Assembly (NCBI GenBank): GCA_043760135.1
Contig: JAYUPL010000005.1
Location: forward strand, 1-59,193
Length of the DNA: 59,193 bases
DNA from: Candidatus Parcubacteria bacterium
Lineage (GTDB): Bacteria; Patescibacteriota; Minisyncoccia; Phycocordibacterales; CAIZLB01
Direction of reading: 5' to 3'
Shown: positions 1 through 59,193 of the stretch, piece by piece
Layout of the letters: every line of letters starts with the position of its first letter
Numbering within the stretch: position 1 is the first letter of the stretch
Translations under genes and position numbers: made by a program
Notes under the pieces: generated by a model
Seen by the model: only the letters and a program-made list of their open reading frames with translations
What the model was told of the DNA's origin: nothing
Database searches by the model: none

Positions 1-97
1 CCAAGGCAGAGCCTTGGGGTATTGACCGTTAACTTCCTCGGTTCGGAAACAAAAGTATACTTACTTTTGTTTCTCTCACTCTACGTCGTTAATAAAT
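1..97 (-). repeat. E1 structured repeat, copy 1 (cut by window edge); candidate small RNA gene or MITE-like element
   Basis: Reverse complement of 1-97 aligns with 29357-29453, roughly 85-90% identical by hand alignment. It contains a 12-bp stem/4-nt loop hairpin at 46-73. Confidence 0.8.
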
Positions 98-219
98 AAA
101 TACAAAAAAACTTTTTAATACAAATTTATTTTATTTATTTATATGGTTGAAAAATTCTGGCATTGTATCAAATTATATTACAGTAATTATACCTTATTTT
201 TTACACAAATAACAATACA

Positions 220-834
220 TTACTCCAAAATAAACCACCCGTGATTCTTTGCATACACCCTCAACTTTTTATTTGGATTTACCGTATACCTGTACGTCGC
301 CATTTTCAACAATGGAATATCCGAGTTATGATCACTATAAGCAAAAGACCCTTCAAAGTTATACTTACTTAACCGCTCCGCTTTTTCATCTTTATAATTT
401 ATCTTTCCTAAAATCTTACCAGTATACTTATTATTCTTTACCTCAAGTTTCGTCGCTGCATACTCTGGGATATGAAAAAACTTAGCTGCATATTTTGCAA
501 TCGGTTCAAATGAAGTTGTAACCAGGACGACTTTTTTATCATGTGTATTATGTTTTTCTAACTCTTCAACTGCTCGCATATTTTTAATACTATCAAATTC
601 TGTAAAAATAAAAGCTTTCATTATCTTATCGAGTCTATGTACATCAACATTTTTAAAAACTCGTGCCAAATGATTCATTTTTTTATCGATATTTCGAGCA
701 AAAAATAAAATAAATTTATAGTAAAAAAAACGATACCACGATATAATCCTCCTTCGTCTTAAAACGGTAAGAACTATTTCATAACTATTTTTTGTGATAA
801 GGGTTTTATCTAAATCAAAGAATACATAACTCAT
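220..834 (-). CDS. HAD-IB family hydrolase (phosphoserine-phosphatase-like)
   Basis: 204-aa ORF with FFDLDKTLI (DxDxT) near the N-terminus and YSDHNSDIPLL (HAD motif IV) near the C-terminus. Confidence 0.75.
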   Translation of the reverse strand: MSYVFFDLDKTLITKNSYEIVLTVLRRRRIISWYRFFYYKFILFFARNIDKKMNHLARVFKNVDVHRLDKIMKAFIFTEFDSIKNMRAVEELEKHNTHDKKVVLVTTSFEPIAKYAAKFFHIPEYAATKLEVKNNKYTGKILGKINYKDEKAERLSKYNFEGSFAYSDHNSDIPLLKMATYRYTVNPNKKLRVYAKNHGWFILE

Positions 835-877
835 AGAGTAGATATTATATGCTATTTTTTATGTTTTGAGCATTGAC

Positions 878-1615
878 CTATTCCCAAATTTTATCCATAG
901 TGATTGATGCTATTTTCTTGTATCGCATAATATCATTTTTATACATTTCATCATTTTTTAATATATTCAAGGTATCCTCAATTGATATTATATTTCTATA
1001 TTTAACTTCAAGCAGTGGCCTTTGAAATATTGCAACTTTAAACCAATTTACAGTACGAAAACCTTTAAGTTGTACAGGTACAATATCAGTGTGCGTGTGT
1101 TCAGCCAAAAAACCAACCCCACCCTTCGCCTCTCCTGGTTTGAAAGTTTCCATACCCATTTTTCCTTCAGGAAAAATACAAACCGCTTTTCCGTTTTCTA
1201 GCAGTTCAACATGATTGATCAAGGAAGCTTGATAGTCACGCATACCAAGATATGCTGAGTATGCACCTAAAAGACGGAAAAATGATCCTCCATAGAAATG
1301 TTTTCTCCATCCAAATTTTCCTGTTTGATAATGATCTTTTGTCATCGAAACATAATACATCGGCATAATTGGAATGATAAATGGTAGACCAAATCTCACC
1401 ATCAACACATCCATCTCACTAATATGATTTGGTGCAAATAATATACCTTTCTCGTTTTTTTTATATTCTTTTAATTTTTCAACAAGCTCCGTTCTCCCTT
1501 CGATTTTTAATTTAAAAAATATGTTAACAAAAGCTAAAACAACAACTCCAATTGTAAACTGTAGTAGTATCTGTATGTATTCTATGTTGTGGTGTTTTTG
1601 AGATCCTATACTCAT
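878..1615 (-). CDS. lysophospholipid (1-acyl-sn-glycerol-3-phosphate) acyltransferase family protein
   Basis: 245-aa ORF with an N-terminal TM helix, NHISEMD (HX4D) and FPEGK acyltransferase motifs. Confidence 0.7.
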   Translation of the reverse strand: MSIGSQKHHNIEYIQILLQFTIGVVVLAFVNIFFKLKIEGRTELVEKLKEYKKNEKGILFAPNHISEMDVLMVRFGLPFIIPIMPMYYVSMTKDHYQTGKFGWRKHFYGGSFFRLLGAYSAYLGMRDYQASLINHVELLENGKAVCIFPEGKMGMETFKPGEAKGGVGFLAEHTHTDIVPVQLKGFRTVNWFKVAIFQRPLLEVKYRNIISIEDTLNILKNDEMYKNDIMRYKKIASITMDKIWE

Positions 1616-1625
1616 ATTTACTTAA

Positions 1626-4268
1626 TTATAGCACTTTTTTTAGATAATGTCCAGTGAAGCTGTTTTTGTTGTTTGCAACCTCCTCAGGAGTCCCTTTAGC
1701 TATAAGCTGTCCGCCCTTATCCCCTCCATCAGGACCGATATCTATGATGTAATCCGAACATTTGATTAGGTCCATATTGTGTTCGATTACCACCACTGTA
1801 TTACCTGCCTGTACGAGTCTTTGTAGGATTTCGATAAGTTTTCGTACATCATGATAGTGTAACCCAACTGTTGGCTCATCAAGAATATAGATCGTTTTCT
1901 GTACATGAGGTTTGTACAATTCTGATGCAATCTTTACACGCTGCGCTTCTCCTCCTGAAAGTGTTGTTGCTGATTGTCCAAGCTCCAAGTATCCAAGTCC
2001 TACCTCTTGCAGTGTTCGCACCCGATCGTATATCTGAGGCATCTCCTCAAAGAATGTAACCGCTGCATCAACTGTCATAGTGAGGATGTCATGGATGTTT
2101 TTATTTTTATACATGATTTCTAACGTCTCCTTCATAAATCTTTTTCCATTACATACATCACATTGAACATAGACTGTTGGCAAGAAGTGCATTTCAACTT
2201 CAATCGATCCGTTTCCTTGGCAGTTTTCACAACGTCCACCTTTCACGTTGAATGAAAATCGTCCTGGACCCCATGCCCTTGATTTTGCTTCAATTGTTTC
2301 AGCAAACAAATCACGAATATGTGTAAACGCTCCGGTATAAGTTGCAGGGTTTGAACGTGGAGTTCGGCCGATCGGTGATTGATCAATCATGATCGTTCGC
2401 CCAACATAATCAGTTCCCGTAAAAGTTGTACAGTTATAGATCTGACTTGTTCGATGTTCACGATCAAGTTTTCCTAACAAGTTTTTATATAAGATCTCAT
2501 ACACGAAAGTTGATTTTCCTGAACCAGATACTCCGGTCACAGTCACAAGACGACCAAGTGGTAATTCGACATTTAGATTTTTAATATTGTTCGCTTTTCC
2601 TCCCGCTATTTTTATAAACCCTTTATCTTGTTTTCGTCTTTCTTTTGGAACTTCTACTTCATGTGCACCTCGTAAATAATCTAGTGTAAGCGAACCGGTA
2701 AATGAATCAGGATCAGCGTGTTTTTTATTTATAGGAAGAGACTTGATCGGATCACGTAATAGATCTTTCAGATATCCTTGCACCACCACATTTCCTCCGT
2801 TTATACCCGCTCTTGGACCGATATCAATAAGATAGTCAGAAGCTAAAATAGTATCTTCATCATGCTCTACAACGATCACTGTATTTCCCATATCTTTGAG
2901 TTGAATAAGAGTTTTTATCAACTTATCATTATCTCTTTGATGTAGACCAATAGTTGGTTCATCAAGCACATACAATGCACCTACAAGTCCAGAACCAAGC
3001 TGTGAAGCCAGTCTAATACGTTGTGACTCCCCTCCTGAAAGTGTGTGAGCTCTTCGATTTAATTGTAAATAATCAAGACCAACTTCTTGCATGAACTCGA
3101 GACGAGACAAAATTTCTTTAATCATCACAGTTGATATAGCTTTATCTGTTGGCGATAATTCGAGAGACAATACATAGTCTATCGCTTCGTGGATTGTAAG
3201 ATTTGTGAAATCAATCACGTTGGTTTTACCCGGCATATAAACTTTCAAAGCTTCAGGTCGAAGACGTGCACCATCACACACTTTACAAATTCTATTTGTA
3301 AAGAAACTATCTGTTCCTAGACCATTACATTCTGGACAAGCACCGTATGGAGAGTTGAAAGAAAACAGTCTTGGCTCGATTTCAGGGAATGAAAAACCAT
3401 CGTATGGACACATAAATTTTGAAGAGATAAGATGTTCTTCTTTATCTGTATAAATACGTAATAATCCATCAGCTTCTCTGAGAGCTCGCTCAATAGAATC
3501 ATTTAATCTTTCCTTAAAACTTTGTGAAGGTTCTTTTATTTCTGAAATGTAAAATTGATCGATTAGGATATCAATAGTATGTTTTTTTGTTTTTGTTAAT
3601 TCTATTTTCTCACGAAGTTTTTGAACCTTTCCATCTATGCGCACTTCTTCAAATCCCTTACCTAGATAATCGTAAAGTAGTTGGTAGTATTCACCTTTTC
3701 TTCCAATAACCACTGGTGCATAAATTTTAAATATTTCTGAATCAACATGGACTCCCATGATTTCTTTTTTACCTTTTAATTCTGTTGTCTTGATAGACTT
3801 CACGATATTGTGAATTGTGTCGACTATTTCTTCTTTCGACAGTCTTTTTATTTCTCGATCACATGTTAAACAGTGTGGTTTTCCAACACGGGCATATAGA
3901 ATACGCAGGTAATCGTAAATTTCTGTAATAGTTGCAACAGTTGAACGAGGGTTATTTGATCTTGATTTTTGATCTATGGAAATTGCAGGAGATAAACCAG
4001 TAATCTCATCCACATCTGGTTTTTGCATTTGTTTTAAAAATTGTCGCGCATATGAAGACAATGATTCCATATATCTTCTTTGTCCTTCAGCAAAGATAGT
4101 GTCGAACGCAAGAGAAGATTTTCCTGATCCTGAAAGTCCAGAAATAACTGTCATTTGACCACGAGGAATAGACACATCAATATCTTTGAGGTTATGTGTT
4201 CGTGCACCCTTAACATGAATCATATCCAGGTCTATACCTGATTTAGTCTTTTTAGGGGCATTCTTCAT
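1626..4268 (-). CDS. uvrA: excinuclease ABC subunit A
   Basis: Two ABC modules (GLSGSGKSS, GVSGSGKST, LSGGE twice) and CxxC zinc-finger pairs. Start moved from 4313 to MKNAPKK at 4268 because 4297-4335 is a terminator hairpin. Confidence 0.95.
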   Translation of the reverse strand: MKNAPKKTKSGIDLDMIHVKGARTHNLKDIDVSIPRGQMTVISGLSGSGKSSLAFDTIFAEGQRRYMESLSSYARQFLKQMQKPDVDEITGLSPAISIDQKSRSNNPRSTVATITEIYDYLRILYARVGKPHCLTCDREIKRLSKEEIVDTIHNIVKSIKTTELKGKKEIMGVHVDSEIFKIYAPVVIGRKGEYYQLLYDYLGKGFEEVRIDGKVQKLREKIELTKTKKHTIDILIDQFYISEIKEPSQSFKERLNDSIERALREADGLLRIYTDKEEHLISSKFMCPYDGFSFPEIEPRLFSFNSPYGACPECNGLGTDSFFTNRICKVCDGARLRPEALKVYMPGKTNVIDFTNLTIHEAIDYVLSLELSPTDKAISTVMIKEILSRLEFMQEVGLDYLQLNRRAHTLSGGESQRIRLASQLGSGLVGALYVLDEPTIGLHQRDNDKLIKTLIQLKDMGNTVIVVEHDEDTILASDYLIDIGPRAGINGGNVVVQGYLKDLLRDPIKSLPINKKHADPDSFTGSLTLDYLRGAHEVEVPKERRKQDKGFIKIAGGKANNIKNLNVELPLGRLVTVTGVSGSGKSTFVYEILYKNLLGKLDREHRTSQIYNCTTFTGTDYVGRTIMIDQSPIGRTPRSNPATYTGAFTHIRDLFAETIEAKSRAWGPGRFSFNVKGGRCENCQGNGSIEVEMHFLPTVYVQCDVCNGKRFMKETLEIMYKNKNIHDILTMTVDAAVTFFEEMPQIYDRVRTLQEVGLGYLELGQSATTLSGGEAQRVKIASELYKPHVQKTIYILDEPTVGLHYHDVRKLIEILQRLVQAGNTVVVIEHNMDLIKCSDYIIDIGPDGGDKGGQLIAKGTPEEVANNKNSFTGHYLKKVL

Positions 4269-4275
4269 AAACTTA

Positions 4276-4284
4276 AATATATCA
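4276..4284 (-). promoter_or_regulatory. extended -10 element (TGATATATT) 7 nt upstream of the uvrA ATG
   Basis: The minus strand reads TGATATATT-TAAGTTT-ATG. There is no Shine-Dalgarno sequence in between. Confidence 0.45.
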
Positions 4285-4296
4285 TAAATTTGGATA

Positions 4297-4335
4297 GAAA
4301 AAAGGACCGCCAACCCTGTATGAGGGTGACGGTCC
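4297..4335 (-). terminator. rho-independent terminator of the GC-rich AK-like gene
   Basis: The minus strand reads GGACCGTCACCCTCATACAGGGTTGGCGGTCC followed by TTTTTT. Confidence 0.8.
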
Positions 4336-4382
4336 GATGTTGGTTTTTTTTGGAGTGTTGTTGGATGACGCTCCGGGGTTAG

Positions 4383-5156
4383 TTAGTGCCGCCAAGCTGG
4401 TGGACCACCGTGAGGATGGACCAAATGACGAGCTGCAAGAAGATCAAGATGAGGACGACCCACCTTCTTCCTCCGCTTTGACTGCTGGAATGAACCATGC
4501 TCACCCCATTGCTCGTTGAGCATTTGGATATGCTGGTTCAAAGTCCTGACAATAACCTTGTGCACATCTTGAGGTGATGCCTCGCCATTGATGTGAACAA
4601 GATCAACACCCTTCGCCCTGAGCTTTTTGTGAACAGCATCTTTGTGATCAAGCCAGCTTCTGTAACGGCCGCGGACAACTGCAGAATCGAAATCGTCAGA
4701 CCGTTTTTCTTCTTCGGCGCGTTGCTCGGCGCGTTTCAGCGCAACTTCTTCGGGAATGAAGATGCTAAACGCCAAAAGCATTCGTGGTCGAGCAAAGATA
4801 GTATCAATCTGGTCCGCTTGATACCGGGTGCGGACAAGTCCGTCCCCGATATAAACCGGCTTACCGCCGTTCGGGAGAGATAAACTGTTTCCGTGGGTAA
4901 TAATATCAGGAATTGTCTCGCGGACCAGTTGGAACACAACCTTATCAGGGAGGTACTTCCCGGAATCCAAAAACTTGCCATAGTCGGCATCGAAAACACT
5001 GCAGTCTTGACGTTTTTTACGCGCCAGGTCACCGGTGGAAATATGAACCGCTCCGTGAGGAGTAAGCAGTATTGACTGTTTTCCCTTGCCGCAAGCAACA
5101 GGGCCGTCCATGATGATCGCAAATCCTTGATCAGGAGTATTAATAATGTGACACAT
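4383..5156 (-). CDS. adenylate-kinase-like P-loop NMP kinase with a basic C-terminal tail (GC-rich cassette 1)
   Basis: 257-aa ORF with GPVACGKGKQS (compare the AK P-loop GxPGxGKGT), ISTGDLARKK, LDSGKYLPDKVV, and no long LID. About 50 extra C-terminal residues (SKRRKKVGRPH...HPHGGPPAWRH). G+C is about 50% against AT-rich flanks. Confidence 0.6.
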   Translation of the reverse strand: MCHIINTPDQGFAIIMDGPVACGKGKQSILLTPHGAVHISTGDLARKKRQDCSVFDADYGKFLDSGKYLPDKVVFQLVRETIPDIITHGNSLSLPNGGKPVYIGDGLVRTRYQADQIDTIFARPRMLLAFSIFIPEEVALKRAEQRAEEEKRSDDFDSAVVRGRYRSWLDHKDAVHKKLRAKGVDLVHINGEASPQDVHKVIVRTLNQHIQMLNEQWGEHGSFQQSKRRKKVGRPHLDLLAARHLVHPHGGPPAWRH

Positions 5157-5236
5157 AAACTCAATATTGTTTTTGTTTTGATTTTTATATAGGGCATGAA
5201 AATGGGGCCACCCAAATCCAAGACTATATCATACCT

Positions 5237-5265
5237 AACAAAAGCCCTGAGGTCAACCTCTGGGC
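5237..5265 (-). terminator. rho-independent terminator after uvrB
   Basis: The minus strand reads GCCCAGAGGTTGACCTCAGGGC followed by TTTTGTT, 10 nt after the uvrB stop. Confidence 0.75.
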
Positions 5266-5274
5266 TTTATATCT

Positions 5275-7317
5275 TTATTTTGTCTTCCCTTCAATCATCT
5301 TAGCTATCGCCTTAATCTCATCCCTCAATATCGCTGCTGTTTCAAAATCCAACTCTTGGACTGCAATCTCCATATACCTCTCCTTTCTTTTCAAGATAAT
5401 TTTTATATCCTTCATCTTAATATTCTTCACATTATCAAGATCAATATCAATAGAAAGCATGCGCTTCACTGTTTTTTCATGAGTTGATTCAATTGATGAA
5501 GTAATATCTTGTATACTTTTCTTGATCGAACGTGGGGTTATATTATTTTCTTTATTATATTTTTCTTGTATAGTCCTTCTTCTATTAGTTTCATCGATCG
5601 CATATGTAAGTGAATCAGTCATAGTATCAGCATACAAAATAACTCTCCCATTTAAGTTACGGGCTGCACGACCTATTGTTTGAATAAGTGCTGTTCTCGA
5701 TCTCAAGAAACCTTCCTTATCTGCATCTAATATTCCAATCAAAGAAACCTCAGGTAAATCTAATCCCTCGCGCAATAAGTTAACTCCCACCAGCACATCA
5801 AAATCTCCTCTTCGTAGTTCAGTCAAGATTTGTATTCTTTCAAGTGTCTCAATATCACTGTGCAAATATCTTGTTTTAATATTTTTCTCTTTTAAGAATT
5901 CTGATAAATCCTCGGCCATTCTTTTGGTTAGCGTTGTAGCCAGAGCTCTCTCTCCTTTTGCAACAACTTTTGTCACCTCTTCAATAAAATCATAAATCTG
6001 TCCAATATACGTATCGGTTGCCACCACTGGTTTTACTTCAAGGATAGGATCCACAAGACCAGTAGGGCGAATAATTTGTTGAATAATGTCCTTAGGGGGA
6101 GTTATCTCATATTCATATTTTCCAGGAGTTGCAGATACATATATTGTTTGATCTATTTTCCCTTTAAACTCTTCAAACTTAAGAGGTCTGTTATCAGCAG
6201 CTGACGGTAAGCGAAATCCAAAATCAATAAGATTCTTTTTACGAGAAGCATCTCCAGCATACATACCACCTATCTGAGGAACAGTCACGTGGGACTCGTC
6301 TATCACCGTTAAAAATCCATCTGGAAAATATGACAACAATGTATCCGGTGCCTCACCAACTTTTTTACCAGCAAAATGTCGTGAGTAGTTTTCAATACCA
6401 TTACAATATCCAACTTCTTTTATCAAAGCTAAATCGTATGTTGTTCTTCTCTTTAATCTTTGATATTCGACTTCTTTATTTTCGGCTTTTAATTCTTTCA
6501 ATCTTTCTTCCAACTCTTTTTTTATATCTTCATACGCACGCAACCTTTCTGTATCAGACGTCATAAAATGTTTTGCTGGAAAAATAAATACAGAATCCAT
6601 ATCCGGTTCCAAAATAACACGAGTTATGTGATCTATTTTTTCTATACGGTCTATAGTATTCATTGAAAAAATAAGTCGATACACGATACGTTCGTGTATT
6701 GGCATGATTTCTATATTATTTCCAACTACACGAAATTGCCCCTGACCTAAATCAGCTAATGTTCGAGAAAATTGCATTTGGATTAATTTTTTTGAAATCT
6801 CACTTCTGTCGAGAACTGCCCCTTTTCTAATTATAAAATTTGTTTCTTCATATTGCTTCGGTGAACCTAAACCATAAATACAAGATACTGATGATACAAT
6901 AATCACATCATCACGTGTAAGTAGTGCCTGAGTTGAAGCGTGACGAAGGCGATCAATCTCTTCGTTGATCTGAGCTTCCTTTTCTATGTATGTATCAGAG
7001 TGAGATACATAGGCTTCTGGCTGATAATAATCATAGTAGGATACAAAATAATGCACCTCATTGTCTGGGAAAAATTCTTTAAACTCTTGAGCGAGCTGAG
7101 CGGCCAAAGTTTTGTTATGAGCAATAACCAAGGTTGGTTTTTGAACTTGCTGAATTACATTGGCAATAGTGAATGTCTTACCTGTACCCGTTGCACCCAA
7201 AAGAGTCTGGTTTTTTAAACCCTTTTTTATCCCTTTTACAAGAGATTCTATAGCCTTTGGTTGATCACCGAGCGGTCTATGGTCATGTTTTAGGTTAAAT
7301 GCTTTGTGAATTCTCAT
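5275..7317 (-). CDS. uvrB: excinuclease ABC subunit B
   Basis: 680 aa with GATGTGKTF Walker A, DESH box (IDESHVT), helicase C motifs and a C-terminal UVR domain. Confidence 0.95.
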   Translation of the reverse strand: MRIHKAFNLKHDHRPLGDQPKAIESLVKGIKKGLKNQTLLGATGTGKTFTIANVIQQVQKPTLVIAHNKTLAAQLAQEFKEFFPDNEVHYFVSYYDYYQPEAYVSHSDTYIEKEAQINEEIDRLRHASTQALLTRDDVIIVSSVSCIYGLGSPKQYEETNFIIRKGAVLDRSEISKKLIQMQFSRTLADLGQGQFRVVGNNIEIMPIHERIVYRLIFSMNTIDRIEKIDHITRVILEPDMDSVFIFPAKHFMTSDTERLRAYEDIKKELEERLKELKAENKEVEYQRLKRRTTYDLALIKEVGYCNGIENYSRHFAGKKVGEAPDTLLSYFPDGFLTVIDESHVTVPQIGGMYAGDASRKKNLIDFGFRLPSAADNRPLKFEEFKGKIDQTIYVSATPGKYEYEITPPKDIIQQIIRPTGLVDPILEVKPVVATDTYIGQIYDFIEEVTKVVAKGERALATTLTKRMAEDLSEFLKEKNIKTRYLHSDIETLERIQILTELRRGDFDVLVGVNLLREGLDLPEVSLIGILDADKEGFLRSRTALIQTIGRAARNLNGRVILYADTMTDSLTYAIDETNRRRTIQEKYNKENNITPRSIKKSIQDITSSIESTHEKTVKRMLSIDIDLDNVKNIKMKDIKIILKRKERYMEIAVQELDFETAAILRDEIKAIAKMIEGKTK

Positions 7318-7951
7318 GTGATCTTATTCTACGCTTATTTTGTATAAATTTAAAGTAGTATATTCCAGCAGCTAGTACAATACAAATTGTTAAAAAAGTA
7401 CCCATATTCGAAATAAATTTCTCTATTTCTCTAAAATGCTGTCCAAAATAAAACCCAACAACTATATAGAGTGCCGACCAAAGGAAAGATGCCAATATAT
7501 CAAAGAAAATAAATCGAGAAAATTTCATTGAAATACTACCTGCAATCAAAGAAACTATCGGACGCATAAGACCCACAAACCTACCGATGAAAATACTTTT
7601 AAATTCATGATTTGAAAAAAACCTTCTACCCTCTTCAATATGTGAAGCTTTTAAAAGTTTTTTATGTTTAATAAGAAAGTTTGATCCATATTTTCCCAAC
7701 AAATAACCTGACATATCCCCCATGATCGATCCAACCGTAGAGGCAAGAATCATCAGAGAAACATCTATACCAAGACTCGCTCCTGAAAACCCAAAAAATA
7801 ATAAGAGAAGTGTTCCTGGTGTAATAGCTCCGAGAATCGGCAGTGACTCAAAAAGTGTCACAAAAAATATTATCAAAATAAAATATGCGGAGAAAAAGTC
7901 CGCATTCGCATTCAAATACAATATGAACATGTCAATGTATTGGGATACCAT
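7295..7951 (-). CDS. DedA/SNARE-associated family membrane protein
   Basis: 218 aa, multi-TM, with the LFESLPILGAITPGTLLLLFFG motif typical of DedA. It overlaps the uvrB start by 23 nt. Confidence 0.8.
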   Translation of the reverse strand: MVSQYIDMFILYLNANADFFSAYFILIIFFVTLFESLPILGAITPGTLLLLFFGFSGASLGIDVSLMILASTVGSIMGDMSGYLLGKYGSNFLIKHKKLLKASHIEEGRRFFSNHEFKSIFIGRFVGLMRPIVSLIAGSISMKFSRFIFFDILASFLWSALYIVVGFYFGQHFREIEKFISNMGTFLTICIVLAAGIYYFKFIQNKRRIRSHENSQSI

Positions 7952-7952
7952 T

Positions 7953-8633
7953 TTATTTGTGATTTTTAATAATTACAACAAACTCACCTTTTAGTTTAGT
8001 CTGATTAGCTTCATAGTATTTCTTTATATTTTCGGACGTATCAACTTTTATATCTTCATACATCTTTGTAAGTTCACGACATACCACCAATTCTTGTTCA
8101 GGATTAATATCTATCACTTCATCGAGTAATTTCATAAATCGATGAACAGATTCGTAGAGCATTATATTTCTTTCGAGTGCAAACAGTTCACCCAAAATCT
8201 TTTTACGACCTTTTTTATGGGGCAAAAACCCGTAAAACATAAAAGATGATTCTCGTATACCTGAGACCGATGCAGCCGTTGCAATAGCTGACACACCAGG
8301 TATTGGAACAATCTCAATATCGTTCTTTCGACAATGAGAAACTAACATGGCACCAGGGTCTGATACTCCAGGAGTTCCCGCATCAGATACATAAGCTACA
8401 TCCTTACCGTCTTGCAGGAACTTTAATATATAATCAAAATTTTCTTCATTTGAAAACTCGTTGATTGATACAATTTGTTTTTTTGGAATTGAAAGCAACC
8501 CTAAAAGCTTTGAAGTAACTCGAGTATCTTCTGCAGCAATCACATCAACAGAAGTCAATGTTGAAATAGCTCGAACTGTTATGTCATCCTTATTTCCTAT
8601 TGGTGTTGCTACTATATAAAGTTTTCCTTGCAT
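7953..8633 (-). CDS. rsmI: 16S rRNA (cytidine1402-2'-O)-methyltransferase
   Basis: 226 aa with LYIVATPIGNKDDITVRAI...IAAEDTR, typical of the RsmI tetrapyrrole-methylase fold. Confidence 0.9.
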   Translation of the reverse strand: MQGKLYIVATPIGNKDDITVRAISTLTSVDVIAAEDTRVTSKLLGLLSIPKKQIVSINEFSNEENFDYILKFLQDGKDVAYVSDAGTPGVSDPGAMLVSHCRKNDIEIVPIPGVSAIATAASVSGIRESSFMFYGFLPHKKGRKKILGELFALERNIMLYESVHRFMKLLDEVIDINPEQELVVCRELTKMYEDIKVDTSENIKKYYEANQTKLKGEFVVIIKNHK

Positions 8634-8639
8634 GCGTGT

Positions 8640-9446
8640 TTAATATTCTACTGGAACTGATGTAAAACTATCTCGGGCTACTACAACATGATCCAATAAG
8701 GCAATTCCTAAAACCTTACCAGCTTTGATAATCTGCTCTGTAATCACTTTATCTGACTCAGATGGAGTTGATATGCCTGATGGATGATTATGTACCAATA
8801 TAAACGCTGCTGCACCGTACTCTATAGCTGGTTTAAATACTTCTCGTGGATGAACAATACTGCTATTTATTGTACCAATCGACAATACTTCATCGTGGAT
8901 GATTTTATTATGAGTATCTAAATATAGCCCACGGAGATGTTCTTTAGAGAGACCATGCATATCTTTGGTATATTCATATACATCATCTGCGGTTCTGATA
9001 GTTTTCACCCCATTTATATTTTTATCAAATAGTCTTTTTCCTAATTCACCACAGGCAATAATCTGACATATCTTTGTTATAGGAATATCCAATTCTGTAG
9101 AGACTTTTTTAAGATCAATGTTTGGATTTGAAAATATACTTTTTCCATACTCCTTAATAACTCGAGATGACATAGATGATACATCTTCCTTTTTTGTACC
9201 CGTCATCAACACGATTGATAGTAGTTCCGATAAATTTAGAGACTTAACTCCTAGTTCCAAAAGTTTTTCTCTAGGCTTATCTTTATCAGGCAGATCCCTT
9301 ACTTTCAGAGGATAAACTTTATTGGAAATAAAAACATCGTTATACACTATCTCATTTTCAATAAACACCAAATCACCATTATGCACTTCAACATAAGGTG
9401 ATTTTACTGGTATATTCTTTTTTGTTGATGGTTTTGTATTTGACAC
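8640..9446 (-). CDS. radC: RadC-like JAB/MPN domain protein
   Basis: 268 aa with DKPREKLLELG, a helix-hairpin-helix region and the HNHPSGISTPSESD JAMM motif. The apparent start codon is GTG. Confidence 0.85.
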   Translation of the reverse strand: MSNTKPSTKKNIPVKSPYVEVHNGDLVFIENEIVYNDVFISNKVYPLKVRDLPDKDKPREKLLELGVKSLNLSELLSIVLMTGTKKEDVSSMSSRVIKEYGKSIFSNPNIDLKKVSTELDIPITKICQIIACGELGKRLFDKNINGVKTIRTADDVYEYTKDMHGLSKEHLRGLYLDTHNKIIHDEVLSIGTINSSIVHPREVFKPAIEYGAAAFILVHNHPSGISTPSESDKVITEQIIKAGKVLGIALLDHVVVARDSFTSVPVEY

Positions 9447-9452
9447 TTATCC

Positions 9453-9461
9453 ATTATAACA
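9453..9461 (-). promoter_or_regulatory. extended -10 element (TGTTATAAT) 6 nt upstream of the radC GTG
   Basis: The minus strand reads TGTTATAAT-GGATAA-GTG. Confidence 0.45.
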
Positions 9462-9501
9462 TACTGGTCAATAGTTACTCATTGTTTATTTACGTATGAC
9501 A

Positions 9502-9562
9502 CTTTGTCCTAGACAAAGCGGTCCTCAAAAGAAGCTATCCTAGATAGCTTCTTTTGAGGACC
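9502..9562. repeat. two adjacent hairpins: 7-bp stem (9502-9518) and a perfect 20-bp stem / 3-nt loop palindrome (9520-9562)
   Basis: CTTTGTC-CTA-GACAAAG followed by GGTCCTCAAAAGAAGCTATC-CTA-GATAGCTTCTTTTGAGGACC. They lie between the pyk stop and the radC promoter, and no U-tract follows. Confidence 0.85.
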
Positions 9563-9581
9563 TCTGATCGAAATGAGTAAA

Positions 9582-10961
9582 TTAAACAATGCTATACATC
9601 AGTTGTCCGTCTTTTTCTTCACAAAGCATGATTTTTTCTTGTGACCCTAGACCAACTGAATCTTTAATTTCCGAAACTGTCCCTGTTGTAGCTAAAACTG
9701 GTAACAACCCGTATCCAAGACGCATGTTTCTAAAGTCCATAATATCAGCTGCTCCAGCATATACAGTTGCAGTTGGATGGAAGGCTGATATAGCTTTATT
9801 GGCCTCAAGAGAGATTTTTGTAACAATAGCTGTCACATGCTCTGCTGCAGCTTTTGCAACTACATCTTTTGCCCACATGTAGATAGGAGATGTTGAAACT
9901 GGTTCCGCTGTAAAATGAACAAGCTCAGCTCTTTTGTCTTCAGTATATTTCATAATGCGATGCATTACATTTGTAGCCTCAAGAGGATAATCACCAAACG
10001 CCGTTTCATCACTCATAGAGATACCATGAGTTCCATCAAGTACTGCATTTGCAACATCACAAACTTCAGCACGTGTTGGAGATGGATTCTTAACCATGTT
10101 TTTCAACACTTGAGTTGCAACGATACAATATTTTCCTTTTTTCAAAGTTGATTCAACCATTTTCTTTTGCATGTATGGTAATTCTTCAAGTGGAACTTCG
10201 GCCATAAGGTCTCCTCGAGCAACCATCAAACCATCACAGTTATCAAGAATAATATCTCTATTATCAAAACCTTCACGGTTTTCAATCTTAGCAATAATCT
10301 TACCTTTATATTCAGGATATTCTTTTAGAATTTCTTTGATATCATCTAAATCCTGAACGTTTCGAACGAAAGAGTGAATGATAAAGTCGATATTGTTTTT
10401 TGCACAAAAATGAATAAATCCTACATCCTTTGGCGTAAGTGAAGGGAGATTAATGTGTACATTTGGCACATTCAAACTTTTTTTACTTTTAATAAGTCCA
10501 TCATTTTTCACAACACATTTGATACCATTTGCAACAATTTCCTCTACAATAAATGAAATAGAGTTATCATCGTAACTTATAAGTTCTCCAACAGGGATTT
10601 CATTATGAAAATTTGGATAATCAACACCAATAATATTTTCACCCACTTGCCCAGCAATTTGAGAGAGATCACCTGTAAATACAACATGACTTCCTTTTGT
10701 AACTTCAAAAAGAATCTCGATACCTTTTGTACGAGTCTCTGGACCTTTTGTATCAAGCAAGATACACATCTTTTGATCTGATACTGCTCTTATTGTATTA
10801 ACAACTCTAATAGCTTCCTCCTCACCCTGATGTGCAGTGTTCAACCACATTACATCTACTCCAGCCTCGATAAGAGATTTTAGATATTCAGGAGCGGCAT
10901 TATTATCTGCGATTTTTGCTATAATTTTGGATTTTCGCCCATGTACTTGTGATTGAATCAT
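9582..10961 (-). CDS. pyk: pyruvate kinase
   Basis: 459 aa with KIIAKI..., LLDTKGPETRT and MVARGDL motifs. Confidence 0.9.
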   Translation of the reverse strand: MIQSQVHGRKSKIIAKIADNNAAPEYLKSLIEAGVDVMWLNTAHQGEEEAIRVVNTIRAVSDQKMCILLDTKGPETRTKGIEILFEVTKGSHVVFTGDLSQIAGQVGENIIGVDYPNFHNEIPVGELISYDDNSISFIVEEIVANGIKCVVKNDGLIKSKKSLNVPNVHINLPSLTPKDVGFIHFCAKNNIDFIIHSFVRNVQDLDDIKEILKEYPEYKGKIIAKIENREGFDNRDIILDNCDGLMVARGDLMAEVPLEELPYMQKKMVESTLKKGKYCIVATQVLKNMVKNPSPTRAEVCDVANAVLDGTHGISMSDETAFGDYPLEATNVMHRIMKYTEDKRAELVHFTAEPVSTSPIYMWAKDVVAKAAAEHVTAIVTKISLEANKAISAFHPTATVYAGAADIMDFRNMRLGYGLLPVLATTGTVSEIKDSVGLGSQEKIMLCEEKDGQLMYSIV

Positions 10962-11033
10962 ATTTTTACGTTTTATGTTATTTTTTTATATTTTAGAGAT
11001 GTTATAGTAACATAATTATCACAAAAATACCAC

Positions 11034-12806
11034 TTACCTGTCAGATTGAATTTCATAATATTGAATAAGAAAATCACTTAAATCAAGAAACGGACTAGCC
11101 AGTGACTCTGATGCATATCTTGAAACCTTCGGATCCACTGTATAGATAAAAACTATGAATTTAGGTTGATATGCTGGAAAAAAACCTATAAACGTGTGAA
11201 TATTTTTATCGTCGATATATCCACCATTTTGTGACGCAATCTGTGCAGTACCTGTTTTAGCAGCAATACTGTATCTTAGATTTTTCCTTTTACCATCAAG
11301 AAGTGCATTATCAACATTGTATACAAGCATAGCCTTGATCTCATCTATAGTTGACTGCTTTAACAAGGGAGTTTTTTGTTCTATTGATTCTATTTTAGTA
11401 TCACTCGTGTTCCCAATTTCGTATTTAATCTTACTTACCACGTGAGGATTTACAACAAAGCCACCGTTAGCAATCACAGACAGTGCTCTGATCGTACCAA
11501 TCGGACTCATGGCGATACCTTGACCAAAAGAGATGGTGGCATGCTCCACATCGCCCTTATCGAGATTATTACTTAAAGGTGACGATTCATTTGGTAAATC
11601 TATATTTGTTTTTTCTCTCATACCAAAACTCGTAAAATATTTTGTCAGTGCATCATTCCCTACAAGCCGGGCCACATACACAAAACCAGTGTTCAAAGAT
11701 TGAGACAGAGCTGTTTGCATAGTAATAACACCCCTTCCTTTTTTATCAAAGTTATACATCGTTCTGTCGCGAACTTTTATAAAACCTTCATCTTTGTATG
11801 TAGAATCAGCATGAATCTTATTAGTATCAATACCTACTGACATTGTTAAAGGCTTTATAATAGATCCCATTTCGTATGAACTCTCAATAATATCATTTTT
11901 ATAATTAGAAATATCATAATCCTTTCCTTCCGTATGAGAAAATGTTGGCACCTTAGCCATTGCAACAATCTCTCCAGTATATGGATCCATAATAATTCCT
12001 CCGGTCAAATCTGAACTTTGCTTATTATTTATTTCCATTAACTTTTTTTCCAACTCTTTTTGAACAATAGGTTCTATTGTTGTATAAATATTTCCTTCAA
12101 GTTCATCTCTGTTTGAAATAACTTTTTTAGCACCAGAAAACAAATCTACAAAGAAATTACTATAGGCTTTATTTTTTCGAGCTAAGGTATTTTCATATTG
12201 TTTTTCCAAACCATATCGTCCGGCTAGTTCATCCCCTTTAAAGCCCAGTGTTCCAATCACATTTGAAGCTAGTTCGTTTCCAGGATAGTATCTTTTCTTT
12301 TCTTTACCCAAACCTAAAAATTCTAATTTTAATTCTTTAATCCGATTTTGCTGATCTTCATTCAAACCTTTAACCAGTTCGAAATATACATCATTCTTTT
12401 TATCCTTCAGTTTTGAAATTTTCAAATTAAATTCGTCAAGATCAGCACTGTTTAATTTTAAAATATCTGTAACATTAGTTTTTAAGTCACCTAAAATTTG
12501 ATCTTCAGATTTTTTGGTAGTGTTCTTAGAAGACTTTATAAACGTATAAAAAGACTTCGGATTTATATACAAAGTATAATCATCCTGCATTGTGGCTGCT
12601 ACAATATATGTTCCATCCTTTTTTGTAAAATATATATCACCACGATCGTTGATATTCGAATTCTTTTTAAGATACTGCCTGTCACCTAGATTCAGATAAT
12701 TTTCATGATTGGCAACTTGAACAATATATAGTTTTACAATCAATACTAAAGCTATAGAAATAAATATTAAAGATAATACCCTAATTCTTTTGGCAAAGGT
12801 AATCAT
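11034..12806 (-). CDS. ftsI: penicillin-binding protein 2 / FtsI-type transpeptidase
   Basis: 590 aa with an N-terminal TM anchor, SIIK (SxxK), SLN (SxN) and KTGTA motifs. Confidence 0.85.
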   Translation of the reverse strand: MITFAKRIRVLSLIFISIALVLIVKLYIVQVANHENYLNLGDRQYLKKNSNINDRGDIYFTKKDGTYIVAATMQDDYTLYINPKSFYTFIKSSKNTTKKSEDQILGDLKTNVTDILKLNSADLDEFNLKISKLKDKKNDVYFELVKGLNEDQQNRIKELKLEFLGLGKEKKRYYPGNELASNVIGTLGFKGDELAGRYGLEKQYENTLARKNKAYSNFFVDLFSGAKKVISNRDELEGNIYTTIEPIVQKELEKKLMEINNKQSSDLTGGIIMDPYTGEIVAMAKVPTFSHTEGKDYDISNYKNDIIESSYEMGSIIKPLTMSVGIDTNKIHADSTYKDEGFIKVRDRTMYNFDKKGRGVITMQTALSQSLNTGFVYVARLVGNDALTKYFTSFGMREKTNIDLPNESSPLSNNLDKGDVEHATISFGQGIAMSPIGTIRALSVIANGGFVVNPHVVSKIKYEIGNTSDTKIESIEQKTPLLKQSTIDEIKAMLVYNVDNALLDGKRKNLRYSIAAKTGTAQIASQNGGYIDDKNIHTFIGFFPAYQPKFIVFIYTVDPKVSRYASESLASPFLDLSDFLIQYYEIQSDR

Positions 12807-13162
12807 TATCTTACCGCCAATTCACTATTATCCTTTATACTAAAATAAGCAATTCTGTCTTCGGTATTTTTTAGATATCCTAATGCCATCGCACTATCTA
12901 AGTCGATAGAAGAAATTTGACCAATATATTCAAATTCTTTTTGATTTATAGTTGCATTGAGAACACTTATTTTTTTATTATTTATCTCTGAGTCAGATGC
13001 AAGAACAACTGTTTTATATATGCATATAATGTAAGAAAAAACCAACATAACAACCAGTGAAACCGTCCCTAATGTATATATATTTTTTGATTTGTTATTT
13101 TGTCTATTTTTCATTTTTTTCTTTTTTAAAAAGTCGAAGTTTTGCGGAGCGAGATTTTGCAT
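12806..13162 (-). CDS. FtsL-like small bitopic cell-division protein (start uncertain, alternative ATG at 13114)
   Basis: 118 aa with a basic N-terminus and a single TM helix. It sits between rsmH and ftsI. Confidence 0.45.
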   Translation of the reverse strand: MQNLAPQNFDFLKKKKMKNRQNNKSKNIYTLGTVSLVVMLVFSYIICIYKTVVLASDSEINNKKISVLNATINQKEFEYIGQISSIDLDSAMALGYLKNTEDRIAYFSIKDNSELAVR

Positions 13163-14069
13163 TACTCTTTATCTCCACATCTGTCGGTATAATAATTTTT
13201 TTGTTTAAACGTTTTCCGTAACCGTCTGTCTCTAATTTCTTAAAATACTGCTTTACAATAATATCTTCCAAACTATGATAGCTGATAACTGCTATGCGAC
13301 CTCCTTTAGTCAGCACCTCATATGCCCCTTGTAAACCTTGATCTAAAACCTGTAGTTCAGCATTGACGGCTATACGAATTGCTTGGAATGTTTTGGTTGC
13401 AGGGTGAATCTTACCTTTCTTACCATTGAAAACTTGATGTTCAATAATGTCCGCCAACTCACCTGATGTTTCTATTTTCTTAACATCTCTCACCTCAGCA
13501 ATTTTATTTGCAATGCGCCATGCTGATTTTTCATCGGCATATTGTCGGAGTATGAGACAAATATTATCTACAGACCAAAAGTTTATAATGTCGTAAGCTG
13601 TTAACTCACCTTCTGTTGGTGGCAAGGTTGAAAACCTCATATCTAATTTTTCATCAAATTTAAATGAGAATCCCCGCCCTGCACCACTCAATTGATAGGT
13701 AGATAAACCTAAGTCAAACAGAACACTATTAAATTTGATATTTTTTATCAAATCTGTAATGTTGGCAAAATTTCCTTGTATAATATGTATTGAAACTTTT
13801 TTATTGTCTGTATATTTTTTTAAAAAATCTTTACCGCGTGCTATGGCATCTTCATCGAGGTCTAACGCATATATAAAAATGTTTTTATATCTTTCAAGTT
13901 TTATTAAATTCTCTATAAAATATTCTACATGTCCTCCATCGCCAAAATTACAATCTAAATGATAATAATTTTCAAACTCATTTGAATTGTTGATTACAAG
14001 GTGCTCGAATATTTCTTCTGCCAATACTGGTATATGTCTAACCATATATTTAGATTGCTCCGATAGCAC
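13104..14069 (-). CDS. rsmH: 16S rRNA (cytosine1402-N4)-methyltransferase
   Basis: 321 aa with HIPVL, DCNFGDGGH, FDLGLSTYQL and ISYHSLED motifs. Confidence 0.9.
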   Translation of the reverse strand: MLSEQSKYMVRHIPVLAEEIFEHLVINNSNEFENYYHLDCNFGDGGHVEYFIENLIKLERYKNIFIYALDLDEDAIARGKDFLKKYTDNKKVSIHIIQGNFANITDLIKNIKFNSVLFDLGLSTYQLSGAGRGFSFKFDEKLDMRFSTLPPTEGELTAYDIINFWSVDNICLILRQYADEKSAWRIANKIAEVRDVKKIETSGELADIIEHQVFNGKKGKIHPATKTFQAIRIAVNAELQVLDQGLQGAYEVLTKGGRIAVISYHSLEDIIVKQYFKKLETDGYGKRLNKKIIIPTDVEIKSNAKSRSAKLRLFKKEKNEK

Positions 14070-14502
14070 TTAACTTAGCAGCCAGACTGTCAGCTTGCTT
14101 AAGTATTTTCTCTTTATATGATTTCCATTTTTTCTCTTCCCAAATTTCAATACGAGTATGAACCCCAGCGAAAACAAGTTTTGAATTTTTTTCGTCAGTG
14201 CCATTCACACCAATGTATTGTCTTAAGAAATCTGGAATGAGAACCCTACCTGCAGTATCAACTTCCAACTCAACTGCGCCGGCTAACATAATTCTGTTGA
14301 ATCCACGAGAGTCAGCGTTACCGAGTGATGTATTTCCTAACTGTTCTGCGATTTTATTCCATTGTGGCAAAGTAAACATAAACAAACAGTTGTCGAGTCC
14401 GTGTGTTATTATCACTGTCTTTCCTAGTTCCTTTCGGAATTTAGATGGAAGTGAAAGTCTTTTTTTGTCATCCAATGTGTGTGTAAATTCGCCGATAAAC
14501 AT
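14050..14502 (-). CDS. mraZ: transcriptional regulator MraZ
   Basis: 150 aa with MFIGEFTHTLDDKKRLSLPSKFR and a second SpoVT-AbrB repeat. Confidence 0.9.
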   Translation of the reverse strand: MFIGEFTHTLDDKKRLSLPSKFRKELGKTVIITHGLDNCLFMFTLPQWNKIAEQLGNTSLGNADSRGFNRIMLAGAVELEVDTAGRVLIPDFLRQYIGVNGTDEKNSKLVFAGVHTRIEIWEEKKWKSYKEKILKQADSLAAKLSAIGAI

Positions 14503-14536
14503 AATTTTTTTAATAATTTTTTTCTATGACACTCTA

Positions 14537-14580
14537 TCCCACCACTTCCCATTATATACCACTCCACTACATTTGTGCAA
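14537..14580 (-). promoter_or_regulatory. mraZ promoter (TTGCAC-18-TATAAT) with overlapping MraZ-box-like GTGG/TGGGA direct repeats
   Basis: On the minus strand, TTGCAC is at 14575-14580 and TATAAT at 14551-14556. TGGGA occurs at 14547-14551 and 14537-14541 (10-bp spacing), with GTGGA/GTGGT at 14558-14567. Confidence 0.55.
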
Positions 14581-14620
14581 ATGAAGGCAAAAGAAAAAAC
14601 CACATTTGTGGATAATTGGG

Positions 14621-14658
14621 TAAAACAATGGTCTGCCACTCCGGGACGAGGGCAGACC
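14621..14658 (-). terminator. rho-independent terminator of GC-rich cassette 2
   Basis: The minus strand reads GGTCTGCC-loop-GGCAGACC followed by ATTGTTTTA. Confidence 0.7.
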
Positions 14659-14689
14659 TTATATTGGTTTTTAGGTTTTTGACGGGCTT

Positions 14690-15097
14690 TTAGGCCGCTA
14701 CGGACCGCTCCGTTCTTTTGGTTTTTTCCTTCACGATCAACATGACGTTGACTCCGTCAACAGTCAGGTTTTTTGGATAGAACTGTCTCAAGTCCCAGTT
14801 ATGTGTCTTTGGATTCCAAGCGAGGTAATTTCCCCGCTCAACCGCCTTCCGAAGGGGAATGGCCGAATGAAAGGAATACTCCCGTGGATTAGACTCAGCA
14901 ACTGTGAGTGCTGTGAGCGATATTTCTTCGATCAATTCAGGCAGAACGCCGGTTTCGACGAAGTCATACGTTTCGAGCGCGTCTGACATCAGTTCCATCA
15001 CTTCACTCCGGCGAAGATCTTGAGCGGCAGCCGGATGAGTTTCCAGTGCTACAATCAGACCAATCAACCCAGAGCTCAACATAACTTTTGCCAACAT
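14690..15097 (-). CDS. hypothetical secreted protein (GC-rich cassette 2)
   Basis: The ORF in the track runs to 15253 from a TTG, but 15177-15204 is the murG terminator. The first ATG after it gives MLAKVMLSSGLIGLIVALETHPAAAQ (signal-peptide-like). G+C is about 48%. I recognise no homolog. Confidence 0.5.
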   Translation of the reverse strand: MLAKVMLSSGLIGLIVALETHPAAAQDLRRSEVMELMSDALETYDFVETGVLPELIEEISLTALTVAESNPREYSFHSAIPLRKAVERGNYLAWNPKTHNWDLRQFYPKNLTVDGVNVMLIVKEKTKRTERSVAA

Positions 15098-15176
15098 TGA
15101 GTGTGAACCCAGTTTGCCACCAACTTCTTTTTCTATTGCTTTCACGTGTGTTTTCTTTCTGTCGTTGTAAGGTTCT

Positions 15177-15204
15177 AAAAAAGGTATTCCAACCTTGGAA
15201 TACC
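15177..15204 (-). terminator. rho-independent terminator after murG
   Basis: The minus strand reads GGTATTCCA-AGGT-TGGAATACC followed by TTTTTT. Confidence 0.75.
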
Positions 15205-15267
15205 CCATAAAGAACGACCAGTAAACTATACCATGCTTAAAAATACAGTGCAAGCAAACACCTTCCT

Positions 15268-16407
15268 TTAAATCTCGTGACTTAATGCAATATTTAACAC
15301 CTCATGCGCTATCGTTTTAGCTGCGTCGGGAGTAGCGAAATTTTTAGCTCCCGCCTTCATCTTATCCTGAAGTGTTGGGTTAGATAAAATTCTATGTATC
15401 TCATTTAACAAAATCTGTCCTGACAGGTTATTCTCCTCAATCACCTCACACCCGCCCGCCCTTAAATAGTTAAAAGCATTCTTTCGTTGATGGTCACCAT
15501 TTGAGTCTGATATAGGAATCAATATACTTGGAACTCCCCAGGCAGCTATTTCAAATATACCCGATCCAGCACGAGATATAATAATGTCTGATATACCCCC
15601 TACCATGCGCATAGCCATCATGTTGAGGTAATCTATAGGTTTGTATCTATCTGGGTTTGTTGATCCCTCTAGGGTCAATTTGGCCATCCCTTTTACTATT
15701 TCAAAATTAGCCTTCCCTGTCTGATGAACAACTTGGCAGGTTTTAACCAACTCAGGCAATATTTGTATAATAATGTCGTTTATTTTTTTTGCACCTAAAG
15801 ATCCACCGAGTACTGATATTGTTTTGAGATTTGGATCCAAATTTAAATATTCGTATGCACCAACTTTAAGTGGGGTCAACAGTTCTGATCGAACAGGTTG
15901 TCCAGTGTAGGCTGTTTTTTTAATATCAAAATATTCGGCTGATTCTTTGAATGATACCGCTATTTTTCTGGCAAATTTTGAGGCCCACATATTTACTCTT
16001 CCTGGAACAGAATCTGACTCATGCATAATAACCGGTATGCCCAGTATACGTGCTGCAAACAATGTCGGAAAACTTGAAAAGCCACCTTTGGCAAAGACAA
16101 CATCAGGGAAAATCATAAAAATTTTGACTAAACCAATACAAACACCAAACCCCATCCGAAAGACATCAAAGAAATTACGTACAATAGCAAAACCTTTTGG
16201 ATTGATACGTTTTTTTCCAGCCGGTATGCGAACAAACTTTATATCTCTATCAAATAGTTCTTTAGGGTTGTATGGATTTGGACCAGTATAATAGATACGT
16301 GGATCAAGAATTTTTTGTTCTCTACATTCTTCTAATATAGCATCAACTACTGCCAGTAATGGATAAAAATGTCCACCGGTACCACCTCCTGTTATAACTA
16401 TTTTCAT
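15268..16407 (-). CDS. murG: UDP-N-acetylglucosamine--lipid I N-acetylglucosaminyltransferase
   Basis: 379 aa with a GGGTGGHFYPLLAV N-terminal motif and GT28 architecture. Confidence 0.9.
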   Translation of the reverse strand: MKIVITGGGTGGHFYPLLAVVDAILEECREQKILDPRIYYTGPNPYNPKELFDRDIKFVRIPAGKKRINPKGFAIVRNFFDVFRMGFGVCIGLVKIFMIFPDVVFAKGGFSSFPTLFAARILGIPVIMHESDSVPGRVNMWASKFARKIAVSFKESAEYFDIKKTAYTGQPVRSELLTPLKVGAYEYLNLDPNLKTISVLGGSLGAKKINDIIIQILPELVKTCQVVHQTGKANFEIVKGMAKLTLEGSTNPDRYKPIDYLNMMAMRMVGGISDIIISRAGSGIFEIAAWGVPSILIPISDSNGDHQRKNAFNYLRAGGCEVIEENNLSGQILLNEIHRILSNPTLQDKMKAGAKNFATPDAAKTIAHEVLNIALSHEI

Positions 16408-16457
16408 AATATTTTCAATTATACACCTCGAAAAGTTTTTTGGCTATTTTATGAAAA

Positions 16458-17627
16458 TTACTCAACTCTCACTTTTTTCTCTTTCGAAGCTGAGAGGATT
16501 ATTCCTATGGACATAAGGGAGATCAAAAGTGAGGTTCCGCCTTGACTGACAAATATAAGCGGTGTTCCTGATAAAGGCAGCATTCCCATCATCGCACTCA
16601 TATTTACAAAAGACTGGATCACAATAAGACACAGGAGTCCAACTATCACCAAGGATCCATATGATGACGACTTTTTGGCGAGCTTGAAACCACGCATCAA
16701 AAATAAGATATACAGAAATATGAGCAATGAGGACCCAATAAAACCAAAGTCTTCTGCTGCAACTGCAAAAACTGAGTCACCAATCGGCTCTGGTAGATAT
16801 TTAAACTTTTGAATACTCTGACCATACCCACGTCCCGCAATTCCTCCAGAGCCAATAGCAATGAGAGACTGTTGAAATTGATATCCAGAGCCTGTCGGAT
16901 CAAGAGAAGGATTTAAAAAGTTCTGAACCCTTTTCATCACATACGGTCGAGAGAAAATAATTATCCCCATAGCCATTATTCCGAGACAGCCAAGAATAAA
17001 CATATCTTTCAAATTTCCACCCGCAAGCAAATACATAATTACTGCCGATAAACAAATAACCCCTAAAATATCGGTATCCGGTTGTAATAAAAATAATATT
17101 GAACTAATACCAAGTATGATCAGTAAAGGCACTGTTCGACTATAGAAGTTTTTTTTGAGGTCTAATTTCTTACCAAAATCACGCATAAACCACAATGACA
17201 TGTATAGAACTGCTCCAATCTTATACACTTCAGCAGGTTGAAACCTAATGCCAAATAGCTCCACCCAACGTCGCGCACCTCCATGTGATACCCCAACACC
17301 CGGAATAAATACCATAATCATAGCAATAACACTGAGTACGTAAATATAAAATGCATTTTTTCTCCAAAAAGATATTGGTATCTTATAACAAATAAACATC
17401 AATACCAATCCCCCAGCTAAACCAAGTCCATATTGATTGAATCGTACTGTGTCATATTTAGCTGTACCAATAAGCATAATAATAGCTGAAGAAAAAATAA
17501 CCAGTCCTGCAGTAATTAATATGAAAGTTATAATTAAAAAAGGCTTATCTAAACCATATTCTATTTTGGCCAGAGTTTTTGATTTTTTACTTTCAGTTTT
17601 TTTTAATTTCTTGAAAAAGTTCAGCAT
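16458..17627 (-). CDS. ftsW: SEDS-family peptidoglycan polymerase FtsW/RodA
   Basis: 389 aa, about 10 TM helices, with QPAEVYK and PLIFVSQGGTS motifs. Confidence 0.85.
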   Translation of the reverse strand: MLNFFKKLKKTESKKSKTLAKIEYGLDKPFLIITFILITAGLVIFSSAIIMLIGTAKYDTVRFNQYGLGLAGGLVLMFICYKIPISFWRKNAFYIYVLSVIAMIMVFIPGVGVSHGGARRWVELFGIRFQPAEVYKIGAVLYMSLWFMRDFGKKLDLKKNFYSRTVPLLIILGISSILFLLQPDTDILGVICLSAVIMYLLAGGNLKDMFILGCLGIMAMGIIIFSRPYVMKRVQNFLNPSLDPTGSGYQFQQSLIAIGSGGIAGRGYGQSIQKFKYLPEPIGDSVFAVAAEDFGFIGSSLLIFLYILFLMRGFKLAKKSSSYGSLVIVGLLCLIVIQSFVNMSAMMGMLPLSGTPLIFVSQGGTSLLISLMSIGIILSASKEKKVRVE

Positions 17628-17661
17628 GTTACATAATATATTACCACGAATATAAATAAAT

Positions 17662-18747
17662 TTAGCTGAGGAGAGCCAAAATCACCCCAGTCACTGAACA
17701 AATAATAGATATAATCCAATATCTCATAGTTACTCTCGGTGATGACCAACCCATAGCTTGAAAATGATGATGCAGTGGTGCAACTCTGAATACTTTTTTA
17801 TGAAAATATTTTTTAGAAAACATCTGAACACTTGATGATGCTGAAGTAACGAAAAGAGGAAGTGCAATTACTGCAAGAATAATAACTTCATTTGTTAAGA
17901 ATGCGAACATTGATAGTACAATCGTAAGTCCAAGCATACCAGTCTCCCCAAGATAAAATCTGGCTGGTGGTATGTTGAACCATAAGAATGCTAATAGTCC
18001 TCCAATAATTGCACCGCCTAAAGCTGCTAAATCGTATTGACTATTTGCAAAAGCAATCAGTGTATAAGCCATAAACGCAGGAATCAAAACTCCTGCAGCA
18101 AGCCCATCAATACCATCAATAATTCCCCCTGAAAAAACAGCAAGTGTTACAAATAAGAATAAAAATATAAAACCAAAACCAAGATACAAGTCCATTCCAA
18201 ATGGTATGTGTACTGTATTCATTTCCAACTTTACATAAAACCAATATGCCCCGATTGTTGATATTAATAGTACAAAAAATATTCTAGTTTTTCTTGATAT
18301 CCCATCGCCCAATTTCAACTCTTTACCATATATTTGTAATAAATCATCTATCAGTCCAAAAATCGAACCTGTAATCAAAGCGACAATAGGAAGTGCTGTT
18401 TGATTTCGCGAAAAGAAGTTAATCTTATCAAGAACATCATGTGCCACCATGTGATCATATCCAATATAATCCTTAGCTATAAATTGAAATAGGAATGTAA
18501 TAATAACTGTTAATAATATAGATATCCAAACTATTATTCCTCCTATACGTGGCGTATTGCATTCTTCCTGCCCATTGTGAATCTTTTTAAAATCTTCAGA
18601 CATAGCCTCTGTGTTTGCTGTACTTCTTGATTTCTTCTTCCACATCTTGTACTTATACATGAAATTGGTTAGATATGGAGTGATCAATATTCCAACAACA
18701 AAGGATAACAGTGTTGGCAATAGAATTTTTAGAGCAGATAGTATCAT
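17662..18747 (-). CDS. mraY: phospho-N-acetylmuramoyl-pentapeptide transferase
   Basis: 361 aa polytopic protein with DDLLQI, IDGIDGLA and APLHHHF motifs. Confidence 0.9.
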   Translation of the reverse strand: MILSALKILLPTLLSFVVGILITPYLTNFMYKYKMWKKKSRSTANTEAMSEDFKKIHNGQEECNTPRIGGIIVWISILLTVIITFLFQFIAKDYIGYDHMVAHDVLDKINFFSRNQTALPIVALITGSIFGLIDDLLQIYGKELKLGDGISRKTRIFFVLLISTIGAYWFYVKLEMNTVHIPFGMDLYLGFGFIFLFLFVTLAVFSGGIIDGIDGLAAGVLIPAFMAYTLIAFANSQYDLAALGGAIIGGLLAFLWFNIPPARFYLGETGMLGLTIVLSMFAFLTNEVIILAVIALPLFVTSASSSVQMFSKKYFHKKVFRVAPLHHHFQAMGWSSPRVTMRYWIISIICSVTGVILALLS

Positions 18748-19541
18748 ATACTTGATTGTAGCAAAAAGTTAGCTATATTTTGAATGTCGACAAATCTATT
18801 TTTCTCTGTTGAATTTAGGATGATAATAAATATTTCTCGATCTAACCCTTTCTGAATTGAGACAAATAAGTTTCCTCCAGACAAATTTGTATACCCTGTC
18901 TTACCGCCATTTAAAAAACTTAACTGATTTACAATAATATTTGTGTTCTCTTGAGCAATAATCGTTTGATCAAAAAGCTCGGGATATTTAAAATAATATT
19001 CTTTAATAAAAGAGACCAGAGGAATAAGTTTTCCCTCCCCACCAGGTATTCTTTCGTCCGTAGTTGTTGAAACTATAATATCAAGACCTGATACGTTTCT
19101 AAAATTAAACCATCCAAATCTTTGTGTAAATTTATTCATGTAAGCAACCTGAGTCTTCTCATTATATCCAAAACTTAATGAGAGTTTTTGTGCCTGCTCA
19201 TTATTAGATGTTTTTAACATCTCACGAATCTCATTAAGCAAAGTTTTATCTTTTTCATAGGCAATGGTTGCTGTAATGATTTTTGTCAGTGAAGCCAGTG
19301 AGTAGGTTTTATCAACATTTTTCACACCCAATACCCTATCTGTTGAAGCATCATACACAATAACACCTTGCGCGGTGGTGCCATCTATAATTTTTTGCAG
19401 TTTTATTTCATCTCGGTCTAATCGATGTTCTGTAATATATTCAATTTCTTTTTTATTTTGACCTGTATTTACGAAAGAAATTGCCAAAAGTAACACTAGT
19501 ATTAAAAGTGTTAATAACTGCACTTCTTGTTTAAGAGTCAT
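18744..19541 (-). CDS. D-alanyl-D-alanine carboxypeptidase (serine peptidase S11)
   Basis: 265 aa with a signal/TM, SLTK (SxxK), SNN (SxN) and KTGYT motifs. Confidence 0.8.
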   Translation of the reverse strand: MTLKQEVQLLTLLILVLLLAISFVNTGQNKKEIEYITEHRLDRDEIKLQKIIDGTTAQGVIVYDASTDRVLGVKNVDKTYSLASLTKIITATIAYEKDKTLLNEIREMLKTSNNEQAQKLSLSFGYNEKTQVAYMNKFTQRFGWFNFRNVSGLDIIVSTTTDERIPGGEGKLIPLVSFIKEYYFKYPELFDQTIIAQENTNIIVNQLSFLNGGKTGYTNLSGGNLFVSIQKGLDREIFIIILNSTEKNRFVDIQNIANFLLQSSI

Positions 19542-19551
19542 TGTGTTTAAA

Positions 19552-20091
19552 TTATTCTTTTATTTCAGCTTTAAAACTTGATAATTTAGCAAGCACCTCA
19601 TCATATTCAGGCAACTGCTTAATATCAGTTATACCCAAAAATGCCAAAAGTTCAAGTGATGGACGGTACAAAAATGCCCGTTCATCTGATGGGTCATCAA
19701 CACGAGTTATAAGTCCACGAATAAGCAAATTTCTTAAAATAAATTGTGAATTAACCCCTCTTACATAATCAATATCAGATCTCTTAATTGGACCTTGGTA
19801 TAAAATAATAGCTAATGTTTCAAGAGCAGATTTTCCTAACTCCTTTTGTAAATCCTCCTTAATCATATTTTCAATAAAATCATTTACATCAATGTGCGTT
19901 CCAAGAGTTACCATATCATCATAACGAATAAGAACTATACCCGAATCAGTATTAATTTTTTCAGACAAAACAACCAATCCTTGTTCGATCGTTTCAATAT
20001 CTGCATCCAAAGTTTTGGATAGGTTTTTTATTGTAACAGGTTCACCTTTCCAAAAAAGATAAGCTTCTATTTTTTGTGCAATTTTATTCAT
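19552..20091 (-). CDS. scpB: segregation and condensation protein B
   Basis: 179 aa with the IEAYLFWKGEPVTI and winged-helix repeat pattern of ScpB. Confidence 0.85.
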   Translation of the reverse strand: MNKIAQKIEAYLFWKGEPVTIKNLSKTLDADIETIEQGLVVLSEKINTDSGIVLIRYDDMVTLGTHIDVNDFIENMIKEDLQKELGKSALETLAIILYQGPIKRSDIDYVRGVNSQFILRNLLIRGLITRVDDPSDERAFLYRPSLELLAFLGITDIKQLPEYDEVLAKLSSFKAEIKE

Positions 20092-20099
20092 ATTGTTGT

Positions 20100-20879
20100 T
20101 TATATATTACCATAATGTGGCGTGTTAACTTTTGTACTTTGCAGATCTATTTCTTCAAATAATTCGTTTTGATTTGCCAATATCATATTTTGTTTAATAA
20201 GCTCCAAGAGCGCTAAAAAACTTAATGCAATATGTCGCTTATGATCCCTGAACTCTTCTTCATTTTCAAACTTCTTTCTACTTCCCCCCGAGAAAGTTGT
20301 AAATTTCATATTAAAAGCACCCTTGATTCGATCAGATAATTTATCCATCATTTCTTCGATGCTGATAGATTTTTTTATTTTAACTTTATCTATCTCTTTT
20401 TCTATTTTTGGAATCTTGGACAATATCTTATATATCCCCTCTTTTAGAGTATCAAAGTTTATATCTGGCGTTGGTGTAAATAATACGATATCTTTTTTAA
20501 AATTTCCTTGAAAATATAAATTTTTTGTATTAAACATTAATTCTATTTTTTGACCATACTCTCTCATTAAAGTTAAGATTTTTAATCTTCGCTCCAAGTC
20601 TTCGATCTCAACATTTTCTTCAGACGTTGTTTCAAGATTTGGCAACAATGATTTTGATTTTATTAAAAGCAAGATCGAAGCAATCGAAAGGAACTGAGTT
20701 TTATGCTTGAGGTAAAATTCATCATCTTGATCTAATTCTTTGATAAAATTTATAAAATCTTCAGTAATAACTGATAAAGAAACTTGATTGATTAATAGTT
20801 TTCTTTTCTCAATAAGACTCAATAATATATCAAGGGGTCCTTCAAAATTTTCAGTTTTATAAATATATTGATGAGTCAT
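20100..20879 (-). CDS. scpA: segregation and condensation protein A
   Basis: 259 aa with FEGPLDILLSLIEKRKL at the N-terminus. Confidence 0.85.
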   Translation of the reverse strand: MTHQYIYKTENFEGPLDILLSLIEKRKLLINQVSLSVITEDFINFIKELDQDDEFYLKHKTQFLSIASILLLIKSKSLLPNLETTSEENVEIEDLERRLKILTLMREYGQKIELMFNTKNLYFQGNFKKDIVLFTPTPDINFDTLKEGIYKILSKIPKIEKEIDKVKIKKSISIEEMMDKLSDRIKGAFNMKFTTFSGGSRKKFENEEEFRDHKRHIALSFLALLELIKQNMILANQNELFEEIDLQSTKVNTPHYGNI

Positions 20880-20887
20880 AATACAAT

Positions 20888-21721
20888 TTAAATCACAATA
20901 GCTTTTAATTCATTTAATGCTTTTTGTGCCTCGTCAACATTTGGAGCTTTGCCATGCCATGTATAATCATTTTCCATAAATGAAACACCTTTTCCGGGAA
21001 TAGTTTTTGCAATAATTATCGATGGTTTATTTCTTACATTTTTAGCAAGAGTAACTGCAGCAATGATCTGCTCAATATTGTGACCATCAATCGTTTGTAC
21101 GTGCCAGTTAAATGCTTCCCATTTCTTATCCATCGGGTCGAGGGGTAATATAGTTTCAGTATTTCCATCAATCTGAATATAGTTTCTATCAACAATCACG
21201 ATAAGGTTGTCGAGTTTTTCACGAGGAGCCAAAAGTGCGGCCTCCCAAATCTGCCCCTCATCTTGTTCTCCATCCGAAATCAAACAGTAGATATATCGAC
21301 TTACATTATCTTTAAAATCTCTTTTATCAGCAATGGCCATACCTACTGCCTGTGAAAGGCCTGAACCAAGTGGACCTGACGAAGTTTCAAGAGATGGTAG
21401 AAATTCTCTATGAGGATGACCTTGCAATATTGAACCAAATTGTCTCAAAGTAAATAATTTTTCCAAATCAAAATATCCAGCATGGGCCATTGTTGAATAC
21501 AATACCGGGCAGGTGTGACCATTTGATAGTACCAATCTATCACGAAGTTCCCAAAAAGGATTTTTAGGATCGTGCCTCATTTCCGAAAAATAGAGTGTTG
21601 CATAAATATCAGCCATACCGAGAGGTCCACCCGAATGTCCTGATTTTGCTTTAAAGAGCATCTCGATAATTGAAATGCGAATATCTTTGGCTTTTTGTTT
21701 TATTAGATCTATTTTTTCCAC
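20888..21721 (-). CDS. transketolase, N-terminal (TPP pyrophosphate-binding) subunit
   Basis: 277 aa with GHSGGPLGMADI and DGEQDEGQIWEA motifs. GTG start. No C-terminal subunit gene is adjacent. Confidence 0.85.
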   Translation of the reverse strand: MEKIDLIKQKAKDIRISIIEMLFKAKSGHSGGPLGMADIYATLYFSEMRHDPKNPFWELRDRLVLSNGHTCPVLYSTMAHAGYFDLEKLFTLRQFGSILQGHPHREFLPSLETSSGPLGSGLSQAVGMAIADKRDFKDNVSRYIYCLISDGEQDEGQIWEAALLAPREKLDNLIVIVDRNYIQIDGNTETILPLDPMDKKWEAFNWHVQTIDGHNIEQIIAAVTLAKNVRNKPSIIIAKTIPGKGVSFMENDYTWHGKAPNVDEAQKALNELKAIVI

Positions 21722-21727
21722 TGCTGT

Positions 21728-21736
21728 ATTATATCA
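21728..21736 (-). promoter_or_regulatory. extended -10 element (TGATATAAT) 6 nt upstream of the transketolase GTG
   Basis: The minus strand reads TGATATAAT-ACAGCA-GTG. Confidence 0.45.
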
Positions 21737-21744
21737 TGAAGTGA

Positions 21745-21822
21745 GTTTAATGAGCGAGCCGACCCGTAAGAATTTTCTTTAGAAAATTCTGAGGACTTCT
21801 CGGCGGAGCAAAGAGAATGAGC
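21745..21822 (+). repeat. E2 structured repeat, copy a
   Basis: About 86% identical by hand alignment to 57247-57322 in the same orientation. The hairpin is AGAATTTTC-TTTA-GAAAATTCT nested in GCCGA...TCGGC. It abuts the stop codon of the 169-aa ORF. The + strand reads ATG..MSEPTRKNFL-TAG. Confidence 0.8.
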
Positions 21823-22332
21823 TTATTTTAAAATGATACGAGCATAAACTTTATAATCAGATTTTGTATCAACAATCAACACATACCTATATTCTGCAAA
21901 TGAAATATCACCTCCCTTCATATCAATCACATATTGCATTATTGATTCATTTTTTACCAATGTTCCGAAGTCGATATATTCAGTCGTACTTATTACCTCC
22001 GGTGTATTTGTTAGCCAAATATTTAAATCAGCATTTGGATTGGCCACTTCAACAGACAGAATCAATTTGCCATTTAATTTTTCCAACGTTACCTTGCGAA
22101 CAATATTTGTCTTCGTATCACTATTGTATACTGTAGAAGTATTCTTTATCTGACCCTGACTATTGTATGGATATATAGCATTTACCTGATCAACATAATC
22201 AGTACCGATTTGAAACGGAGATTTATTTGGACCAATAACTAAATTTGTCAAAGCAGGTAGAAATACAAGTGCTTTTATAGCAAGATAAAAAATAATCAAT
22301 ACAAGAATAAGACCAATAACTTTTTTAATCAT
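21823..22332 (-). CDS. hypothetical membrane-anchored protein
   Basis: 169 aa with an N-terminal TM helix and a beta-rich extracytoplasmic part. No motif recognised. Confidence 0.6.
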   Translation of the reverse strand: MIKKVIGLILVLIIFYLAIKALVFLPALTNLVIGPNKSPFQIGTDYVDQVNAIYPYNSQGQIKNTSTVYNSDTKTNIVRKVTLEKLNGKLILSVEVANPNADLNIWLTNTPEVISTTEYIDFGTLVKNESIMQYVIDMKGGDISFAEYRYVLIVDTKSDYKVYARIILK

Positions 22333-22341
22333 GCTCTCATT

Positions 22342-23055
22342 TTAACACAAATCTATAAAATAATTTAGGTTTTCTCTTGCATTTCCAGAATCAAATATGG
22401 CTGAACCAATCACAAATTCATCAATTTGCAGATTACATAGACGTTCCATACTTTTACTATTTATTCCCCCATCAACTCTTAGAAACACTTCAGGAGTTTC
22501 TGTTTTAATTTTCTCAATCAAGGCGACACATCTTTCGTCAAATTTTTGACCTTGAGCACCAACAGTTTTTATTGTCATAATTTGCAAAGCTTTAACAACC
22601 TTTCGATCCAATAAATCTTTTATTACTTCGTCGTAATTAAAATATTCATCATAGGTAACAGCAATAATCACATCAATCAAATATGATTCGATTTCTTTAA
22701 TAAACTCCATCATTACAGCTTCATCTTTAAATGAAGTCGGGTGAATAATGAGAGTATTAGCACCAAGTCTTCCCCAAATATCTTTATGAAGGTTTGGATT
22801 TTGAACCATAAGGTCGAATTCATAGTTTATATTATCCCAACTTGGCAAACCCTCTTCTTCATTTAATAATCTTTTGATCTGAAAGTTGTCATCTATACGA
22901 TTGTTACTTGAAGCACTGTAAGGCCAAGTTTTTTTAGGTACAAACAATCCATCACATATATCAATATGCACTTGTGGCACATCATGTAAAATTGATTCTA
23001 TTTTATTTTCTATTTCTTGATAACTTGATTCGAGTATCGCTGGTATTATATTCAT
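22342..23055 (-). CDS. rpe: ribulose-phosphate 3-epimerase-like protein
   Basis: 237 aa with IIPAIL, HIDICDGLFVP and RVDGGIN motifs of the RPE TIM barrel, plus an internal insertion. Confidence 0.7.
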   Translation of the reverse strand: MNIIPAILESSYQEIENKIESILHDVPQVHIDICDGLFVPKKTWPYSASSNNRIDDNFQIKRLLNEEEGLPSWDNINYEFDLMVQNPNLHKDIWGRLGANTLIIHPTSFKDEAVMMEFIKEIESYLIDVIIAVTYDEYFNYDEVIKDLLDRKVVKALQIMTIKTVGAQGQKFDERCVALIEKIKTETPEVFLRVDGGINSKSMERLCNLQIDEFVIGSAIFDSGNARENLNYFIDLC

Positions 23056-23057
23056 AT

Positions 23058-23522
23058 TTATTTGTTTTCTATTTTTGTTAATCGTCTTATGTGTCTTTCT
23101 TCATTTGAAAAATTCTCATCGAGCCAGATCTGCACAATCTCTAGAGCATGTCTTTGTTCAATAAATCGTGCACCAAGGGACATAACATTAGCATTATTAT
23201 GCTGTCTGCTCAACTTGGCGATCTGAGTATTTAGTTCTATATCATTTCCATATATAAGTGCTGATCTTACGTTTTTAAACCTGTTCACACAGATGTTTTC
23301 ACCTTGTCCTGAGCCGCCAATGACTATACCTCGATATTGCTTAGAATTGTTGTGTTCAGAAATGTACTCACCGACCATTTTTATATAATCAGGATAATCA
23401 TCATGTTCATTATATATACCATTTCCAATATCAACAACATCATACCCCTTGTCTTGCAATGAGGTTACAAGATACTTTTTCAATTCGAATCCAGCATGAT
23501 CTGAGGCGATTACGATTTTCAT
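23058..23522 (-). CDS. rpiB: ribose-5-phosphate isomerase B
   Basis: 154 aa with MKIVIASDHAGFELK and GGSGQGENI motifs. Confidence 0.9.
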   Translation of the reverse strand: MKIVIASDHAGFELKKYLVTSLQDKGYDVVDIGNGIYNEHDDYPDYIKMVGEYISEHNNSKQYRGIVIGGSGQGENICVNRFKNVRSALIYGNDIELNTQIAKLSRQHNNANVMSLGARFIEQRHALEIVQIWLDENFSNEERHIRRLTKIENK

Positions 23523-23561
23523 GGAGTAATTATAGCATGAACTGGTTTTTCCCCTAAACCT

Positions 23562-23595
23562 AAAAGAAAAAGAGCCTAGACTTTTTCGTCTAGGC
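23562..23595 (-). terminator. rho-independent terminator
   Basis: The minus strand reads GCCTAGAC-GAAAAA-GTCTAGGC followed by TCTTTTTCTTTT. Confidence 0.75.
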
Positions 23596-23616
23596 GGCTT
23601 TTTCGAGAGGGTTTAT

Positions 23617-24369
23617 TTAGTTTAAAACTGGCATTGGGAATTCTGTTCCTGGGCACAATAACATATTCATTTGTCTTTGTGTTGTTTTATAGAAATATCC
23701 TGTTGAATAATCTATTCCCCATGGAGTTAGAACATTAGTTCTATATTTCAATTGGAAAGTTTTAACAGCATCAAAAGTCATATTTCCGAAGAATCCTGTT
23801 GTTGGGATGTTAAGACCTAGGTTTCCATTTAGGAAAGCTTGTAATCTTTTAACCTCGGCTACATTATTTTTTCTACCTTTTTTCATAAAAGTTTTCATAG
23901 TATCACATGTAGATGTTGATGTAATAACATTAGATACAGGTGTACCTGAAGTTATTCCAGAGAACCCACCAACTGGACCACTACCGAATGAAGATCCAAC
24001 TACTCCACCGCCTCCAGAAACTGGTGGTACTGGTGTTGTTGTAGTTGTAGTAGCAGTTGAAGTTGCATTAAAAGCAGCACAATCTGGATCAGCAACTCCT
24101 GTTAGGAAGTCACCGTCAGCATCTGTACCTGCAGCACATGATGCAGCAGTTTCTACAGAAGATGTAGGTATTGTAGTAGTAGCAGTTGTAGTTGCATTAA
24201 AAGCAGTACAATCTGGATCAGCAACTCCTGTTAGGAAGTCACCGTCAGCATCTGTACCAGCAGCACATGAAGCAGTAGTTTCTACAGCTACAATTGCAGC
24301 CTTAGTTGTTACAGTTAATAATGTCGATAGCGTTAAAAGCATTATCAGTAAAAATGTTGTTTTTTTCAT
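23617..24369 (-). CDS. secreted repeat protein with C-terminal peptidoglycan-binding (PG_binding_1-like) domain
   Basis: 250 aa with a signal peptide and two 43-aa Cys/Asp-rich repeats (SCAAGTDADGDFLTGVADPDC.AFNAT). Thr- and Gly-rich linkers follow, then VKRLQAFLN...GFFGNMTFDAVKTFQ. Confidence 0.75.
   Translation of the reverse strand: MKKTTFLLIMLLTLSTLLTVTTKAAIVAVETTASCAAGTDADGDFLTGVADPDCTAFNATTTATTTIPTSSVETAASCAAGTDADGDFLTGVADPDCAAFNATSTATTTTTTPVPPVSGGGGVVGSSFGSGPVGGFSGITSGTPVSNVITSTSTCDTMKTFMKKGRKNNVAEVKRLQAFLNGNLGLNIPTTGFFGNMTFDAVKTFQLKYRTNVLTPWGIDYSTGYFYKTTQRQMNMLLCPGTEFPMPVLN
24062..24287. repeat. near-identical tandem repeat, 129-bp period, inside the 250-aa CDS
   Basis: 24062-24158 and 24191-24287 differ at only a few positions. 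Confidence 0.9.
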
Positions 24370-24422
24370 AATGGATTGAGTGTACCACAGAAGATAATCT
24401 TGTCAAGTGTTCTACGTGATGC

Positions 24423-24457
24423 AAAAGAAAAAGCCGGTCACCCTGTGAGGGATGACC
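24423..24457 (-). terminator. rho-independent terminator of GC-rich cassette 3
   Basis: The minus strand reads GGTCATCCCTCACAGGGTGACC followed by GGCTTTTTCTTTT. Confidence 0.8.
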
Positions 24458-24480
24458 AACTTGTAGTGGAAGGTGCGGAT

Positions 24481-25866
24481 TTAGGGTTTAAGCCCTTTAA
24501 TCCTCCAGAAACGTTTGAGGTCGCTGGTAATTGGGAACGTAACGGTTGCATCTGGAGCAACAGTGACATCTGTGGCATTATCCCAGTCGGCCAAATTGAC
24601 GGATGTTTCCACCCACCAGCTTTTACGATACGAATCGGCCGTAAGACCGGTGGTTGTGATAGTACCAGTCCCACCAGCACGGATAAACGATGTTTTTGGA
24701 TTGTTAGGATACTCCGTCGTCACCCCAATCACAGGATATGCCGTCTCGTTGACCAATTTCACCATTGCCGATTGATCGTTCGCCGAGAATGAGAACGACA
24801 TCGTCGCCCCATCGATTGTATAGGTGCCGGACAAACTCCGGTAGAGCACCCAATAGTCGCCAACAAGGACCAACTGCGGAAGCACCGCCTTCTGCTCGGT
24901 AATCAAGAATTCCTTGATGTTCGGGATTGAAGTCCCGACCAGATTGGAATTGATGGGCACGATCAGATTGCCGGCGAAGTCCCGAGCAAAGATGCTCGGC
25001 AGAGACACATCCCCTTCAGGATTGAACTTAGACTGAGCCATGTTCACTCCGACCGGGTTATGAATGGTGTAGTCGTTGTCGATCCAACTCTCAACTGCAA
25101 AGGAAGCTGCCGTGAAGGTCACCGAGGTGGTGTCTTCAGGGAATACAATCTTTGCCGCGAATGATGCATACGTCGCAGTGCCCTTTGCAGTGTCTTCAAC
25201 CTTCCTCAACGAGGAGAGGCTGTCCAGCCGATTTTCGGTCGCCGGAAAGACGTCTGCATAGAATTTGATCACCGGAGTTGCAACAACCTTGACTCGTGCA
25301 GCCTGGTCTTGAAAGGAGAACAGGATTGGAGTCCCGCTGCCTACCGTATAGGTACCTGACAAACTCCGGTACAATACCCAGTAGTCGCCTGCAAAAACCA
25401 GCGGTGGAAGGTCTTTCTGTTGCTCAGTAATGAAGAACTCTTTGGTATTCGGAATTGCAGTCCCGACCAGATTCGCAGCAGGTACCACCAAGTCGTTGGC
25501 GAAGTTCCGAACAAAGATGCTCGGGACAGTCGCGTCGCCTTCGGGGTTAAACTGAGAAGTGGCCATATTGACACCGACCGGATCGTGCTGGATGTAGTCA
25601 CCGTTGCACCATGATTCGACGGCGTAGCTCGCTCCCGTGAAGGTGACCGAGGTCGTTCCTTCGGGGAATACAATTTTTGCTGCAAAACTAGCGTAGGTTG
25701 CCGAAGCAACCTCCGTATCCTTGAGGTTTTTGACGGAAGACAGAACATCCAAGCGATTTTCAGTCGCTGATGATGAGCTGTCGGCATAGGTTGTCATCAC
25801 AGGTTGAGCTGTGGCAACGAGACTCGCAACAAGTGCAAGTCCCAGATGGACGATTTTAGTTTTCAT
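24481..25866 (-). CDS. secreted tandem-domain protein, adhesin-like (GC-rich cassette 3)
   Basis: Start set at MKTKIVHLGLALVASLVATAQP (signal peptide). Two units of about 175 aa are each about 60% identical, followed by a C-terminal beta domain of about 85 aa ending LKRFWRIKGLKP. G+C is about 45-50%. Confidence 0.75.
   Translation of the reverse strand: MKTKIVHLGLALVASLVATAQPVMTTYADSSSSATENRLDVLSSVKNLKDTEVASATYASFAAKIVFPEGTTSVTFTGASYAVESWCNGDYIQHDPVGVNMATSQFNPEGDATVPSIFVRNFANDLVVPAANLVGTAIPNTKEFFITEQQKDLPPLVFAGDYWVLYRSLSGTYTVGSGTPILFSFQDQAARVKVVATPVIKFYADVFPATENRLDSLSSLRKVEDTAKGTATYASFAAKIVFPEDTTSVTFTAASFAVESWIDNDYTIHNPVGVNMAQSKFNPEGDVSLPSIFARDFAGNLIVPINSNLVGTSIPNIKEFLITEQKAVLPQLVLVGDYWVLYRSLSGTYTIDGATMSFSFSANDQSAMVKLVNETAYPVIGVTTEYPNNPKTSFIRAGGTGTITTTGLTADSYRKSWWVETSVNLADWDNATDVTVAPDATVTFPITSDLKRFWRIKGLKP
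24742..25800. repeat. internal duplication: two units of about 525 bp encoding the paralogous domains of the 461-aa protein
   Basis: ENRLD.LSS...TYASFAAKIVFPE.TTSVTFT...GDYWVLYRSLSGTYT recurs with a 175-aa period. Confidence 0.8.
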
Positions 25867-25932
25867 GATGTTGATGATTTTCTGATTTTCTGGGAACCTT
25901 GACCATTTTTGATTCAAGATGCTGACTCAAAT

Positions 25933-25960
25933 ATAATACATTATTTCTATATTTTGTCAA
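25933..25960 (-). promoter_or_regulatory. sigma70-like promoter TTGACA-16-TATTAT for the GC-rich cassette 3 gene
   Basis: On the minus strand, TTGACA is at 25955-25960 and TATTAT at 25933-25938, in an AT-rich spacer. Confidence 0.55.
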
Positions 25961-25974
25961 TAGTTACCACCTAC

Positions 25975-27582
25975 CTATTGAAGATCCATCAACGGGTCAA
26001 TATAGTGAGCTGAAATACCTCCGAAGTTTTTACTACCTTTAAACTGATTATTTATGATATTGATCTGATTGATATAATTCGCTTTTGATGTTTGATAGAA
26101 AGTTACATAACCCGGTTCAACATTTCCAGTCTCTTGTCCGACAATAACTTTAGTAGAACCTGTCCCAACCGATGCCTGATCTACTTCAGTTTTTGATATT
26201 AGTATACTTCCATCCGTTCCTTCAGCTTTATTGCGATAAGACATAAGTATTATAGAACTACCCGGTCTTCTATCTAGAATATTAAGTATGTGATTAAAGG
26301 TATAATTACTTGAATTATTATACGTAATAGCAGGAGTCCATCTTTGTGCAGAATCATAGAAATGAGGAATCACAACACTTAGTCGTATATTATTTGACCC
26401 TAGTCTATTTGTTGCATTATTTATAAAATTTACAAAGTTAGTTAGCACCGATGCTTTATTTTGCTCATATCTTGTTAAGAGATACGGTTCAACATCAAAC
26501 TGGAAGGATCGAATTTTATTTGCACGAGAATTATTGTATTCAATAGCATAATCTATAACAACATTTGCTTTGGTTGCATTTGGATCCTCTGCCCAATCAC
26601 GCCAACCTGCTTCCACATCAACCTGTATATTGTTCTTATTAGCCAATATTATAAAATTTTCCAACGCATCAGAGTATCTTCTTTTCTTCGTATCTTTATC
26701 TAACCCTGCTGGCAGACTGTTGATTGCTAAGTAATCATCAATTGTTATGTAGATCACATTTATTTTGTTAGCAACAGCACCGGCAATAACCTTATCTCTA
26801 TACGTTGCAGACATTGCATAAGGTGATGTCCATACCCATGTACCATATTCCCTCGTATCAGGATTAAAAGGTGTAACTTCACCAACCACAGCAACAGGAT
26901 CATTAACCACAGGCGATTCCACTACAGGAGCACTAGCAATTGGTGCACTTGTAGTTGTACCTAAATTTGATACTAGTGTCGCACAAGCGTCTTCAGAATC
27001 GTCCGCAGTGGCACACGCTTCAGTTTGTACAGAATTTAAAGATACATCTCCTGCCTTATATGTTGTACTAAATGAAATACTCTTAGTGATACCCTGCAAT
27101 ATATCGCCAAGCACCCAGTAGTAATTAGAAGCTGATGGTTTTGGAACAGATGATACAAAAGATTGATTATTTGAATAATAAACAGAAATACTTGCATTCA
27201 CACATGTCTCTGCACCTGCATTTTTAACATCCATTGTATAGTTCGAATTTGAACCTAATGAAAAAACATCTTTATCTAATTTAAAAGTAAGTGCCAAACT
27301 ACAGTTTTCTCCCCCGGCTGTACCAGCAAAAGATGATAGGGGCTTTGAAACAATTTCACCGACCACAACCACAGGTTTACGATCCCTTTTAGAAACCGAA
27401 CCTACCGCCTCCCCTTTGGATACAGTAGTAGTGTCCGAAAGCTGTCCAAGCTTTACATCGACCTCTTTAATTTCCATAGCACTGTCTGTGGATGATAAAT
27501 TTTGAATTACTAATGCAGAAAGTAACAAAAACGAAATTATTCCTAATACCTTTATTTTGTTGTTTGTTAAATTATTTTTCAT
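25975..27582 (-). CDS. secreted protein: N-terminal DUF11/CARDB-like beta domain plus C-terminal TIM-barrel glycoside-hydrolase-like domain (putative)
   Basis: 535 aa with a signal anchor and a Cys-bracketed beta domain. The C-terminal 300 aa show alternating beta/alpha periodicity (VIYITIDDY, QVDVEAGW, FQFDVEPY, LSVVIPHFY, IILMSYR). It lies directly downstream of the GT2 synthase. Confidence 0.5.
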   Translation of the reverse strand: MKNNLTNNKIKVLGIISFLLLSALVIQNLSSTDSAMEIKEVDVKLGQLSDTTTVSKGEAVGSVSKRDRKPVVVVGEIVSKPLSSFAGTAGGENCSLALTFKLDKDVFSLGSNSNYTMDVKNAGAETCVNASISVYYSNNQSFVSSVPKPSASNYYWVLGDILQGITKSISFSTTYKAGDVSLNSVQTEACATADDSEDACATLVSNLGTTTSAPIASAPVVESPVVNDPVAVVGEVTPFNPDTREYGTWVWTSPYAMSATYRDKVIAGAVANKINVIYITIDDYLAINSLPAGLDKDTKKRRYSDALENFIILANKNNIQVDVEAGWRDWAEDPNATKANVVIDYAIEYNNSRANKIRSFQFDVEPYLLTRYEQNKASVLTNFVNFINNATNRLGSNNIRLSVVIPHFYDSAQRWTPAITYNNSSNYTFNHILNILDRRPGSSIILMSYRNKAEGTDGSILISKTEVDQASVGTGSTKVIVGQETGNVEPGYVTFYQTSKANYINQINIINNQFKGSKNFGGISAHYIDPLMDLQ

Positions 27583-27612
27583 ATATACCTATATTATATA
27601 TAATATTAATTA

Positions 27613-28971
27613 TTAATCCATAACACCCTTCCTCGCCCATTTTTGCCACTTAACCTCTCGCCGTCTGACCATACCCCAAATAGACTTTACTAAAGCATTG
27701 AATTCAACGAATGTTACAAAGTAAAATAGTAACCATCCAATAGGCAGTAGGATATAAAATGACAAACCTTTCTTTGTTTCTTTATCGTCAAAAAACATTT
27801 GCACAAAAAACATCGTACTCACAACAATAACCCCTGAAATAAAAGATGAAAAATCATTTATCAAATAAGAATATATATAAAGAAAGGTTAAGAAAAATAT
27901 TTCCAGAGAAAGTTGAAGTTCTCCAAAATAAGAAAAAGGTAGGATGATCCAACTTAGAATTTTACGATGGTGTTTTTGAAAACTAAAAAATAGGTCCAGG
28001 TTTTGATTAAAGGTTTCAAAACGCCCACGTTTCCATCTCAATCTTTGATTTAAAAGACCTTGAACCTCATCAGCTCCCTCTGTATAAACCAATGCATCTG
28101 CGGCATATACAATTTTTAAGCCAGCACTCTGTATACGAACAGACAACTCTATATCTTCTGTTATATTCTTTGTATTATACACACCGACTTTTTCAAACGT
28201 TTCTCGACGAAAAGCCCCAGCAGCACCTCCTATAATATATATACTATTCATAATAGAATCAGCTTTTTTAAAATAAAAAGAAAAAAGAAATTCAAGATAT
28301 TGAATAACCCCAATTAGAGTATTTGTATTTCCAACTTTTACATTTCCTACAGCTGCCATAACCTCAGGATTAGCAAAATAACTCACAAATTTTTCTATGG
28401 TATTTTTACAAACAATACAGTCTGCATCTATTGATAATAGTATATCACCTTTAGATAACTCTATTGCTGTATTAAGTGCTGCACCCTTACCTTCATTATG
28501 CTTATAGTTATAAATTATTTCTATAGACTTTTTTACCCCTGATTTTTTAGAATTGTATTTTTCAATAAATGCTTTTATCAAGTTATCAGAATTATCCGTA
28601 GAACCATCATTTACTATAACTAGTTCTATATTTCTATATGTACTTTTTAACAAACTTCGAACCGTAGTAAGTATTCCAATTTCTTCATTCCAAGCAGGTA
28701 TCATAACCGATACCAGTGGTTTATATTTTTTAATCTTAAAGTAATTCTTTGCATTTGAAATAGCAACCGACACGTCATACCAAGGACTTATAAACATATA
28801 TAAAAAATATTTACCAAGGAGTATACTGGAGAAGAAAATAATTATACCTCTCAAAATAGGAAATTGATAATCGTTATTTGGTGTAAGTATAAAAACCGAA
28901 AAAATAATCTGAAAAGTAATCAAATAAAGTAAAATATAAATGGATATTTTATTGATTTTATTTTTATCCAT
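27613..28971 (-). CDS. processive family-2 glycosyltransferase (PNAG/cellulose/chitin-synthase-like)
   Basis: VSVMIPAWNEE, DGSTD, DADC and QRLRWKRG (QxxRW) motifs, with TM helices at both ends. ATG 28971 overlaps the upstream small ORF stop (ATGGATAA). The ORF could extend to 29022. Confidence 0.85.
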   Translation of the reverse strand: MDKNKINKISIYILLYLITFQIIFSVFILTPNNDYQFPILRGIIIFFSSILLGKYFLYMFISPWYDVSVAISNAKNYFKIKKYKPLVSVMIPAWNEEIGILTTVRSLLKSTYRNIELVIVNDGSTDNSDNLIKAFIEKYNSKKSGVKKSIEIIYNYKHNEGKGAALNTAIELSKGDILLSIDADCIVCKNTIEKFVSYFANPEVMAAVGNVKVGNTNTLIGVIQYLEFLFSFYFKKADSIMNSIYIIGGAAGAFRRETFEKVGVYNTKNITEDIELSVRIQSAGLKIVYAADALVYTEGADEVQGLLNQRLRWKRGRFETFNQNLDLFFSFQKHHRKILSWIILPFSYFGELQLSLEIFFLTFLYIYSYLINDFSSFISGVIVVSTMFFVQMFFDDKETKKGLSFYILLPIGWLLFYFVTFVEFNALVKSIWGMVRRREVKWQKWARKGVMD

Positions 28972-29212
28972 GATTTTTTTCATGCTTATTACAATTAATA
29001 ACATATATACAAATCTTCGCATAAATATTTGAAATTATAATTAATATTATAAATATTGTTATAACTCTATATGAAGTATTTGGAAATGTAGATATCAAAT
29101 AATAACCGATAAAACTTAAAAAAACCAAAGATACTGTCATTAACAAGACTGCTGGTATGATCATACGTATGAATTTGATTGTTCTATCGATCTTCATATC
29201 TAAATTATACAC
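28964..29212 (-). CDS. small two-TM membrane protein, translationally coupled to the GT2 gene
   Basis: 82-aa ORF with two hydrophobic helices and an 8-nt overlap with the GT2 start. Confidence 0.45.
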   Translation of the reverse strand: MYNLDMKIDRTIKFIRMIIPAVLLMTVSLVFLSFIGYYLISTFPNTSYRVITIFIILIIISNIYAKICIYVINCNKHEKNHG

Positions 29213-29356
29213 TATTTTTTAAAAACGTCAAGTACCGTTAGTATACAGATTCCAAATAAGGCAATATATTCAAGGTAGAATGACTATATACTTTTATACC
29301 TTGTAAGACTTATACGTATTTGTAAAAAAATAAAACTACTGTTTCGTTGAACGGTT

Positions 29357-29453
29357 TTATTAACGACGTAGAGTGAGAGAAACAAAAGTGATTACACTTT
29401 TGTTTCCGAACCGAGGAAGTTAACTTTCAATACCCCAAGGCTCTGCGTCGGGG
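29357..29453 (+). repeat. E1 structured repeat, copy 2; candidate small RNA gene or MITE-like element
   Basis: Inverted copy of 1-97 with a 12-bp hairpin at 29379-29406. TTGAAC-16-TAGAGT lies at 29347-29374, and a 3' hairpin ACCCC...GGGGT (29432-29454) is followed by a T-rich tract. Confidence 0.8.
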
Positions 29454-29476
29454 TGTATTCATTTTATTGTGTTTGT

Positions 29477-30508
29477 TTACCCCATCTTCTCCATCACCTT
29501 CTCCACATGTTTCAACAAACTATGTGTATACCCCCCTTCATTATCATACCAAGCAAGCACTTTCACCAAATTTCCATCAGCAACCCGTGTCATCGAAAGA
29601 TCAGCGATCGATGCATGAGGGTTTCCAACAATGTCATGAGATACCAATTGTTCTCTTGTTGTTGTAAACACACCGCTCCATTTAGATTCTTTAGCAGCCT
29701 CTTCTAGAATAGTATTCACTTCTTCTTTTGTAGTATTTCTCTTTGAGATAAATGTAATGTCAGCAATAGAACCAGTTACCACAGGAACACGAACTGCAAT
29801 ACCATCGAATTTTCCTTCAAGATCAGTTATAACCTTAGCAACTGCAATAGCAGCACCGGTTGATGATGGTGCCATATTGTTAGGTGCAGACCTTCCCTCT
29901 CTCCAGTCTTTTTTATTTGGACCATCAACAAGTGACTGACTCGCAGTGTATGCATGGGTTGTATTTAATAGTGCCTTCTCTATACCGAGTGTTTTATTTA
30001 AAATATCAATAACCGGTGATGATGCATTTGTAGTACATGACGCGTTTGACGTAATGAGGATTGATGTGTCGTTTAGCACATCCTCGTTGATTCCCATCAA
30101 TACTGTTGCACCTTTTACATCAGATTCTTCATCTTTTGCAGGAGCCGACAATACAACTCTTTTTGCTCCAGCTTTTATGTGTGCATTAGCTTTTGCATAA
30201 CTTGTAAAAAATCCAGTTGATTCCAAAACAACATCCACTGCCAAATCTTTCCACGGTAGAAGTGCGGGATCTTTCTCTGATAAATATTTTACCTTTTGAC
30301 CATTAACGATTAGATTTGAACCTTCTTTGTCAACTTGTATGTCAAGTTTGCTTTGACCATAAGCTGTATCATATTTCATCAAGTAGGCGATATTTTCAAT
30401 ATCGGCCAAATCGTTGATTGCTACTATATTTATATCTTTATTTTCTACAGCAAGTTTTAAGAATGCACGGCCAATTCTTCCTGCTCCGTTTATTGCGATG
30501 TTTTTCAT
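29477..30508 (-). CDS. gap: type I glyceraldehyde-3-phosphate dehydrogenase
   Basis: 343 aa with INGAGRIGR and the SNASCTTNA active site. Confidence 0.95.
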   Translation of the reverse strand: MKNIAINGAGRIGRAFLKLAVENKDINIVAINDLADIENIAYLMKYDTAYGQSKLDIQVDKEGSNLIVNGQKVKYLSEKDPALLPWKDLAVDVVLESTGFFTSYAKANAHIKAGAKRVVLSAPAKDEESDVKGATVLMGINEDVLNDTSILITSNASCTTNASSPVIDILNKTLGIEKALLNTTHAYTASQSLVDGPNKKDWREGRSAPNNMAPSSTGAAIAVAKVITDLEGKFDGIAVRVPVVTGSIADITFISKRNTTKEEVNTILEEAAKESKWSGVFTTTREQLVSHDIVGNPHASIADLSMTRVADGNLVKVLAWYDNEGGYTHSLLKHVEKVMEKMG

Positions 30509-30530
30509 GGGGTTTATTTTAGCATATTAC

Positions 30531-30562
30531 AAAAGAAAACGCCCCGGACTTTCGTCCGGAGG
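30531..30562 (-). terminator. rho-independent terminator of GC-rich cassette 4
   Basis: The minus strand reads CCTCCGGAC-GAAA-GTCCGGGG followed by CGTTTTCTTTT. Confidence 0.75.
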
Positions 30563-30580
30563 TTGAGGCTTGCTGATTGT

Positions 30581-30769
30581 TTACCATCGCTGGCCGCCTC
30601 CGCTGTAGGCAATGCCCATTGGGTGCATCTTGCGCATCCGACGGCGGATCGAGGTATCATCGAGGCAGTCGACAGGTTTGCGGTTATTTGAAGTTCGATT
30701 GATCGACCGGTCGCTGATCATCCAATCTTCCGCGGGTGTTCTGTGGGTATTTTTTTTGTTTCTGGCCAT
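30581..30769 (-). CDS. small basic hypothetical protein (GC-rich cassette 4)
   Basis: 62 aa from MARNKKNTHR... to ...IRRRMRKMHPMGIAYSGGGQRW. G+C is about 58% in a hand-counted 60-nt sample. The ORF in the track extends to 30832 through AT-rich promoter-like sequence. Confidence 0.4.
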   Translation of the reverse strand: MARNKKNTHRTPAEDWMISDRSINRTSNNRKPVDCLDDTSIRRRMRKMHPMGIAYSGGGQRW

Positions 30770-30888
30770 GGTGCAATGTGGAGTAGTTGTTGTCCACAAA
30801 GATATATTGTCATGAGGTAAAAAATAAGTCAATATTTTATTTTTCTTTTGAAAATCTTTATCTTCTCTTCAGGTCTTCTTTATGATGT

Positions 30889-31302
30889 TTGTGGAACAAT
30901 AGGTTGGTGGAATATACCAAAATCAGAGAAATTATAGAAAAGGCAAAATCTGAGTATAAAAATATTGGAAAGGTGTTTTGTCCGTATCTAAATCAACATA
31001 TTATATTCACAGAAAGAGGTTTTAGTCATTTGATTTACAAAGACCGCGATATGAGACCATATCATGAAATAATAAACAGACTAAATTCACTTAAATTTGT
31101 ACCCAAAATACTTTCTAAATCTGGAACACTACAAGAATACGAAAAAAGAGATGTTCAATACTTTGGTTTTATAGCAATAATAAGTTCTAAAAAATATAAA
31201 GTTGTAATTTTAAAAGATATTACCAATGAATATAGATTTGTATCCGTAATTCCTAAACATCGAACTGGTACGCGAGATGACATCAAAAAACCCATCCCGT
31301 AA
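30889..31302 (+). CDS. hypothetical protein (start uncertain: TTG 30889 or GTG 30907)
   Basis: 137-aa AT-rich ORF divergent from cassette 4. The FTERGFSHLIYK...KYKVVILKD...YRFVSVIP pattern is vaguely reminiscent of small Barnase/EndoU/RelE-fold nucleases. This is not verified. Confidence 0.5.
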   Translation: MWNNRLVEYTKIREIIEKAKSEYKNIGKVFCPYLNQHIIFTERGFSHLIYKDRDMRPYHEIINRLNSLKFVPKILSKSGTLQEYEKRDVQYFGFIAIISSKKYKVVILKDITNEYRFVSVIPKHRTGTRDDIKKPIP

Positions 31303-31318
31303 AGAATGAGTTTTTAGA

Positions 31319-31381
31319 ACATGTTCGATCTCGGCCTGGAAGCTTCGTAGCCGATAGGGACTAAAAAATCCACGAACATGT
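31319..31381. other. GC-rich nested stem-loop element in a convergent intergenic region
   Basis: ACATGTTCG (31319-31327) pairs with CGAACATGT (31373-31381), enclosing TCGGC (31331-31335) paired with GCCGA (31350-31354). No flanking U-tract. Confidence 0.5.
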
Positions 31382-31415
31382 AAGTATAATATTACACTGT
31401 GAGATATTTTGCAAA

Positions 31416-31919
31416 CTACTCAACATCCCTCAATTTTTCCAAAAACGGATCACTATTCATAACCTCAACCGTCCCAGCTTCTGCAATATCAATGTTTAAA
31501 ATACCGTCAAGATGATCGTATTCATGTTGTAAAAGTCGAGCTATAAAACCATCATATTCTTTTATATTAAAATTCCCATGTTCATCCGTATACTCCATGG
31601 TTATATTTTTCGATCTTTTTACATCACCCCACATTGGAGCACAACTTAAACAACCTTCTCTGTATAAATTTTGTTCTTGTGATTTTTTTATAATTTTTGG
31701 ATTAATATAAATTTGAAAATTATCTTCTACAAATGTTACGAAAACGGATTTGTTTTCACCTATTTGCGGAGCAGCTAGTCCTCGACCTCGACCGGTTTTT
31801 TCCCTATATTCTTTTAAGACTTTTATCAGGAAATGGCCAATCACAACCCCTTGTCGAAAATCGGCGTCAATGGTTTTTTCTCTGAGAACCGGATTACCAA
31901 CTTTTACAATTTCTTCCAT
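31416..31919 (-). CDS. def: peptide deformylase
   Basis: 167 aa with GLAAPQIG, EGCLS and HEYDHLDG motifs. Confidence 0.9.
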   Translation of the reverse strand: MEEIVKVGNPVLREKTIDADFRQGVVIGHFLIKVLKEYREKTGRGRGLAAPQIGENKSVFVTFVEDNFQIYINPKIIKKSQEQNLYREGCLSCAPMWGDVKRSKNITMEYTDEHGNFNIKEYDGFIARLLQHEYDHLDGILNIDIAEAGTVEVMNSDPFLEKLRDVE

Positions 31920-31920
31920 A

Positions 31921-33411
31921 TTATTTCAATGCACTCTTTAACGCCTCCTGTGCTGTTGCCGGATTGATCGCGCCCTTTCCTTCTTTCATCACCTTTCCTA
32001 CGAGGTACATCAACAATGCTTCTTTCCCAGCTTTATAATCATCAACCTGAGTTGAGTTGTTCTGTATAACTTCTTTGATAATATTATTTAAAAATTCTGG
32101 ATCAGCCTTAATAATCAAACCTTTTTCCTCGGCAATATCTTTAGCTTTTCTGTTCCTTAATTCTTCCTCAGCTTTCCATAGCAAAGTTATCATATCTTTT
32201 GCTCCACGAGATGATAATTCTTCTGCACCGATCATATTGATAATATCAACAAATTGATCCATATTTACATACTCATTCAATTCACCCTTAACGGCTGTTT
32301 CTTTTTTTATAAGCCCAGCAATATCAGAAGTAATATAGTTTACTGATAATTTTTGCAGCTTTTCATCTTTTATAAGTTCTAAAATCTTCTCAAAATAATG
32401 ACCATAGAAAGAATCAGATACAAACATTTCCACATCCTCATTTTTTAAACCAAGAGCGGTGTATTTTTCCCTTTTTGTATTTGGTAAAATTGGCAAACCA
32501 GCTTTCAAGATCTCAAGATTAAATTCTGGAATTTTTGAAATATACAATTTTGGTAAATCTGGATCTGGAAAATATCTGTAGTCGTTAGCATTTTCTTTTA
32601 TTCTTTGTGAAAATGTTTTTCCGGTCGCATCGTCATACCCCCGAGTTTCCTGGACCACTTTTCCACCTGATTCTATAAGTTCTTGTTGTCTTTTTATTTC
32701 GTACTCGATAGATTTTTCAGCTACACGAAATGAGTTCAGGTTTTTAATCTCAACTTTTGTTCCCCAAGGCTCACCTTCTTTATGTATTGAAATGTTTACC
32801 TCAACACGCATTTGACCAAGTTCCATGTTTGCATCTGACACATCGAGTGTTCTTAAAAGTAACTGTAATTCTCTTCCAAAATTTCCTGCCATAACAGAGT
32901 CATATATAACCGCATCGGTCACCAATTCCATTAAAGGTAGTCCAGCCCGGTTATAATCAACAAGAGAATAATCTCCTTTATCATGTGATGAGCGGGCTGT
33001 ATCTTCTTCTAAGTGGATACGAGTTAAAGTTACATCAACATCATTTCCTTTGGCGTCTTTAACTTTAACTTTTCCTTTTTGAACAAGAGGATATGCATAT
33101 TGAGAAATCTGATAGCCTTTTGGTATATCCGGATAAAAATAATTCTTTCTATCCCATTCAGTAAAGTCAGCAATCTCGGCATCAACTGCAAGTCCAACTT
33201 TCAAAACATTTTGTATTGCTTGTTTGTTTAAGGTTGGAAGCGTTCCAGGGTGTGCCATACAGATCGGGCAGATGTGGATGTTTGGATTTCTTTCGAGAGG
33301 GTCGTTGAGACATGAACAAAACATCTTGGTCTTTGTTTTCAATTCAGCATGTATTTCAAGGCCGATTACAGGTATGTAGGCAGATGTATTCATATCTCTT
33401 ATTTTTAGCAC
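31921..33411 (-). CDS. gatB: Asp-tRNA(Asn)/Glu-tRNA(Gln) amidotransferase subunit B
   Basis: 496 aa with VIGLEIHAEL and CPICMAHPGTLP motifs and a C-terminal YqeY-like tail. Confidence 0.95.
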   Translation of the reverse strand: MLKIRDMNTSAYIPVIGLEIHAELKTKTKMFCSCLNDPLERNPNIHICPICMAHPGTLPTLNKQAIQNVLKVGLAVDAEIADFTEWDRKNYFYPDIPKGYQISQYAYPLVQKGKVKVKDAKGNDVDVTLTRIHLEEDTARSSHDKGDYSLVDYNRAGLPLMELVTDAVIYDSVMAGNFGRELQLLLRTLDVSDANMELGQMRVEVNISIHKEGEPWGTKVEIKNLNSFRVAEKSIEYEIKRQQELIESGGKVVQETRGYDDATGKTFSQRIKENANDYRYFPDPDLPKLYISKIPEFNLEILKAGLPILPNTKREKYTALGLKNEDVEMFVSDSFYGHYFEKILELIKDEKLQKLSVNYITSDIAGLIKKETAVKGELNEYVNMDQFVDIINMIGAEELSSRGAKDMITLLWKAEEELRNRKAKDIAEEKGLIIKADPEFLNNIIKEVIQNNSTQVDDYKAGKEALLMYLVGKVMKEGKGAINPATAQEALKSALK

Positions 33412-33423
33412 ATTTTAGGCAAA

Positions 33424-33468
33424 TGAAAAAGCACCCCGCCGCGATTGCGACAAAGGTGGTTTGGGGGT
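33424..33468 (-). terminator. probable terminator of GC-rich cassette 5
   Basis: The minus strand has a CCCC...GGGG compound hairpin followed by TGCTTTTTCATTT. Confidence 0.5.
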
Positions 33469-33485
33469 TGAAAAATCAACATGGT

Positions 33486-34022
33486 TCAATTCGGGACCTT
33501 AACGACGACCGTCATCCTACAAAAGAGGTCAGTGATACGAGTCAGGAATGATCGACGCTTTATCCTCGGTATGAGTGGTGGATAAGTAGCAACAACTGCT
33601 GAAGTTGCCTCGTCATAGTGCAGACGAATTTCCCTCTCACAATTTTCATGATGCACTATAAAGTATATATCTGTATCCTTCTCGAGACAGATAACACTCA
33701 AAGTGCAGACACGAGTGGCAAAAGGTTGGACTTGGACCATGCCGAAGTCATATGCTTCTTCGGGCCAATCAATTGCTCCATGAGTAAGGACAGCAATTAG
33801 AACCCTATTGGCATTTTGTTCGGGCTGATTGTCTTTGGCCAAAAAGGTCTTATTGTTGGTCAAAAACCCATCATAGACGAGGCCGTCGTTAGAGGTTTGG
33901 ATTGCTCGATATGGACAATCTGGACCAAAACCCCGCAACAACAGAGCATGCCTATGAAATTTCCAACCCGGCCTGACCAGAGGAGCAGCATCGTGAGAAA
34001 CATTAACAGAAAAAAGCTTCAT
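33486..34022 (-). CDS. hypothetical protein (GC-rich cassette 5)
   Basis: 178-aa ORF, G+C about 47%, no recognisable motif, with a basic patch RIKRRSF near the C-terminus. Confidence 0.6.
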   Translation of the reverse strand: MKLFSVNVSHDAAPLVRPGWKFHRHALLLRGFGPDCPYRAIQTSNDGLVYDGFLTNNKTFLAKDNQPEQNANRVLIAVLTHGAIDWPEEAYDFGMVQVQPFATRVCTLSVICLEKDTDIYFIVHHENCEREIRLHYDEATSAVVATYPPLIPRIKRRSFLTRITDLFCRMTVVVKVPN

Positions 34023-34124
34023 AAGGTTGTTTTAAATAGGTTGTTTATGATTATCAAAACGCATTACCAGACTCTACCTTGAGTTGGTTCTAATACCATA
34101 ACACGATGAATGCAGAATGACAAA

Positions 34125-35159
34125 TTACTCCGCAACCTTTTGATCCTCTCTAACCGCCTTCACCAACCAATCTCCAAGCTCTTTTAGATTATCAAAATCA
34201 TAGATCGAAACGATTTTAATATCATCATCATGAACTTTTAATTTCTTCATAAATTCTGCTGCCTTAACTTTTGAATCTTCAACTCCTAAAATATCACTCT
34301 TTGTTAAAAGAATAATTTCAGTTTTATTTAATAGTTCAGGATCAAATTCTTTCAACTCATTTCTAATCACATTGTAGACATCAACCATTTCCTCAACTGT
34401 TTGTTCCAAAGAAACACAGTGACAAAGCATTTTTGTTCGTCTTATATGTCTTAAAAATTTATGACCTAACCCTTTTCCATCTGATGCACCTTCAATAAGT
34501 CCTGGAATGTCAGCAAGTACAACGTCATATATAGTTCCTAGGTTTGGTTCAAGTGTGGTGAAAGAATAGTTTCCAACTTTTACATCAGCTTTTGTAAGCG
34601 CATTTAAAAGAGATGATTTTCCAGCGTTTGGCAGTCCAATAAGACCTACATCCGCAATCATTTGTACTTCTATATGATATCTACCTTCTTCTCCTGGTTT
34701 TCCTGGTGTCCATTCTTCAGGCTTTTGATTTGTTGAACCTTTGAAGTGTTCATTTCCAAGCCCTCCTGATCCACCTTTTAATATACGAATAGTTTGTCCA
34801 ACCTCTGTAAGCTCAATCTCAGGCATAACGATAGTATCAGTATCATGAATATTGATATCTTCTATTCTTTTAATAATAGTTCCTATTGGCAGATCAATAT
34901 ATAAATCCTCTCCACCTTTTCCATCACAAGAGTCACCTCCTCCGTATGCTCCATCTTGGGCAAAAAATTCTATACGGTGAGCATATTTTCTCAAGTAAAA
35001 AGTGTCCGCTACTGCACGGATAAACACATCACCTCCACGACCACCATTACCTCCTGAAGGTCCACCAAACTCCTTTGCATATTCATGCAACCAGCGAACA
35101 ACCCCGTTGCCTCCATGGCCGGCTTTGATGTGTATTTTCATTTCGTCTATAAATGTCAT
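34125..35159 (-). CDS. obg: GTPase Obg/CgtA
   Basis: 344 aa with a Gly-rich Obg fold (GGNGGRGGDV), GLPNAGKSS and DIPGLIEGA motifs. Confidence 0.95.
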   Translation of the reverse strand: MTFIDEMKIHIKAGHGGNGVVRWLHEYAKEFGGPSGGNGGRGGDVFIRAVADTFYLRKYAHRIEFFAQDGAYGGGDSCDGKGGEDLYIDLPIGTIIKRIEDINIHDTDTIVMPEIELTEVGQTIRILKGGSGGLGNEHFKGSTNQKPEEWTPGKPGEEGRYHIEVQMIADVGLIGLPNAGKSSLLNALTKADVKVGNYSFTTLEPNLGTIYDVVLADIPGLIEGASDGKGLGHKFLRHIRRTKMLCHCVSLEQTVEEMVDVYNVIRNELKEFDPELLNKTEIILLTKSDILGVEDSKVKAAEFMKKLKVHDDDIKIVSIYDFDNLKELGDWLVKAVREDQKVAE

Positions 35160-35304
35160 GGGTAGAGTGTAGCATAGAAAGTTGAGAAAATCTTTATCTA
35201 AACTTTAGAATTTCTTTGGGAAAACTTTATACCTGTGATGATAAAATATTTGATATATTAATTGTAAAAAGTTAATATATATATAAAATAATAACCAAAA
35301 AAAT

Positions 35305-35979
35305 ATGAGAATACTTTTGATCGAAGATGATATTGATTTAGCAACAGCCTTAGTAGAATCTTTGGAGGCACACAACATTATTGTTGATACATGCAACGAT
35401 GGAGAATCTGGATCTTACATAGCTAGGACAAATAGTTATGATTTAATTTTGATGGACAATATTTTACCAAAAAAACTTGGTATACATATTTGTCGAGAAT
35501 TAAGGAATTTAAACAATGCAACTCCTATACTTTTTATGAGTATACAAAATGATGTTACTGATAAGATTAAATTCTTAGATGCCGGGGCAGATGACTGCAT
35601 TGCAAAACCTTTTTCTACAAATGAATTAGTTGCTCGAATAAAAGCTATTGGAAGAAGATCATATAATATAAAACAAGATATTCTTACGTTAGACGATGTC
35701 ACCATTGATAGGGATAATTACTTGGTTTGCAAAAAAGGTAAACCTGTTTATTTTACAAGAAAAGAGTTTATGATACTGGAACAAATTGCCGAGAAACCGG
35801 GACAAGTTATAACCAGAACAGAGATAATGGAGCGTGTATGGAAAAAAGATTTTAATCCGTTTTCCAATACAATAGAAACCCATATTCGAAACATACGAAA
35901 AAAGATTGACGGAAAATATAAGAAAAAGATTGAAACCATTCCTGGACGAGGATATAGAATCAAAAAAAACTACCTCTAA
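35305..35979 (+). CDS. OmpR/PhoB-family response regulator (no kinase gene nearby)
   Basis: 224 aa with a receiver domain (LILMDNILP, KPF) and a winged-helix output (TIETHIRNIRKKI, RGYRI). Confidence 0.9.
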   Translation: MRILLIEDDIDLATALVESLEAHNIIVDTCNDGESGSYIARTNSYDLILMDNILPKKLGIHICRELRNLNNATPILFMSIQNDVTDKIKFLDAGADDCIAKPFSTNELVARIKAIGRRSYNIKQDILTLDDVTIDRDNYLVCKKGKPVYFTRKEFMILEQIAEKPGQVITRTEIMERVWKKDFNPFSNTIETHIRNIRKKIDGKYKKKIETIPGRGYRIKKNYL

Positions 35980-36687
35980 CTACCCCCACTTCTTCGCTAA
36001 CAACCCTTTATACGCAGCCTGTGTCTCCGCCTCTTGCTTAGATTTCCCTTCCCCTGATGCAATATGTATATCCCCCAAGAAAACCCCCACAGTAAAAATC
36101 TTATTGTGATCAGGACCAGCTTCTTTTATCAAATCATATCTAGGTGTAACTCCCATATGCTCTTGTGACATTTCTTGAAACAAAGATTTTGAATCTATAA
36201 ATTGCTTATTTTCTATTACAGAATCAATAAGCACATGAACATTTTTATCGATAAATTTTTGAGCAACATCATATCCCTGATCAAGATATATCGCTCCGAT
36301 TAGTGCTTCAATCACATTTGCTAAAATATATTGTCGTGCCCGTCCTTCATCTTTAGCTTCACCTCGAGATAATAATAAGAATTCATTCAAACCCATATCC
36401 TCAGCAACTTTAGACAAAGTTACAGCATTCACAAGTGCCGATCTCAAAGCAGTCATTTCACCTTCTGGTTTTTTTGGATATTTTTTATATAAAAAGTCTG
36501 TCACCACCAATTCCAAAACAGCATCACCTAAGAATTCTAATCTTTCATTATGTTCAAGTCCTGAATTTCTATTTTCATTTAAAAATGATCTGTGTGTAAA
36601 GGCTTTTATAAGTATGTTAATATCAGCAAACTGTATATCTAACTGTTTACATAATTTATTAAATTTAGTTATATCTATTGTCGCCAT
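35980..36687 (-). CDS. rnc: ribonuclease III
   Basis: 235 aa with the ERLEFLGDAVLE signature and a C-terminal dsRBD. Confidence 0.95.
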   Translation of the reverse strand: MATIDITKFNKLCKQLDIQFADINILIKAFTHRSFLNENRNSGLEHNERLEFLGDAVLELVVTDFLYKKYPKKPEGEMTALRSALVNAVTLSKVAEDMGLNEFLLLSRGEAKDEGRARQYILANVIEALIGAIYLDQGYDVAQKFIDKNVHVLIDSVIENKQFIDSKSLFQEMSQEHMGVTPRYDLIKEAGPDHNKIFTVGVFLGDIHIASGEGKSKQEAETQAAYKGLLAKKWG

Positions 36688-36691
36688 TGTT

Positions 36692-37633
36692 TTATTTTAT
36701 ATCTTTTAAGATTTCAAACGTGTGTTTGAATACTGGAACCATATCTTCGTATAGTTTTAAATCTAGAACATTGTCTAAATCAAACCACGCCACATCTCGA
36801 ATACCACCATCTTTTTTATTTGTAAGAGGACCAAATTCAGCCTTTGCTATACAATATGTAACTTTTTTCTTCACAACTTTCAATTCTGGATGCGAAGCCA
36901 CATATTCATTAGTATCGCACACTTTTACGAATTCTGTATCTACACCAAGCTCTTCTTTCACTTTTCTAAACGAACACTGTTCTACTGTTTCTGCATCTTC
37001 TATTTTACCTTTAGCTAGAGTCCAGAAACCAAAAACATCATTCACAAGGGCAATATACATCTTTCCTTCCTTATCGTGTGTATATACAAAAGTTCCAACA
37101 ACCTGAACTACTGGTAGAGTTGCTTTTTCTTCTTCAGGCATATCGGCCCATTTTGACTTGTTTTTATTTTGGTCTTTTTTAGGAATATGTCTTTCGAGGT
37201 CTTTTTCTGTATCTCCGTATATATCTTTATATACTGAACCTAGTACTCCGTTGATAAATTTTCCTGATGTCTCACTTGAAAAAAACTTAGCAACTTCAAT
37301 CGCTTCATTAATAGCAACTTTTGAAGGAACTTCTTTTTTATCAGCAAAAATAAGTTCATATAAGCCCAAACGTAAAACGTTTCGGTCCACCATAGCAATC
37401 TTTTCAATAGGCCATTCTGGTGCAGCTTTTGTAATTATTTGATCAATCTCAATTTGTTTCTTTAAAACCCCATCCAATAGATCTTTAGCATATACCTTAT
37501 CAGCATCATCTTTATAAAATTCCTCAATATTATGATTCAAAATTTCCTCGAAATCGTTTTTATCGTTTCCTCTGAAATCCATTTCAAATAATGATTGGAG
37601 AACAACTACTCTTGATTGATGTCTGCTTGCCAT
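36692..37633 (-). CDS. nusB: NusB antitermination factor fused to a C-terminal Nudix hydrolase domain
   Basis: 313 aa. Residues 1 to about 135 are NusB-like (SRHQSRVVVLQSLFEMDF). After a Lys/Glu linker comes a Nudix box GKIEDAETVEQCSFRKVKEELGV (GX5EX7REUXEEXGU). Confidence 0.8.
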   Translation of the reverse strand: MASRHQSRVVVLQSLFEMDFRGNDKNDFEEILNHNIEEFYKDDADKVYAKDLLDGVLKKQIEIDQIITKAAPEWPIEKIAMVDRNVLRLGLYELIFADKKEVPSKVAINEAIEVAKFFSSETSGKFINGVLGSVYKDIYGDTEKDLERHIPKKDQNKNKSKWADMPEEEKATLPVVQVVGTFVYTHDKEGKMYIALVNDVFGFWTLAKGKIEDAETVEQCSFRKVKEELGVDTEFVKVCDTNEYVASHPELKVVKKKVTYCIAKAEFGPLTNKKDGGIRDVAWFDLDNVLDLKLYEDMVPVFKHTFEILKDIK

Positions 37634-37697
37634 ATGTATTTATTTTGTTATTTATATAAAGTTCTAAGATTTTGATAATATATTCAATATATACCAA

Positions 37698-37952
37698 CTA
37701 TTTTACAACTTCCTCAGGTTTACCTCCTTTTATAGCGCCTTTTACAGCTTGAGACTTAACAGCTTTTTTATCGATTTTAGAAGTCATATCAACTACCATT
37801 TTACCTTTAAAATACCCACAATTTTTACATAAAATATGTGTAGGGTTAGGTTGTCCGCAATTTGAGCAGAGTGTTAAATTGATAGCAGAAAGAGCATGAT
37901 GAGATCGACGATTTCGAGTATGCCCTCTTGTATGACGCATGTGGTTTACCAT
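37698..37952 (-). CDS. rpmF: 50S ribosomal protein L32 with extended C-terminus
   Basis: Start set at MVNHMRHTRGHTRNRRSHHAL. Zinc-ribbon CSNCG...CKNCG. The ORF in the track extends to 38000. Confidence 0.85.
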   Translation of the reverse strand: MVNHMRHTRGHTRNRRSHHALSAINLTLCSNCGQPNPTHILCKNCGYFKGKMVVDMTSKIDKKAVKSQAVKGAIKGGKPEEVVK

Positions 37953-38191
37953 AATGCTAATAAGTATACGTATTTTTCTATAAAATGCAAGATGAGGCAC
38001 AAGGTGCGAATTACGGTCAATCTGACCACACGTTTACCATCTTCGTCAATTGGCGAATATTGTTTTCAACTAATTGAAAAATGTTCTATTATATTTATAT
38101 ATAGGTAAATTCATTTAACCATTATATCATATATGTCAAATTGACCATTTAATATAGTATAATTCAACCTATATGTTTAAAATATTTAGGA

Positions 38192-38197
38192 TATAAT
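38192..38197 (+). promoter_or_regulatory. -10 hexamer TATAAT 6 nt upstream of the dnaE ATG
   Basis: The + strand reads TATAAT-AAAGAC-ATG with no Shine-Dalgarno sequence. Confidence 0.4.
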
Positions 38198-38203
38198 AAA
38201 GAC

Positions 38204-41200
38204 ATGGAATTCACTCATTTACACACCCATAGTAGTTACAGTTTACTTCAGGCTGTTCCTAAGATCCCCGACTTACTCCAAAAAGCCAAGCAATATGGAA
38301 TGAAAGCACTCGCTCTGACTGATAATGGTAATATGTATGGAACTATTGAGTTCTATCAAGAGTGTTTAAAGAAAGAAATCAAGCCCATCATCGGGGTGGA
38401 CTTTTATGTAGCAAGTCGTACTCGTCACGATCGCGAAGGTAGACTTGATGCCAAAACTACCAGACTTGTTTTATTGGCAAAAAATTATGATGGGTACATG
38501 AATCTCATAAAGTTAGTCACTGAATCTAATCTAGAAGGTTTCTATTATCGCCCTCGTATCGATACAGAGCTCATTCAAAAGCATAACAAAGATTTGATCT
38601 GTATAATTCCATTTGATAGTAGTGAGATTTCAAACAACCTAAAGATTAATGACTTTGAAGTAGCTGACAAGATTTATGAAAATCTAAAATCAGCCTACGG
38701 ACAAGATGATGTATATTATGAATTATTAAAACAAGAAGATATTTCAGGATCGCAAGAATTGGAAGAGAAAATAATTACATTTTGTCAAAGACACAATATT
38801 CAACTGGTCGCATCAAACAACGTACTTTACATTGAACCTGAAGATAAGAAAGCTCGTTTAACAATGCTTTCAATCCAAAGTAATAATCCTGATCGAAACA
38901 TAACTGATGATGGTGATTTTTCTTTTCTCTCTCCTGAACGTGCACTTGAATTATTTACAAGTGAAAACAAAGAGCGGGACATCATCTACAAACAAGCTCT
39001 GGCCAATACCCAAGTTATTGCTGATAAAACAAGTTTTGAAATCGAGCTTGGAAAATGGGTATTTCCTAAAATGGAATTACCTGAAGGAAAAAATGCGGAC
39101 CAATGTTTACGCGAAGTGGTATACGAAGGATTTGCAAAAAGAAATGTAGAGCAAGATGAAATCACTTTAAAAAGAGTTGAATATGAGTTGGAAGTTATTA
39201 AAAATAAAGGATACTCACCCTACTTTTTGATCGTGGCAGATTTATTGAAATATGCTAAAGAGCATGAGATTCTATCCAACATTCGTGGATCTGTTTGCGG
39301 ATCGATGGTGACCTATCTTTCTGGGATTACTCACATCAACCCTATCGAGTATCAGATTCCTTTTGAACGTTTCTTAAACCCTGAGCGCCCTTCCGCTCCC
39401 GACATCGATATGGACTACGCCGATGACAGGCGAGCTGAGATGGTAGACTATGCCAGATTTAAATATGGAAAAGATAAAGTGGCACAGATCGGAACATTCG
39501 GAACTATGGCTGCCAAAGGATCTGTGAAAGATGTAGCCCGCGCACTCGGCTATCCGTATGAACTTGGTGATCGCATATCAAAACTTATCCCTCTTGGATC
39601 ACAAGGTTTTTTAATGACTATAAAACATGCTCTGGAGATAACAGATGAGCTCCGTGAGTTGTATGAAAAAAATCCTGATGTAAAAACAATTATAGACATG
39701 GCACAAAAAGTTGAAGGTTGTGCTCGTCATATCTCCGTGCACGCGGCCGGTGTGGTTATTTCCCCTACTGAGTTAACTGATTTTACTCCCCTTCAATACG
39801 ATACTAAAGGTGAAAATAAAATCATCAGTCAATACGACATGTACTCTGTTGAAGAAGCCGGTCTTTTGAAGTTCGACTTTCTTGGATTAAAAAACTTAAA
39901 GATTATTGCAGAATGTAAACAGCTTATTCGACGTCTCTATGAAAAAGAAATTGATATTGATAACATGGCGGTAGATGATGAAAAAACTTTTCAGATGTTG
40001 GCTCGTGGTGAGACTGTTGATCTCTTCCAGTTAAACGGTGAAGGTATGACAAAATATTTAGTTGATCTGAAACCAACAACGATTCACGATATTAATGCGA
40101 TGGTGGCTTTGTATCGTCCGGGCCCTATTCAATTCATTCCTCTATATATCGAACGTAAACACAATCCATCTCTTATCACATACATGGACCCGATGCTTGA
40201 AGATATTCTAGAAAAGACATATGGAGTTTTAGTATATCAAGATGACCTTCTGATGATGGCCCACAAGATTGCAGGTTACTCTTGGGGAGAGGTTGATAAA
40301 TTCCGTAAGGCGGTGGGTAAAAAGATTCCAGAAGAAATGGCGAAGCAAAAAGAAAAGTTTATTGATGGATGTGTGTCTCATGGCGGTTGGTCAAAACAAA
40401 AAGCAACTGATGTGTGGAAATGGATCGAACCTTTCGCTGCTTATGGGTTTAACAAATCTCACTCGGTGTCTTATGGTCGTGTGGCATATATCACTGCATA
40501 CCTGAAAGCTAACTACCCGGCTGAATACATGGCGTCAGTTCTTACATCTGAATCAGGAGATGTTGATTCTATCTCCGTCTCTGTTAAAGAATGTTTGAGA
40601 ATGAACATTGAAGTACTGGCACCGAATGTAAATAGTAGTTTTGGTAACTTTACTGTTTTGAAAGGTCACAATGATGGACAAGATGCAATCTCCTTTGGAC
40701 TCTACAGTATTAAAAACTTTGGTGAAGGTATTGGTGACTCGATTATCAAAGAAAGAAAAGATCATGGAATTTATACAAGTATTGAAAATTTATTGGAGAG
40801 AATCACTGATAAAAATTTAAATAAAAAATCTCTTGAGGCGCTAATCAAATCAGGGGCGATGGATGACTTTGGTGATCGTATAGATCTTTTAGAAAATCTT
40901 GACAGATACCTTGACTACAACAAGACAACAACAAAGCAAGATAAATCTCAAGGAAACATGTTTGATATGTTATTTGGACAAGTGGAAGTGGAAACATTAA
41001 AAGAAAAAGTTGAGCAACGAAAAGAATCCCTTCCTCAACGGTTATTGTGGGAAAAAGAATTGTTGGGAATTTATTTGTCAGGCCACCCATTGGATAAATA
41101 CAAAGAAGCCTGGGCAAAGCGACCTGTTAACATCGCTAAGATTTTAGAAGTTGCTGTTGCAGACCAAGGATATTCAGACATACTAGGAATCATTGAAGGG

Positions 41201-41424
41201 ACCAAGGAGATAGCAACAAAAAAAGATGCGACGAAGAAAATGATTTTCTTTAAACTTAAGGATTTATCTGCCGAGATTGAGTGTGTGGTATTTCCAAAAC
41301 AATTTGAAGAATTGAAACATAAAGTGGCTGATGAATTTGTAGTGTTGATAAAAGGAAAAATTTCTATTAGAGAGGAAAAGAAAAGTATTATTGTGGAGAG
41401 TATTAAGGTTTCGAAGAGCGGGGT

Positions 41425-41428
<4 letters not shown>
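38204..41428 (+). CDS. dnaE: DNA polymerase III alpha subunit
   Basis: 1074 aa with a PHP domain (FTHLHTHSSYSLLQA), the polymerase core (PDIDMDY) and a C-terminal OB fold. Confidence 0.95.
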
Positions 41429-43366
<1,938 letters not shown>

Positions 43367-43969
43367 TTAATCAGGAGGTGCAGTAAACCCAATCTGATTT
43401 CGAGGCTCATCATTTTCCTTCATCAACAAACGAATAAATTTATAAATCTCATTAAAATTTAGATCATTGTTTCTTTCCATTTCTTCTATCTTTTCCCTTA
43501 ATTCTTTATAGGTATCGATCATTTCCCTCAATTTGGTAAATATTCGTATTATTTGAATGTTTACAGATATTGCCTTATCACTTTTAAGAACACTTGAAAG
43601 CATGGCTATGCCTTGTTCAGTGAAGACGTTTGATTGATATTTTTTATGCTCTCCCCATCTTAAGGTCACAAATTGTGACCTTAAGATGACATTTTTATCC
43701 TTATCTTTCAACGTTTTCTGGTTTGCGGTCACAAATTGTGACCGCAAAAATAGCTCAGACTCTGTTTTATTCAATTGAAACATGAAATCTTCTGGAAATC
43801 GTTTTATATTTCTTTTAACCGCTTGATTCAAAGCCTTCGTGGTAACACCATATAACATAGCCAAATCCTTATCAAACATGACTTTTCTTCCCCTTATGAT
43901 GTAAATCTTTTCTCTAATTATTCCAATATTTATATCTTCGTTATTTTCTGTAATTTCTTGTTTTGTCAT
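43367..43969 (-). CDS. ORF6N-domain protein
   Basis: 200 aa with IRGRKVMFDKDLAMLYGV.TKALNQAVKRN..RFPEDFMFQL and FTEQGIAMLSSVLKS motifs. The LRSQFVT segment is duplicated. Confidence 0.8.
   Translation of the reverse strand: MTKQEITENNEDINIGIIREKIYIIRGRKVMFDKDLAMLYGVTTKALNQAVKRNIKRFPEDFMFQLNKTESELFLRSQFVTANQKTLKDKDKNVILRSQFVTLRWGEHKKYQSNVFTEQGIAMLSSVLKSDKAISVNIQIIRIFTKLREMIDTYKELREKIEEMERNNDLNFNEIYKFIRLLMKENDEPRNQIGFTAPPD
43659..43745. repeat. two copies of a GGTCACA-AAT-TGTGACC palindrome inside the ORF6N gene
   Basis: 43659-43685 has 12-bp arms and 43725-43745 has 9-bp arms. Each encodes LRSQFVT. Confidence 0.85.
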
Positions 43970-44014
43970 CTAACCATACTATCAAAACACATATCAAGAA
44001 AAACAAAAGATCTT

Positions 44015-44248
44015 CTAAAGCTCCTCCAAAACTTTCCGAATCTCCTCTACATCAGTGTCAGCATATACCGCACCATCAATCACCACTGTCGGTACTTTAA
44101 GTTGTCCTGACAGTTCTATCATCTCATCCATGTAATCTGTATTTTCCATTACGTTTTTTTCGATATAATCAATATCACTTGCATCCAAAAATTCTTTTAG
44201 CTCTTTACCCCAGTCACAGTTTGGTTTTGTGTACACAATTATTTTCAT
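44015..44248 (-). CDS. glutaredoxin-like small thioredoxin-fold protein (single Cys: CDWG)
   Basis: 77 aa with MKIIVYTKPNCDWGKELKEFL...VPTVVIDG. Confidence 0.65.
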   Translation of the reverse strand: MKIIVYTKPNCDWGKELKEFLDASDIDYIEKNVMENTDYMDEMIELSGQLKVPTVVIDGAVYADTDVEEIRKVLEEL

Positions 44249-44270
44249 TTCTCCATTATACTATTTTTGC

Positions 44271-44306
44271 AAAACAAAAAACCTAGGGGTTTAAGCCTAG
44301 GTTTTT
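44271..44306 (-). terminator. bidirectional-looking terminator hairpin
   Basis: A-tract, then ACCTAGG-GGTTTAAG-CCTAGGT, then T-tract. Confidence 0.7.
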
Positions 44307-44323
44307 ATGTTATTTAAAAACTA

Positions 44324-45451
44324 TTACAAACCTGCATTTAAAGTAGCTCTCGTCATCGGGCCAAAGTACCCATCAGCTGGTGAAATATTAACTGATAATT
44401 GATATTTTGCTAAAGCTACCTTTGTATTCTCATCGAAAACATCACCAGTTGATAAAGGTCCAAAACCTTTTGTTGCAAGTATTTGTTTTAGTTGCAAAAC
44501 ATCCGCTCCAATATCACCAACACCCAAGTTTCGGGTAAACAATCCTGTTGTGCTTGAACTTGTTTCTTTATATATAGTTATAACACCTGTATCATATAAA
44601 CTAAAATCTAATGCAGTGTATGTTGTTGAGGGTTTAACAGAAGTACCAAATGTTGTGTAATTTATACTATATATAGAAGCTTTGACATTATTTCCACCAG
44701 CCGGAAATAATGATATTGGAAATGTGGTTTCAATAGCAAATGGTCTTGTATTACCATCTTGATAAAAAATTAAACCTGGTTCTAGTGATGAGGCAGTAAC
44801 TGTTTTTTCAGTTAAAACTTTACCAGTTGCAACATCTTTAAGCACAACAACAGCACTTGTTCCTGATGCATATATATCAGAGCCATTTGCCTGTATATTT
44901 AAAATAAAACGAACATTAACACCCATGTCAACATTATTATTTTTTACAGTTGATATATTTGAAGATACTTTTGAAAACACAGCAGGGCCAGGATTATTCA
45001 CTAGTGTAGTAGGTGTAGCAGTAACTATTTTAAACACAGAACTTTCACCACCTTTTGGACCGCCAAATACAATCTTATAATTTCCTGGAGTAAAATCTAA
45101 TGGTATATTCCATACAAATAGTCTATTAAATAGAGAATATTTTGCAGTTCCGATTTCTATAGGTTTTTTGGCTGTGTCATCAACATTAACAACCGTAACA
45201 GGATATTTGAGGTTCAAATTCAAACTCAAACTATTCCATCTAATATTCACTTTTTCACCTTGTGCTAATATCGAATCAGCTTTTGGAAAAGTAACAGTGA
45301 ATGATTTCTTTTCATTTTTTCCTTCTTTTTTATCTTGTCCATATGCGATAGGTGTTCCCTCTGTCACCTTTTCTTTCATATAATTCTTAGAAAAATAAAT
45401 TCCACCCCCGATTACACCGATGAGTAGAATTATTGATAATATTTTTGTCAT
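44324..45451 (-). CDS. membrane-anchored protein with C-terminal peptidoglycan-binding domain
   Basis: 375 aa with an N-terminal TM helix, beta-rich middle, and C-terminal ADVLQLKQILATKGF...GYFGPMTRATL. Confidence 0.7.
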   Translation of the reverse strand: MTKILSIILLIGVIGGGIYFSKNYMKEKVTEGTPIAYGQDKKEGKNEKKSFTVTFPKADSILAQGEKVNIRWNSLSLNLNLKYPVTVVNVDDTAKKPIEIGTAKYSLFNRLFVWNIPLDFTPGNYKIVFGGPKGGESSVFKIVTATPTTLVNNPGPAVFSKVSSNISTVKNNNVDMGVNVRFILNIQANGSDIYASGTSAVVVLKDVATGKVLTEKTVTASSLEPGLIFYQDGNTRPFAIETTFPISLFPAGGNNVKASIYSINYTTFGTSVKPSTTYTALDFSLYDTGVITIYKETSSSTTGLFTRNLGVGDIGADVLQLKQILATKGFGPLSTGDVFDENTKVALAKYQLSVNISPADGYFGPMTRATLNAGL

Positions 45452-45500
45452 GTTTATTTATGTTTTTATTTATTAATTAATGTCTTAATAATATCACCAA

Positions 45501-45540
45501 AGACAAAACAAAAATACAACCAATTTTTCAACTGGTTGTA
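45501..45540 (-). terminator. rho-independent terminator after rplI
   Basis: The minus strand reads TACAACCA-loop-TGGTTGTA followed by TTTTTGTTTTGT. Confidence 0.75.
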
Positions 45541-45557
45541 TTTTGTGCATAAGTTAC

Positions 45558-45983
45558 TTACTCCGCCACCACACTCACCTTCACCACCTTCTCAATATCT
45601 CTCACCTTTAGAGTAATCTCATGTTCACCAACTTCTTTGATGTTTTTATCTGAAGAGATGAAATGTGAATCAACGTTTAACAAATCTGCAAGTTGTTCTT
45701 TATGCAAAGCTGCAAACAAGTGACCTTGATCGTTTGCTTTAGCTTTGATTTCATACACCTTTGAAGTGATTGTATCAAGATTTTTTATAACTTCTTCTTC
45801 TTTCATCTTTCTGTTTTCACCTTCTGCCTCTTTTAACTTGGCATATTTCAAAACAACAGAGTCATTTGCATATTCTGCGAATTTCTTAGGAATAAGGTTA
45901 TTTAATGCAAAACCATCAGCTACTGTTACAGCGTCATATTTTTTGCCGATACCGTGTATATCTTTAAGTAAAACTATTTTCAT
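45558..45983 (-). CDS. rplI: 50S ribosomal protein L9
   Basis: 141 aa with MKIVLLKDIHGIGKKYDAVTVADGFALNNLIPKKFA. Confidence 0.9.
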   Translation of the reverse strand: MKIVLLKDIHGIGKKYDAVTVADGFALNNLIPKKFAEYANDSVVLKYAKLKEAEGENRKMKEEEVIKNLDTITSKVYEIKAKANDQGHLFAALHKEQLADLLNVDSHFISSDKNIKEVGEHEITLKVRDIEKVVKVSVVAE

Positions 45984-46001
45984 ATAAGTATAGAGTATAC
46001 A

Positions 46002-47249
46002 CTATTTATTCAAGAATTCAACTGCTTTTAGGTATTGGTTGTCTGTTCTATTTTTTATCTGGGTTATTGTTGTCGATGTGGCTTTTGGAACCAGGATGTC
46101 CGGCGTTAGACCAGAGACTGATATAGAATTACCATTTGGCGTCAACCATCGAGCAATGGTAACTTTTAAGCCAGTCTTTGAGGTTATCTTTATATACTCC
46201 TGCACTGAACCTTTACCAAAACTCTTCTCCCCAATCAATGTTGCCAACTTATAGTCCTGTAGTGCCCCCGCAACGATCTCTGAAGCTGAAGCTGACCCTC
46301 CGTCGATAAGTACAACCACTTTAACTTTTTTATTTGCCAATAATGGATACCCTGTACTCCTTAGATTTTCCACAGGCTTCTTTTCTCCATAATCTTGACT
46401 CACCACCACTTTTCCTTGTGATACAAAATAACTTGATATGTCCACAGCTGACTCAAGGTATCCACCAGGGTTACCACGGAGGTCGATAATAAGTTTATCT
46501 GAATTTGTTGAGATAAATTCAGTCATCGCTTGTTTAAAGAGTGTACTTACTTGTTCTGAGAACGAATATATCTTTACAGTATAAATACCTGTTTTTTTAT
46601 CATACACTTTGTCGAGCGTTGGAAGCTGAATTGTATCTCTCATAATTTTGAAATCTAACGGCTTATCAACCCCTTCTCTATATACTTGCAATACAACTTC
46701 TGTTCCCTTAGGTCCTCTGATGATCTTTACAGCTTCATCAACTGTCATATCAACTGTAGTTTGGCCGTTTATTTTTATAATCCTATCTCCAGTTTTAAGA
46801 CCAGCTTTTTCTGAAGGACTACCCGTAAGTGGTGCAATAACTGTTATGACACCGTCTTTTTTTCCAACCTCCATTCCTATACCTTCGAAACTACCTTTTA
46901 TCTCAGTCTCAAAACTCTTAGCTTCTTGAGGTGTAAAAAAAGTTGTGTATGGATCTTGTTCTGACTCAACCATACCTTTTATAGCACCGTATAAACGTCT
47001 TTCTTCTTTTGATAAATTGTCGAACTCTGTAGGTGTGGTGGTTGAAATCTCATTTCCCAGTTTATCTTTATGTTGAGTAGTTACAAACTCTTGATCCAAT
47101 ATGTCCCATACTTTCCAAAAAGTTTTTATATCAATCTTTGTGTTACTGTTCTGAGCATAGTGAGAACCCATATTTCCAATAAAAAATCCAGCAGCAAAAA
47201 TTATCACTACAATTAATAATTTCAGTGGCTTATTTTCCTTTAGATTCAT
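46002..47249 (-). CDS. ctpA: S41-family carboxy-terminal processing protease
   Basis: 415 aa with a TM anchor, a PDZ domain (GLKTGDRIIKING) and the DLRGNPGG / GGSASASEI catalytic region. Confidence 0.9.
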   Translation of the reverse strand: MNLKENKPLKLLIVVIIFAAGFFIGNMGSHYAQNSNTKIDIKTFWKVWDILDQEFVTTQHKDKLGNEISTTTPTEFDNLSKEERRLYGAIKGMVESEQDPYTTFFTPQEAKSFETEIKGSFEGIGMEVGKKDGVITVIAPLTGSPSEKAGLKTGDRIIKINGQTTVDMTVDEAVKIIRGPKGTEVVLQVYREGVDKPLDFKIMRDTIQLPTLDKVYDKKTGIYTVKIYSFSEQVSTLFKQAMTEFISTNSDKLIIDLRGNPGGYLESAVDISSYFVSQGKVVVSQDYGEKKPVENLRSTGYPLLANKKVKVVVLIDGGSASASEIVAGALQDYKLATLIGEKSFGKGSVQEYIKITSKTGLKVTIARWLTPNGNSISVSGLTPDILVPKATSTTITQIKNRTDNQYLKAVEFLNK

Positions 47250-47284
47250 AAAAATATTTTACCTCATAAATTCAATATCGCGTA

Positions 47285-47312
47285 TTGTAGCTTTTATTAA
47301 ATGTGTTATAAT
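47285..47312 (+). promoter_or_regulatory. infC operon promoter TTGTAG-16-(TG)TTATAAT
   Basis: The -10 (47307-47312) overlaps the first ATG of the ORF track (47311), so that ATG is unlikely to be the start. Confidence 0.55.
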
Positions 47313-47367
47313 GATAATTACACACATTAAACAAAACCAACTAACTACAAACTTAAATATAAACAAC

Positions 47368-47892
47368 TTGGCTCAGAACAACAGTAACAGAATTAACATT
47401 AATCATTATATTAAAGCTCGCGAATTGAGGGTAATAGATCAAGATGGGAACAATATAGGTGTTATACCAAATGAAGAGGCACAAAGGATGGCCAGAGACG
47501 CCGGACTCGACCTAATCGAGATATCAGCTTCAGCCATTCCTCCTATTGCAAAAATCATGGATTATGGTAAATTTCAATATGACGAAAACAAAAAACAGAA
47601 AGCCTCTAAGGCCACTGTTAAAACTGTTGAAATCAAGAGTATTCAAGTTAAGATCGGTACAGGAGAAAACGATCTAAACATGAAGGCCCGTAGAGCATCA
47701 GAATGGCTCGACGAAGGTCATCAAGTTAAGGCCGAATTGTTCGTATCAGGTAGATCGAAGTTTTTACCGGAAGAGTTCCTAAACGCTCGACTACAAAAAT
47801 TTCTTAACTTAATATCTGTCGACTATAAGATTGCAGTAGCGATCAAACGTGGACCGAAAGGACCCGTTATAGTGATAGAAAAGAAAAAATAA
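47368..47892 (+). CDS. infC: translation initiation factor IF-3 (non-AUG start likely; TTG 47368 proposed, ORF opens at 47311)
   Basis: NRININHYIKARELRVIDQDGNNIGVI matches the IF-3 N-domain, and a C-domain is present. Confidence 0.85.
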   Translation: MAQNNSNRININHYIKARELRVIDQDGNNIGVIPNEEAQRMARDAGLDLIEISASAIPPIAKIMDYGKFQYDENKKQKASKATVKTVEIKSIQVKIGTGENDLNMKARRASEWLDEGHQVKAELFVSGRSKFLPEEFLNARLQKFLNLISVDYKIAVAIKRGPKGPVIVIEKKK

Positions 47893-47987
47893 TAATGTCG
47901 ACAAGGCACTCAAAGATCGGAACGTATGTTCCCCGCCTCGAGACCATTATTAATATATAATTATTAATAATTTTTAAAAATAAAAAT

Positions 47988-48182
47988 ATGGCTATAAAAT
48001 CAAATAAATCATTTTCTAAACGATTAAAGGTTAGTAAAAATGGAAAAATCAAAGCGAGAGTTACAGGTCAAAACCACTTCAACGCAAAAAACACAGGTCG
48101 ACAACGAATTGCTAAAAAAAGAATGGTTGATTTTCACATGTCAAACAAAGACAAGAGAAGATTCCTTGTTAACATTGCATAA
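47988..48182 (+). CDS. rpmI: 50S ribosomal protein L35
   Basis: 64-aa basic protein in the infC-rpmI-rplT order. Confidence 0.9.
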   Translation: MAIKSNKSFSKRLKVSKNGKIKARVTGQNHFNAKNTGRQRIAKKRMVDFHMSNKDKRRFLVNIA

Positions 48183-48221
48183 TCTATTACTTACTAATTT
48201 TAAATCAAATAATACAAATAT

Positions 48222-48569
48222 ATGGTACGCGTAAAAAAAGGTGTTCACGCCGCAAAAACAAGACGAAACGTTCTTAAAATGGCCAAAGGTTTCAGAGGTC
48301 CAAGACGATCAAAAGAAAAACTAGCTTATGAACAAATCGTTCACTCATTAAATACAGCCTTCGCCCACAGAAGAGATAAGAAAGGTGATTTCAGAAGATT
48401 ATGGAATGTTAAGATCAATGCCGCTTTAAGAACTTATGGAACTACATACAGTAAATTCATCGGAATCTTGAAAAAGAAAGATATTGAAGTAGACAGAAAA
48501 ATCATGGCTGACTTAGCTCAATATGATCCAGCAGTGTTTGAGAGATTTGTGAAGCAAGTGCTTGGATAG
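48222..48569 (+). CDS. rplT: 50S ribosomal protein L20
   Basis: 115 aa with MVRVKKGVHAAKTRRNVLKMAKGFRG. Confidence 0.95.
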   Translation: MVRVKKGVHAAKTRRNVLKMAKGFRGPRRSKEKLAYEQIVHSLNTAFAHRRDKKGDFRRLWNVKINAALRTYGTTYSKFIGILKKKDIEVDRKIMADLAQYDPAVFERFVKQVLG

Positions 48570-48595
48570 TTTACTAAAACTATTACATAAAAAAT

Positions 48596-48624
48596 CCATC
48601 CTTTCCTTGGATGGCATTTTTTTT
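48596..48624 (+). terminator. rho-independent terminator after rplT
   Basis: CCATCC-TTTCCTT-GGATGG followed by CATTTTTTTT. Confidence 0.8.
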
Positions 48625-48685
48625 GGAATGGTTTTAAAGGATAGCTTTTTTATTCTCATACTAGTAGTTGTGGTGATGTGTGACC

Positions 48686-48714
48686 TTGACAATCGTTACT
48701 AACTATGATAAGAT
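48686..48714 (+). promoter_or_regulatory. sigma70-like promoter TTGACA-17-TAAGAT
   Basis: TTGACA is at 48686-48691 and TAAGAT at 48709-48714, upstream of the 87-aa ORF. Confidence 0.5.
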
Positions 48715-48769
48715 AAGCATATTAACATTACACGATGTAACGTGAAAGCAAATTCAATCAACTGAAAAA

Positions 48770-49033
48770 ATGACATTTACAACTCCTTCTATAACATTTC
48801 CGATAATTGGCTTCGTAATCGGTGTTCTGATTGTTTTACTCTCTATCCTTTGTTGGAAAATGAGAGGAAAATACAAATTTCAAATGTTCTTTGGAATTCT
48901 CTTGATCGCCTTAAATGGCTTTAGTGTTACAAGGAATCTGAGTGGAGTAATCACAATCTCGGCAGGAAACATCCCGGTACAAGAACCCAAAGTAAAAAGG
49001 TTCGGGATTTTAATCGACAAAGCGCAAAAATAG
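48770..49033 (+). CDS. small two-TM membrane protein
   Basis: 87-aa ORF with its own promoter and terminator. Confidence 0.55.
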   Translation: MTFTTPSITFPIIGFVIGVLIVLLSILCWKMRGKYKFQMFFGILLIALNGFSVTRNLSGVITISAGNIPVQEPKVKRFGILIDKAQK

Positions 49034-49065
49034 CGTTAACTCTCCTTAAATTTTTTGAATCACTC

Positions 49066-49099
49066 CCCGCTCACCCTCACTCAGGGTGGCGGGATTTTT
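49066..49099 (+). terminator. rho-independent terminator (convergent genes on both sides)
   Basis: CCCGCTCACCCT-CACTC-AGGGTGGCGGG followed by ATTTTT. Confidence 0.8.
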
Positions 49100-49112
49100 C
49101 ATTTACACAAAA

Positions 49113-50786
49113 CTACCTCATCTTACTCAAACTCTTTGTCTTCGCCAAATCAAATTTTTCTATATCAAAACCATATTCAGCAATCATCTTCGCCGCATGG
49201 TGTGCCCCTAGGTTATGTGGAACGATAACATATGTTGCGCCGTGCTCATACAGTCTTTTAGCCTCATTCACATCATGTGATATGAGTATAATTATTCCGC
49301 CTGGGTTAATCTTTTTATAATGCTTCAATATAATAGAATTGGCTTCGTATTCAGGTATAGTGGAAACTATGAGTTTAACCTTTGATAAACCTAGTTCATC
49401 GAGAAACTCTATGTCCTCTGCATCACCATATCTATGTTCTATATTTTCTTTTTTTAATTTCTGTATTGATCGAGGATTAAAATCAACAACCACAAACTTT
49501 GTATTTATTTTTTCCATAGCATGGGTAAAATAAGACCCTACTCTATCATAACCAAAAAGTATAGATTCATATTGATCAGAATTATGATTTTCTATTTTCC
49601 CATTACCAACACGAATAATATCGAAAACTCTCAAGAAATGTTTTGTTTTTTCATAAATCTGGCTCGCATATATAATCATATAACTAGACCCCGCCATAGT
49701 CACAATACCAACAAGTGTGATCAGTGTTACTGCTTCTTGCGAGATGTATTTATAGGATAATGCCAACGTTGCCAATATCAAAGAAAATTCACTGATCTGT
49801 GACAGAGAGGTGCTGGCCATAAAACCAATCTTTTTCTTATAGCCCAACAAACTCATTACAGTCATGATTATCAAAGGCTTTGTAATAAGAACAAATAGAG
49901 AAAGTATTATTGCTGGTACAATCAAAGCAGTTATACCATCCAACACCAAGTGTGATCCAAGTAATATAAAGAACATGGTTACAAAGAAATCACGTATTGG
50001 CTTCATTCTCGACATTATTTCGTATGCAAATGGAGACATCGACAAAGCCACACCTGCAATCAAAGCCCCTATTTCAATAGAGAATCCCATGGTGGCAAAC
50101 AATGCGGCGATACTGAGCCCCCAAGACAATGAGGCGATGAACAACAACTCTTGTGAGGCTGCGAACCAATTTCCTATTTTCGGTAATATGTATTTTGAAA
50201 AAATAACCAAAACTATGGCTATAATAAGAGCTTTAATAGCAAGTGCAGCCAATATCTCTTGAATACTCAGACCACCGGAGCTCGATAAAGTTGATAAAAA
50301 TAATAAGATACATGTTGCAACAATATCTTCAACCAAAAGCACACCTATAACTATTTTTCCATAAAAATTGTTTATATCACCTTTATCAGCTAAAAGTTTT
50401 AGAACAATAATAGTACTACTGAATGTTAAAGTCAGGGCAATAAATAGAGAAGTTAGATTGTCGAAACCTAAAAAATTTACAACAAAAAAACCAACAAGAG
50501 AGATTAGTATAATCTGCAATGATCCAGCCAATAAAGATACCTTTCCAAATTCTTTTATAACAAGAGGGTTTAATCCAATACCAACTATAAATAAAAGAAT
50601 GGTTATACCTATTTTAGAAAATAATTCTATTTGTTCAGATGAAGATAATATACTTAACACATAAGGACCGGCAACAATACCACTGATAATATAACCTATC
50701 ACAAGAGGTTGTCGTAAGGAGTTCATTATCAATGAAATAATAGTGGTAATAAGGAGGATAATACTTATTTCGGTAAAGGCGTTCAT
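49113..50786 (-). CDS. CPA2-family cation:proton antiporter with C-terminal RCK/TrkA-N domain
   Basis: 557 aa with about 12 TM helices, then a Rossmann-like ILFGYDRVG...VVDFNP region. Confidence 0.85.
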   Translation of the reverse strand: MNAFTEISIILLITTIISLIMNSLRQPLVIGYIISGIVAGPYVLSILSSSEQIELFSKIGITILLFIVGIGLNPLVIKEFGKVSLLAGSLQIILISLVGFFVVNFLGFDNLTSLFIALTLTFSSTIIVLKLLADKGDINNFYGKIVIGVLLVEDIVATCILLFLSTLSSSGGLSIQEILAALAIKALIIAIVLVIFSKYILPKIGNWFAASQELLFIASLSWGLSIAALFATMGFSIEIGALIAGVALSMSPFAYEIMSRMKPIRDFFVTMFFILLGSHLVLDGITALIVPAIILSLFVLITKPLIIMTVMSLLGYKKKIGFMASTSLSQISEFSLILATLALSYKYISQEAVTLITLVGIVTMAGSSYMIIYASQIYEKTKHFLRVFDIIRVGNGKIENHNSDQYESILFGYDRVGSYFTHAMEKINTKFVVVDFNPRSIQKLKKENIEHRYGDAEDIEFLDELGLSKVKLIVSTIPEYEANSIILKHYKKINPGGIIILISHDVNEAKRLYEHGATYVIVPHNLGAHHAAKMIAEYGFDIEKFDLAKTKSLSKMR

Positions 50787-50865
50787 GTTTTGTATTATAA
50801 CAGAGTGCTCAAATAAAAAACACTAATTTTTATATAAATGAGTATTTTTTATTTAGTATTAATCC

Positions 50866-51018
50866 CTAGGTTAATGGATTTCTTCCTTGTATAACCCTGA
50901 TGAGAAACATTATAATTGCTACCACCAAAAGGATATGTACAAATGACCCCAAGACCTGAAAACCAAGGAAACCCAGTAACCAAAGAATGACTAATATCCA
51001 AGCTATTGTTACTAACAT
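50866..51018 (-). CDS. lmo0937-family-like small membrane protein (not in ORF track, under 60 aa)
   Basis: Hand translation gives MLVTIAWILVILWLLGFLGFQVLGSFVHILLVVAIIMFLIRVIQGRNPLT (50 aa). Confidence 0.55.
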   Translation of the reverse strand: MLVTIAWILVILWLLGFLGFQVLGSFVHILLVVAIIMFLIRVIQGRNPLT

Positions 51019-51103
51019 ATGTTTTTATTTTATTGAATGTATTAATTAATAATGCACTTCTTTATTATACCACCTATCGAGACCCCTTACGCAAGTGGAG
51101 AAG

Positions 51104-51202
51104 CTAGGCTGTTGCTAGAAATACGATAACTCCGATTAAGATTACAACGATAACACTTAAGATCATGATCGCTATCGATCCCTTTTGTTCTAGATTTTGC
51201 AT
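51104..51202 (-). CDS. candidate 32-aa single-TM micropeptide
   Basis: MQNLEQKGSIAIMILSVIVVILIGVIVFLATA is preceded by TGCTATAAT (51210-51218) 7 nt from the ATG. The longer ORF 51104-51385 overlaps the + strand gene. Confidence 0.35.
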   Translation of the reverse strand: MQNLEQKGSIAIMILSVIVVILIGVIVFLATA

Positions 51203-51254
51203 AAGTTGTATTATAGCATAGTTGTGATAATCTTGAATATAGAACGTAACCCTT

Positions 51255-51845
51255 ATGAGCACCAAACCATCACGATTGTTGAAGGATATTCCCTGGGCAC
51301 TATTTGAGGAACACGGTGACCTGAATACTCTTGAAAATATCATAAAGACTGACAACGAAGATCGACTTTCAATCAACATGTGCAAAGTCCTTGATAGTCA
51401 TTTCAAACATATGACTCTCGTGCACCATGTTTTTACTTGTTCTGACGGAAAACATAACTCTTGGACACTGCAACTATTCGCCGATGAAGTAGACTTCAGC
51501 ATGTTTGACCTATATGAAGGAAATAGCAGTGTCGATCCTTTAGTAACCATCACAGTTGGAGCCGTGCATCCACTGCCCAACTCTGATACAACCGAGATGG
51601 ACTGGGTGAAAGGTCGAGGCTTCTGGGTCAATGAAGTTATGACAATGTACCCTGGTGGACCAAATACATCTAACTTCACAATCGCCCTAATCGGAACAGG
51701 TGAAGATATTCTAGCTTATTTCCTAGTGTCCGAACTTATAAAATCTGCCTATGAAAAAGGTTTAAACCTACAGGGCATAGGACACTGGCAATCCGAATGG
51801 CACCCTAATGGTAAATACCGAAAGAAGCCCTCGAAAATTAAATGA
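51255..51845 (+). CDS. hypothetical protein (GC-rich cassette 6)
   Basis: 196-aa ORF, G+C about 45%, TGA stop, C-terminal KYRKKPSKIK. No motif recognised. Confidence 0.6.
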   Translation: MSTKPSRLLKDIPWALFEEHGDLNTLENIIKTDNEDRLSINMCKVLDSHFKHMTLVHHVFTCSDGKHNSWTLQLFADEVDFSMFDLYEGNSSVDPLVTITVGAVHPLPNSDTTEMDWVKGRGFWVNEVMTMYPGGPNTSNFTIALIGTGEDILAYFLVSELIKSAYEKGLNLQGIGHWQSEWHPNGKYRKKPSKIK

Positions 51846-51861
51846 GTCTTCCCTCCGAGAT

Positions 51862-51892
51862 GCTGGACCTGCAATGGGTCCAGCGTTTTTTT
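51862..51892 (+). terminator. rho-independent terminator of cassette 6
   Basis: GCTGGACC-TGCAATG-GGTCCAGC followed by GTTTTTTT. The T-tract overlaps the stop of the convergent methyltransferase gene. Confidence 0.8.
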
Positions 51893-52487
51893 ATTTCTGT
51901 AGAATTAGTTCCAACCAAGATTGCCCAATCTTCTCTTCTACTTCAGATTTTATAATTTTAAATTCTGTATTCATTTCTTTAATATCACCTAAAGAATAAT
52001 AGTAATATGTACGAACACCGAACTCATCATAATTTGTAAGTTCTGTATATGTATCTTTATGCTTAAGAGAAACCCTGACTACCCCACCATCATTCATTGA
52101 TAGAAAAATATTGTGAAATATATTCTTTAAAGAATCTTTTGGAGTGTGCAATAAAGAAGCAAATGCAAAAACAACATCAATATTATTTGGAAAAATATAT
52201 TCTTCAATATCTGTAACTTCAAATTTTTTAGTAGGATTTTTTTCTTGAGCAATCTCGATAAATCTTTTTGAAATATCTAAACCAATGTAATCATCTGTAT
52301 GTTTTATTATATATTCAGCATCTCTTCCACTCCCACAACCAATCTCAATAACTTTAGGGTTTTCTTTTTGTATGAGAGAAAATGTTTCTGCAATGTCGTT
52401 TGATCTGTGACCAATTTTATCAAACTTTAAAACCATTTGGTCTGCAGCTGCATTGTAGGTGTGTGTGGTTTGATCTTTTTTATTCAT
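51891..52487 (-). CDS. class I SAM-dependent methyltransferase
   Basis: 198 aa with VIEIGCGSGRD (motif I) and a downstream acidic loop. Confidence 0.85.
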   Translation of the reverse strand: MNKKDQTTHTYNAAADQMVLKFDKIGHRSNDIAETFSLIQKENPKVIEIGCGSGRDAEYIIKHTDDYIGLDISKRFIEIAQEKNPTKKFEVTDIEEYIFPNNIDVVFAFASLLHTPKDSLKNIFHNIFLSMNDGGVVRVSLKHKDTYTELTNYDEFGVRTYYYYSLGDIKEMNTEFKIIKSEVEEKIGQSWLELILQK

Positions 52488-52489
52488 AG

Positions 52490-53506
52490 TTATTTTACCT
52501 TAAACCCTTCATTCTTATCATAAGACACTTCATACCCAAAGGCTTTTGCGACGTCCTTGATTGCATAAAATTGAGCCTCAGACATCTTTAATGAATCTTT
52601 TCTACCCATTGATGGAGATGTGTATTCTTTAACCGCATTAGCAAATCCTTCATCTTTAATTAGCAAAGCTCCAACAAAAGAATCAACATGATTAGACTCG
52701 ATAGATCCCACTTCGGAAATAAAAAATCCATCAGAAATCTTTTTACCTAATAAATGATCTCCTCGTACATATGGTTTTATGACAGCACCAATCTCTTGCA
52801 ACACTTCTTCACTTGGTTGTTCTAAAAAATAAATACTGATTGAATCGTGTCGTTCTGTTGGCGCAGCCGATGTTCCCGGCTGACCAAATTTATAATTGGC
52901 TTTTAATTTTCCACTTACAATCAAATCATCAAGTGCATCAATGAGCTCTGGTGTTACATTCACATTGAACGAACCACGAGTTAATGTTTCAAGTCCATCT
53001 TTAGGAAATACCCCTCGATACATCCATTCTTTTTTTGTATTATTTACACTAACTTTATTATTTTTAAGAGCAACTTCCCATGTCTGATCTTCATTAAGAT
53101 CTGTTGGATAATCTGCAATTCGATATTCATTATATACATCTTTAAATAATCCTGATGCGAGATACTTGCAAGATTCCGGATTATCAATATCATCAAAAAG
53201 TCTTTTGTATAAATCAACAACCGCCTGTTTTCTATCTTTTGAAAATTTTTCAACTAATTCAAACACTGATTGATGTGAAGTATCTTTTTCTTTTGTTTCT
53301 ATTCCCAACTCTTTTTTGAGAGCAGCTATTTTTGCTTCATCTTCAGCTTGACGCTTTTTTGCAGAGTCACTCAAACCTTTTTCAATACCTGAAACAAATG
53401 AGGTTGGTAAACCATTCATGATAGAATCTTTTGATTCGCCTGACTCAATTCGACCGATGTATTCTTGAACTTTTTCTTCACCTGATGTAAGGAGTATTTT
53501 TTCCAT
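52490..53506 (-). CDS. hypothetical protein, possibly HopA1-like C-terminal domain
   Basis: 338 aa. RGSFNVNV...KANYKFGQPG...ERHDSISIYF resembles, from memory, the R.Y.N...K...R.D..V.Y pattern of HopA1-family proteins. Unverified. It lies 2 nt upstream of the methyltransferase. Confidence 0.5.
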   Translation of the reverse strand: MEKILLTSGEEKVQEYIGRIESGESKDSIMNGLPTSFVSGIEKGLSDSAKKRQAEDEAKIAALKKELGIETKEKDTSHQSVFELVEKFSKDRKQAVVDLYKRLFDDIDNPESCKYLASGLFKDVYNEYRIADYPTDLNEDQTWEVALKNNKVSVNNTKKEWMYRGVFPKDGLETLTRGSFNVNVTPELIDALDDLIVSGKLKANYKFGQPGTSAAPTERHDSISIYFLEQPSEEVLQEIGAVIKPYVRGDHLLGKKISDGFFISEVGSIESNHVDSFVGALLIKDEGFANAVKEYTSPSMGRKDSLKMSEAQFYAIKDVAKAFGYEVSYDKNEGFKVK

Positions 53507-53689
53507 GTATGGATTATATCATATAATAAAACAAAAAATGAACGACAAAAACTGCGCGGTTTTAATTTGCACCATGCGGCGTAGTCACATAGTCGCTCCG
53601 CTCCTTGTGCTACATGCGCAAAATACAGTCATTACATTCCTTATTTTGCGCGACATATTTTTACTTGGAAAAATAGAAGTGCTCTTGTA

Positions 53690-53864
53690 GCAGAGGATAT
53701 GAGATTCGACCATTACATGGTCAGTACACCTTTACCATTTTCTCGAATTCTACGAATTCTCAAAAATATACCACAAGGGTATTTCTATTTTGATAAATCA
53801 AAATAAGTCAGGTAAAGCTTTTCGAATATCACTCGGAAGCAAAACTCTTTGCTTCCTATCCTCC
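53690..53864 (-). pseudogene. tRNA-like remnant bracketed by copies of the tRNA-Ser 5' and 3' ends
   Basis: The minus strand starts GGAGGATAGGAAG (tRNA: GGAGGATTGGATG) and ends GTCGAATCTCATATCCTCTGC (tRNA: TTCGAATCTCACATCCTCCGC). The interior does not fold as a cloverleaf. Confidence 0.55.
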
Positions 53865-53866
53865 TA

Positions 53867-53897
53867 GAAAAAAGACCACATAACGTGGTCTTTTTTT
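53867..53897 (-). terminator. hairpin with flanking A/T tracts just 3' of the tRNA
   Basis: AGACCAC-ATAAC-GTGGTCT is flanked by AAAAAA and TTTTTTT. Confidence 0.7.
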
Positions 53898-53902
53898 CAC
53901 TG

Positions 53903-53989
53903 CGGAGGATGTGAGATTCGAACTCACGGAACCCGTTAGGGCTCGACAGTTTAGTAAACTGTTGATTTCAACCACTCATCCAATCCTCC
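53903..53989 (-). tRNA. type-II tRNA, serine-like (G73, long variable arm), anticodon read by hand as ACU; CCA not encoded
   Basis: Hand fold: GGAGGAT-TG-GAT-GAGTGGTTGAA-ATC-A-ACAGT-TTACTAA-ACTGT-(18-nt variable arm)-GTGAG-TTCGAAT-CTCAC-ATCCTCC-G. Confidence 0.85.
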
Positions 53990-54030
53990 ATTTATATGCT
54001 ATTTATAGCATATAATCTTATAATTTTCTA

Positions 54031-55704
54031 TTACGCCTCACAGTTTATACACACCTTCTTTCTACTCAAAACTTGAGCAGCATTCATACTGTGTTGGTAG
54101 TACAAAGTTTTCACACCTGCTTTCCAAGCCTCCATATACAACGCATTGATCTCTTTTGTTGTTGTAGTCTTCGGATTAATCATCAAGTTCAATGATTGTC
54201 CTTGATCAATATGTTTTTGTCTTGCTCCAGCTTGGTCGATAATAGCGAATTGATCTAACTCAGCAAAAGTTTTAAATACTTCTTTTTCTTCATCAGATAG
54301 AAAATCAACATGCTGTACTGATCCATCCTTATCTCTAATATCTTGCCACACCTCTTTTGTATTTTTTCCTTTTGTTTCTAACAAAGTCTCCAAAAATGGA
54401 TTCTTGATAGTAACTTTCATTTTCTCAATATCTTTTACATAACAGTTTGACCATACAGGTTCAATACTTTGTGATACTTGTCCTAGGATGAATGCAGATG
54501 ACGTTGTAGGGGCTACAGCACAGAGTGTAGTGTTACGACGACCTCTTCCTGTAAGCATTGAAGGTTCACCGTATTTAACCGCCATCTCTGCTGATGCTTC
54601 ATAGGCTTTTTCTTTTACGAATTTAAATAGTTGTTGATTTAAATCGTAGGCTTTTTGCCCCTCAAAAGGAATCATTTTACTTTGTAGATATGAATGCCAT
54701 CCTAATACACCAACTCCAAGAGCACGGTTCTCTTTAGCAAAGTTGTATGATTTTTCCATGAATATAAACTCCTGTCTTCTCTCTGCATCTTCTGAATCTC
54801 TATAGCCTTCAAGTTTATTCACAAAATCAGTCATAACCGCATCAAGGAAATACGTAAGTGTTTGTACTGCGTCAGTTTCTTTCCATTCATCAAAATACAG
54901 TGCATTCATAGATGATAAACAACATACGAATGACCATTTATCACTTGATGGTAGCGCAATCTCACTACACAAGTTACTTGCATATATCTTATGACCCCCT
55001 TCCTTGTATACGTCCACTGTATTATTGTTCACATTGTCTGAGAACATGATATATGGATATCCAATCTCAGTTCTTCTTTTTAGAACTTTAGCCCAGATAT
55101 TTCTTTTCTTCTCATCTCCTGCTTGCATCTCTTTCATCCAAGCATCAGTAACTGTTACTGCGTTTGTTAGACCTTGGATCGGATTACCCTCTGTTCCAAC
55201 ATCTAAAAATTCTTCGATATCAGGATGCTCTACGTTTAAGTATGCTGCCAAGTGACCTCGTCTTGTTGATCCTTGTGACACAACGTTTGTTACTGTATCA
55301 AACAATTGCATAAAATGAACTGGACCTGAAGAAGTACCGTTATTTGTAATAGCAGATCCTCTTGGTCTTAAATCACCAAAATAGGCTGATGTACCACCTC
55401 CTTTTTTACTCATCATTCCAACCTCAGCTGTTGTGTATAAAATATCACCCATAGTGTCTCCTACATATGAACCAAAACATGAGATAGGTAACCCTTTAGC
55501 AAAACCAAAATTCACCCACACTGGAGTAGCAAGAGAATAATAACCCTTCCCCATATAGTCATAGAATTTATCAGCAAAACCTTCTATCTTAAGTATTTTT
55601 TCTGCATGTTCTGCTAAGAAACGAATACGTTCTTCTGCTGTTGAGCCGTCATTGATATAATCTTTAGCGAGGAATTTTCTGCTATTTTCGTTTAACCATT
55701 TCAT
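54031..55704 (-). CDS. nrdA: class I ribonucleotide reductase alpha subunit lacking an ATP-cone
   Basis: 557 aa with the NLCSEIALPS active-site loop and a C-terminal CINCEA cysteine pair. The N-terminus starts directly in the core. Confidence 0.9.
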   Translation of the reverse strand: MKWLNENSRKFLAKDYINDGSTAEERIRFLAEHAEKILKIEGFADKFYDYMGKGYYSLATPVWVNFGFAKGLPISCFGSYVGDTMGDILYTTAEVGMMSKKGGGTSAYFGDLRPRGSAITNNGTSSGPVHFMQLFDTVTNVVSQGSTRRGHLAAYLNVEHPDIEEFLDVGTEGNPIQGLTNAVTVTDAWMKEMQAGDEKKRNIWAKVLKRRTEIGYPYIMFSDNVNNNTVDVYKEGGHKIYASNLCSEIALPSSDKWSFVCCLSSMNALYFDEWKETDAVQTLTYFLDAVMTDFVNKLEGYRDSEDAERRQEFIFMEKSYNFAKENRALGVGVLGWHSYLQSKMIPFEGQKAYDLNQQLFKFVKEKAYEASAEMAVKYGEPSMLTGRGRRNTTLCAVAPTTSSAFILGQVSQSIEPVWSNCYVKDIEKMKVTIKNPFLETLLETKGKNTKEVWQDIRDKDGSVQHVDFLSDEEKEVFKTFAELDQFAIIDQAGARQKHIDQGQSLNLMINPKTTTTKEINALYMEAWKAGVKTLYYQHSMNAAQVLSRKKVCINCEA

Positions 55705-55743
55705 ATGTATGTTTGTATTTTTGTTATGTTGTATTGTTAATTG

Positions 55744-57039
55744 TTAGAATAAGTCATCTCCGGTAACACTTCCCACTCTTTTATTATAGTTAACCGATCT
55801 TTTTACAAAGAAGTCTCCGTGTTTAGTTGTCATAATTTCATCATCGAACCAATCTGTTTGATCAAGCAATGCTTGGTTAGTCTCGAATATATTTGTGAAA
55901 CCAAGAGATTTGAGTGAGTTGTTGAATCTATTTTTTACAAATTCTTTAACAACCGCTGATGGCATAAAATCCAACTCTCCTTTTTCAAAAATCCAATCTA
56001 TGATCTTCTCTTCTGCCGCATAAGCCTCCTTACAAATATCTATCACACTTTGTTCATAATCTTCATCAAACCAAGTTGGATTTTCCGTTTTTATGATTTT
56101 CATCAAGTCTATCCCAAATAACCCATGTAATTGCTCTTCTTTTGATGTGGCTTCGATCACATTAGACATCCCTCTGAACATTGATTTATGCTTGTTGAAG
56201 GACATAATAATCAAGAATTGTGAGAATAGTGACACATGCTCTATAAATAACGAGAAAAGAAGCAGTGTTTTTGAATAATCTTTAGGATCATCAGATCTAG
56301 AGTGAGCAATAGCCTTCTCGATATAGTTCACACGATCCATAATAGCTGGAATATTTTTTATATTCTCAAACTCGTGATTAAGACCTAATAAATCCAAAAG
56401 GTTGGCATATGCATCCATGTGACGAACCTCTGACTCAGCAAAAGTTGCACCTACAGATCCAATCTCCGGTATTGGTATTTTTTTATATACATCACCCCAA
56501 AAAGTTTTTACAGATACTTCAACTTGAGCAATAGCAAGCATTGCATTTTTAATAGCCGATCTCTCAACATCGTTAATGTTGGCCATATAGTCATGGATAT
56601 CTGATGTAAAGTTAAACTCTGTGTGCAGCCAATATGAATGTCTAATACCATCAACATATTCTAATAATTCTGGGTACTCATAAGGCTTTAGAGTTAATCT
56701 TTTCTTGAAAATATCTTTCTTTCTAAGCTCTGCTCGTTTACTACGATACAAAATATAGGCTTTAGCAGTAAGATGTAAATCTGATTCCATCAAGATAACC
56801 TCTACTGTATCTTGTATACTTTCAACAGACGGGATATGACCCTCTTCGGTGTACTCTGTCTCTATTCTTTCAACCACTTTTTTAGCAACATCTTGAGCCA
56901 CTGCTCTCTCAAACTCACCAGCCTCTTTTAAAGCTTTTGAGATAGCTGTAACAATCTTATCGGAATTAAAATCAACAATCGAATTGTCTCTCTTAAGGAT
57001 AAAATTTATTTTTGGGCTGCGATTGTTAGTGCTTGTCAT
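55744..57039 (-). CDS. nrdB: class I ribonucleotide reductase beta subunit with N-terminal ATP-cone
   Basis: 431 aa. Residues 10 to about 100 are ATP-cone-like (ILKRDNSIVDFNSDKIVTAISKA...). The ferritin-like core has ESEVRHMDAY (E..H plus Tyr) and KEEQLHG. Confidence 0.9.
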   Translation of the reverse strand: MTSTNNRSPKINFILKRDNSIVDFNSDKIVTAISKALKEAGEFERAVAQDVAKKVVERIETEYTEEGHIPSVESIQDTVEVILMESDLHLTAKAYILYRSKRAELRKKDIFKKRLTLKPYEYPELLEYVDGIRHSYWLHTEFNFTSDIHDYMANINDVERSAIKNAMLAIAQVEVSVKTFWGDVYKKIPIPEIGSVGATFAESEVRHMDAYANLLDLLGLNHEFENIKNIPAIMDRVNYIEKAIAHSRSDDPKDYSKTLLLFSLFIEHVSLFSQFLIIMSFNKHKSMFRGMSNVIEATSKEEQLHGLFGIDLMKIIKTENPTWFDEDYEQSVIDICKEAYAAEEKIIDWIFEKGELDFMPSAVVKEFVKNRFNNSLKSLGFTNIFETNQALLDQTDWFDDEIMTTKHGDFFVKRSVNYNKRVGSVTGDDLF

Positions 57040-57246
57040 ACTTATATATATAATAACATTAATTTTAGGTTAAATAATAGTCAAAAATTGGCTTTAAAAT
57101 TCAGGACAGAAAGTTTTCAGATGGCAAACACTGCCTAGAAAACCTTTTATATAGTTAACTTTTCGGAAATCACCAACTAGTCAACTTTACAAAGTACAGT
57201 ACATGAATTATAAATTTTTTAAGTGCCTTTTTCTACTGTTTAGCAA

Positions 57247-57322
57247 GTTTATGAGTGAGCCGACCCGCAGGAATTTTCTGAAGAAAATTTTGAGGACTTC
57301 TCGGCGGAACGAAGAGACGAGC
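57247..57322 (+). repeat. E2 structured repeat, copy b
   Basis: Matches 21745-21822 and abuts or overlaps the stop codon of the LOG-like gene. The + strand reads ATG (57251) MSEPTRRNFLKKILRTSRRNEETS TAA (57325). Confidence 0.8.
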
Positions 57323-57939
57323 TAAACCATCTCCCCTCTCTGTTGCCTAATCATGTCCATCATTTTTCTAACTAAAACTTTAGGATCCTTTTCAAAAACA
57401 ATGTATGGATTTTGTCGATGACTTTTCTCTATAATTATTTTTAACAACTCATCTGTCTCCCATCCATCACTTTGAAGTATTCCAAGAGGTTTTCCATCTT
57501 CATAGGCAATGGTAAATTCGTGTATTGTTCCAATACGTCCAGGGCCTATAATAATAGCATCACATGAGCGAGTAAAAATAAGATCTCTTCCCGGAAAACC
57601 AAAACCAGTAAACGTAACAAGATCCATATAATCTAACGGTAGTCTATATATATCAGTGTGTTCTTTAGGACTTATTGCTGGGGAATAGCCAACAGATAAT
57701 CCACCAGCTTGTTTTGCACCTTGAGCGGCCCAATATGGAAAACCTGATGAGGCACCTGTTACTACCATGCCCCCTTGAGCAACTATTTCCTTCCCTAAAT
57801 CTTTAGCAAGTTCATATGACTCTTGTTTTAAAAAACTTCCGTCGGCTGTTGATGATACTCCGATCTTTGGAGTAAGATATGCATTCTTAATATCATGTTG
57901 CATTGTGCTGATTACTTTCATATTGCTATATTCTAACAC
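57322..57939 (-). CDS. LOG/TIGR00725-family (Rossmann, PGGxGTxxE-type) protein
   Basis: 205 aa with VVTGASSG and IIGPGRIGTIHEF motifs. Confidence 0.75.
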   Translation of the reverse strand: MLEYSNMKVISTMQHDIKNAYLTPKIGVSSTADGSFLKQESYELAKDLGKEIVAQGGMVVTGASSGFPYWAAQGAKQAGGLSVGYSPAISPKEHTDIYRLPLDYMDLVTFTGFGFPGRDLIFTRSCDAIIIGPGRIGTIHEFTIAYEDGKPLGILQSDGWETDELLKIIIEKSHRQNPYIVFEKDPKVLVRKMMDMIRQQRGEMV

Positions 57940-58052
57940 AAAAAGTTTTTCTTCTAAAGTGAAAATAAAAAATGAGTAAACTTTTTCGTTTGCCTCATTT
58001 TTTATGCGACTTGTTTTGATTCATCAAAACAGAAGTGCCCTTGTGGTAAGCT

Positions 58053-59042
58053 TTATTTTGTACAATCGTTCACAACAACCTTCCCTTCTAAGAAATTTAT
58101 TATATTTTCTGCAGCAACTGTTGACATAATATTTCTTGCTTTAATACTTGCTGATGCAATATGTGGAGTTAAGATAACATTTCCAAGCTTTGTTAAACCT
58201 TTTGTTACTTTAGGCTCAAATTCAAACACATCCAACCCTGCCCCAGCAATCTTATTCTCCTTAAGTGCCTGACATAAGTATTTTTCATCAACAACTGGAC
58301 CTCGTGAGGTGTTAATAATGAAAGCATCCTTTTTCATCTTAGAGATAAAGTCTCGATTAACCATGTGGTAGGTTGAATCATTTAAGGGAACATGAAGAGA
58401 TATAATATCAGCTTGTTTAATAAGCTCATCCATAGTTTCGAGTTTGATAGCACCACAATCACGCTCTATATTCTCATTTTTATGTTGATCAAAATACACT
58501 ATCTTACACCCAAAGCCTTTATTGAATGTGTACGAAACTTTCTCACCTATTCTTCCCGCCCCTACAATACCAACAGTTTTTTCACTCACATCATGCCCGA
58601 TCATCAGCATTGGATCCCAACCTTTATATCTTCCTTTTCGTACAAAATGATCAGCTTCAGCAATACGATTACACAAAGATAGAGTCATTGATACCACATG
58701 CTCTGCAATAGATCCCATATAATCACCTGGTGTATTAGTAACCATGATTCCTCGTGCATAAGCTTCTTTTACATCCACATTGTCATATCCTATGGCATAA
58801 TTTGAAACCATTTTTAACGATGGTGCAACATCAAATACAGTTTTATCTATCTTGTCTGTTAGTAAGGTTACCAATATATTATAAGGTTCACCTTTTTTCT
58901 CAGCTTTTTGTAAAATTTTTATAATATCTTTTTGTGATACAGGTTCTTTATCTTTTCCAACGGAAACGATGTAACCTTTTTCTTGTAACATTTGTATACC
59001 GATTTCTGGTATTTCTCTCGTTATATATATTCTGTTTTGCAT
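58053..59042 (-). CDS. D-isomer-specific 2-hydroxyacid dehydrogenase (glyoxylate/hydroxypyruvate reductase-like)
   Basis: GIVGAGRIGEKV NAD motif and catalytic R...E...H (TPHIASAS). Start set at MQNRIYITREIP. The ORF in the track extends to 59078. Confidence 0.9.
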   Translation of the reverse strand: MQNRIYITREIPEIGIQMLQEKGYIVSVGKDKEPVSQKDIIKILQKAEKKGEPYNILVTLLTDKIDKTVFDVAPSLKMVSNYAIGYDNVDVKEAYARGIMVTNTPGDYMGSIAEHVVSMTLSLCNRIAEADHFVRKGRYKGWDPMLMIGHDVSEKTVGIVGAGRIGEKVSYTFNKGFGCKIVYFDQHKNENIERDCGAIKLETMDELIKQADIISLHVPLNDSTYHMVNRDFISKMKKDAFIINTSRGPVVDEKYLCQALKENKIAGAGLDVFEFEPKVTKGLTKLGNVILTPHIASASIKARNIMSTVAAENIINFLEGKVVVNDCTK

Positions 59043-59060
59043 ATGTTTTTTATTATACCA

Positions 59061-59091
59061 GAAAAACCGAAACACCACCTTTCGGTGATGT
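59061..59091 (-). terminator. probable terminator of the upstream partial gene
   Basis: The minus strand reads ACATCACC-GAAA-GGTGGTGT followed by TTCGGTTTTTC. Confidence 0.55.
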
Positions 59092-59120
59092 CTTTTAATA
59101 TATTCAAATCATATCTTCAA

Positions 59121-59193
59121 CTAATTCCCCACCATCCCTCTCGTCATCGGTCCGAAGTATCCAGTGGCAGTAGATATACCACGGGATGCTTGG
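59121..59193 (-). CDS. 3' end of a third peptidoglycan-binding-domain protein (partial, runs off the window)
   Basis: Hand translation gives ...QASRGISTATGYFGPMTRGMVGN-stop, matching the GYFGPMTR C-terminus of the 375-aa protein. Confidence 0.55.
   Translation of the reverse strand, partial: QASRGISTATGYFGPMTRGMVGN

Follow-up and report, generated by a model that had tools for sequence, protein, structure and literature searches.

REPs are imperfect palindromes of 20–40 nt that carry GTAG at the foot of their stem; they usually form close inverted pairs, number in the tens to hundreds and are accompanied by a RAYT gene. The element described here, for which E is our working name, covers two copies in the window (the whole 59-kb stretch of DNA that was analysed) as well as the other members of their family. 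Like the REP/REPIN systems linked to RAYT (Y1 HUH) proteins, E is short, intergenic, terminator-adjacent and centred on a hairpin, contains no ORF, has a conserved GTAG that may correspond to their head sequence, shows neither terminal inverted repeats nor target duplication, and varies between strains. However, E measures ~80–165 nt, possesses a 19-nt conserved unpaired tail and occurs as single low-copy units, and neither the window nor the surroundings of the copies revealed a RAYT gene. Its GTAG, found in 11 of the 12 copies of alignment A2 and also in copies L020 and L028, lies 8 nt from the stem within a conserved unit of ~80 nt. Subterminal hairpins and strand specificity are shared with the IS200/IS605 PATEs and the IS608/ISDra2 single-strand model, and IS200/IS605-type elements likewise lack terminal inverted repeats and target duplications. 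Such elements require two hairpinned ends, a fixed 4–5 nt target in the left flank and precise junctions, whereas copies consisting of E only have one hairpin, ragged right ends, no constant target and no TnpA or TnpB nearby. Two hairpins are present in the window copies and in those of the metagenome-assembled genome (MAG) GFS_1662, and one in L003, L006, L011–L013, L020 and L028, which include recent insertions.

Other families resemble E in part. The pneumococcal BOX and RUP, the Correia elements of Neisseria and the Rickettsia palindromic elements are, like E, modular, structured, dispersed and non-coding, and such intergenic repeats are sometimes transcribed. E has no sequence relation to any of them and is confined to a CPR lineage whose genomes are very small; moreover, Correia and RUP carry terminal inverted repeats and duplicate a TA target, neither of which is true of E. 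Multicopy trans-acting small RNA families such as Qrr, LhrC and the csRNAs, and the repeat-borne QUAD/Sib RNAs of Escherichia coli, share with E a 5′ stem-loop, a conserved unpaired stretch and near-identical copies within one genome and, with part of its copies, an intrinsic terminator. While these families sit at fixed loci with defined promoters and regulators, E shifts position between close relatives, has no conserved −35 box and lacks the terminator in half of its copies. Finally, E has one thing in common with class C group II introns, namely insertion on the immediate 3′ side of a terminator hairpin with its T run; beyond this target preference nothing is shared, E being 80 nt long, with no intron domains and no reverse transcriptase.

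The two inverted copies of ~100 nt in the window are real. A repeat search identified inverted arms at 1–111 and 29341–29451 (111 nt, 87% complementary), and global alignment of the copies gave 90 identical columns out of 101, with 87–89% identity overall. R1, a covariance model built from family members, matches copy 1 at 23–106 on the − strand (104.4 bits, E-value 1.2e-24) and copy 2 at 29346–29429 on the + strand (104.7 bits, E-value 9.9e-25). Since each copy reaches ~104 bits with an E-value of ~1e-24, the pair is far beyond chance; no third match was found by R1 in the 59-kb window. An earlier reading of the window from its letters (the sequence-only reading) had proposed an element of ~97 nt in an inverted pair ~29 kb apart, which the repeat search, the alignment and R1 all confirm.

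Copy 2 (29355–29465, + strand) is complete, with a 5′ module and a 3′ hairpin module. It separates the GT2 start from the gap stop and runs antisense to these two genes. Its 5′ TTAAC (29360–29364, + strand), which can pair with GTTAA at 29419–29423, is invariant or G-U in 14 of 14 copies. It is followed on the same strand by a −10-like hexamer TAGAGT (29369–29374), whose T1, A2 and T6 are retained in most copies, by a 12-bp hairpin (29379–29406; GAAACAAAAGTG/ATTA/CACTTTTGTTTC), and by a conserved unpaired core (29406–29424; CCGAACCGAGGAAGTTAAC) ending in the GTTAAC palindrome that forms the right edge of the 5′ module. The 3′ module (29432–29465, + strand) is terminator-like, an ACCCC...GGGGT hairpin followed by GTATTCATTTT, and a terminator scan flagged part of it (29440–29464, + strand). 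Copy 1 (1–100, − strand) has the 5′ module and the start of the 3′ hairpin module, its 3′ end being cut by the window start. On the − strand, its hairpin occupies 46–73 (GAAACAAAAGTA/AGTA/TACTTTTGTTTC), the conserved single-stranded core CCGAACCGAGGAAGTTAAC lies at 28–46, and the hairpin of the 3′ module (1–20; ACCCCAAGG-CTCTG-CCTTGG...) is truncated at the window edge. Both hairpins are exactly where the sequence-only reading had placed them, with a 12-bp stem and a 4-nt loop, and it was also correct about the loop-closing pair (A-T in copy 1, G-C in copy 2) and about the ACCCC...GGGGT hairpin with its T-rich end.

The hairpin of E is maintained by compensatory changes. Compensatory double changes occur at 5 of the 12 pairs and 97.6% of cells are paired, a value that none of 500 shuffles reached and that compares with 38–54% in slid controls. 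The selection on structure that had been proposed is therefore borne out, the additional copies raising the number of compensated pairs to five. One-sided changes in the stem are G-U in the E sense (the + strand of copy 2) in six cases out of six, with no A-C, and the 3′ hairpin of the GFS_1662 copies keeps two U-G pairs in the E sense (four of five aligned sequences). Folding z-scores for E range from −4.4 to −9.2. A compensated stem with wobbles on one strand indicates that the form under selection is single-stranded and reads as the + strand of copy 2. This asymmetry is no proof of RNA, because single-stranded DNA also tolerates G-T wobbles. An alternative closing helix between CGACGTAGAG and CTCTGCGTCG, which had been suggested as well, did not hold, its complementarity being limited to copy 2, with no counterpart in the GFS_1662 copies.

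E is a previously undescribed family in a narrow group of Paceibacteria/Parcubacteria (CPR) genomes. A search with the 19-nt core found five copies on five contigs of the Parcubacteria MAG GFS_1662, copies in JTS-AC102 and SRP220891_co5_90, and three metagenome copies. Together with L020 and L028, which were added by R1, 14 copies were collected, among them at least five in one MAG and at least two in another, and the suspected multicopy nature of E is thus confirmed. Since the core served as probe for 12 of these 14, its invariance is in part an artefact; variants of it are TTTTCGAAC in L020 and L028, and GAGGAGTT in L028. The invariant unit of ~80 nt comprises TTTATTAAC-GACGTAGRGTGAGNG, the 12-bp hairpin and CCGAACCGAGGAAGTTAAC. 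Members are modular, consisting of E alone, of E with a terminal hairpin and U-rich tail, or of E with two more perfect hairpins. The 3′ hairpin module of the window copies is common to GFS_1662 copies L004, L008 and L009, and the terminator module is absent from 7 of the 14 copies (L003, L006, L011–L013, L020 and L028). Lengths span ~80–165 nt, copy number is low, and R1 detects solitary units only, with no close inverted doublets, the two window copies being 29.2 kb apart. As had been claimed, E contains no conserved ORF, since the loops differ in length by 1, 3 and 4 nt, which throws every reading frame out of register. A second repeat family, clearly terminator-like, occurs in the same genomes.

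E is an insertion rather than a fixed gene, and its positions are polymorphic at orthologous sites. Across the genomes compared at the infC-rpmI spacer, in which IF-3 identity is 85–94%, E is absent from the window, L014 and L022. It lies between infC and a module termed X in L003, and between X and rpmI in L006 and L020. The empty target in the window (47893–47989, + strand) contains module X only, facing these two E sites elsewhere. The second empty target is the spacer upstream of gatB (33412–33485, − strand), where E is present in L028 and absent from L027, L026, L025 and the window; when L028 (filled) and L027 (empty) are compared across this spacer, which separates a hypothetical gene from gatB, the immediate flanks are identical and the downstream 200 nt are 97.5% identical. 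While the flanks of L006 and L020 are 96.5–97% identical, their E copies are just 84.7% identical and differ at two compensated stem pairs, which indicates replacement or re-insertion. No E was found at the site of copy 1 downstream of the orthologous HAD gene in relatives L029 and L032, nor at the site of copy 2, after gap, in relatives L025–L028. The two window copies are best explained as independent, lineage-specific insertions. Nothing points to the inversion of the 29-kb segment between them that had been suggested as possible: gene order is that of a relative without E, and the window has a negative GC skew throughout.

At the ends of E, the left sequence, (TTAAC)GACGTAGAGTGAG, is not complementary in reverse to the right one, CCGAGGAAG(TTAAC), the 5-mers TTAAC/GTTAA being all that matches, and no terminal inverted repeats of at least ~10 bp were found on E. 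Right ends are ragged, with 2–8 variable nt after GTTAAC. Junctions were compared for L003, L006/L020 and L028 against the window, L014 and L027, the empty sites reading GACATTATTA/TTTTTT, AATAATT(CGATT)/TATTAAT and GGCGTTTTTT/A/TTTTC. These filled/empty pairs revealed no consistent target duplication, permitting an ambiguous overlap of at most 2–3 nt (TTA, TT or none), and they exclude a TTAA duplication. A classical MITE is rejected, since there are neither terminal inverted repeats nor a target duplication of fixed length, although E is MITE-like in being short, non-coding, multicopy and polymorphic for presence or absence. The guess that E is a mobile element or MITE was consequently right in substance as to mobility, because filled and empty orthologous sites exist, and wrong as to the class. 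E usually follows a terminator-like hairpin with its T run directly. Folding of the 45 nt in front of E gives a mean of −7.5 kcal/mol, compared with −4.5 kcal/mol for random 45-mers from the same loci (P ~0.0006), a difference to be read as indicative because the control 45-mers include coding DNA. No mobilising gene (transposase, Y1/RAYT/TnpB) was found among the ~40 ORFs of the window or beside the other copies.

We favour, with moderate confidence, the reading that E is an undescribed non-autonomous interspersed repeat, independently inserted twice in the window, that most likely yields a small RNA; it is an interspersed structured repeat and possibly a mobile sRNA gene. The selected strand would then most likely be the transcript, an RNA of ~75–95 nt starting near the hairpin, downstream of the −10-like TAGRGT that is conserved across the copies. 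Such an RNA would present the purine-rich 19-nt core unpaired, and in the window subfamily it would end at its own terminator. The core may be the part that a partner, protein or other RNA, recognises, and spread of E would require a factor supplied in trans. The proposed sRNA layout of 5′ hairpin, single-stranded core and terminator fits the window/GFS_1662 subfamily, but not the many members that have no terminator module. As for the promoter, TTGAAC-16-TAGAGT (29347–29374) and TTGTAT-16-TAGAGT (complement of 78–105) are present as claimed. These window candidates match 8 of 12 positions, below the call threshold of the promoter scan, and the other 12 copies do not preserve the putative −35 box. 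No convincing target of the core was found within the window.

Less probable, though the most serious competitor, is that E is purely selfish DNA of the REP or IS200/IS605 (HUH Y1 transposase) type, in which a transposase acting on one DNA strand would recognise the hairpin with its flanks and any transcript would be incidental. The absence of terminal inverted repeats and target duplication would be expected of such DNA, as would a subterminal hairpin with conserved flanks (including, in most copies, GTAG 8 nt before the stem), strand-specific conservation of the stem, and an intergenic, position-polymorphic location at terminators; the perfect triloop hairpins of the long variants also resemble DNA palindromes. 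However, no Y1, RAYT or TnpB gene was found in the window or beside any copy, copy number is low, the ragged ends (GTTAAC plus 2–8 nt) differ from the precise junctions of IS200/IS605, and the L027/L028 pair shows no fixed 4–5 nt target in the left flank. A strict lagging-strand bias is contradicted by the opposite orientation of the window copies within a uniform GC skew, and a 3′ hairpin with two G-T in 8 bp and a T-rich tail suits an RNA terminator rather than a DNA site.

A more speculative and improbable extension of the small-RNA reading is that E is a self-spreading sRNA gene whose transcript, instead of its DNA, is copied and then re-inserted behind terminators (SINE-like or retro-mobile), or that its core serves a CPR-specific RNA-binding or RNA-guided protein as a handle. 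The ragged junctions without terminal inverted repeats or target duplications are compatible with this, as are the terminator-adjacent landing sites, the exchange of one variant for another at an identical site and the RNA-type wobbles, none of these being proof.

We give similarly little weight to E being a cis-acting cassette, either a portable terminator/insulator or a 3′-end stabiliser for neighbouring, mostly convergent genes. Seven of ~10 copies do point towards the 3′ end of a gene convergent with them, in some cases 2–12 nt from its stop (L003, L009, L011, L012 and window copy 2 are among them), and the second repeat family of the same genomes is clearly terminator-like. Yet the main hairpin of E is A/U-rich and followed by a proper U run in neither orientation, the wobbles would become A-C mismatches in the sense of the convergent gene, the 19-nt unpaired core and 5′ flank are conserved beyond the needs of a terminator, and E usually lands beside a terminator that is already there. 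In L003, L006 and L020, moreover, E sits within the infC-rpmI-rplT operon, where termination would harm.

That E represents ordinary, vertically inherited sRNA paralogues that arose by local duplication and are not mobile is very improbable. It would explain why L011 and L012 share E at one orthologous site, on the downstream side of the gene for ribosomal protein S6, but it is contradicted by four filled/empty contrasts with flanks up to 97–100% identical, by the occupation of one site by two different variants and by insertion at two separate points of the same 100-nt spacer.

Known RNA classes were also considered. The Rfam comparison that had been proposed yielded no match explaining E: at the gathering threshold, Rfam 15 gave none across the whole window and eight loci, and at E-value < 10 the best hit for copy 2 and the long variant L007 was CncR1, with 22.8 bits against a threshold of 76. 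ARAGORN detected a tRNA-Ser alone, located elsewhere than E, and no phage or plasmid match explains the copies. A diverged known class (5S rRNA fragment, tRNA-like, integron attC or type I toxin-antitoxin) can hence scarcely be credited: the core resembles CCGAAC..GAAGUUAAG, which we take to be loop C/helix III of Bacillus subtilis 5S, the TTAAC...GTTAA ends recall attC R″/R′ boxes and the GFS_1662 copies have a 38-codon reverse-strand ORF, but Rfam finds no 5S, tRNA or other match even at E-value < 10, that ORF is disrupted by loop indels and interrupted in each of the two window copies, and attC is rejected because TATTAAC and GTTAACN violate the box consensus (RYYYAAC/GTTRRRY), the inner flanks are unpaired and the copies are dispersed, not in arrays.

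CPR/Patescibacteria have small, streamlined genomes, in which repeats and regulatory RNAs are usually said to be scarce. E is a dispersed, actively relocating and structurally constrained element common to several related uncultured genomes of this group. If transcribed, it would be among the first candidate multicopy sRNA families in the CPR radiation, with a conserved 19-nt tract that could serve as bait for a partner. Mobilisation as single-stranded DNA would point to an unrecognised HUH-type activity in CPR genomes, while a self-spreading RNA or protein handle would represent a new route for regulatory RNA through an ultra-small genome. E is also a ready marker of strain-level variation and supplies inverted homologies that could rearrange the chromosome. 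As had been suspected, it breaks short-read assemblies of its host organisms, since the Logan contigs L001 and L002, from the same organism, end inside each copy.

The window carries E, a short hairpin-bearing repeat, as an inverted pair, as the sequence-only reading had claimed. The window opens partway through copy 1; a repeat search matched its start, inverted, to 29341-29451 in arms of 111 nt that are 87% complementary, and in a global alignment copy 1 (1-100, -) and copy 2 (29355-29465, +) are identical in 90 of 101 columns. Upon folding, both strands lie well below shuffled sequence, with z between -3.2 and -6.1. Both copies contain the predicted 12-bp hairpin (46-73 and 29379-29406), with different loops; at the loop-closing pair, copy 1 has A-T where copy 2 has G-C. 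The ACCCC...GGGGT hairpin and the T-rich tail that follows it are also present as described. As for the alternative closing helix between CGACGTAGAG and CTCTGCGTCG (29364-29373 with 29441-29450), the complementarity is real but peculiar to copy 2, and we rejected the helix because the copies in GFS_1662, a Parcubacteria metagenome-assembled genome (MAG), have no complementary sequence there. Two substitutions in copy 2 strengthen this helix at the expense of the 3' hairpin, whose pairing is perfect in copy 1. Contigs assembled from short reads of the same organism (L001 and L002) terminate inside each copy; E therefore breaks assemblies, as had been anticipated.

That E is multicopy was confirmed by searches with its core, the 19-nt unpaired tract that follows the hairpin and ends in GTTAAC, and with R1, a covariance model derived from 12 copies. 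The core occurs on five different contigs of GFS_1662, once each in Paceibacteria JTS-AC102 and MAG SRP220891_co5_90, and on three metagenome contigs; one further match, within a Bacillales coding sequence, was taken as chance. R1 recovered two extra copies with a slightly different core (L020 and L028, relatives reached via protein neighbours), and no further diverged copies in the 59-kb window. The unit common to the family is TTTATTAAC-GACGTAGRGTGAGNG, the hairpin and CCGAACCGAGGAAGTTAAC, with divergence right after GTTAAC. Seven related loci (L003, L006, L011-L013, L020 and L028) have this 80-nt unit only, while the window copies and two GFS_1662 copies (L008 and L009) have an extra second hairpin (ACCYC...GGGGT) and GTATTCATTT. 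In L004, L005 and L007, the second-hairpin module holds an additional 52 nt bordered by a 7-nt direct repeat (ATACCTC; L004 1376-1427, L007 ~1905-1965). This block consists of two perfect triloop hairpins, in which the differences between L004 and L007 are compensated, and is either a nested mini-insertion or an ancestral form elsewhere shortened by deletion between the repeats. Separately, TTTCCGAAAAGTTAAC at 57150-57175 (-) resembles the E core minus CCGAGG, with no adjoining hairpin and no R1 match; it is probably due to chance, or possibly a decayed remnant.

Comparison of orthologous sites indicates that E is an insertion. The infC-rpmI loci of the window and of relatives L003, L006, L014, L020 and L022 are syntenic, with IF-3 proteins 85-94% identical and a conserved spacer segment, module X. 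The spacer is free of E in the window (47893-47989), L014 and L022, whereas E lies between infC and module X in L003, and between module X and rpmI in L006 and L020. The flanks of the latter two share 96.5-97% identity; between their E copies identity is only 84.7%, with differences in two compensated stem pairs and in the left junction. This therefore points to variant replacement, or to separate insertion at the same point. In the spacer ahead of gatB, the E copy of L028 directly follows a terminator (GGACCTTCGGGTCC...TTTTTT) and directly precedes the downstream sequence. In L027 the same flanks adjoin each other with no E between them, and this spacer is also E-free in the window (33412-33485), L025 and L026. 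Relatives with GAPDH 82-97% identical have no E after gap, and those with HAD protein 84-88% identical have none after the HAD gene; copies 1 and 2 are therefore lineage-specific acquisitions. E has no terminal inverted repeats, and filled/empty comparisons show an ambiguous overlap of at most 2-3 nt, 2-8 variable nt after GTTAAC and no fixed flanking target. About half of the copies lie directly behind a terminator-like hairpin and T run. The 45-mers upstream of E have significantly better folding energies than 45-mers drawn at random from these loci, but since this control included coding DNA, selection for harmless sites could yield the same picture.

Module X itself (47893-47965, +) is a structured spacer of ~70 nt between infC (47311-47892) and rpmI (from ~47990), with an AATAATG...CATTATT closing stem and a GGAAC-GTAT-GTTCC inner hairpin. 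Kept in all relatives examined and an E landing zone in three, it probably serves the rpmI-rplT genes as a leader or terminator; neither the L20 leader nor any other Rfam family matched it at an E-value < 10.

Within E, the pattern of substitutions shows that structure is under selection, and on one strand. When 14 copies were aligned to R1, 97.6% of cells in the 12-bp hairpin were paired, falling to 38-54% once the partner strand was shifted by 1-3 columns. Five pairs show two-sided changes (C-G to U-A three times, A-U to G-C, A-U to C-G, G-C to A-U twice, and G-C to A-U next to the loop), a covariation reached in none of 500 shuffles, which bears out the earlier view of the compensatory stem change as a sign of selection. 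All six one-sided changes are G-U or U-G in the E sense (the + strand of copy 2), one of them in the TTAAC/GTTAA closing stem; none is A-C, the form that an opposite-strand wobble would take. In the GFS_1662 copies, the 3' hairpin retains two more U-G pairs, again in the E sense. Loop lengths vary by 1, 3 and 4 nt between copies, which shifts frames and therefore excludes a conserved reading frame, in agreement with the sequence-only reading.

The most likely function of E is that of a putative small RNA in the E sense. Such an RNA would fit the strand-specific wobble pairs, the conserved TAGRGT ~5 nt ahead of the hairpin, the conserved unpaired 19-nt tract, and the window subfamily's G-U-containing second hairpin and U-rich tail, which were flagged by a terminator scan. 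Against it, half of the copies are without a terminator, and the promoter initially proposed (TTGnnn-16-TAGAGT) held up only in part: its motifs are present, but conservation does not extend to the -35 region, and in the window the promoters score only 8/12 matches. Duplex energies computed within the window revealed no outstanding or start-codon-linked target of the core. E might instead act only as DNA, as a single-strand HUH-type element such as derivatives of REP or IS200/IS605, which would account for the hairpin, the strand bias and the absence of inverted repeats and duplications. This reading is hard to reconcile with the ragged junctions, the lack of a fixed target, a terminator rich in wobble pairs and two window copies that face opposite ways within one replichore. 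The window encodes no integrase or HUH protein, Pfam scans found no transposase among its ~40 ORFs and 10 ORFs beside other E copies, and there are no mobility genes among the genes neighbouring those copies. E is unlikely to be a portable terminator for convergent genes, since the wobbles would be mismatches in the convergent-gene sense and three E insertions lie within the infC-rpmI-rplT operon.

Other identities were dismissed. Rfam 15 returned tRNA-Ser only for the whole window, nothing meaningful for copy 2 at an E-value < 10, and no match for E in eight related loci or, at the same threshold, for the longest family member (the long variant); no Rfam family accounts for E. The core, CCGAACCGAGGAAGUUAAC, resembles loop C/helix III of 5S rRNA, but the 5S model gave no match and the helix III partner strand is absent, with the hairpin in its place, and 5S rRNA was rejected. 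A tRNA-like or tmRNA identity was rejected because ARAGORN and Rfam gave true tRNAs only. Neither candidate frame, the one between the two TTAAC motifs or the ATGAATACACCCC ORF on the reverse strand, stays open: loop indels interrupt both, and so do the window copies themselves. A type I toxin-antitoxin locus was therefore rejected along with coding potential. The attC consensus does not fit, nor do the empty sites fit a piggyBac-like TTAA duplication. Phage, plasmid and viral-contig searches gave no match to E, and we found nothing relevant in the literature on its sequence or on CPR repeat elements. In kind, E belongs with interspersed structured intergenic repeats such as REP, BOX, RUP, Correia and Rickettsia palindromic elements, and also with sRNA families present in multiple copies. 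Its sequence and architecture make it a new family, known to date only from a small clade of Paceibacteria-like genomes. It would be of high significance only if the RNA itself were a mobile or guiding entity.

The window is otherwise ordinary chromosomal DNA of a CPR/Patescibacteria bacterium, ~35% G+C, with almost all genes on the - strand, including uvrA, uvrB, adk, pyk, the mraZ-mraW-ftsW-murG cluster, scpAB, tkt, rpe, rpiB, gap, def, gatB, obg, rnc, dnaE, infC-rpmI-rplT and ribonucleotide reductase. Copy 2, bounded by the start of a glycosyltransferase gene and the stop of gap, is antisense to both genes. Inversion of the 29 kb between the copies, raised earlier, is possible in principle, but we found no evidence for it: L025, a relative lacking E, has the same gatB-def-gap...rpiB-rpe-tkt-scpB order, and GC skew is negative throughout, with no step. 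Copy 1 lies ~110 nt downstream of the HAD hydrolase gene, in the same direction. A strong promoter-like TTGTTA-18-TATAAT (186-215, -; 10/12 matches) directly follows the HAD stop codon; it has the orientation of copy 1 and lies ~75 nt upstream of it, and relatives have a similar TATAAT ahead of the next gene; copy 1 may therefore be in the 5' leader of a gene past the window start. Close homologues of the HAD protein are mostly on very short contigs (1-7 kb), a sign that assemblies of related genomes, too, break repeatedly in this neighbourhood.

The window holds other repeats. Two adjacent - strand genes (23617-24369 and 24481-25917) for likely surface or cell-wall proteins, one with a peptidoglycan-binding domain, contain direct repeats of 125-128 nt with 78-92% identity (24034-24287 and 24818-25473); this region has the window's highest G+C, 0.41. 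A second structured family, with no Rfam match, occurs at ~9500-9580, 21747-21816 and 57248-57317 (all -), and at related loci L029 (~10470-10560) and L032 (~2165-2250). Every copy lies just past the stop codon of a gene on the same strand, with conserved flanks (CTCATT...AGAAGTCCTC and GCGGRT...CTCATT) around a perfect hairpin whose sequence varies while complementarity is kept, and the family resembles either a conserved terminator module or a further dispersed element.

Follow-up and report, generated by a model that had tools for sequence, protein, structure and literature searches.

The window, 59,193 nucleotides of a Parcubacteria (CPR) chromosome, is a stretch of housekeeping genes. A Pfam scan of 50 ORFs identified uvrA/uvrB, mraZ/mraW, murG, ftsW, mraY, scpA/scpB, rpe, rpiB, gap, gatB, obg, rnc, nusB, dnaE, tgt, infC, rplT, rplI and nrdA/nrdB. 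No transposase, RAYT, recombinase or Tat component was found among the 50 ORFs scanned. Within an AT-rich background (33–36% GC) lie two GC-rich copies of a hairpin element, a unit of ~86 bp present in the same orientation at 21739–21825 (copy a) and 57240–57325 (copy b). Homologues of the proteins encoded beside the copies come from Parcubacteria/Patescibacteria assemblies.

Two direct-orientation copies had been proposed at these sites by a first-pass annotation of the sequence, and a pattern scan recovered both: patterns of half an element, allowing up to three mismatches, matched the window twice, at copies a and b, compared with 0.00 matches expected from 100 shuffles. Neither an nhmmer profile nor a structure-aware regular expression revealed a third copy in the window. 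The earlier figure of ~86% identity becomes 83–87%, depending on the ends chosen. The copies had been located correctly, with limits drawn slightly too short. Each overlaps the stop codon of a minus-strand gene, and the two genes are unrelated. The distance of 0–1 nt from the stop codon given earlier holds but understates the contact, as the outermost helix of the element includes the stop-codon complement. The features of the two sites are as follows.

21719–21736, − strand: start of the transketolase N-terminal gene, with promoter-like TGaTATAAT at 21728–21736 and the GTG start codon at 21719–21721
21739–21825, + strand: copy a, full structured unit
21739–21742 and 21821–21824, + strand: helix P0 of copy a, AAGT paired with GCTT
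21743–21757, + strand: 5′ flank of copy a, GA-GTTT-AA-T-GA-GC-GA
21750–21782, + strand: micro-ORF of copy a (ATG, 10 codons, TAG; MSEPTRKNFL and stop), judged not to be a gene
21758–21762 and 21800–21804, + strand: helix P1 of copy a, GCCGA paired with TCGGC
21769–21790, + strand: apical hairpin P3 of copy a, AGAATTTTC, loop TTTA, GAAAATTCT, bordered by the conserved junction C-CC-GTA / GA-GG-ACTTC
21805–21820, + strand: 3′ flank of copy a, GGA-GC-AA-A-GA-GAAT-GA
21823–21825, − strand: TAA stop codon of the gene for a 169-aa membrane protein (21823–22332), within the 3′ arm of copy a P0
57207–57235, − strand: promoter-like site (TAGAAA, 17 nt, TATAAT) of an nrdB-like gene (55744–57039)
57240–57325, + strand: copy b, full structured unit
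57240–57244 and 57321–57325, + strand: helix P0 of copy b, TTAGC paired with GCTAA
57251–57325, + strand: micro-ORF of copy b (24 codons, MSEPTRRNFLKKILRTSRRNEETS and stop), judged not to be a gene
57259–57263 and 57301–57305, + strand: helix P1 of copy b, GCCGA paired with TCGGC
57322–57324, − strand: TAG stop codon of a SLOG/LOG-like gene (57322–57939, PF18306), within the 3′ arm of copy b P0

The 169-aa membrane protein has no Pfam match. The transketolase promoter-like site begins 2–3 nt past copy a, and the element therefore fills the entire intergenic space. In gene direction, copy b is followed immediately by the promoter-like site of the nrdB-like gene, an ATP-cone nrdB, and no hairpin-plus-T-run terminator lies between the two. 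The copies were also considered as att sites of a 35.5-kb island; the interval consists of housekeeping genes and the repeats are just ~85% identical, and this candidate was discarded.

Several features of the window were recorded in passing. A 200-aa ORF6N-domain protein (43367–43969, −), encoded amid housekeeping genes, is the sole mobile-element-flavoured gene observed; the ORF6N family is frequent in regulators of phages and mobile elements. Local GC rises to 48% at 23617–25917 (−) because of two secreted proteins with internal duplications, one of 250 aa with a repeated AASCAAGTDADGDFLTGVADPDC module and a PG_binding_1 domain, the other of 478 aa with two copies of a ~190-aa module that has no Pfam match. 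The tRNA/tmRNA scan returned only a tRNA-Ser (53902–53989, −), whose 7-nt anticodon loop TTACTAA gives the anticodon ACT. An A at position 34 is unusual in serine tRNAs, GCT being expected for AGY codons. The extended −10 sequence of the transketolase N-terminal gene (TGaTATAAT) is located 6 nt before the GTG, with no Shine-Dalgarno sequence, and the layout is kept in relatives (L074 2555–2577, L076 3516–3537 and L081 about 800–845; L numbers are our handles for related loci); by its sequence, the mRNA looks leaderless. The 5′ region of the ATP-cone nrdB (57040–57235, −) has no Rfam match and contains a block, GTACTGTACTTTGTAAAGTTGACT, that is conserved in L072, L077, L079 and L108 and includes the near-palindrome ACTTTGTAAAGT; the block is a candidate operator or promoter element.

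Fold and strand preference of the element

All six distinct copies available from the window and its relatives fold as one ~90-nt rod on the strand corresponding to the window + strand. From its base, the rod comprises P0 (4–6 bp, including the stop-codon complement), a GA/GA loop, a 4-bp GUUU/AAAC helix, a GA/GA loop, a single U-A pair, a further GA/GA loop, a GC/GC helix, a GA/GGA loop and P1 (5 bp). At the tip, a conserved junction, Y-YC-GYA ... GA-GG-ACU, leads into the apical hairpin. We refer to the helices as P0, P0b, P0c, P0d, P1, P2 and P3; conserved purine (GA/GA) internal loops separate them. Both stems of the first-pass annotation, GCCGA...TCGGC (outer) and AGAATTTTC/GAAAATTCT (inner), fold as it described, while the flanks with their GA/GA loops, which lay outside its limits, belong to the structure. 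The flank of copy b is one base shorter per side than that of copy a, and b-type copies in general show this loss of a single base, at mirrored positions in the two arms.

Across the canonical copies and a variant form found in one lineage (see below), which have identical architecture, helix positions covary and loop sequences remain constant. In a MAFFT alignment (A2), 99% of cells in the outer 17 pairs were paired, and 9 of the 17 pairs showed two-sided changes, of which the four changed P1 pairs all come from the one variant and may reflect a module swap instead of stepwise compensation. The observed pairing and covariation values were reached in none of 500 shuffles. In a control in which partners were slid by 1–3 columns, pairing fell to 35–51%. 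A manual structural alignment of 28 pairs (159 cells) gave 144 Watson-Crick pairs, 13 G-U pairs, no A-C and 2 other combinations. Palindromic symmetry by itself could also produce apparent covariation, but it does not explain the asymmetry between G-U and A-C, nor the fact that every mismatch block sets GA opposite GA.

The strand bias was evident in RNA folding as well: the + strand reached −28 to −32 kcal/mol compared with −19 to −23 kcal/mol for the gene-sense strand, a gap of ~8 kcal/mol, and fold z-scores of the gene-sense strand were only −0.6 to −1.9. At five of six loci the better-folding strand is antisense to the mRNA. It had been pointed out from the two window copies that two stem positions of copy b become G-T and can pair on the + strand only, that is, antisense to the flanking genes. 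Copy b does carry two G-T pairs in its inner stem, and both the wider alignment and the RNA energies agree with that proposal. With DNA parameters the two strands were equal and the rod was not predicted, so that a role of the element as single-stranded DNA is neither supported nor excluded by folding predictions.

No Rfam family falls on the element. At gathering threshold the scan of the window returned one tRNA only, and at E values up to 10 both copies gave chance matches outside the element only. Known motifs were compared and set aside. The resemblance to a hammerhead core (UGAUGAG...CGAAG) is unconserved, copy a reading UAAUGAG and L077 UUCGAG. A kink-turn is a 3-nt bulge followed by tandem sheared G-A pairs; in the predicted secondary structure the loops are symmetric 2x2 GA/GA plus one 2x3 GA/GGA, and the hallmark 3-nt bulge then GA occurs in no loop, which speaks against a kink-turn or box C/D-like motif. 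Comparison by eye with group II domain V, dif/Xer sites, parS and IS200/IS605 ends found defining positions missing or unconserved.

Filled, empty and altered sites in relatives

Orthologous loci were retrieved via the two flanking proteins. Across genomes whose flanking genes are 79–99% identical, the element is variously present, absent, decayed, inverted or replaced by a variant, a presence/absence polymorphism that the first-pass annotation had missed.

At locus a, between the 169-aa gene and transketolase, an intact element is carried by the window and by L103/L104/L105, whose flanking gene is 79% identical to that of the window at the nucleotide level and 64% identical at third codon positions. 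It is absent from L081, L074/L075 and L076. In L080, with a flanking gene 86% identical to that of L103, a decayed element is found: the GC-rich core has mutated to AT and the inner hairpin is deleted, with both ends retained. In L106, with a flanking gene 99% identical to that of L103, the element is inverted and lies ~12 nt further from the stop codon, directly beside the promoter; this inverted allele is represented by a single low-coverage Logan contig (6.7x). The gene end of L106 (2120–2148, compared with L103 2663–2679) shows four synonymous changes within its final six bases, followed by a novel 12-nt stretch, GCTGATAAAATG. From its sequence, this cluster of differences looks like a recombination breakpoint at the element edge.

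At locus b, between the LOG-like gene and nrdB, the window and L077/L078 have an intact element, and L072/L073, L079 and L110 have none. L108/L109 retain both flanks and carry the variant in place of the canonical element, in which GTTTC/GAAAC replaces GCCGA/TCGGC as the outer stem and the apical hairpin differs as well. The inner arm of the variant, GCGAAGAAAC, is the reverse complement of its own flank, TTTCTTCGC (L108 3605–3690), which creates an alternative 9-bp helix on both strands; to judge by this arrangement, the variant may have arisen by internal inverted duplication.

The unit has sharp ends and sits at a TA within or just after the stop codon. TA...TA flanks are found in four of the six distinct copies, the second TA being missing in L106 and in window copy a. 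The stop codon at locus b is TAG in both canonical filled alleles, its G being contributed by the element; among the empty alleles it is TAA in L079 and L072/L073 and TAG in L110. Removal of the element together with one TA restores a TAA stop, as found in two of these three empty alleles. These flanks fit a TA target duplication, though the same TAs are also two pairs of helix P0. The ends do not form terminal inverted repeats of the kind that would match a parent insertion sequence: they agree at paired positions only, about half, and in a double-stranded reading the mismatches always set GA opposite GA. Neither the window nor plasmids or viral contigs yielded a parent insertion sequence.

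Genomes with the element hold one or two copies. The runs holding the window genome, X1 and X2, contained two element-bearing contigs; X4 and X5, runs with L103-type strains, contained one each. Away from the two sites, about 100 kb of related loci contained no copy; the relatives were sampled at these two loci only, which introduces an ascertainment bias into this distribution. A scan of genome contigs gave 70 chance matches in high-GC genomes and one true match, L016, which is the L103 contig. Metagenome and viral scans and a plasmid blastn search gave no true match to the element. Judged from the alleles compared, the element is a discrete, rare and lineage-restricted insertion and no general feature of the flanking genes.

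Where present and intact, the element is highly conserved. Between the window and L103 it is 94% identical, and between the window and L077 85%, set against a third-codon-position identity of 64% for the adjacent genes in both pairs. Bases that never vary cluster in the GC-rich core and the purine loops; drift towards AT has affected the L080 copy. The identities suggest that the intact copies either are under selection or share a more recent common origin than the host genes. The copies do not group by locus: window b and L077 b are 85% identical, L077 b and the L103 copy at locus a 88%, and no a/b pair is as divergent as the locus-b variant. This pattern favours repeated insertion over simple vertical descent.

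The intergenic regions differ in their terminators. At both loci, all empty alleles with enough intergenic space carry a hairpin-plus-T-run terminator, whereas none of the five intact canonical loci keeps an ordinary one; in L103 a T-run and half a stem remain. A terminator is present downstream of the decayed element in L080 and of the variant in L108. In the sequences compared, the element would thus appear either to have been co-transcribed with the upstream gene, making the old terminator dispensable, or to have removed the terminator on insertion. The ordinary terminators themselves deserve a remark. Bidirectional terminators at window 23574–23595, L081 about 745–790 and L074 2500–2535 have a common loop and stem top, TAGACGAAAAAGTCTA / TATACGAAAAAGTATA, and may themselves form a sequence family.

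Origin and role of the element

The best reading of these data is that the copies belong to a small family of ~86-bp palindromic insertion elements of a narrow Parcubacteria clade. More specifically, we put forward, as about an even call, a MITE- or REPIN-like non-autonomous element that is recognised as a strand-specific hairpin and now forms the 3′-end structure of two operons. The element would have spread by insertion, its single-stranded hairpin being the form that a putative enzyme, encoded at another place in the genome, would recognise. A copy lying behind a stop codon would be transcribed with the upstream gene and could serve as the 3′-end hairpin of that gene, as transcript end or as stabiliser. 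Under this proposal, the ordinary terminator decayed at intact canonical copies because the element took over as 3′-end hairpin; classical intrinsic termination would not be expected of it, as no U-tract accompanies the hairpin in gene-sense RNA. The earlier description of a repeated hairpin element at gene ends stands in this respect, unlike the peptide and Tat readings attached to it.

Several observations weigh against an insertion element. The copy number is very low for a mobile repeat (two in the 59-kb window, where MITEs are expected in many copies), the ORFs scanned in the window include no candidate enzyme, the ends, about half identical as double-stranded DNA, are poor terminal inverted repeats, and conservation is far above that of synonymous sites. 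With only one or two copies, a host-level function explains such conservation more readily than selfish spread does. The element falls short of both REPINs and MITEs in copy number and in the quality of its inverted repeats, although it resembles MITEs in being a discrete unit present or absent at orthologous sites.

Comparison with known systems shows where the likeness lies. REPINs are REP doublets mobilised by RAYTs that form a hairpin in single-stranded DNA or mRNA, with compensatory changes on both sides, conserved outer regions and a variable inner part (PMC3116915). The element is likewise extragenic, of the roughly 70–110 nt class and able to form a single long hairpin in single-stranded DNA or mRNA, with conserved outer regions, a more variable inner part and compensatory changes. 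It would also share with REPINs the non-autonomous state, with the enzyme encoded elsewhere. In contrast to REPINs, which occur in tens to hundreds of copies, it occurs in one or two. The halves of a REPIN are inverted copies of one REP, whereas those of the element pair through short helices broken by GA/GA mismatches and are about half identical when inverted; a long compensated hairpin is present, but the halves are not recognisable as inverted REP copies with a small palindrome of their own. No RAYT gene is among the 50 window ORFs scanned, the element has no sequence similarity to known REPs, and its host is a CPR bacterium.

Correia elements occur in hundreds of copies and are bounded by long, nearly perfect terminal inverted repeats. 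The element resembles them in being short, non-coding and intergenic, with TA at both ends, presence/absence polymorphism and occurrence in either orientation, and in that it can supply or replace transcription signals and form an RNA hairpin when transcribed. It differs in its poor double-strand inverted repeats, strand-specific structure and one or two copies, and in a TA duplication that is ambiguous, the TAs also pairing in P0. Bacterial MITEs that duplicate TA, among them the Correia (NEMIS) elements of Neisseria, have been reviewed (PMC10969869).

Integron attC sites were a further candidate. They share with the element an imperfect palindrome at a gene 3′ end touching the stop codon, a one-strand structure, conserved ends and a variable centre. 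However, the element has GTTT at its 5′ and AAAC at its 3′ side, compared with RYYYAAC...GTTRRRY in attC, an order of motifs that is reversed on either strand. Housekeeping genes, and no cassette array, surround the copies and fill the 35 kb between them, and there is no integrase nearby. The candidate was rejected.

The main rival to the insertion element is a host RNA, an explanation that we consider possible but rather less likely. According to it, the + strand encodes a ~90-nt structured RNA, an antisense or cis-acting regulator or a protein-binding RNA, inherited vertically with one duplication and lost in several lineages. The fold is what such an RNA would lead one to expect: covarying helices with constant unpaired purines (the GA/GA loops and the GCA...GAGGACU junction) in both canonical and variant forms, G-U pairs on the + strand only, a strand asymmetry seen with RNA and not with DNA energy parameters, and conservation well over that of synonymous sites. 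By eye, a TATTAT box at 21727–21732 beside copy a mirrors the divergent transketolase promoter and would place the start of + strand transcription on the element's first base, and RNase III is encoded in the window. The comparison of relatives points the other way. No promoter or terminator is common to the copies, conservation being confined to the hairpin. The element has opposite orientations in two 99% identical strains, and many close relatives do without it. The b copies fail to cluster apart from the a copies, L077 b being closer to the L103 copy than to window b, and the locus-b variant is far more different than either b copy. No Rfam family matches.

A related and more speculative suggestion, which we hold as doubtful, is that the element is the first seen member of a new CPR class of structured RNA or single-stranded DNA, built of covarying short helices and four conserved tandem G-A loops. 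It could act as a protein-binding platform or as the substrate of an undescribed mobilisation machinery, and would have taken over the 3′-end function of terminators. Parcubacteria and other CPR bacteria have tiny, tightly packed genomes, in which mobile DNA and non-coding RNAs are little described, and we know of no palindromic repeat family reported from them. The element is very rare and yet conserved far over neutral expectation, has a covariation-supported one-strand fold with regular tandem G-A loops, and repeatedly landed on stop codons at the usual terminator sites. If mobile, it points to a single-strand- or hairpin-recognising enzyme in CPR genomes; if a host RNA, it is a new motif, open to strand-specific transcriptomics and structure probing.

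The two remaining explanations, a plain terminator and a peptide, fit worse than the host RNA. That the element is just an unusual terminator or mRNA-stabilising stem-loop of the gene-sense RNA, with no mobility, appears improbable. Its position is that of an intrinsic terminator: a GC-rich stem-loop right after the stop codon and up to the next promoter, where relatives have canonical terminators, the canonical terminator being gone at all five intact canonical loci. It nevertheless lacks a U-tract after the stem on either strand (the gene-sense continuation is UCGCUCAUUAAACUCACUU) and is for this reason not a canonical terminator; a terminator scan that detected canonical terminators elsewhere in the window did not report it. 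The gene-sense strand is the weaker folder, with GA/GA becoming UC/UC and G-U becoming A-C. At ~86 nt the element has conserved unpaired purines and a sequence conserved across genomes, while ordinary terminators do not hold 85–94% identity where synonymous sites are saturated. It coexists with an intact canonical terminator in L108 and is inverted in L106. The 3′ UTR/terminator idea of the first-pass annotation receives indirect support from the canonical terminators at both sites in element-free relatives.

That the + strand encodes a micropeptide with a twin-arginine-like motif, or that the element is a relic of the 5′ end of a Tat-substrate gene, has a near-negligible chance of being correct. 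The reading frames are as earlier given, MSEPTRKNFL and stop in copy a and, in copy b, an ATG-initiated frame of 24 codons (MSEPTRRNFLKKILRTSRRNEETS) that includes TRRNFLK. The frame is intact in one of six copies, window b: it ends with a stop at the eleventh codon in window a, L103 and L106, L077 has TCG where ATG is expected, and the L108 variant encodes an unrelated 17-aa peptide, MSEFLRRRVCPRQTFED, in frame with the fold retained. Further copies therefore break the frame and preserve the stem, the outcome that the proposal itself had named as leaving an RNA or DNA element only. Several a/b differences are indeed synonymous in this frame, as had been remarked, but they are located in stems and loops and are accounted for by base pairing; the AGC/AGT and AGC/AAC changes, for example, are two sides of one base pair (C-G to U-A). 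The micro-ORF lacks both a hydrophobic h-region and a mature domain, four element reading frames gave no match when searched against 5.8 billion proteins, and the suggested check for tatA/tatC found neither in the 50 ORFs scanned from the window. Read-through of the stop codon into the element was likewise discarded: the open frames mainly reflect base composition, the frame differs between a and b, and an early stop occurs in L108 and L106. On this sequence evidence a coding role is rejected, and the 24-codon 'Tat-like' ORF of copy b should not be called a gene in annotation.
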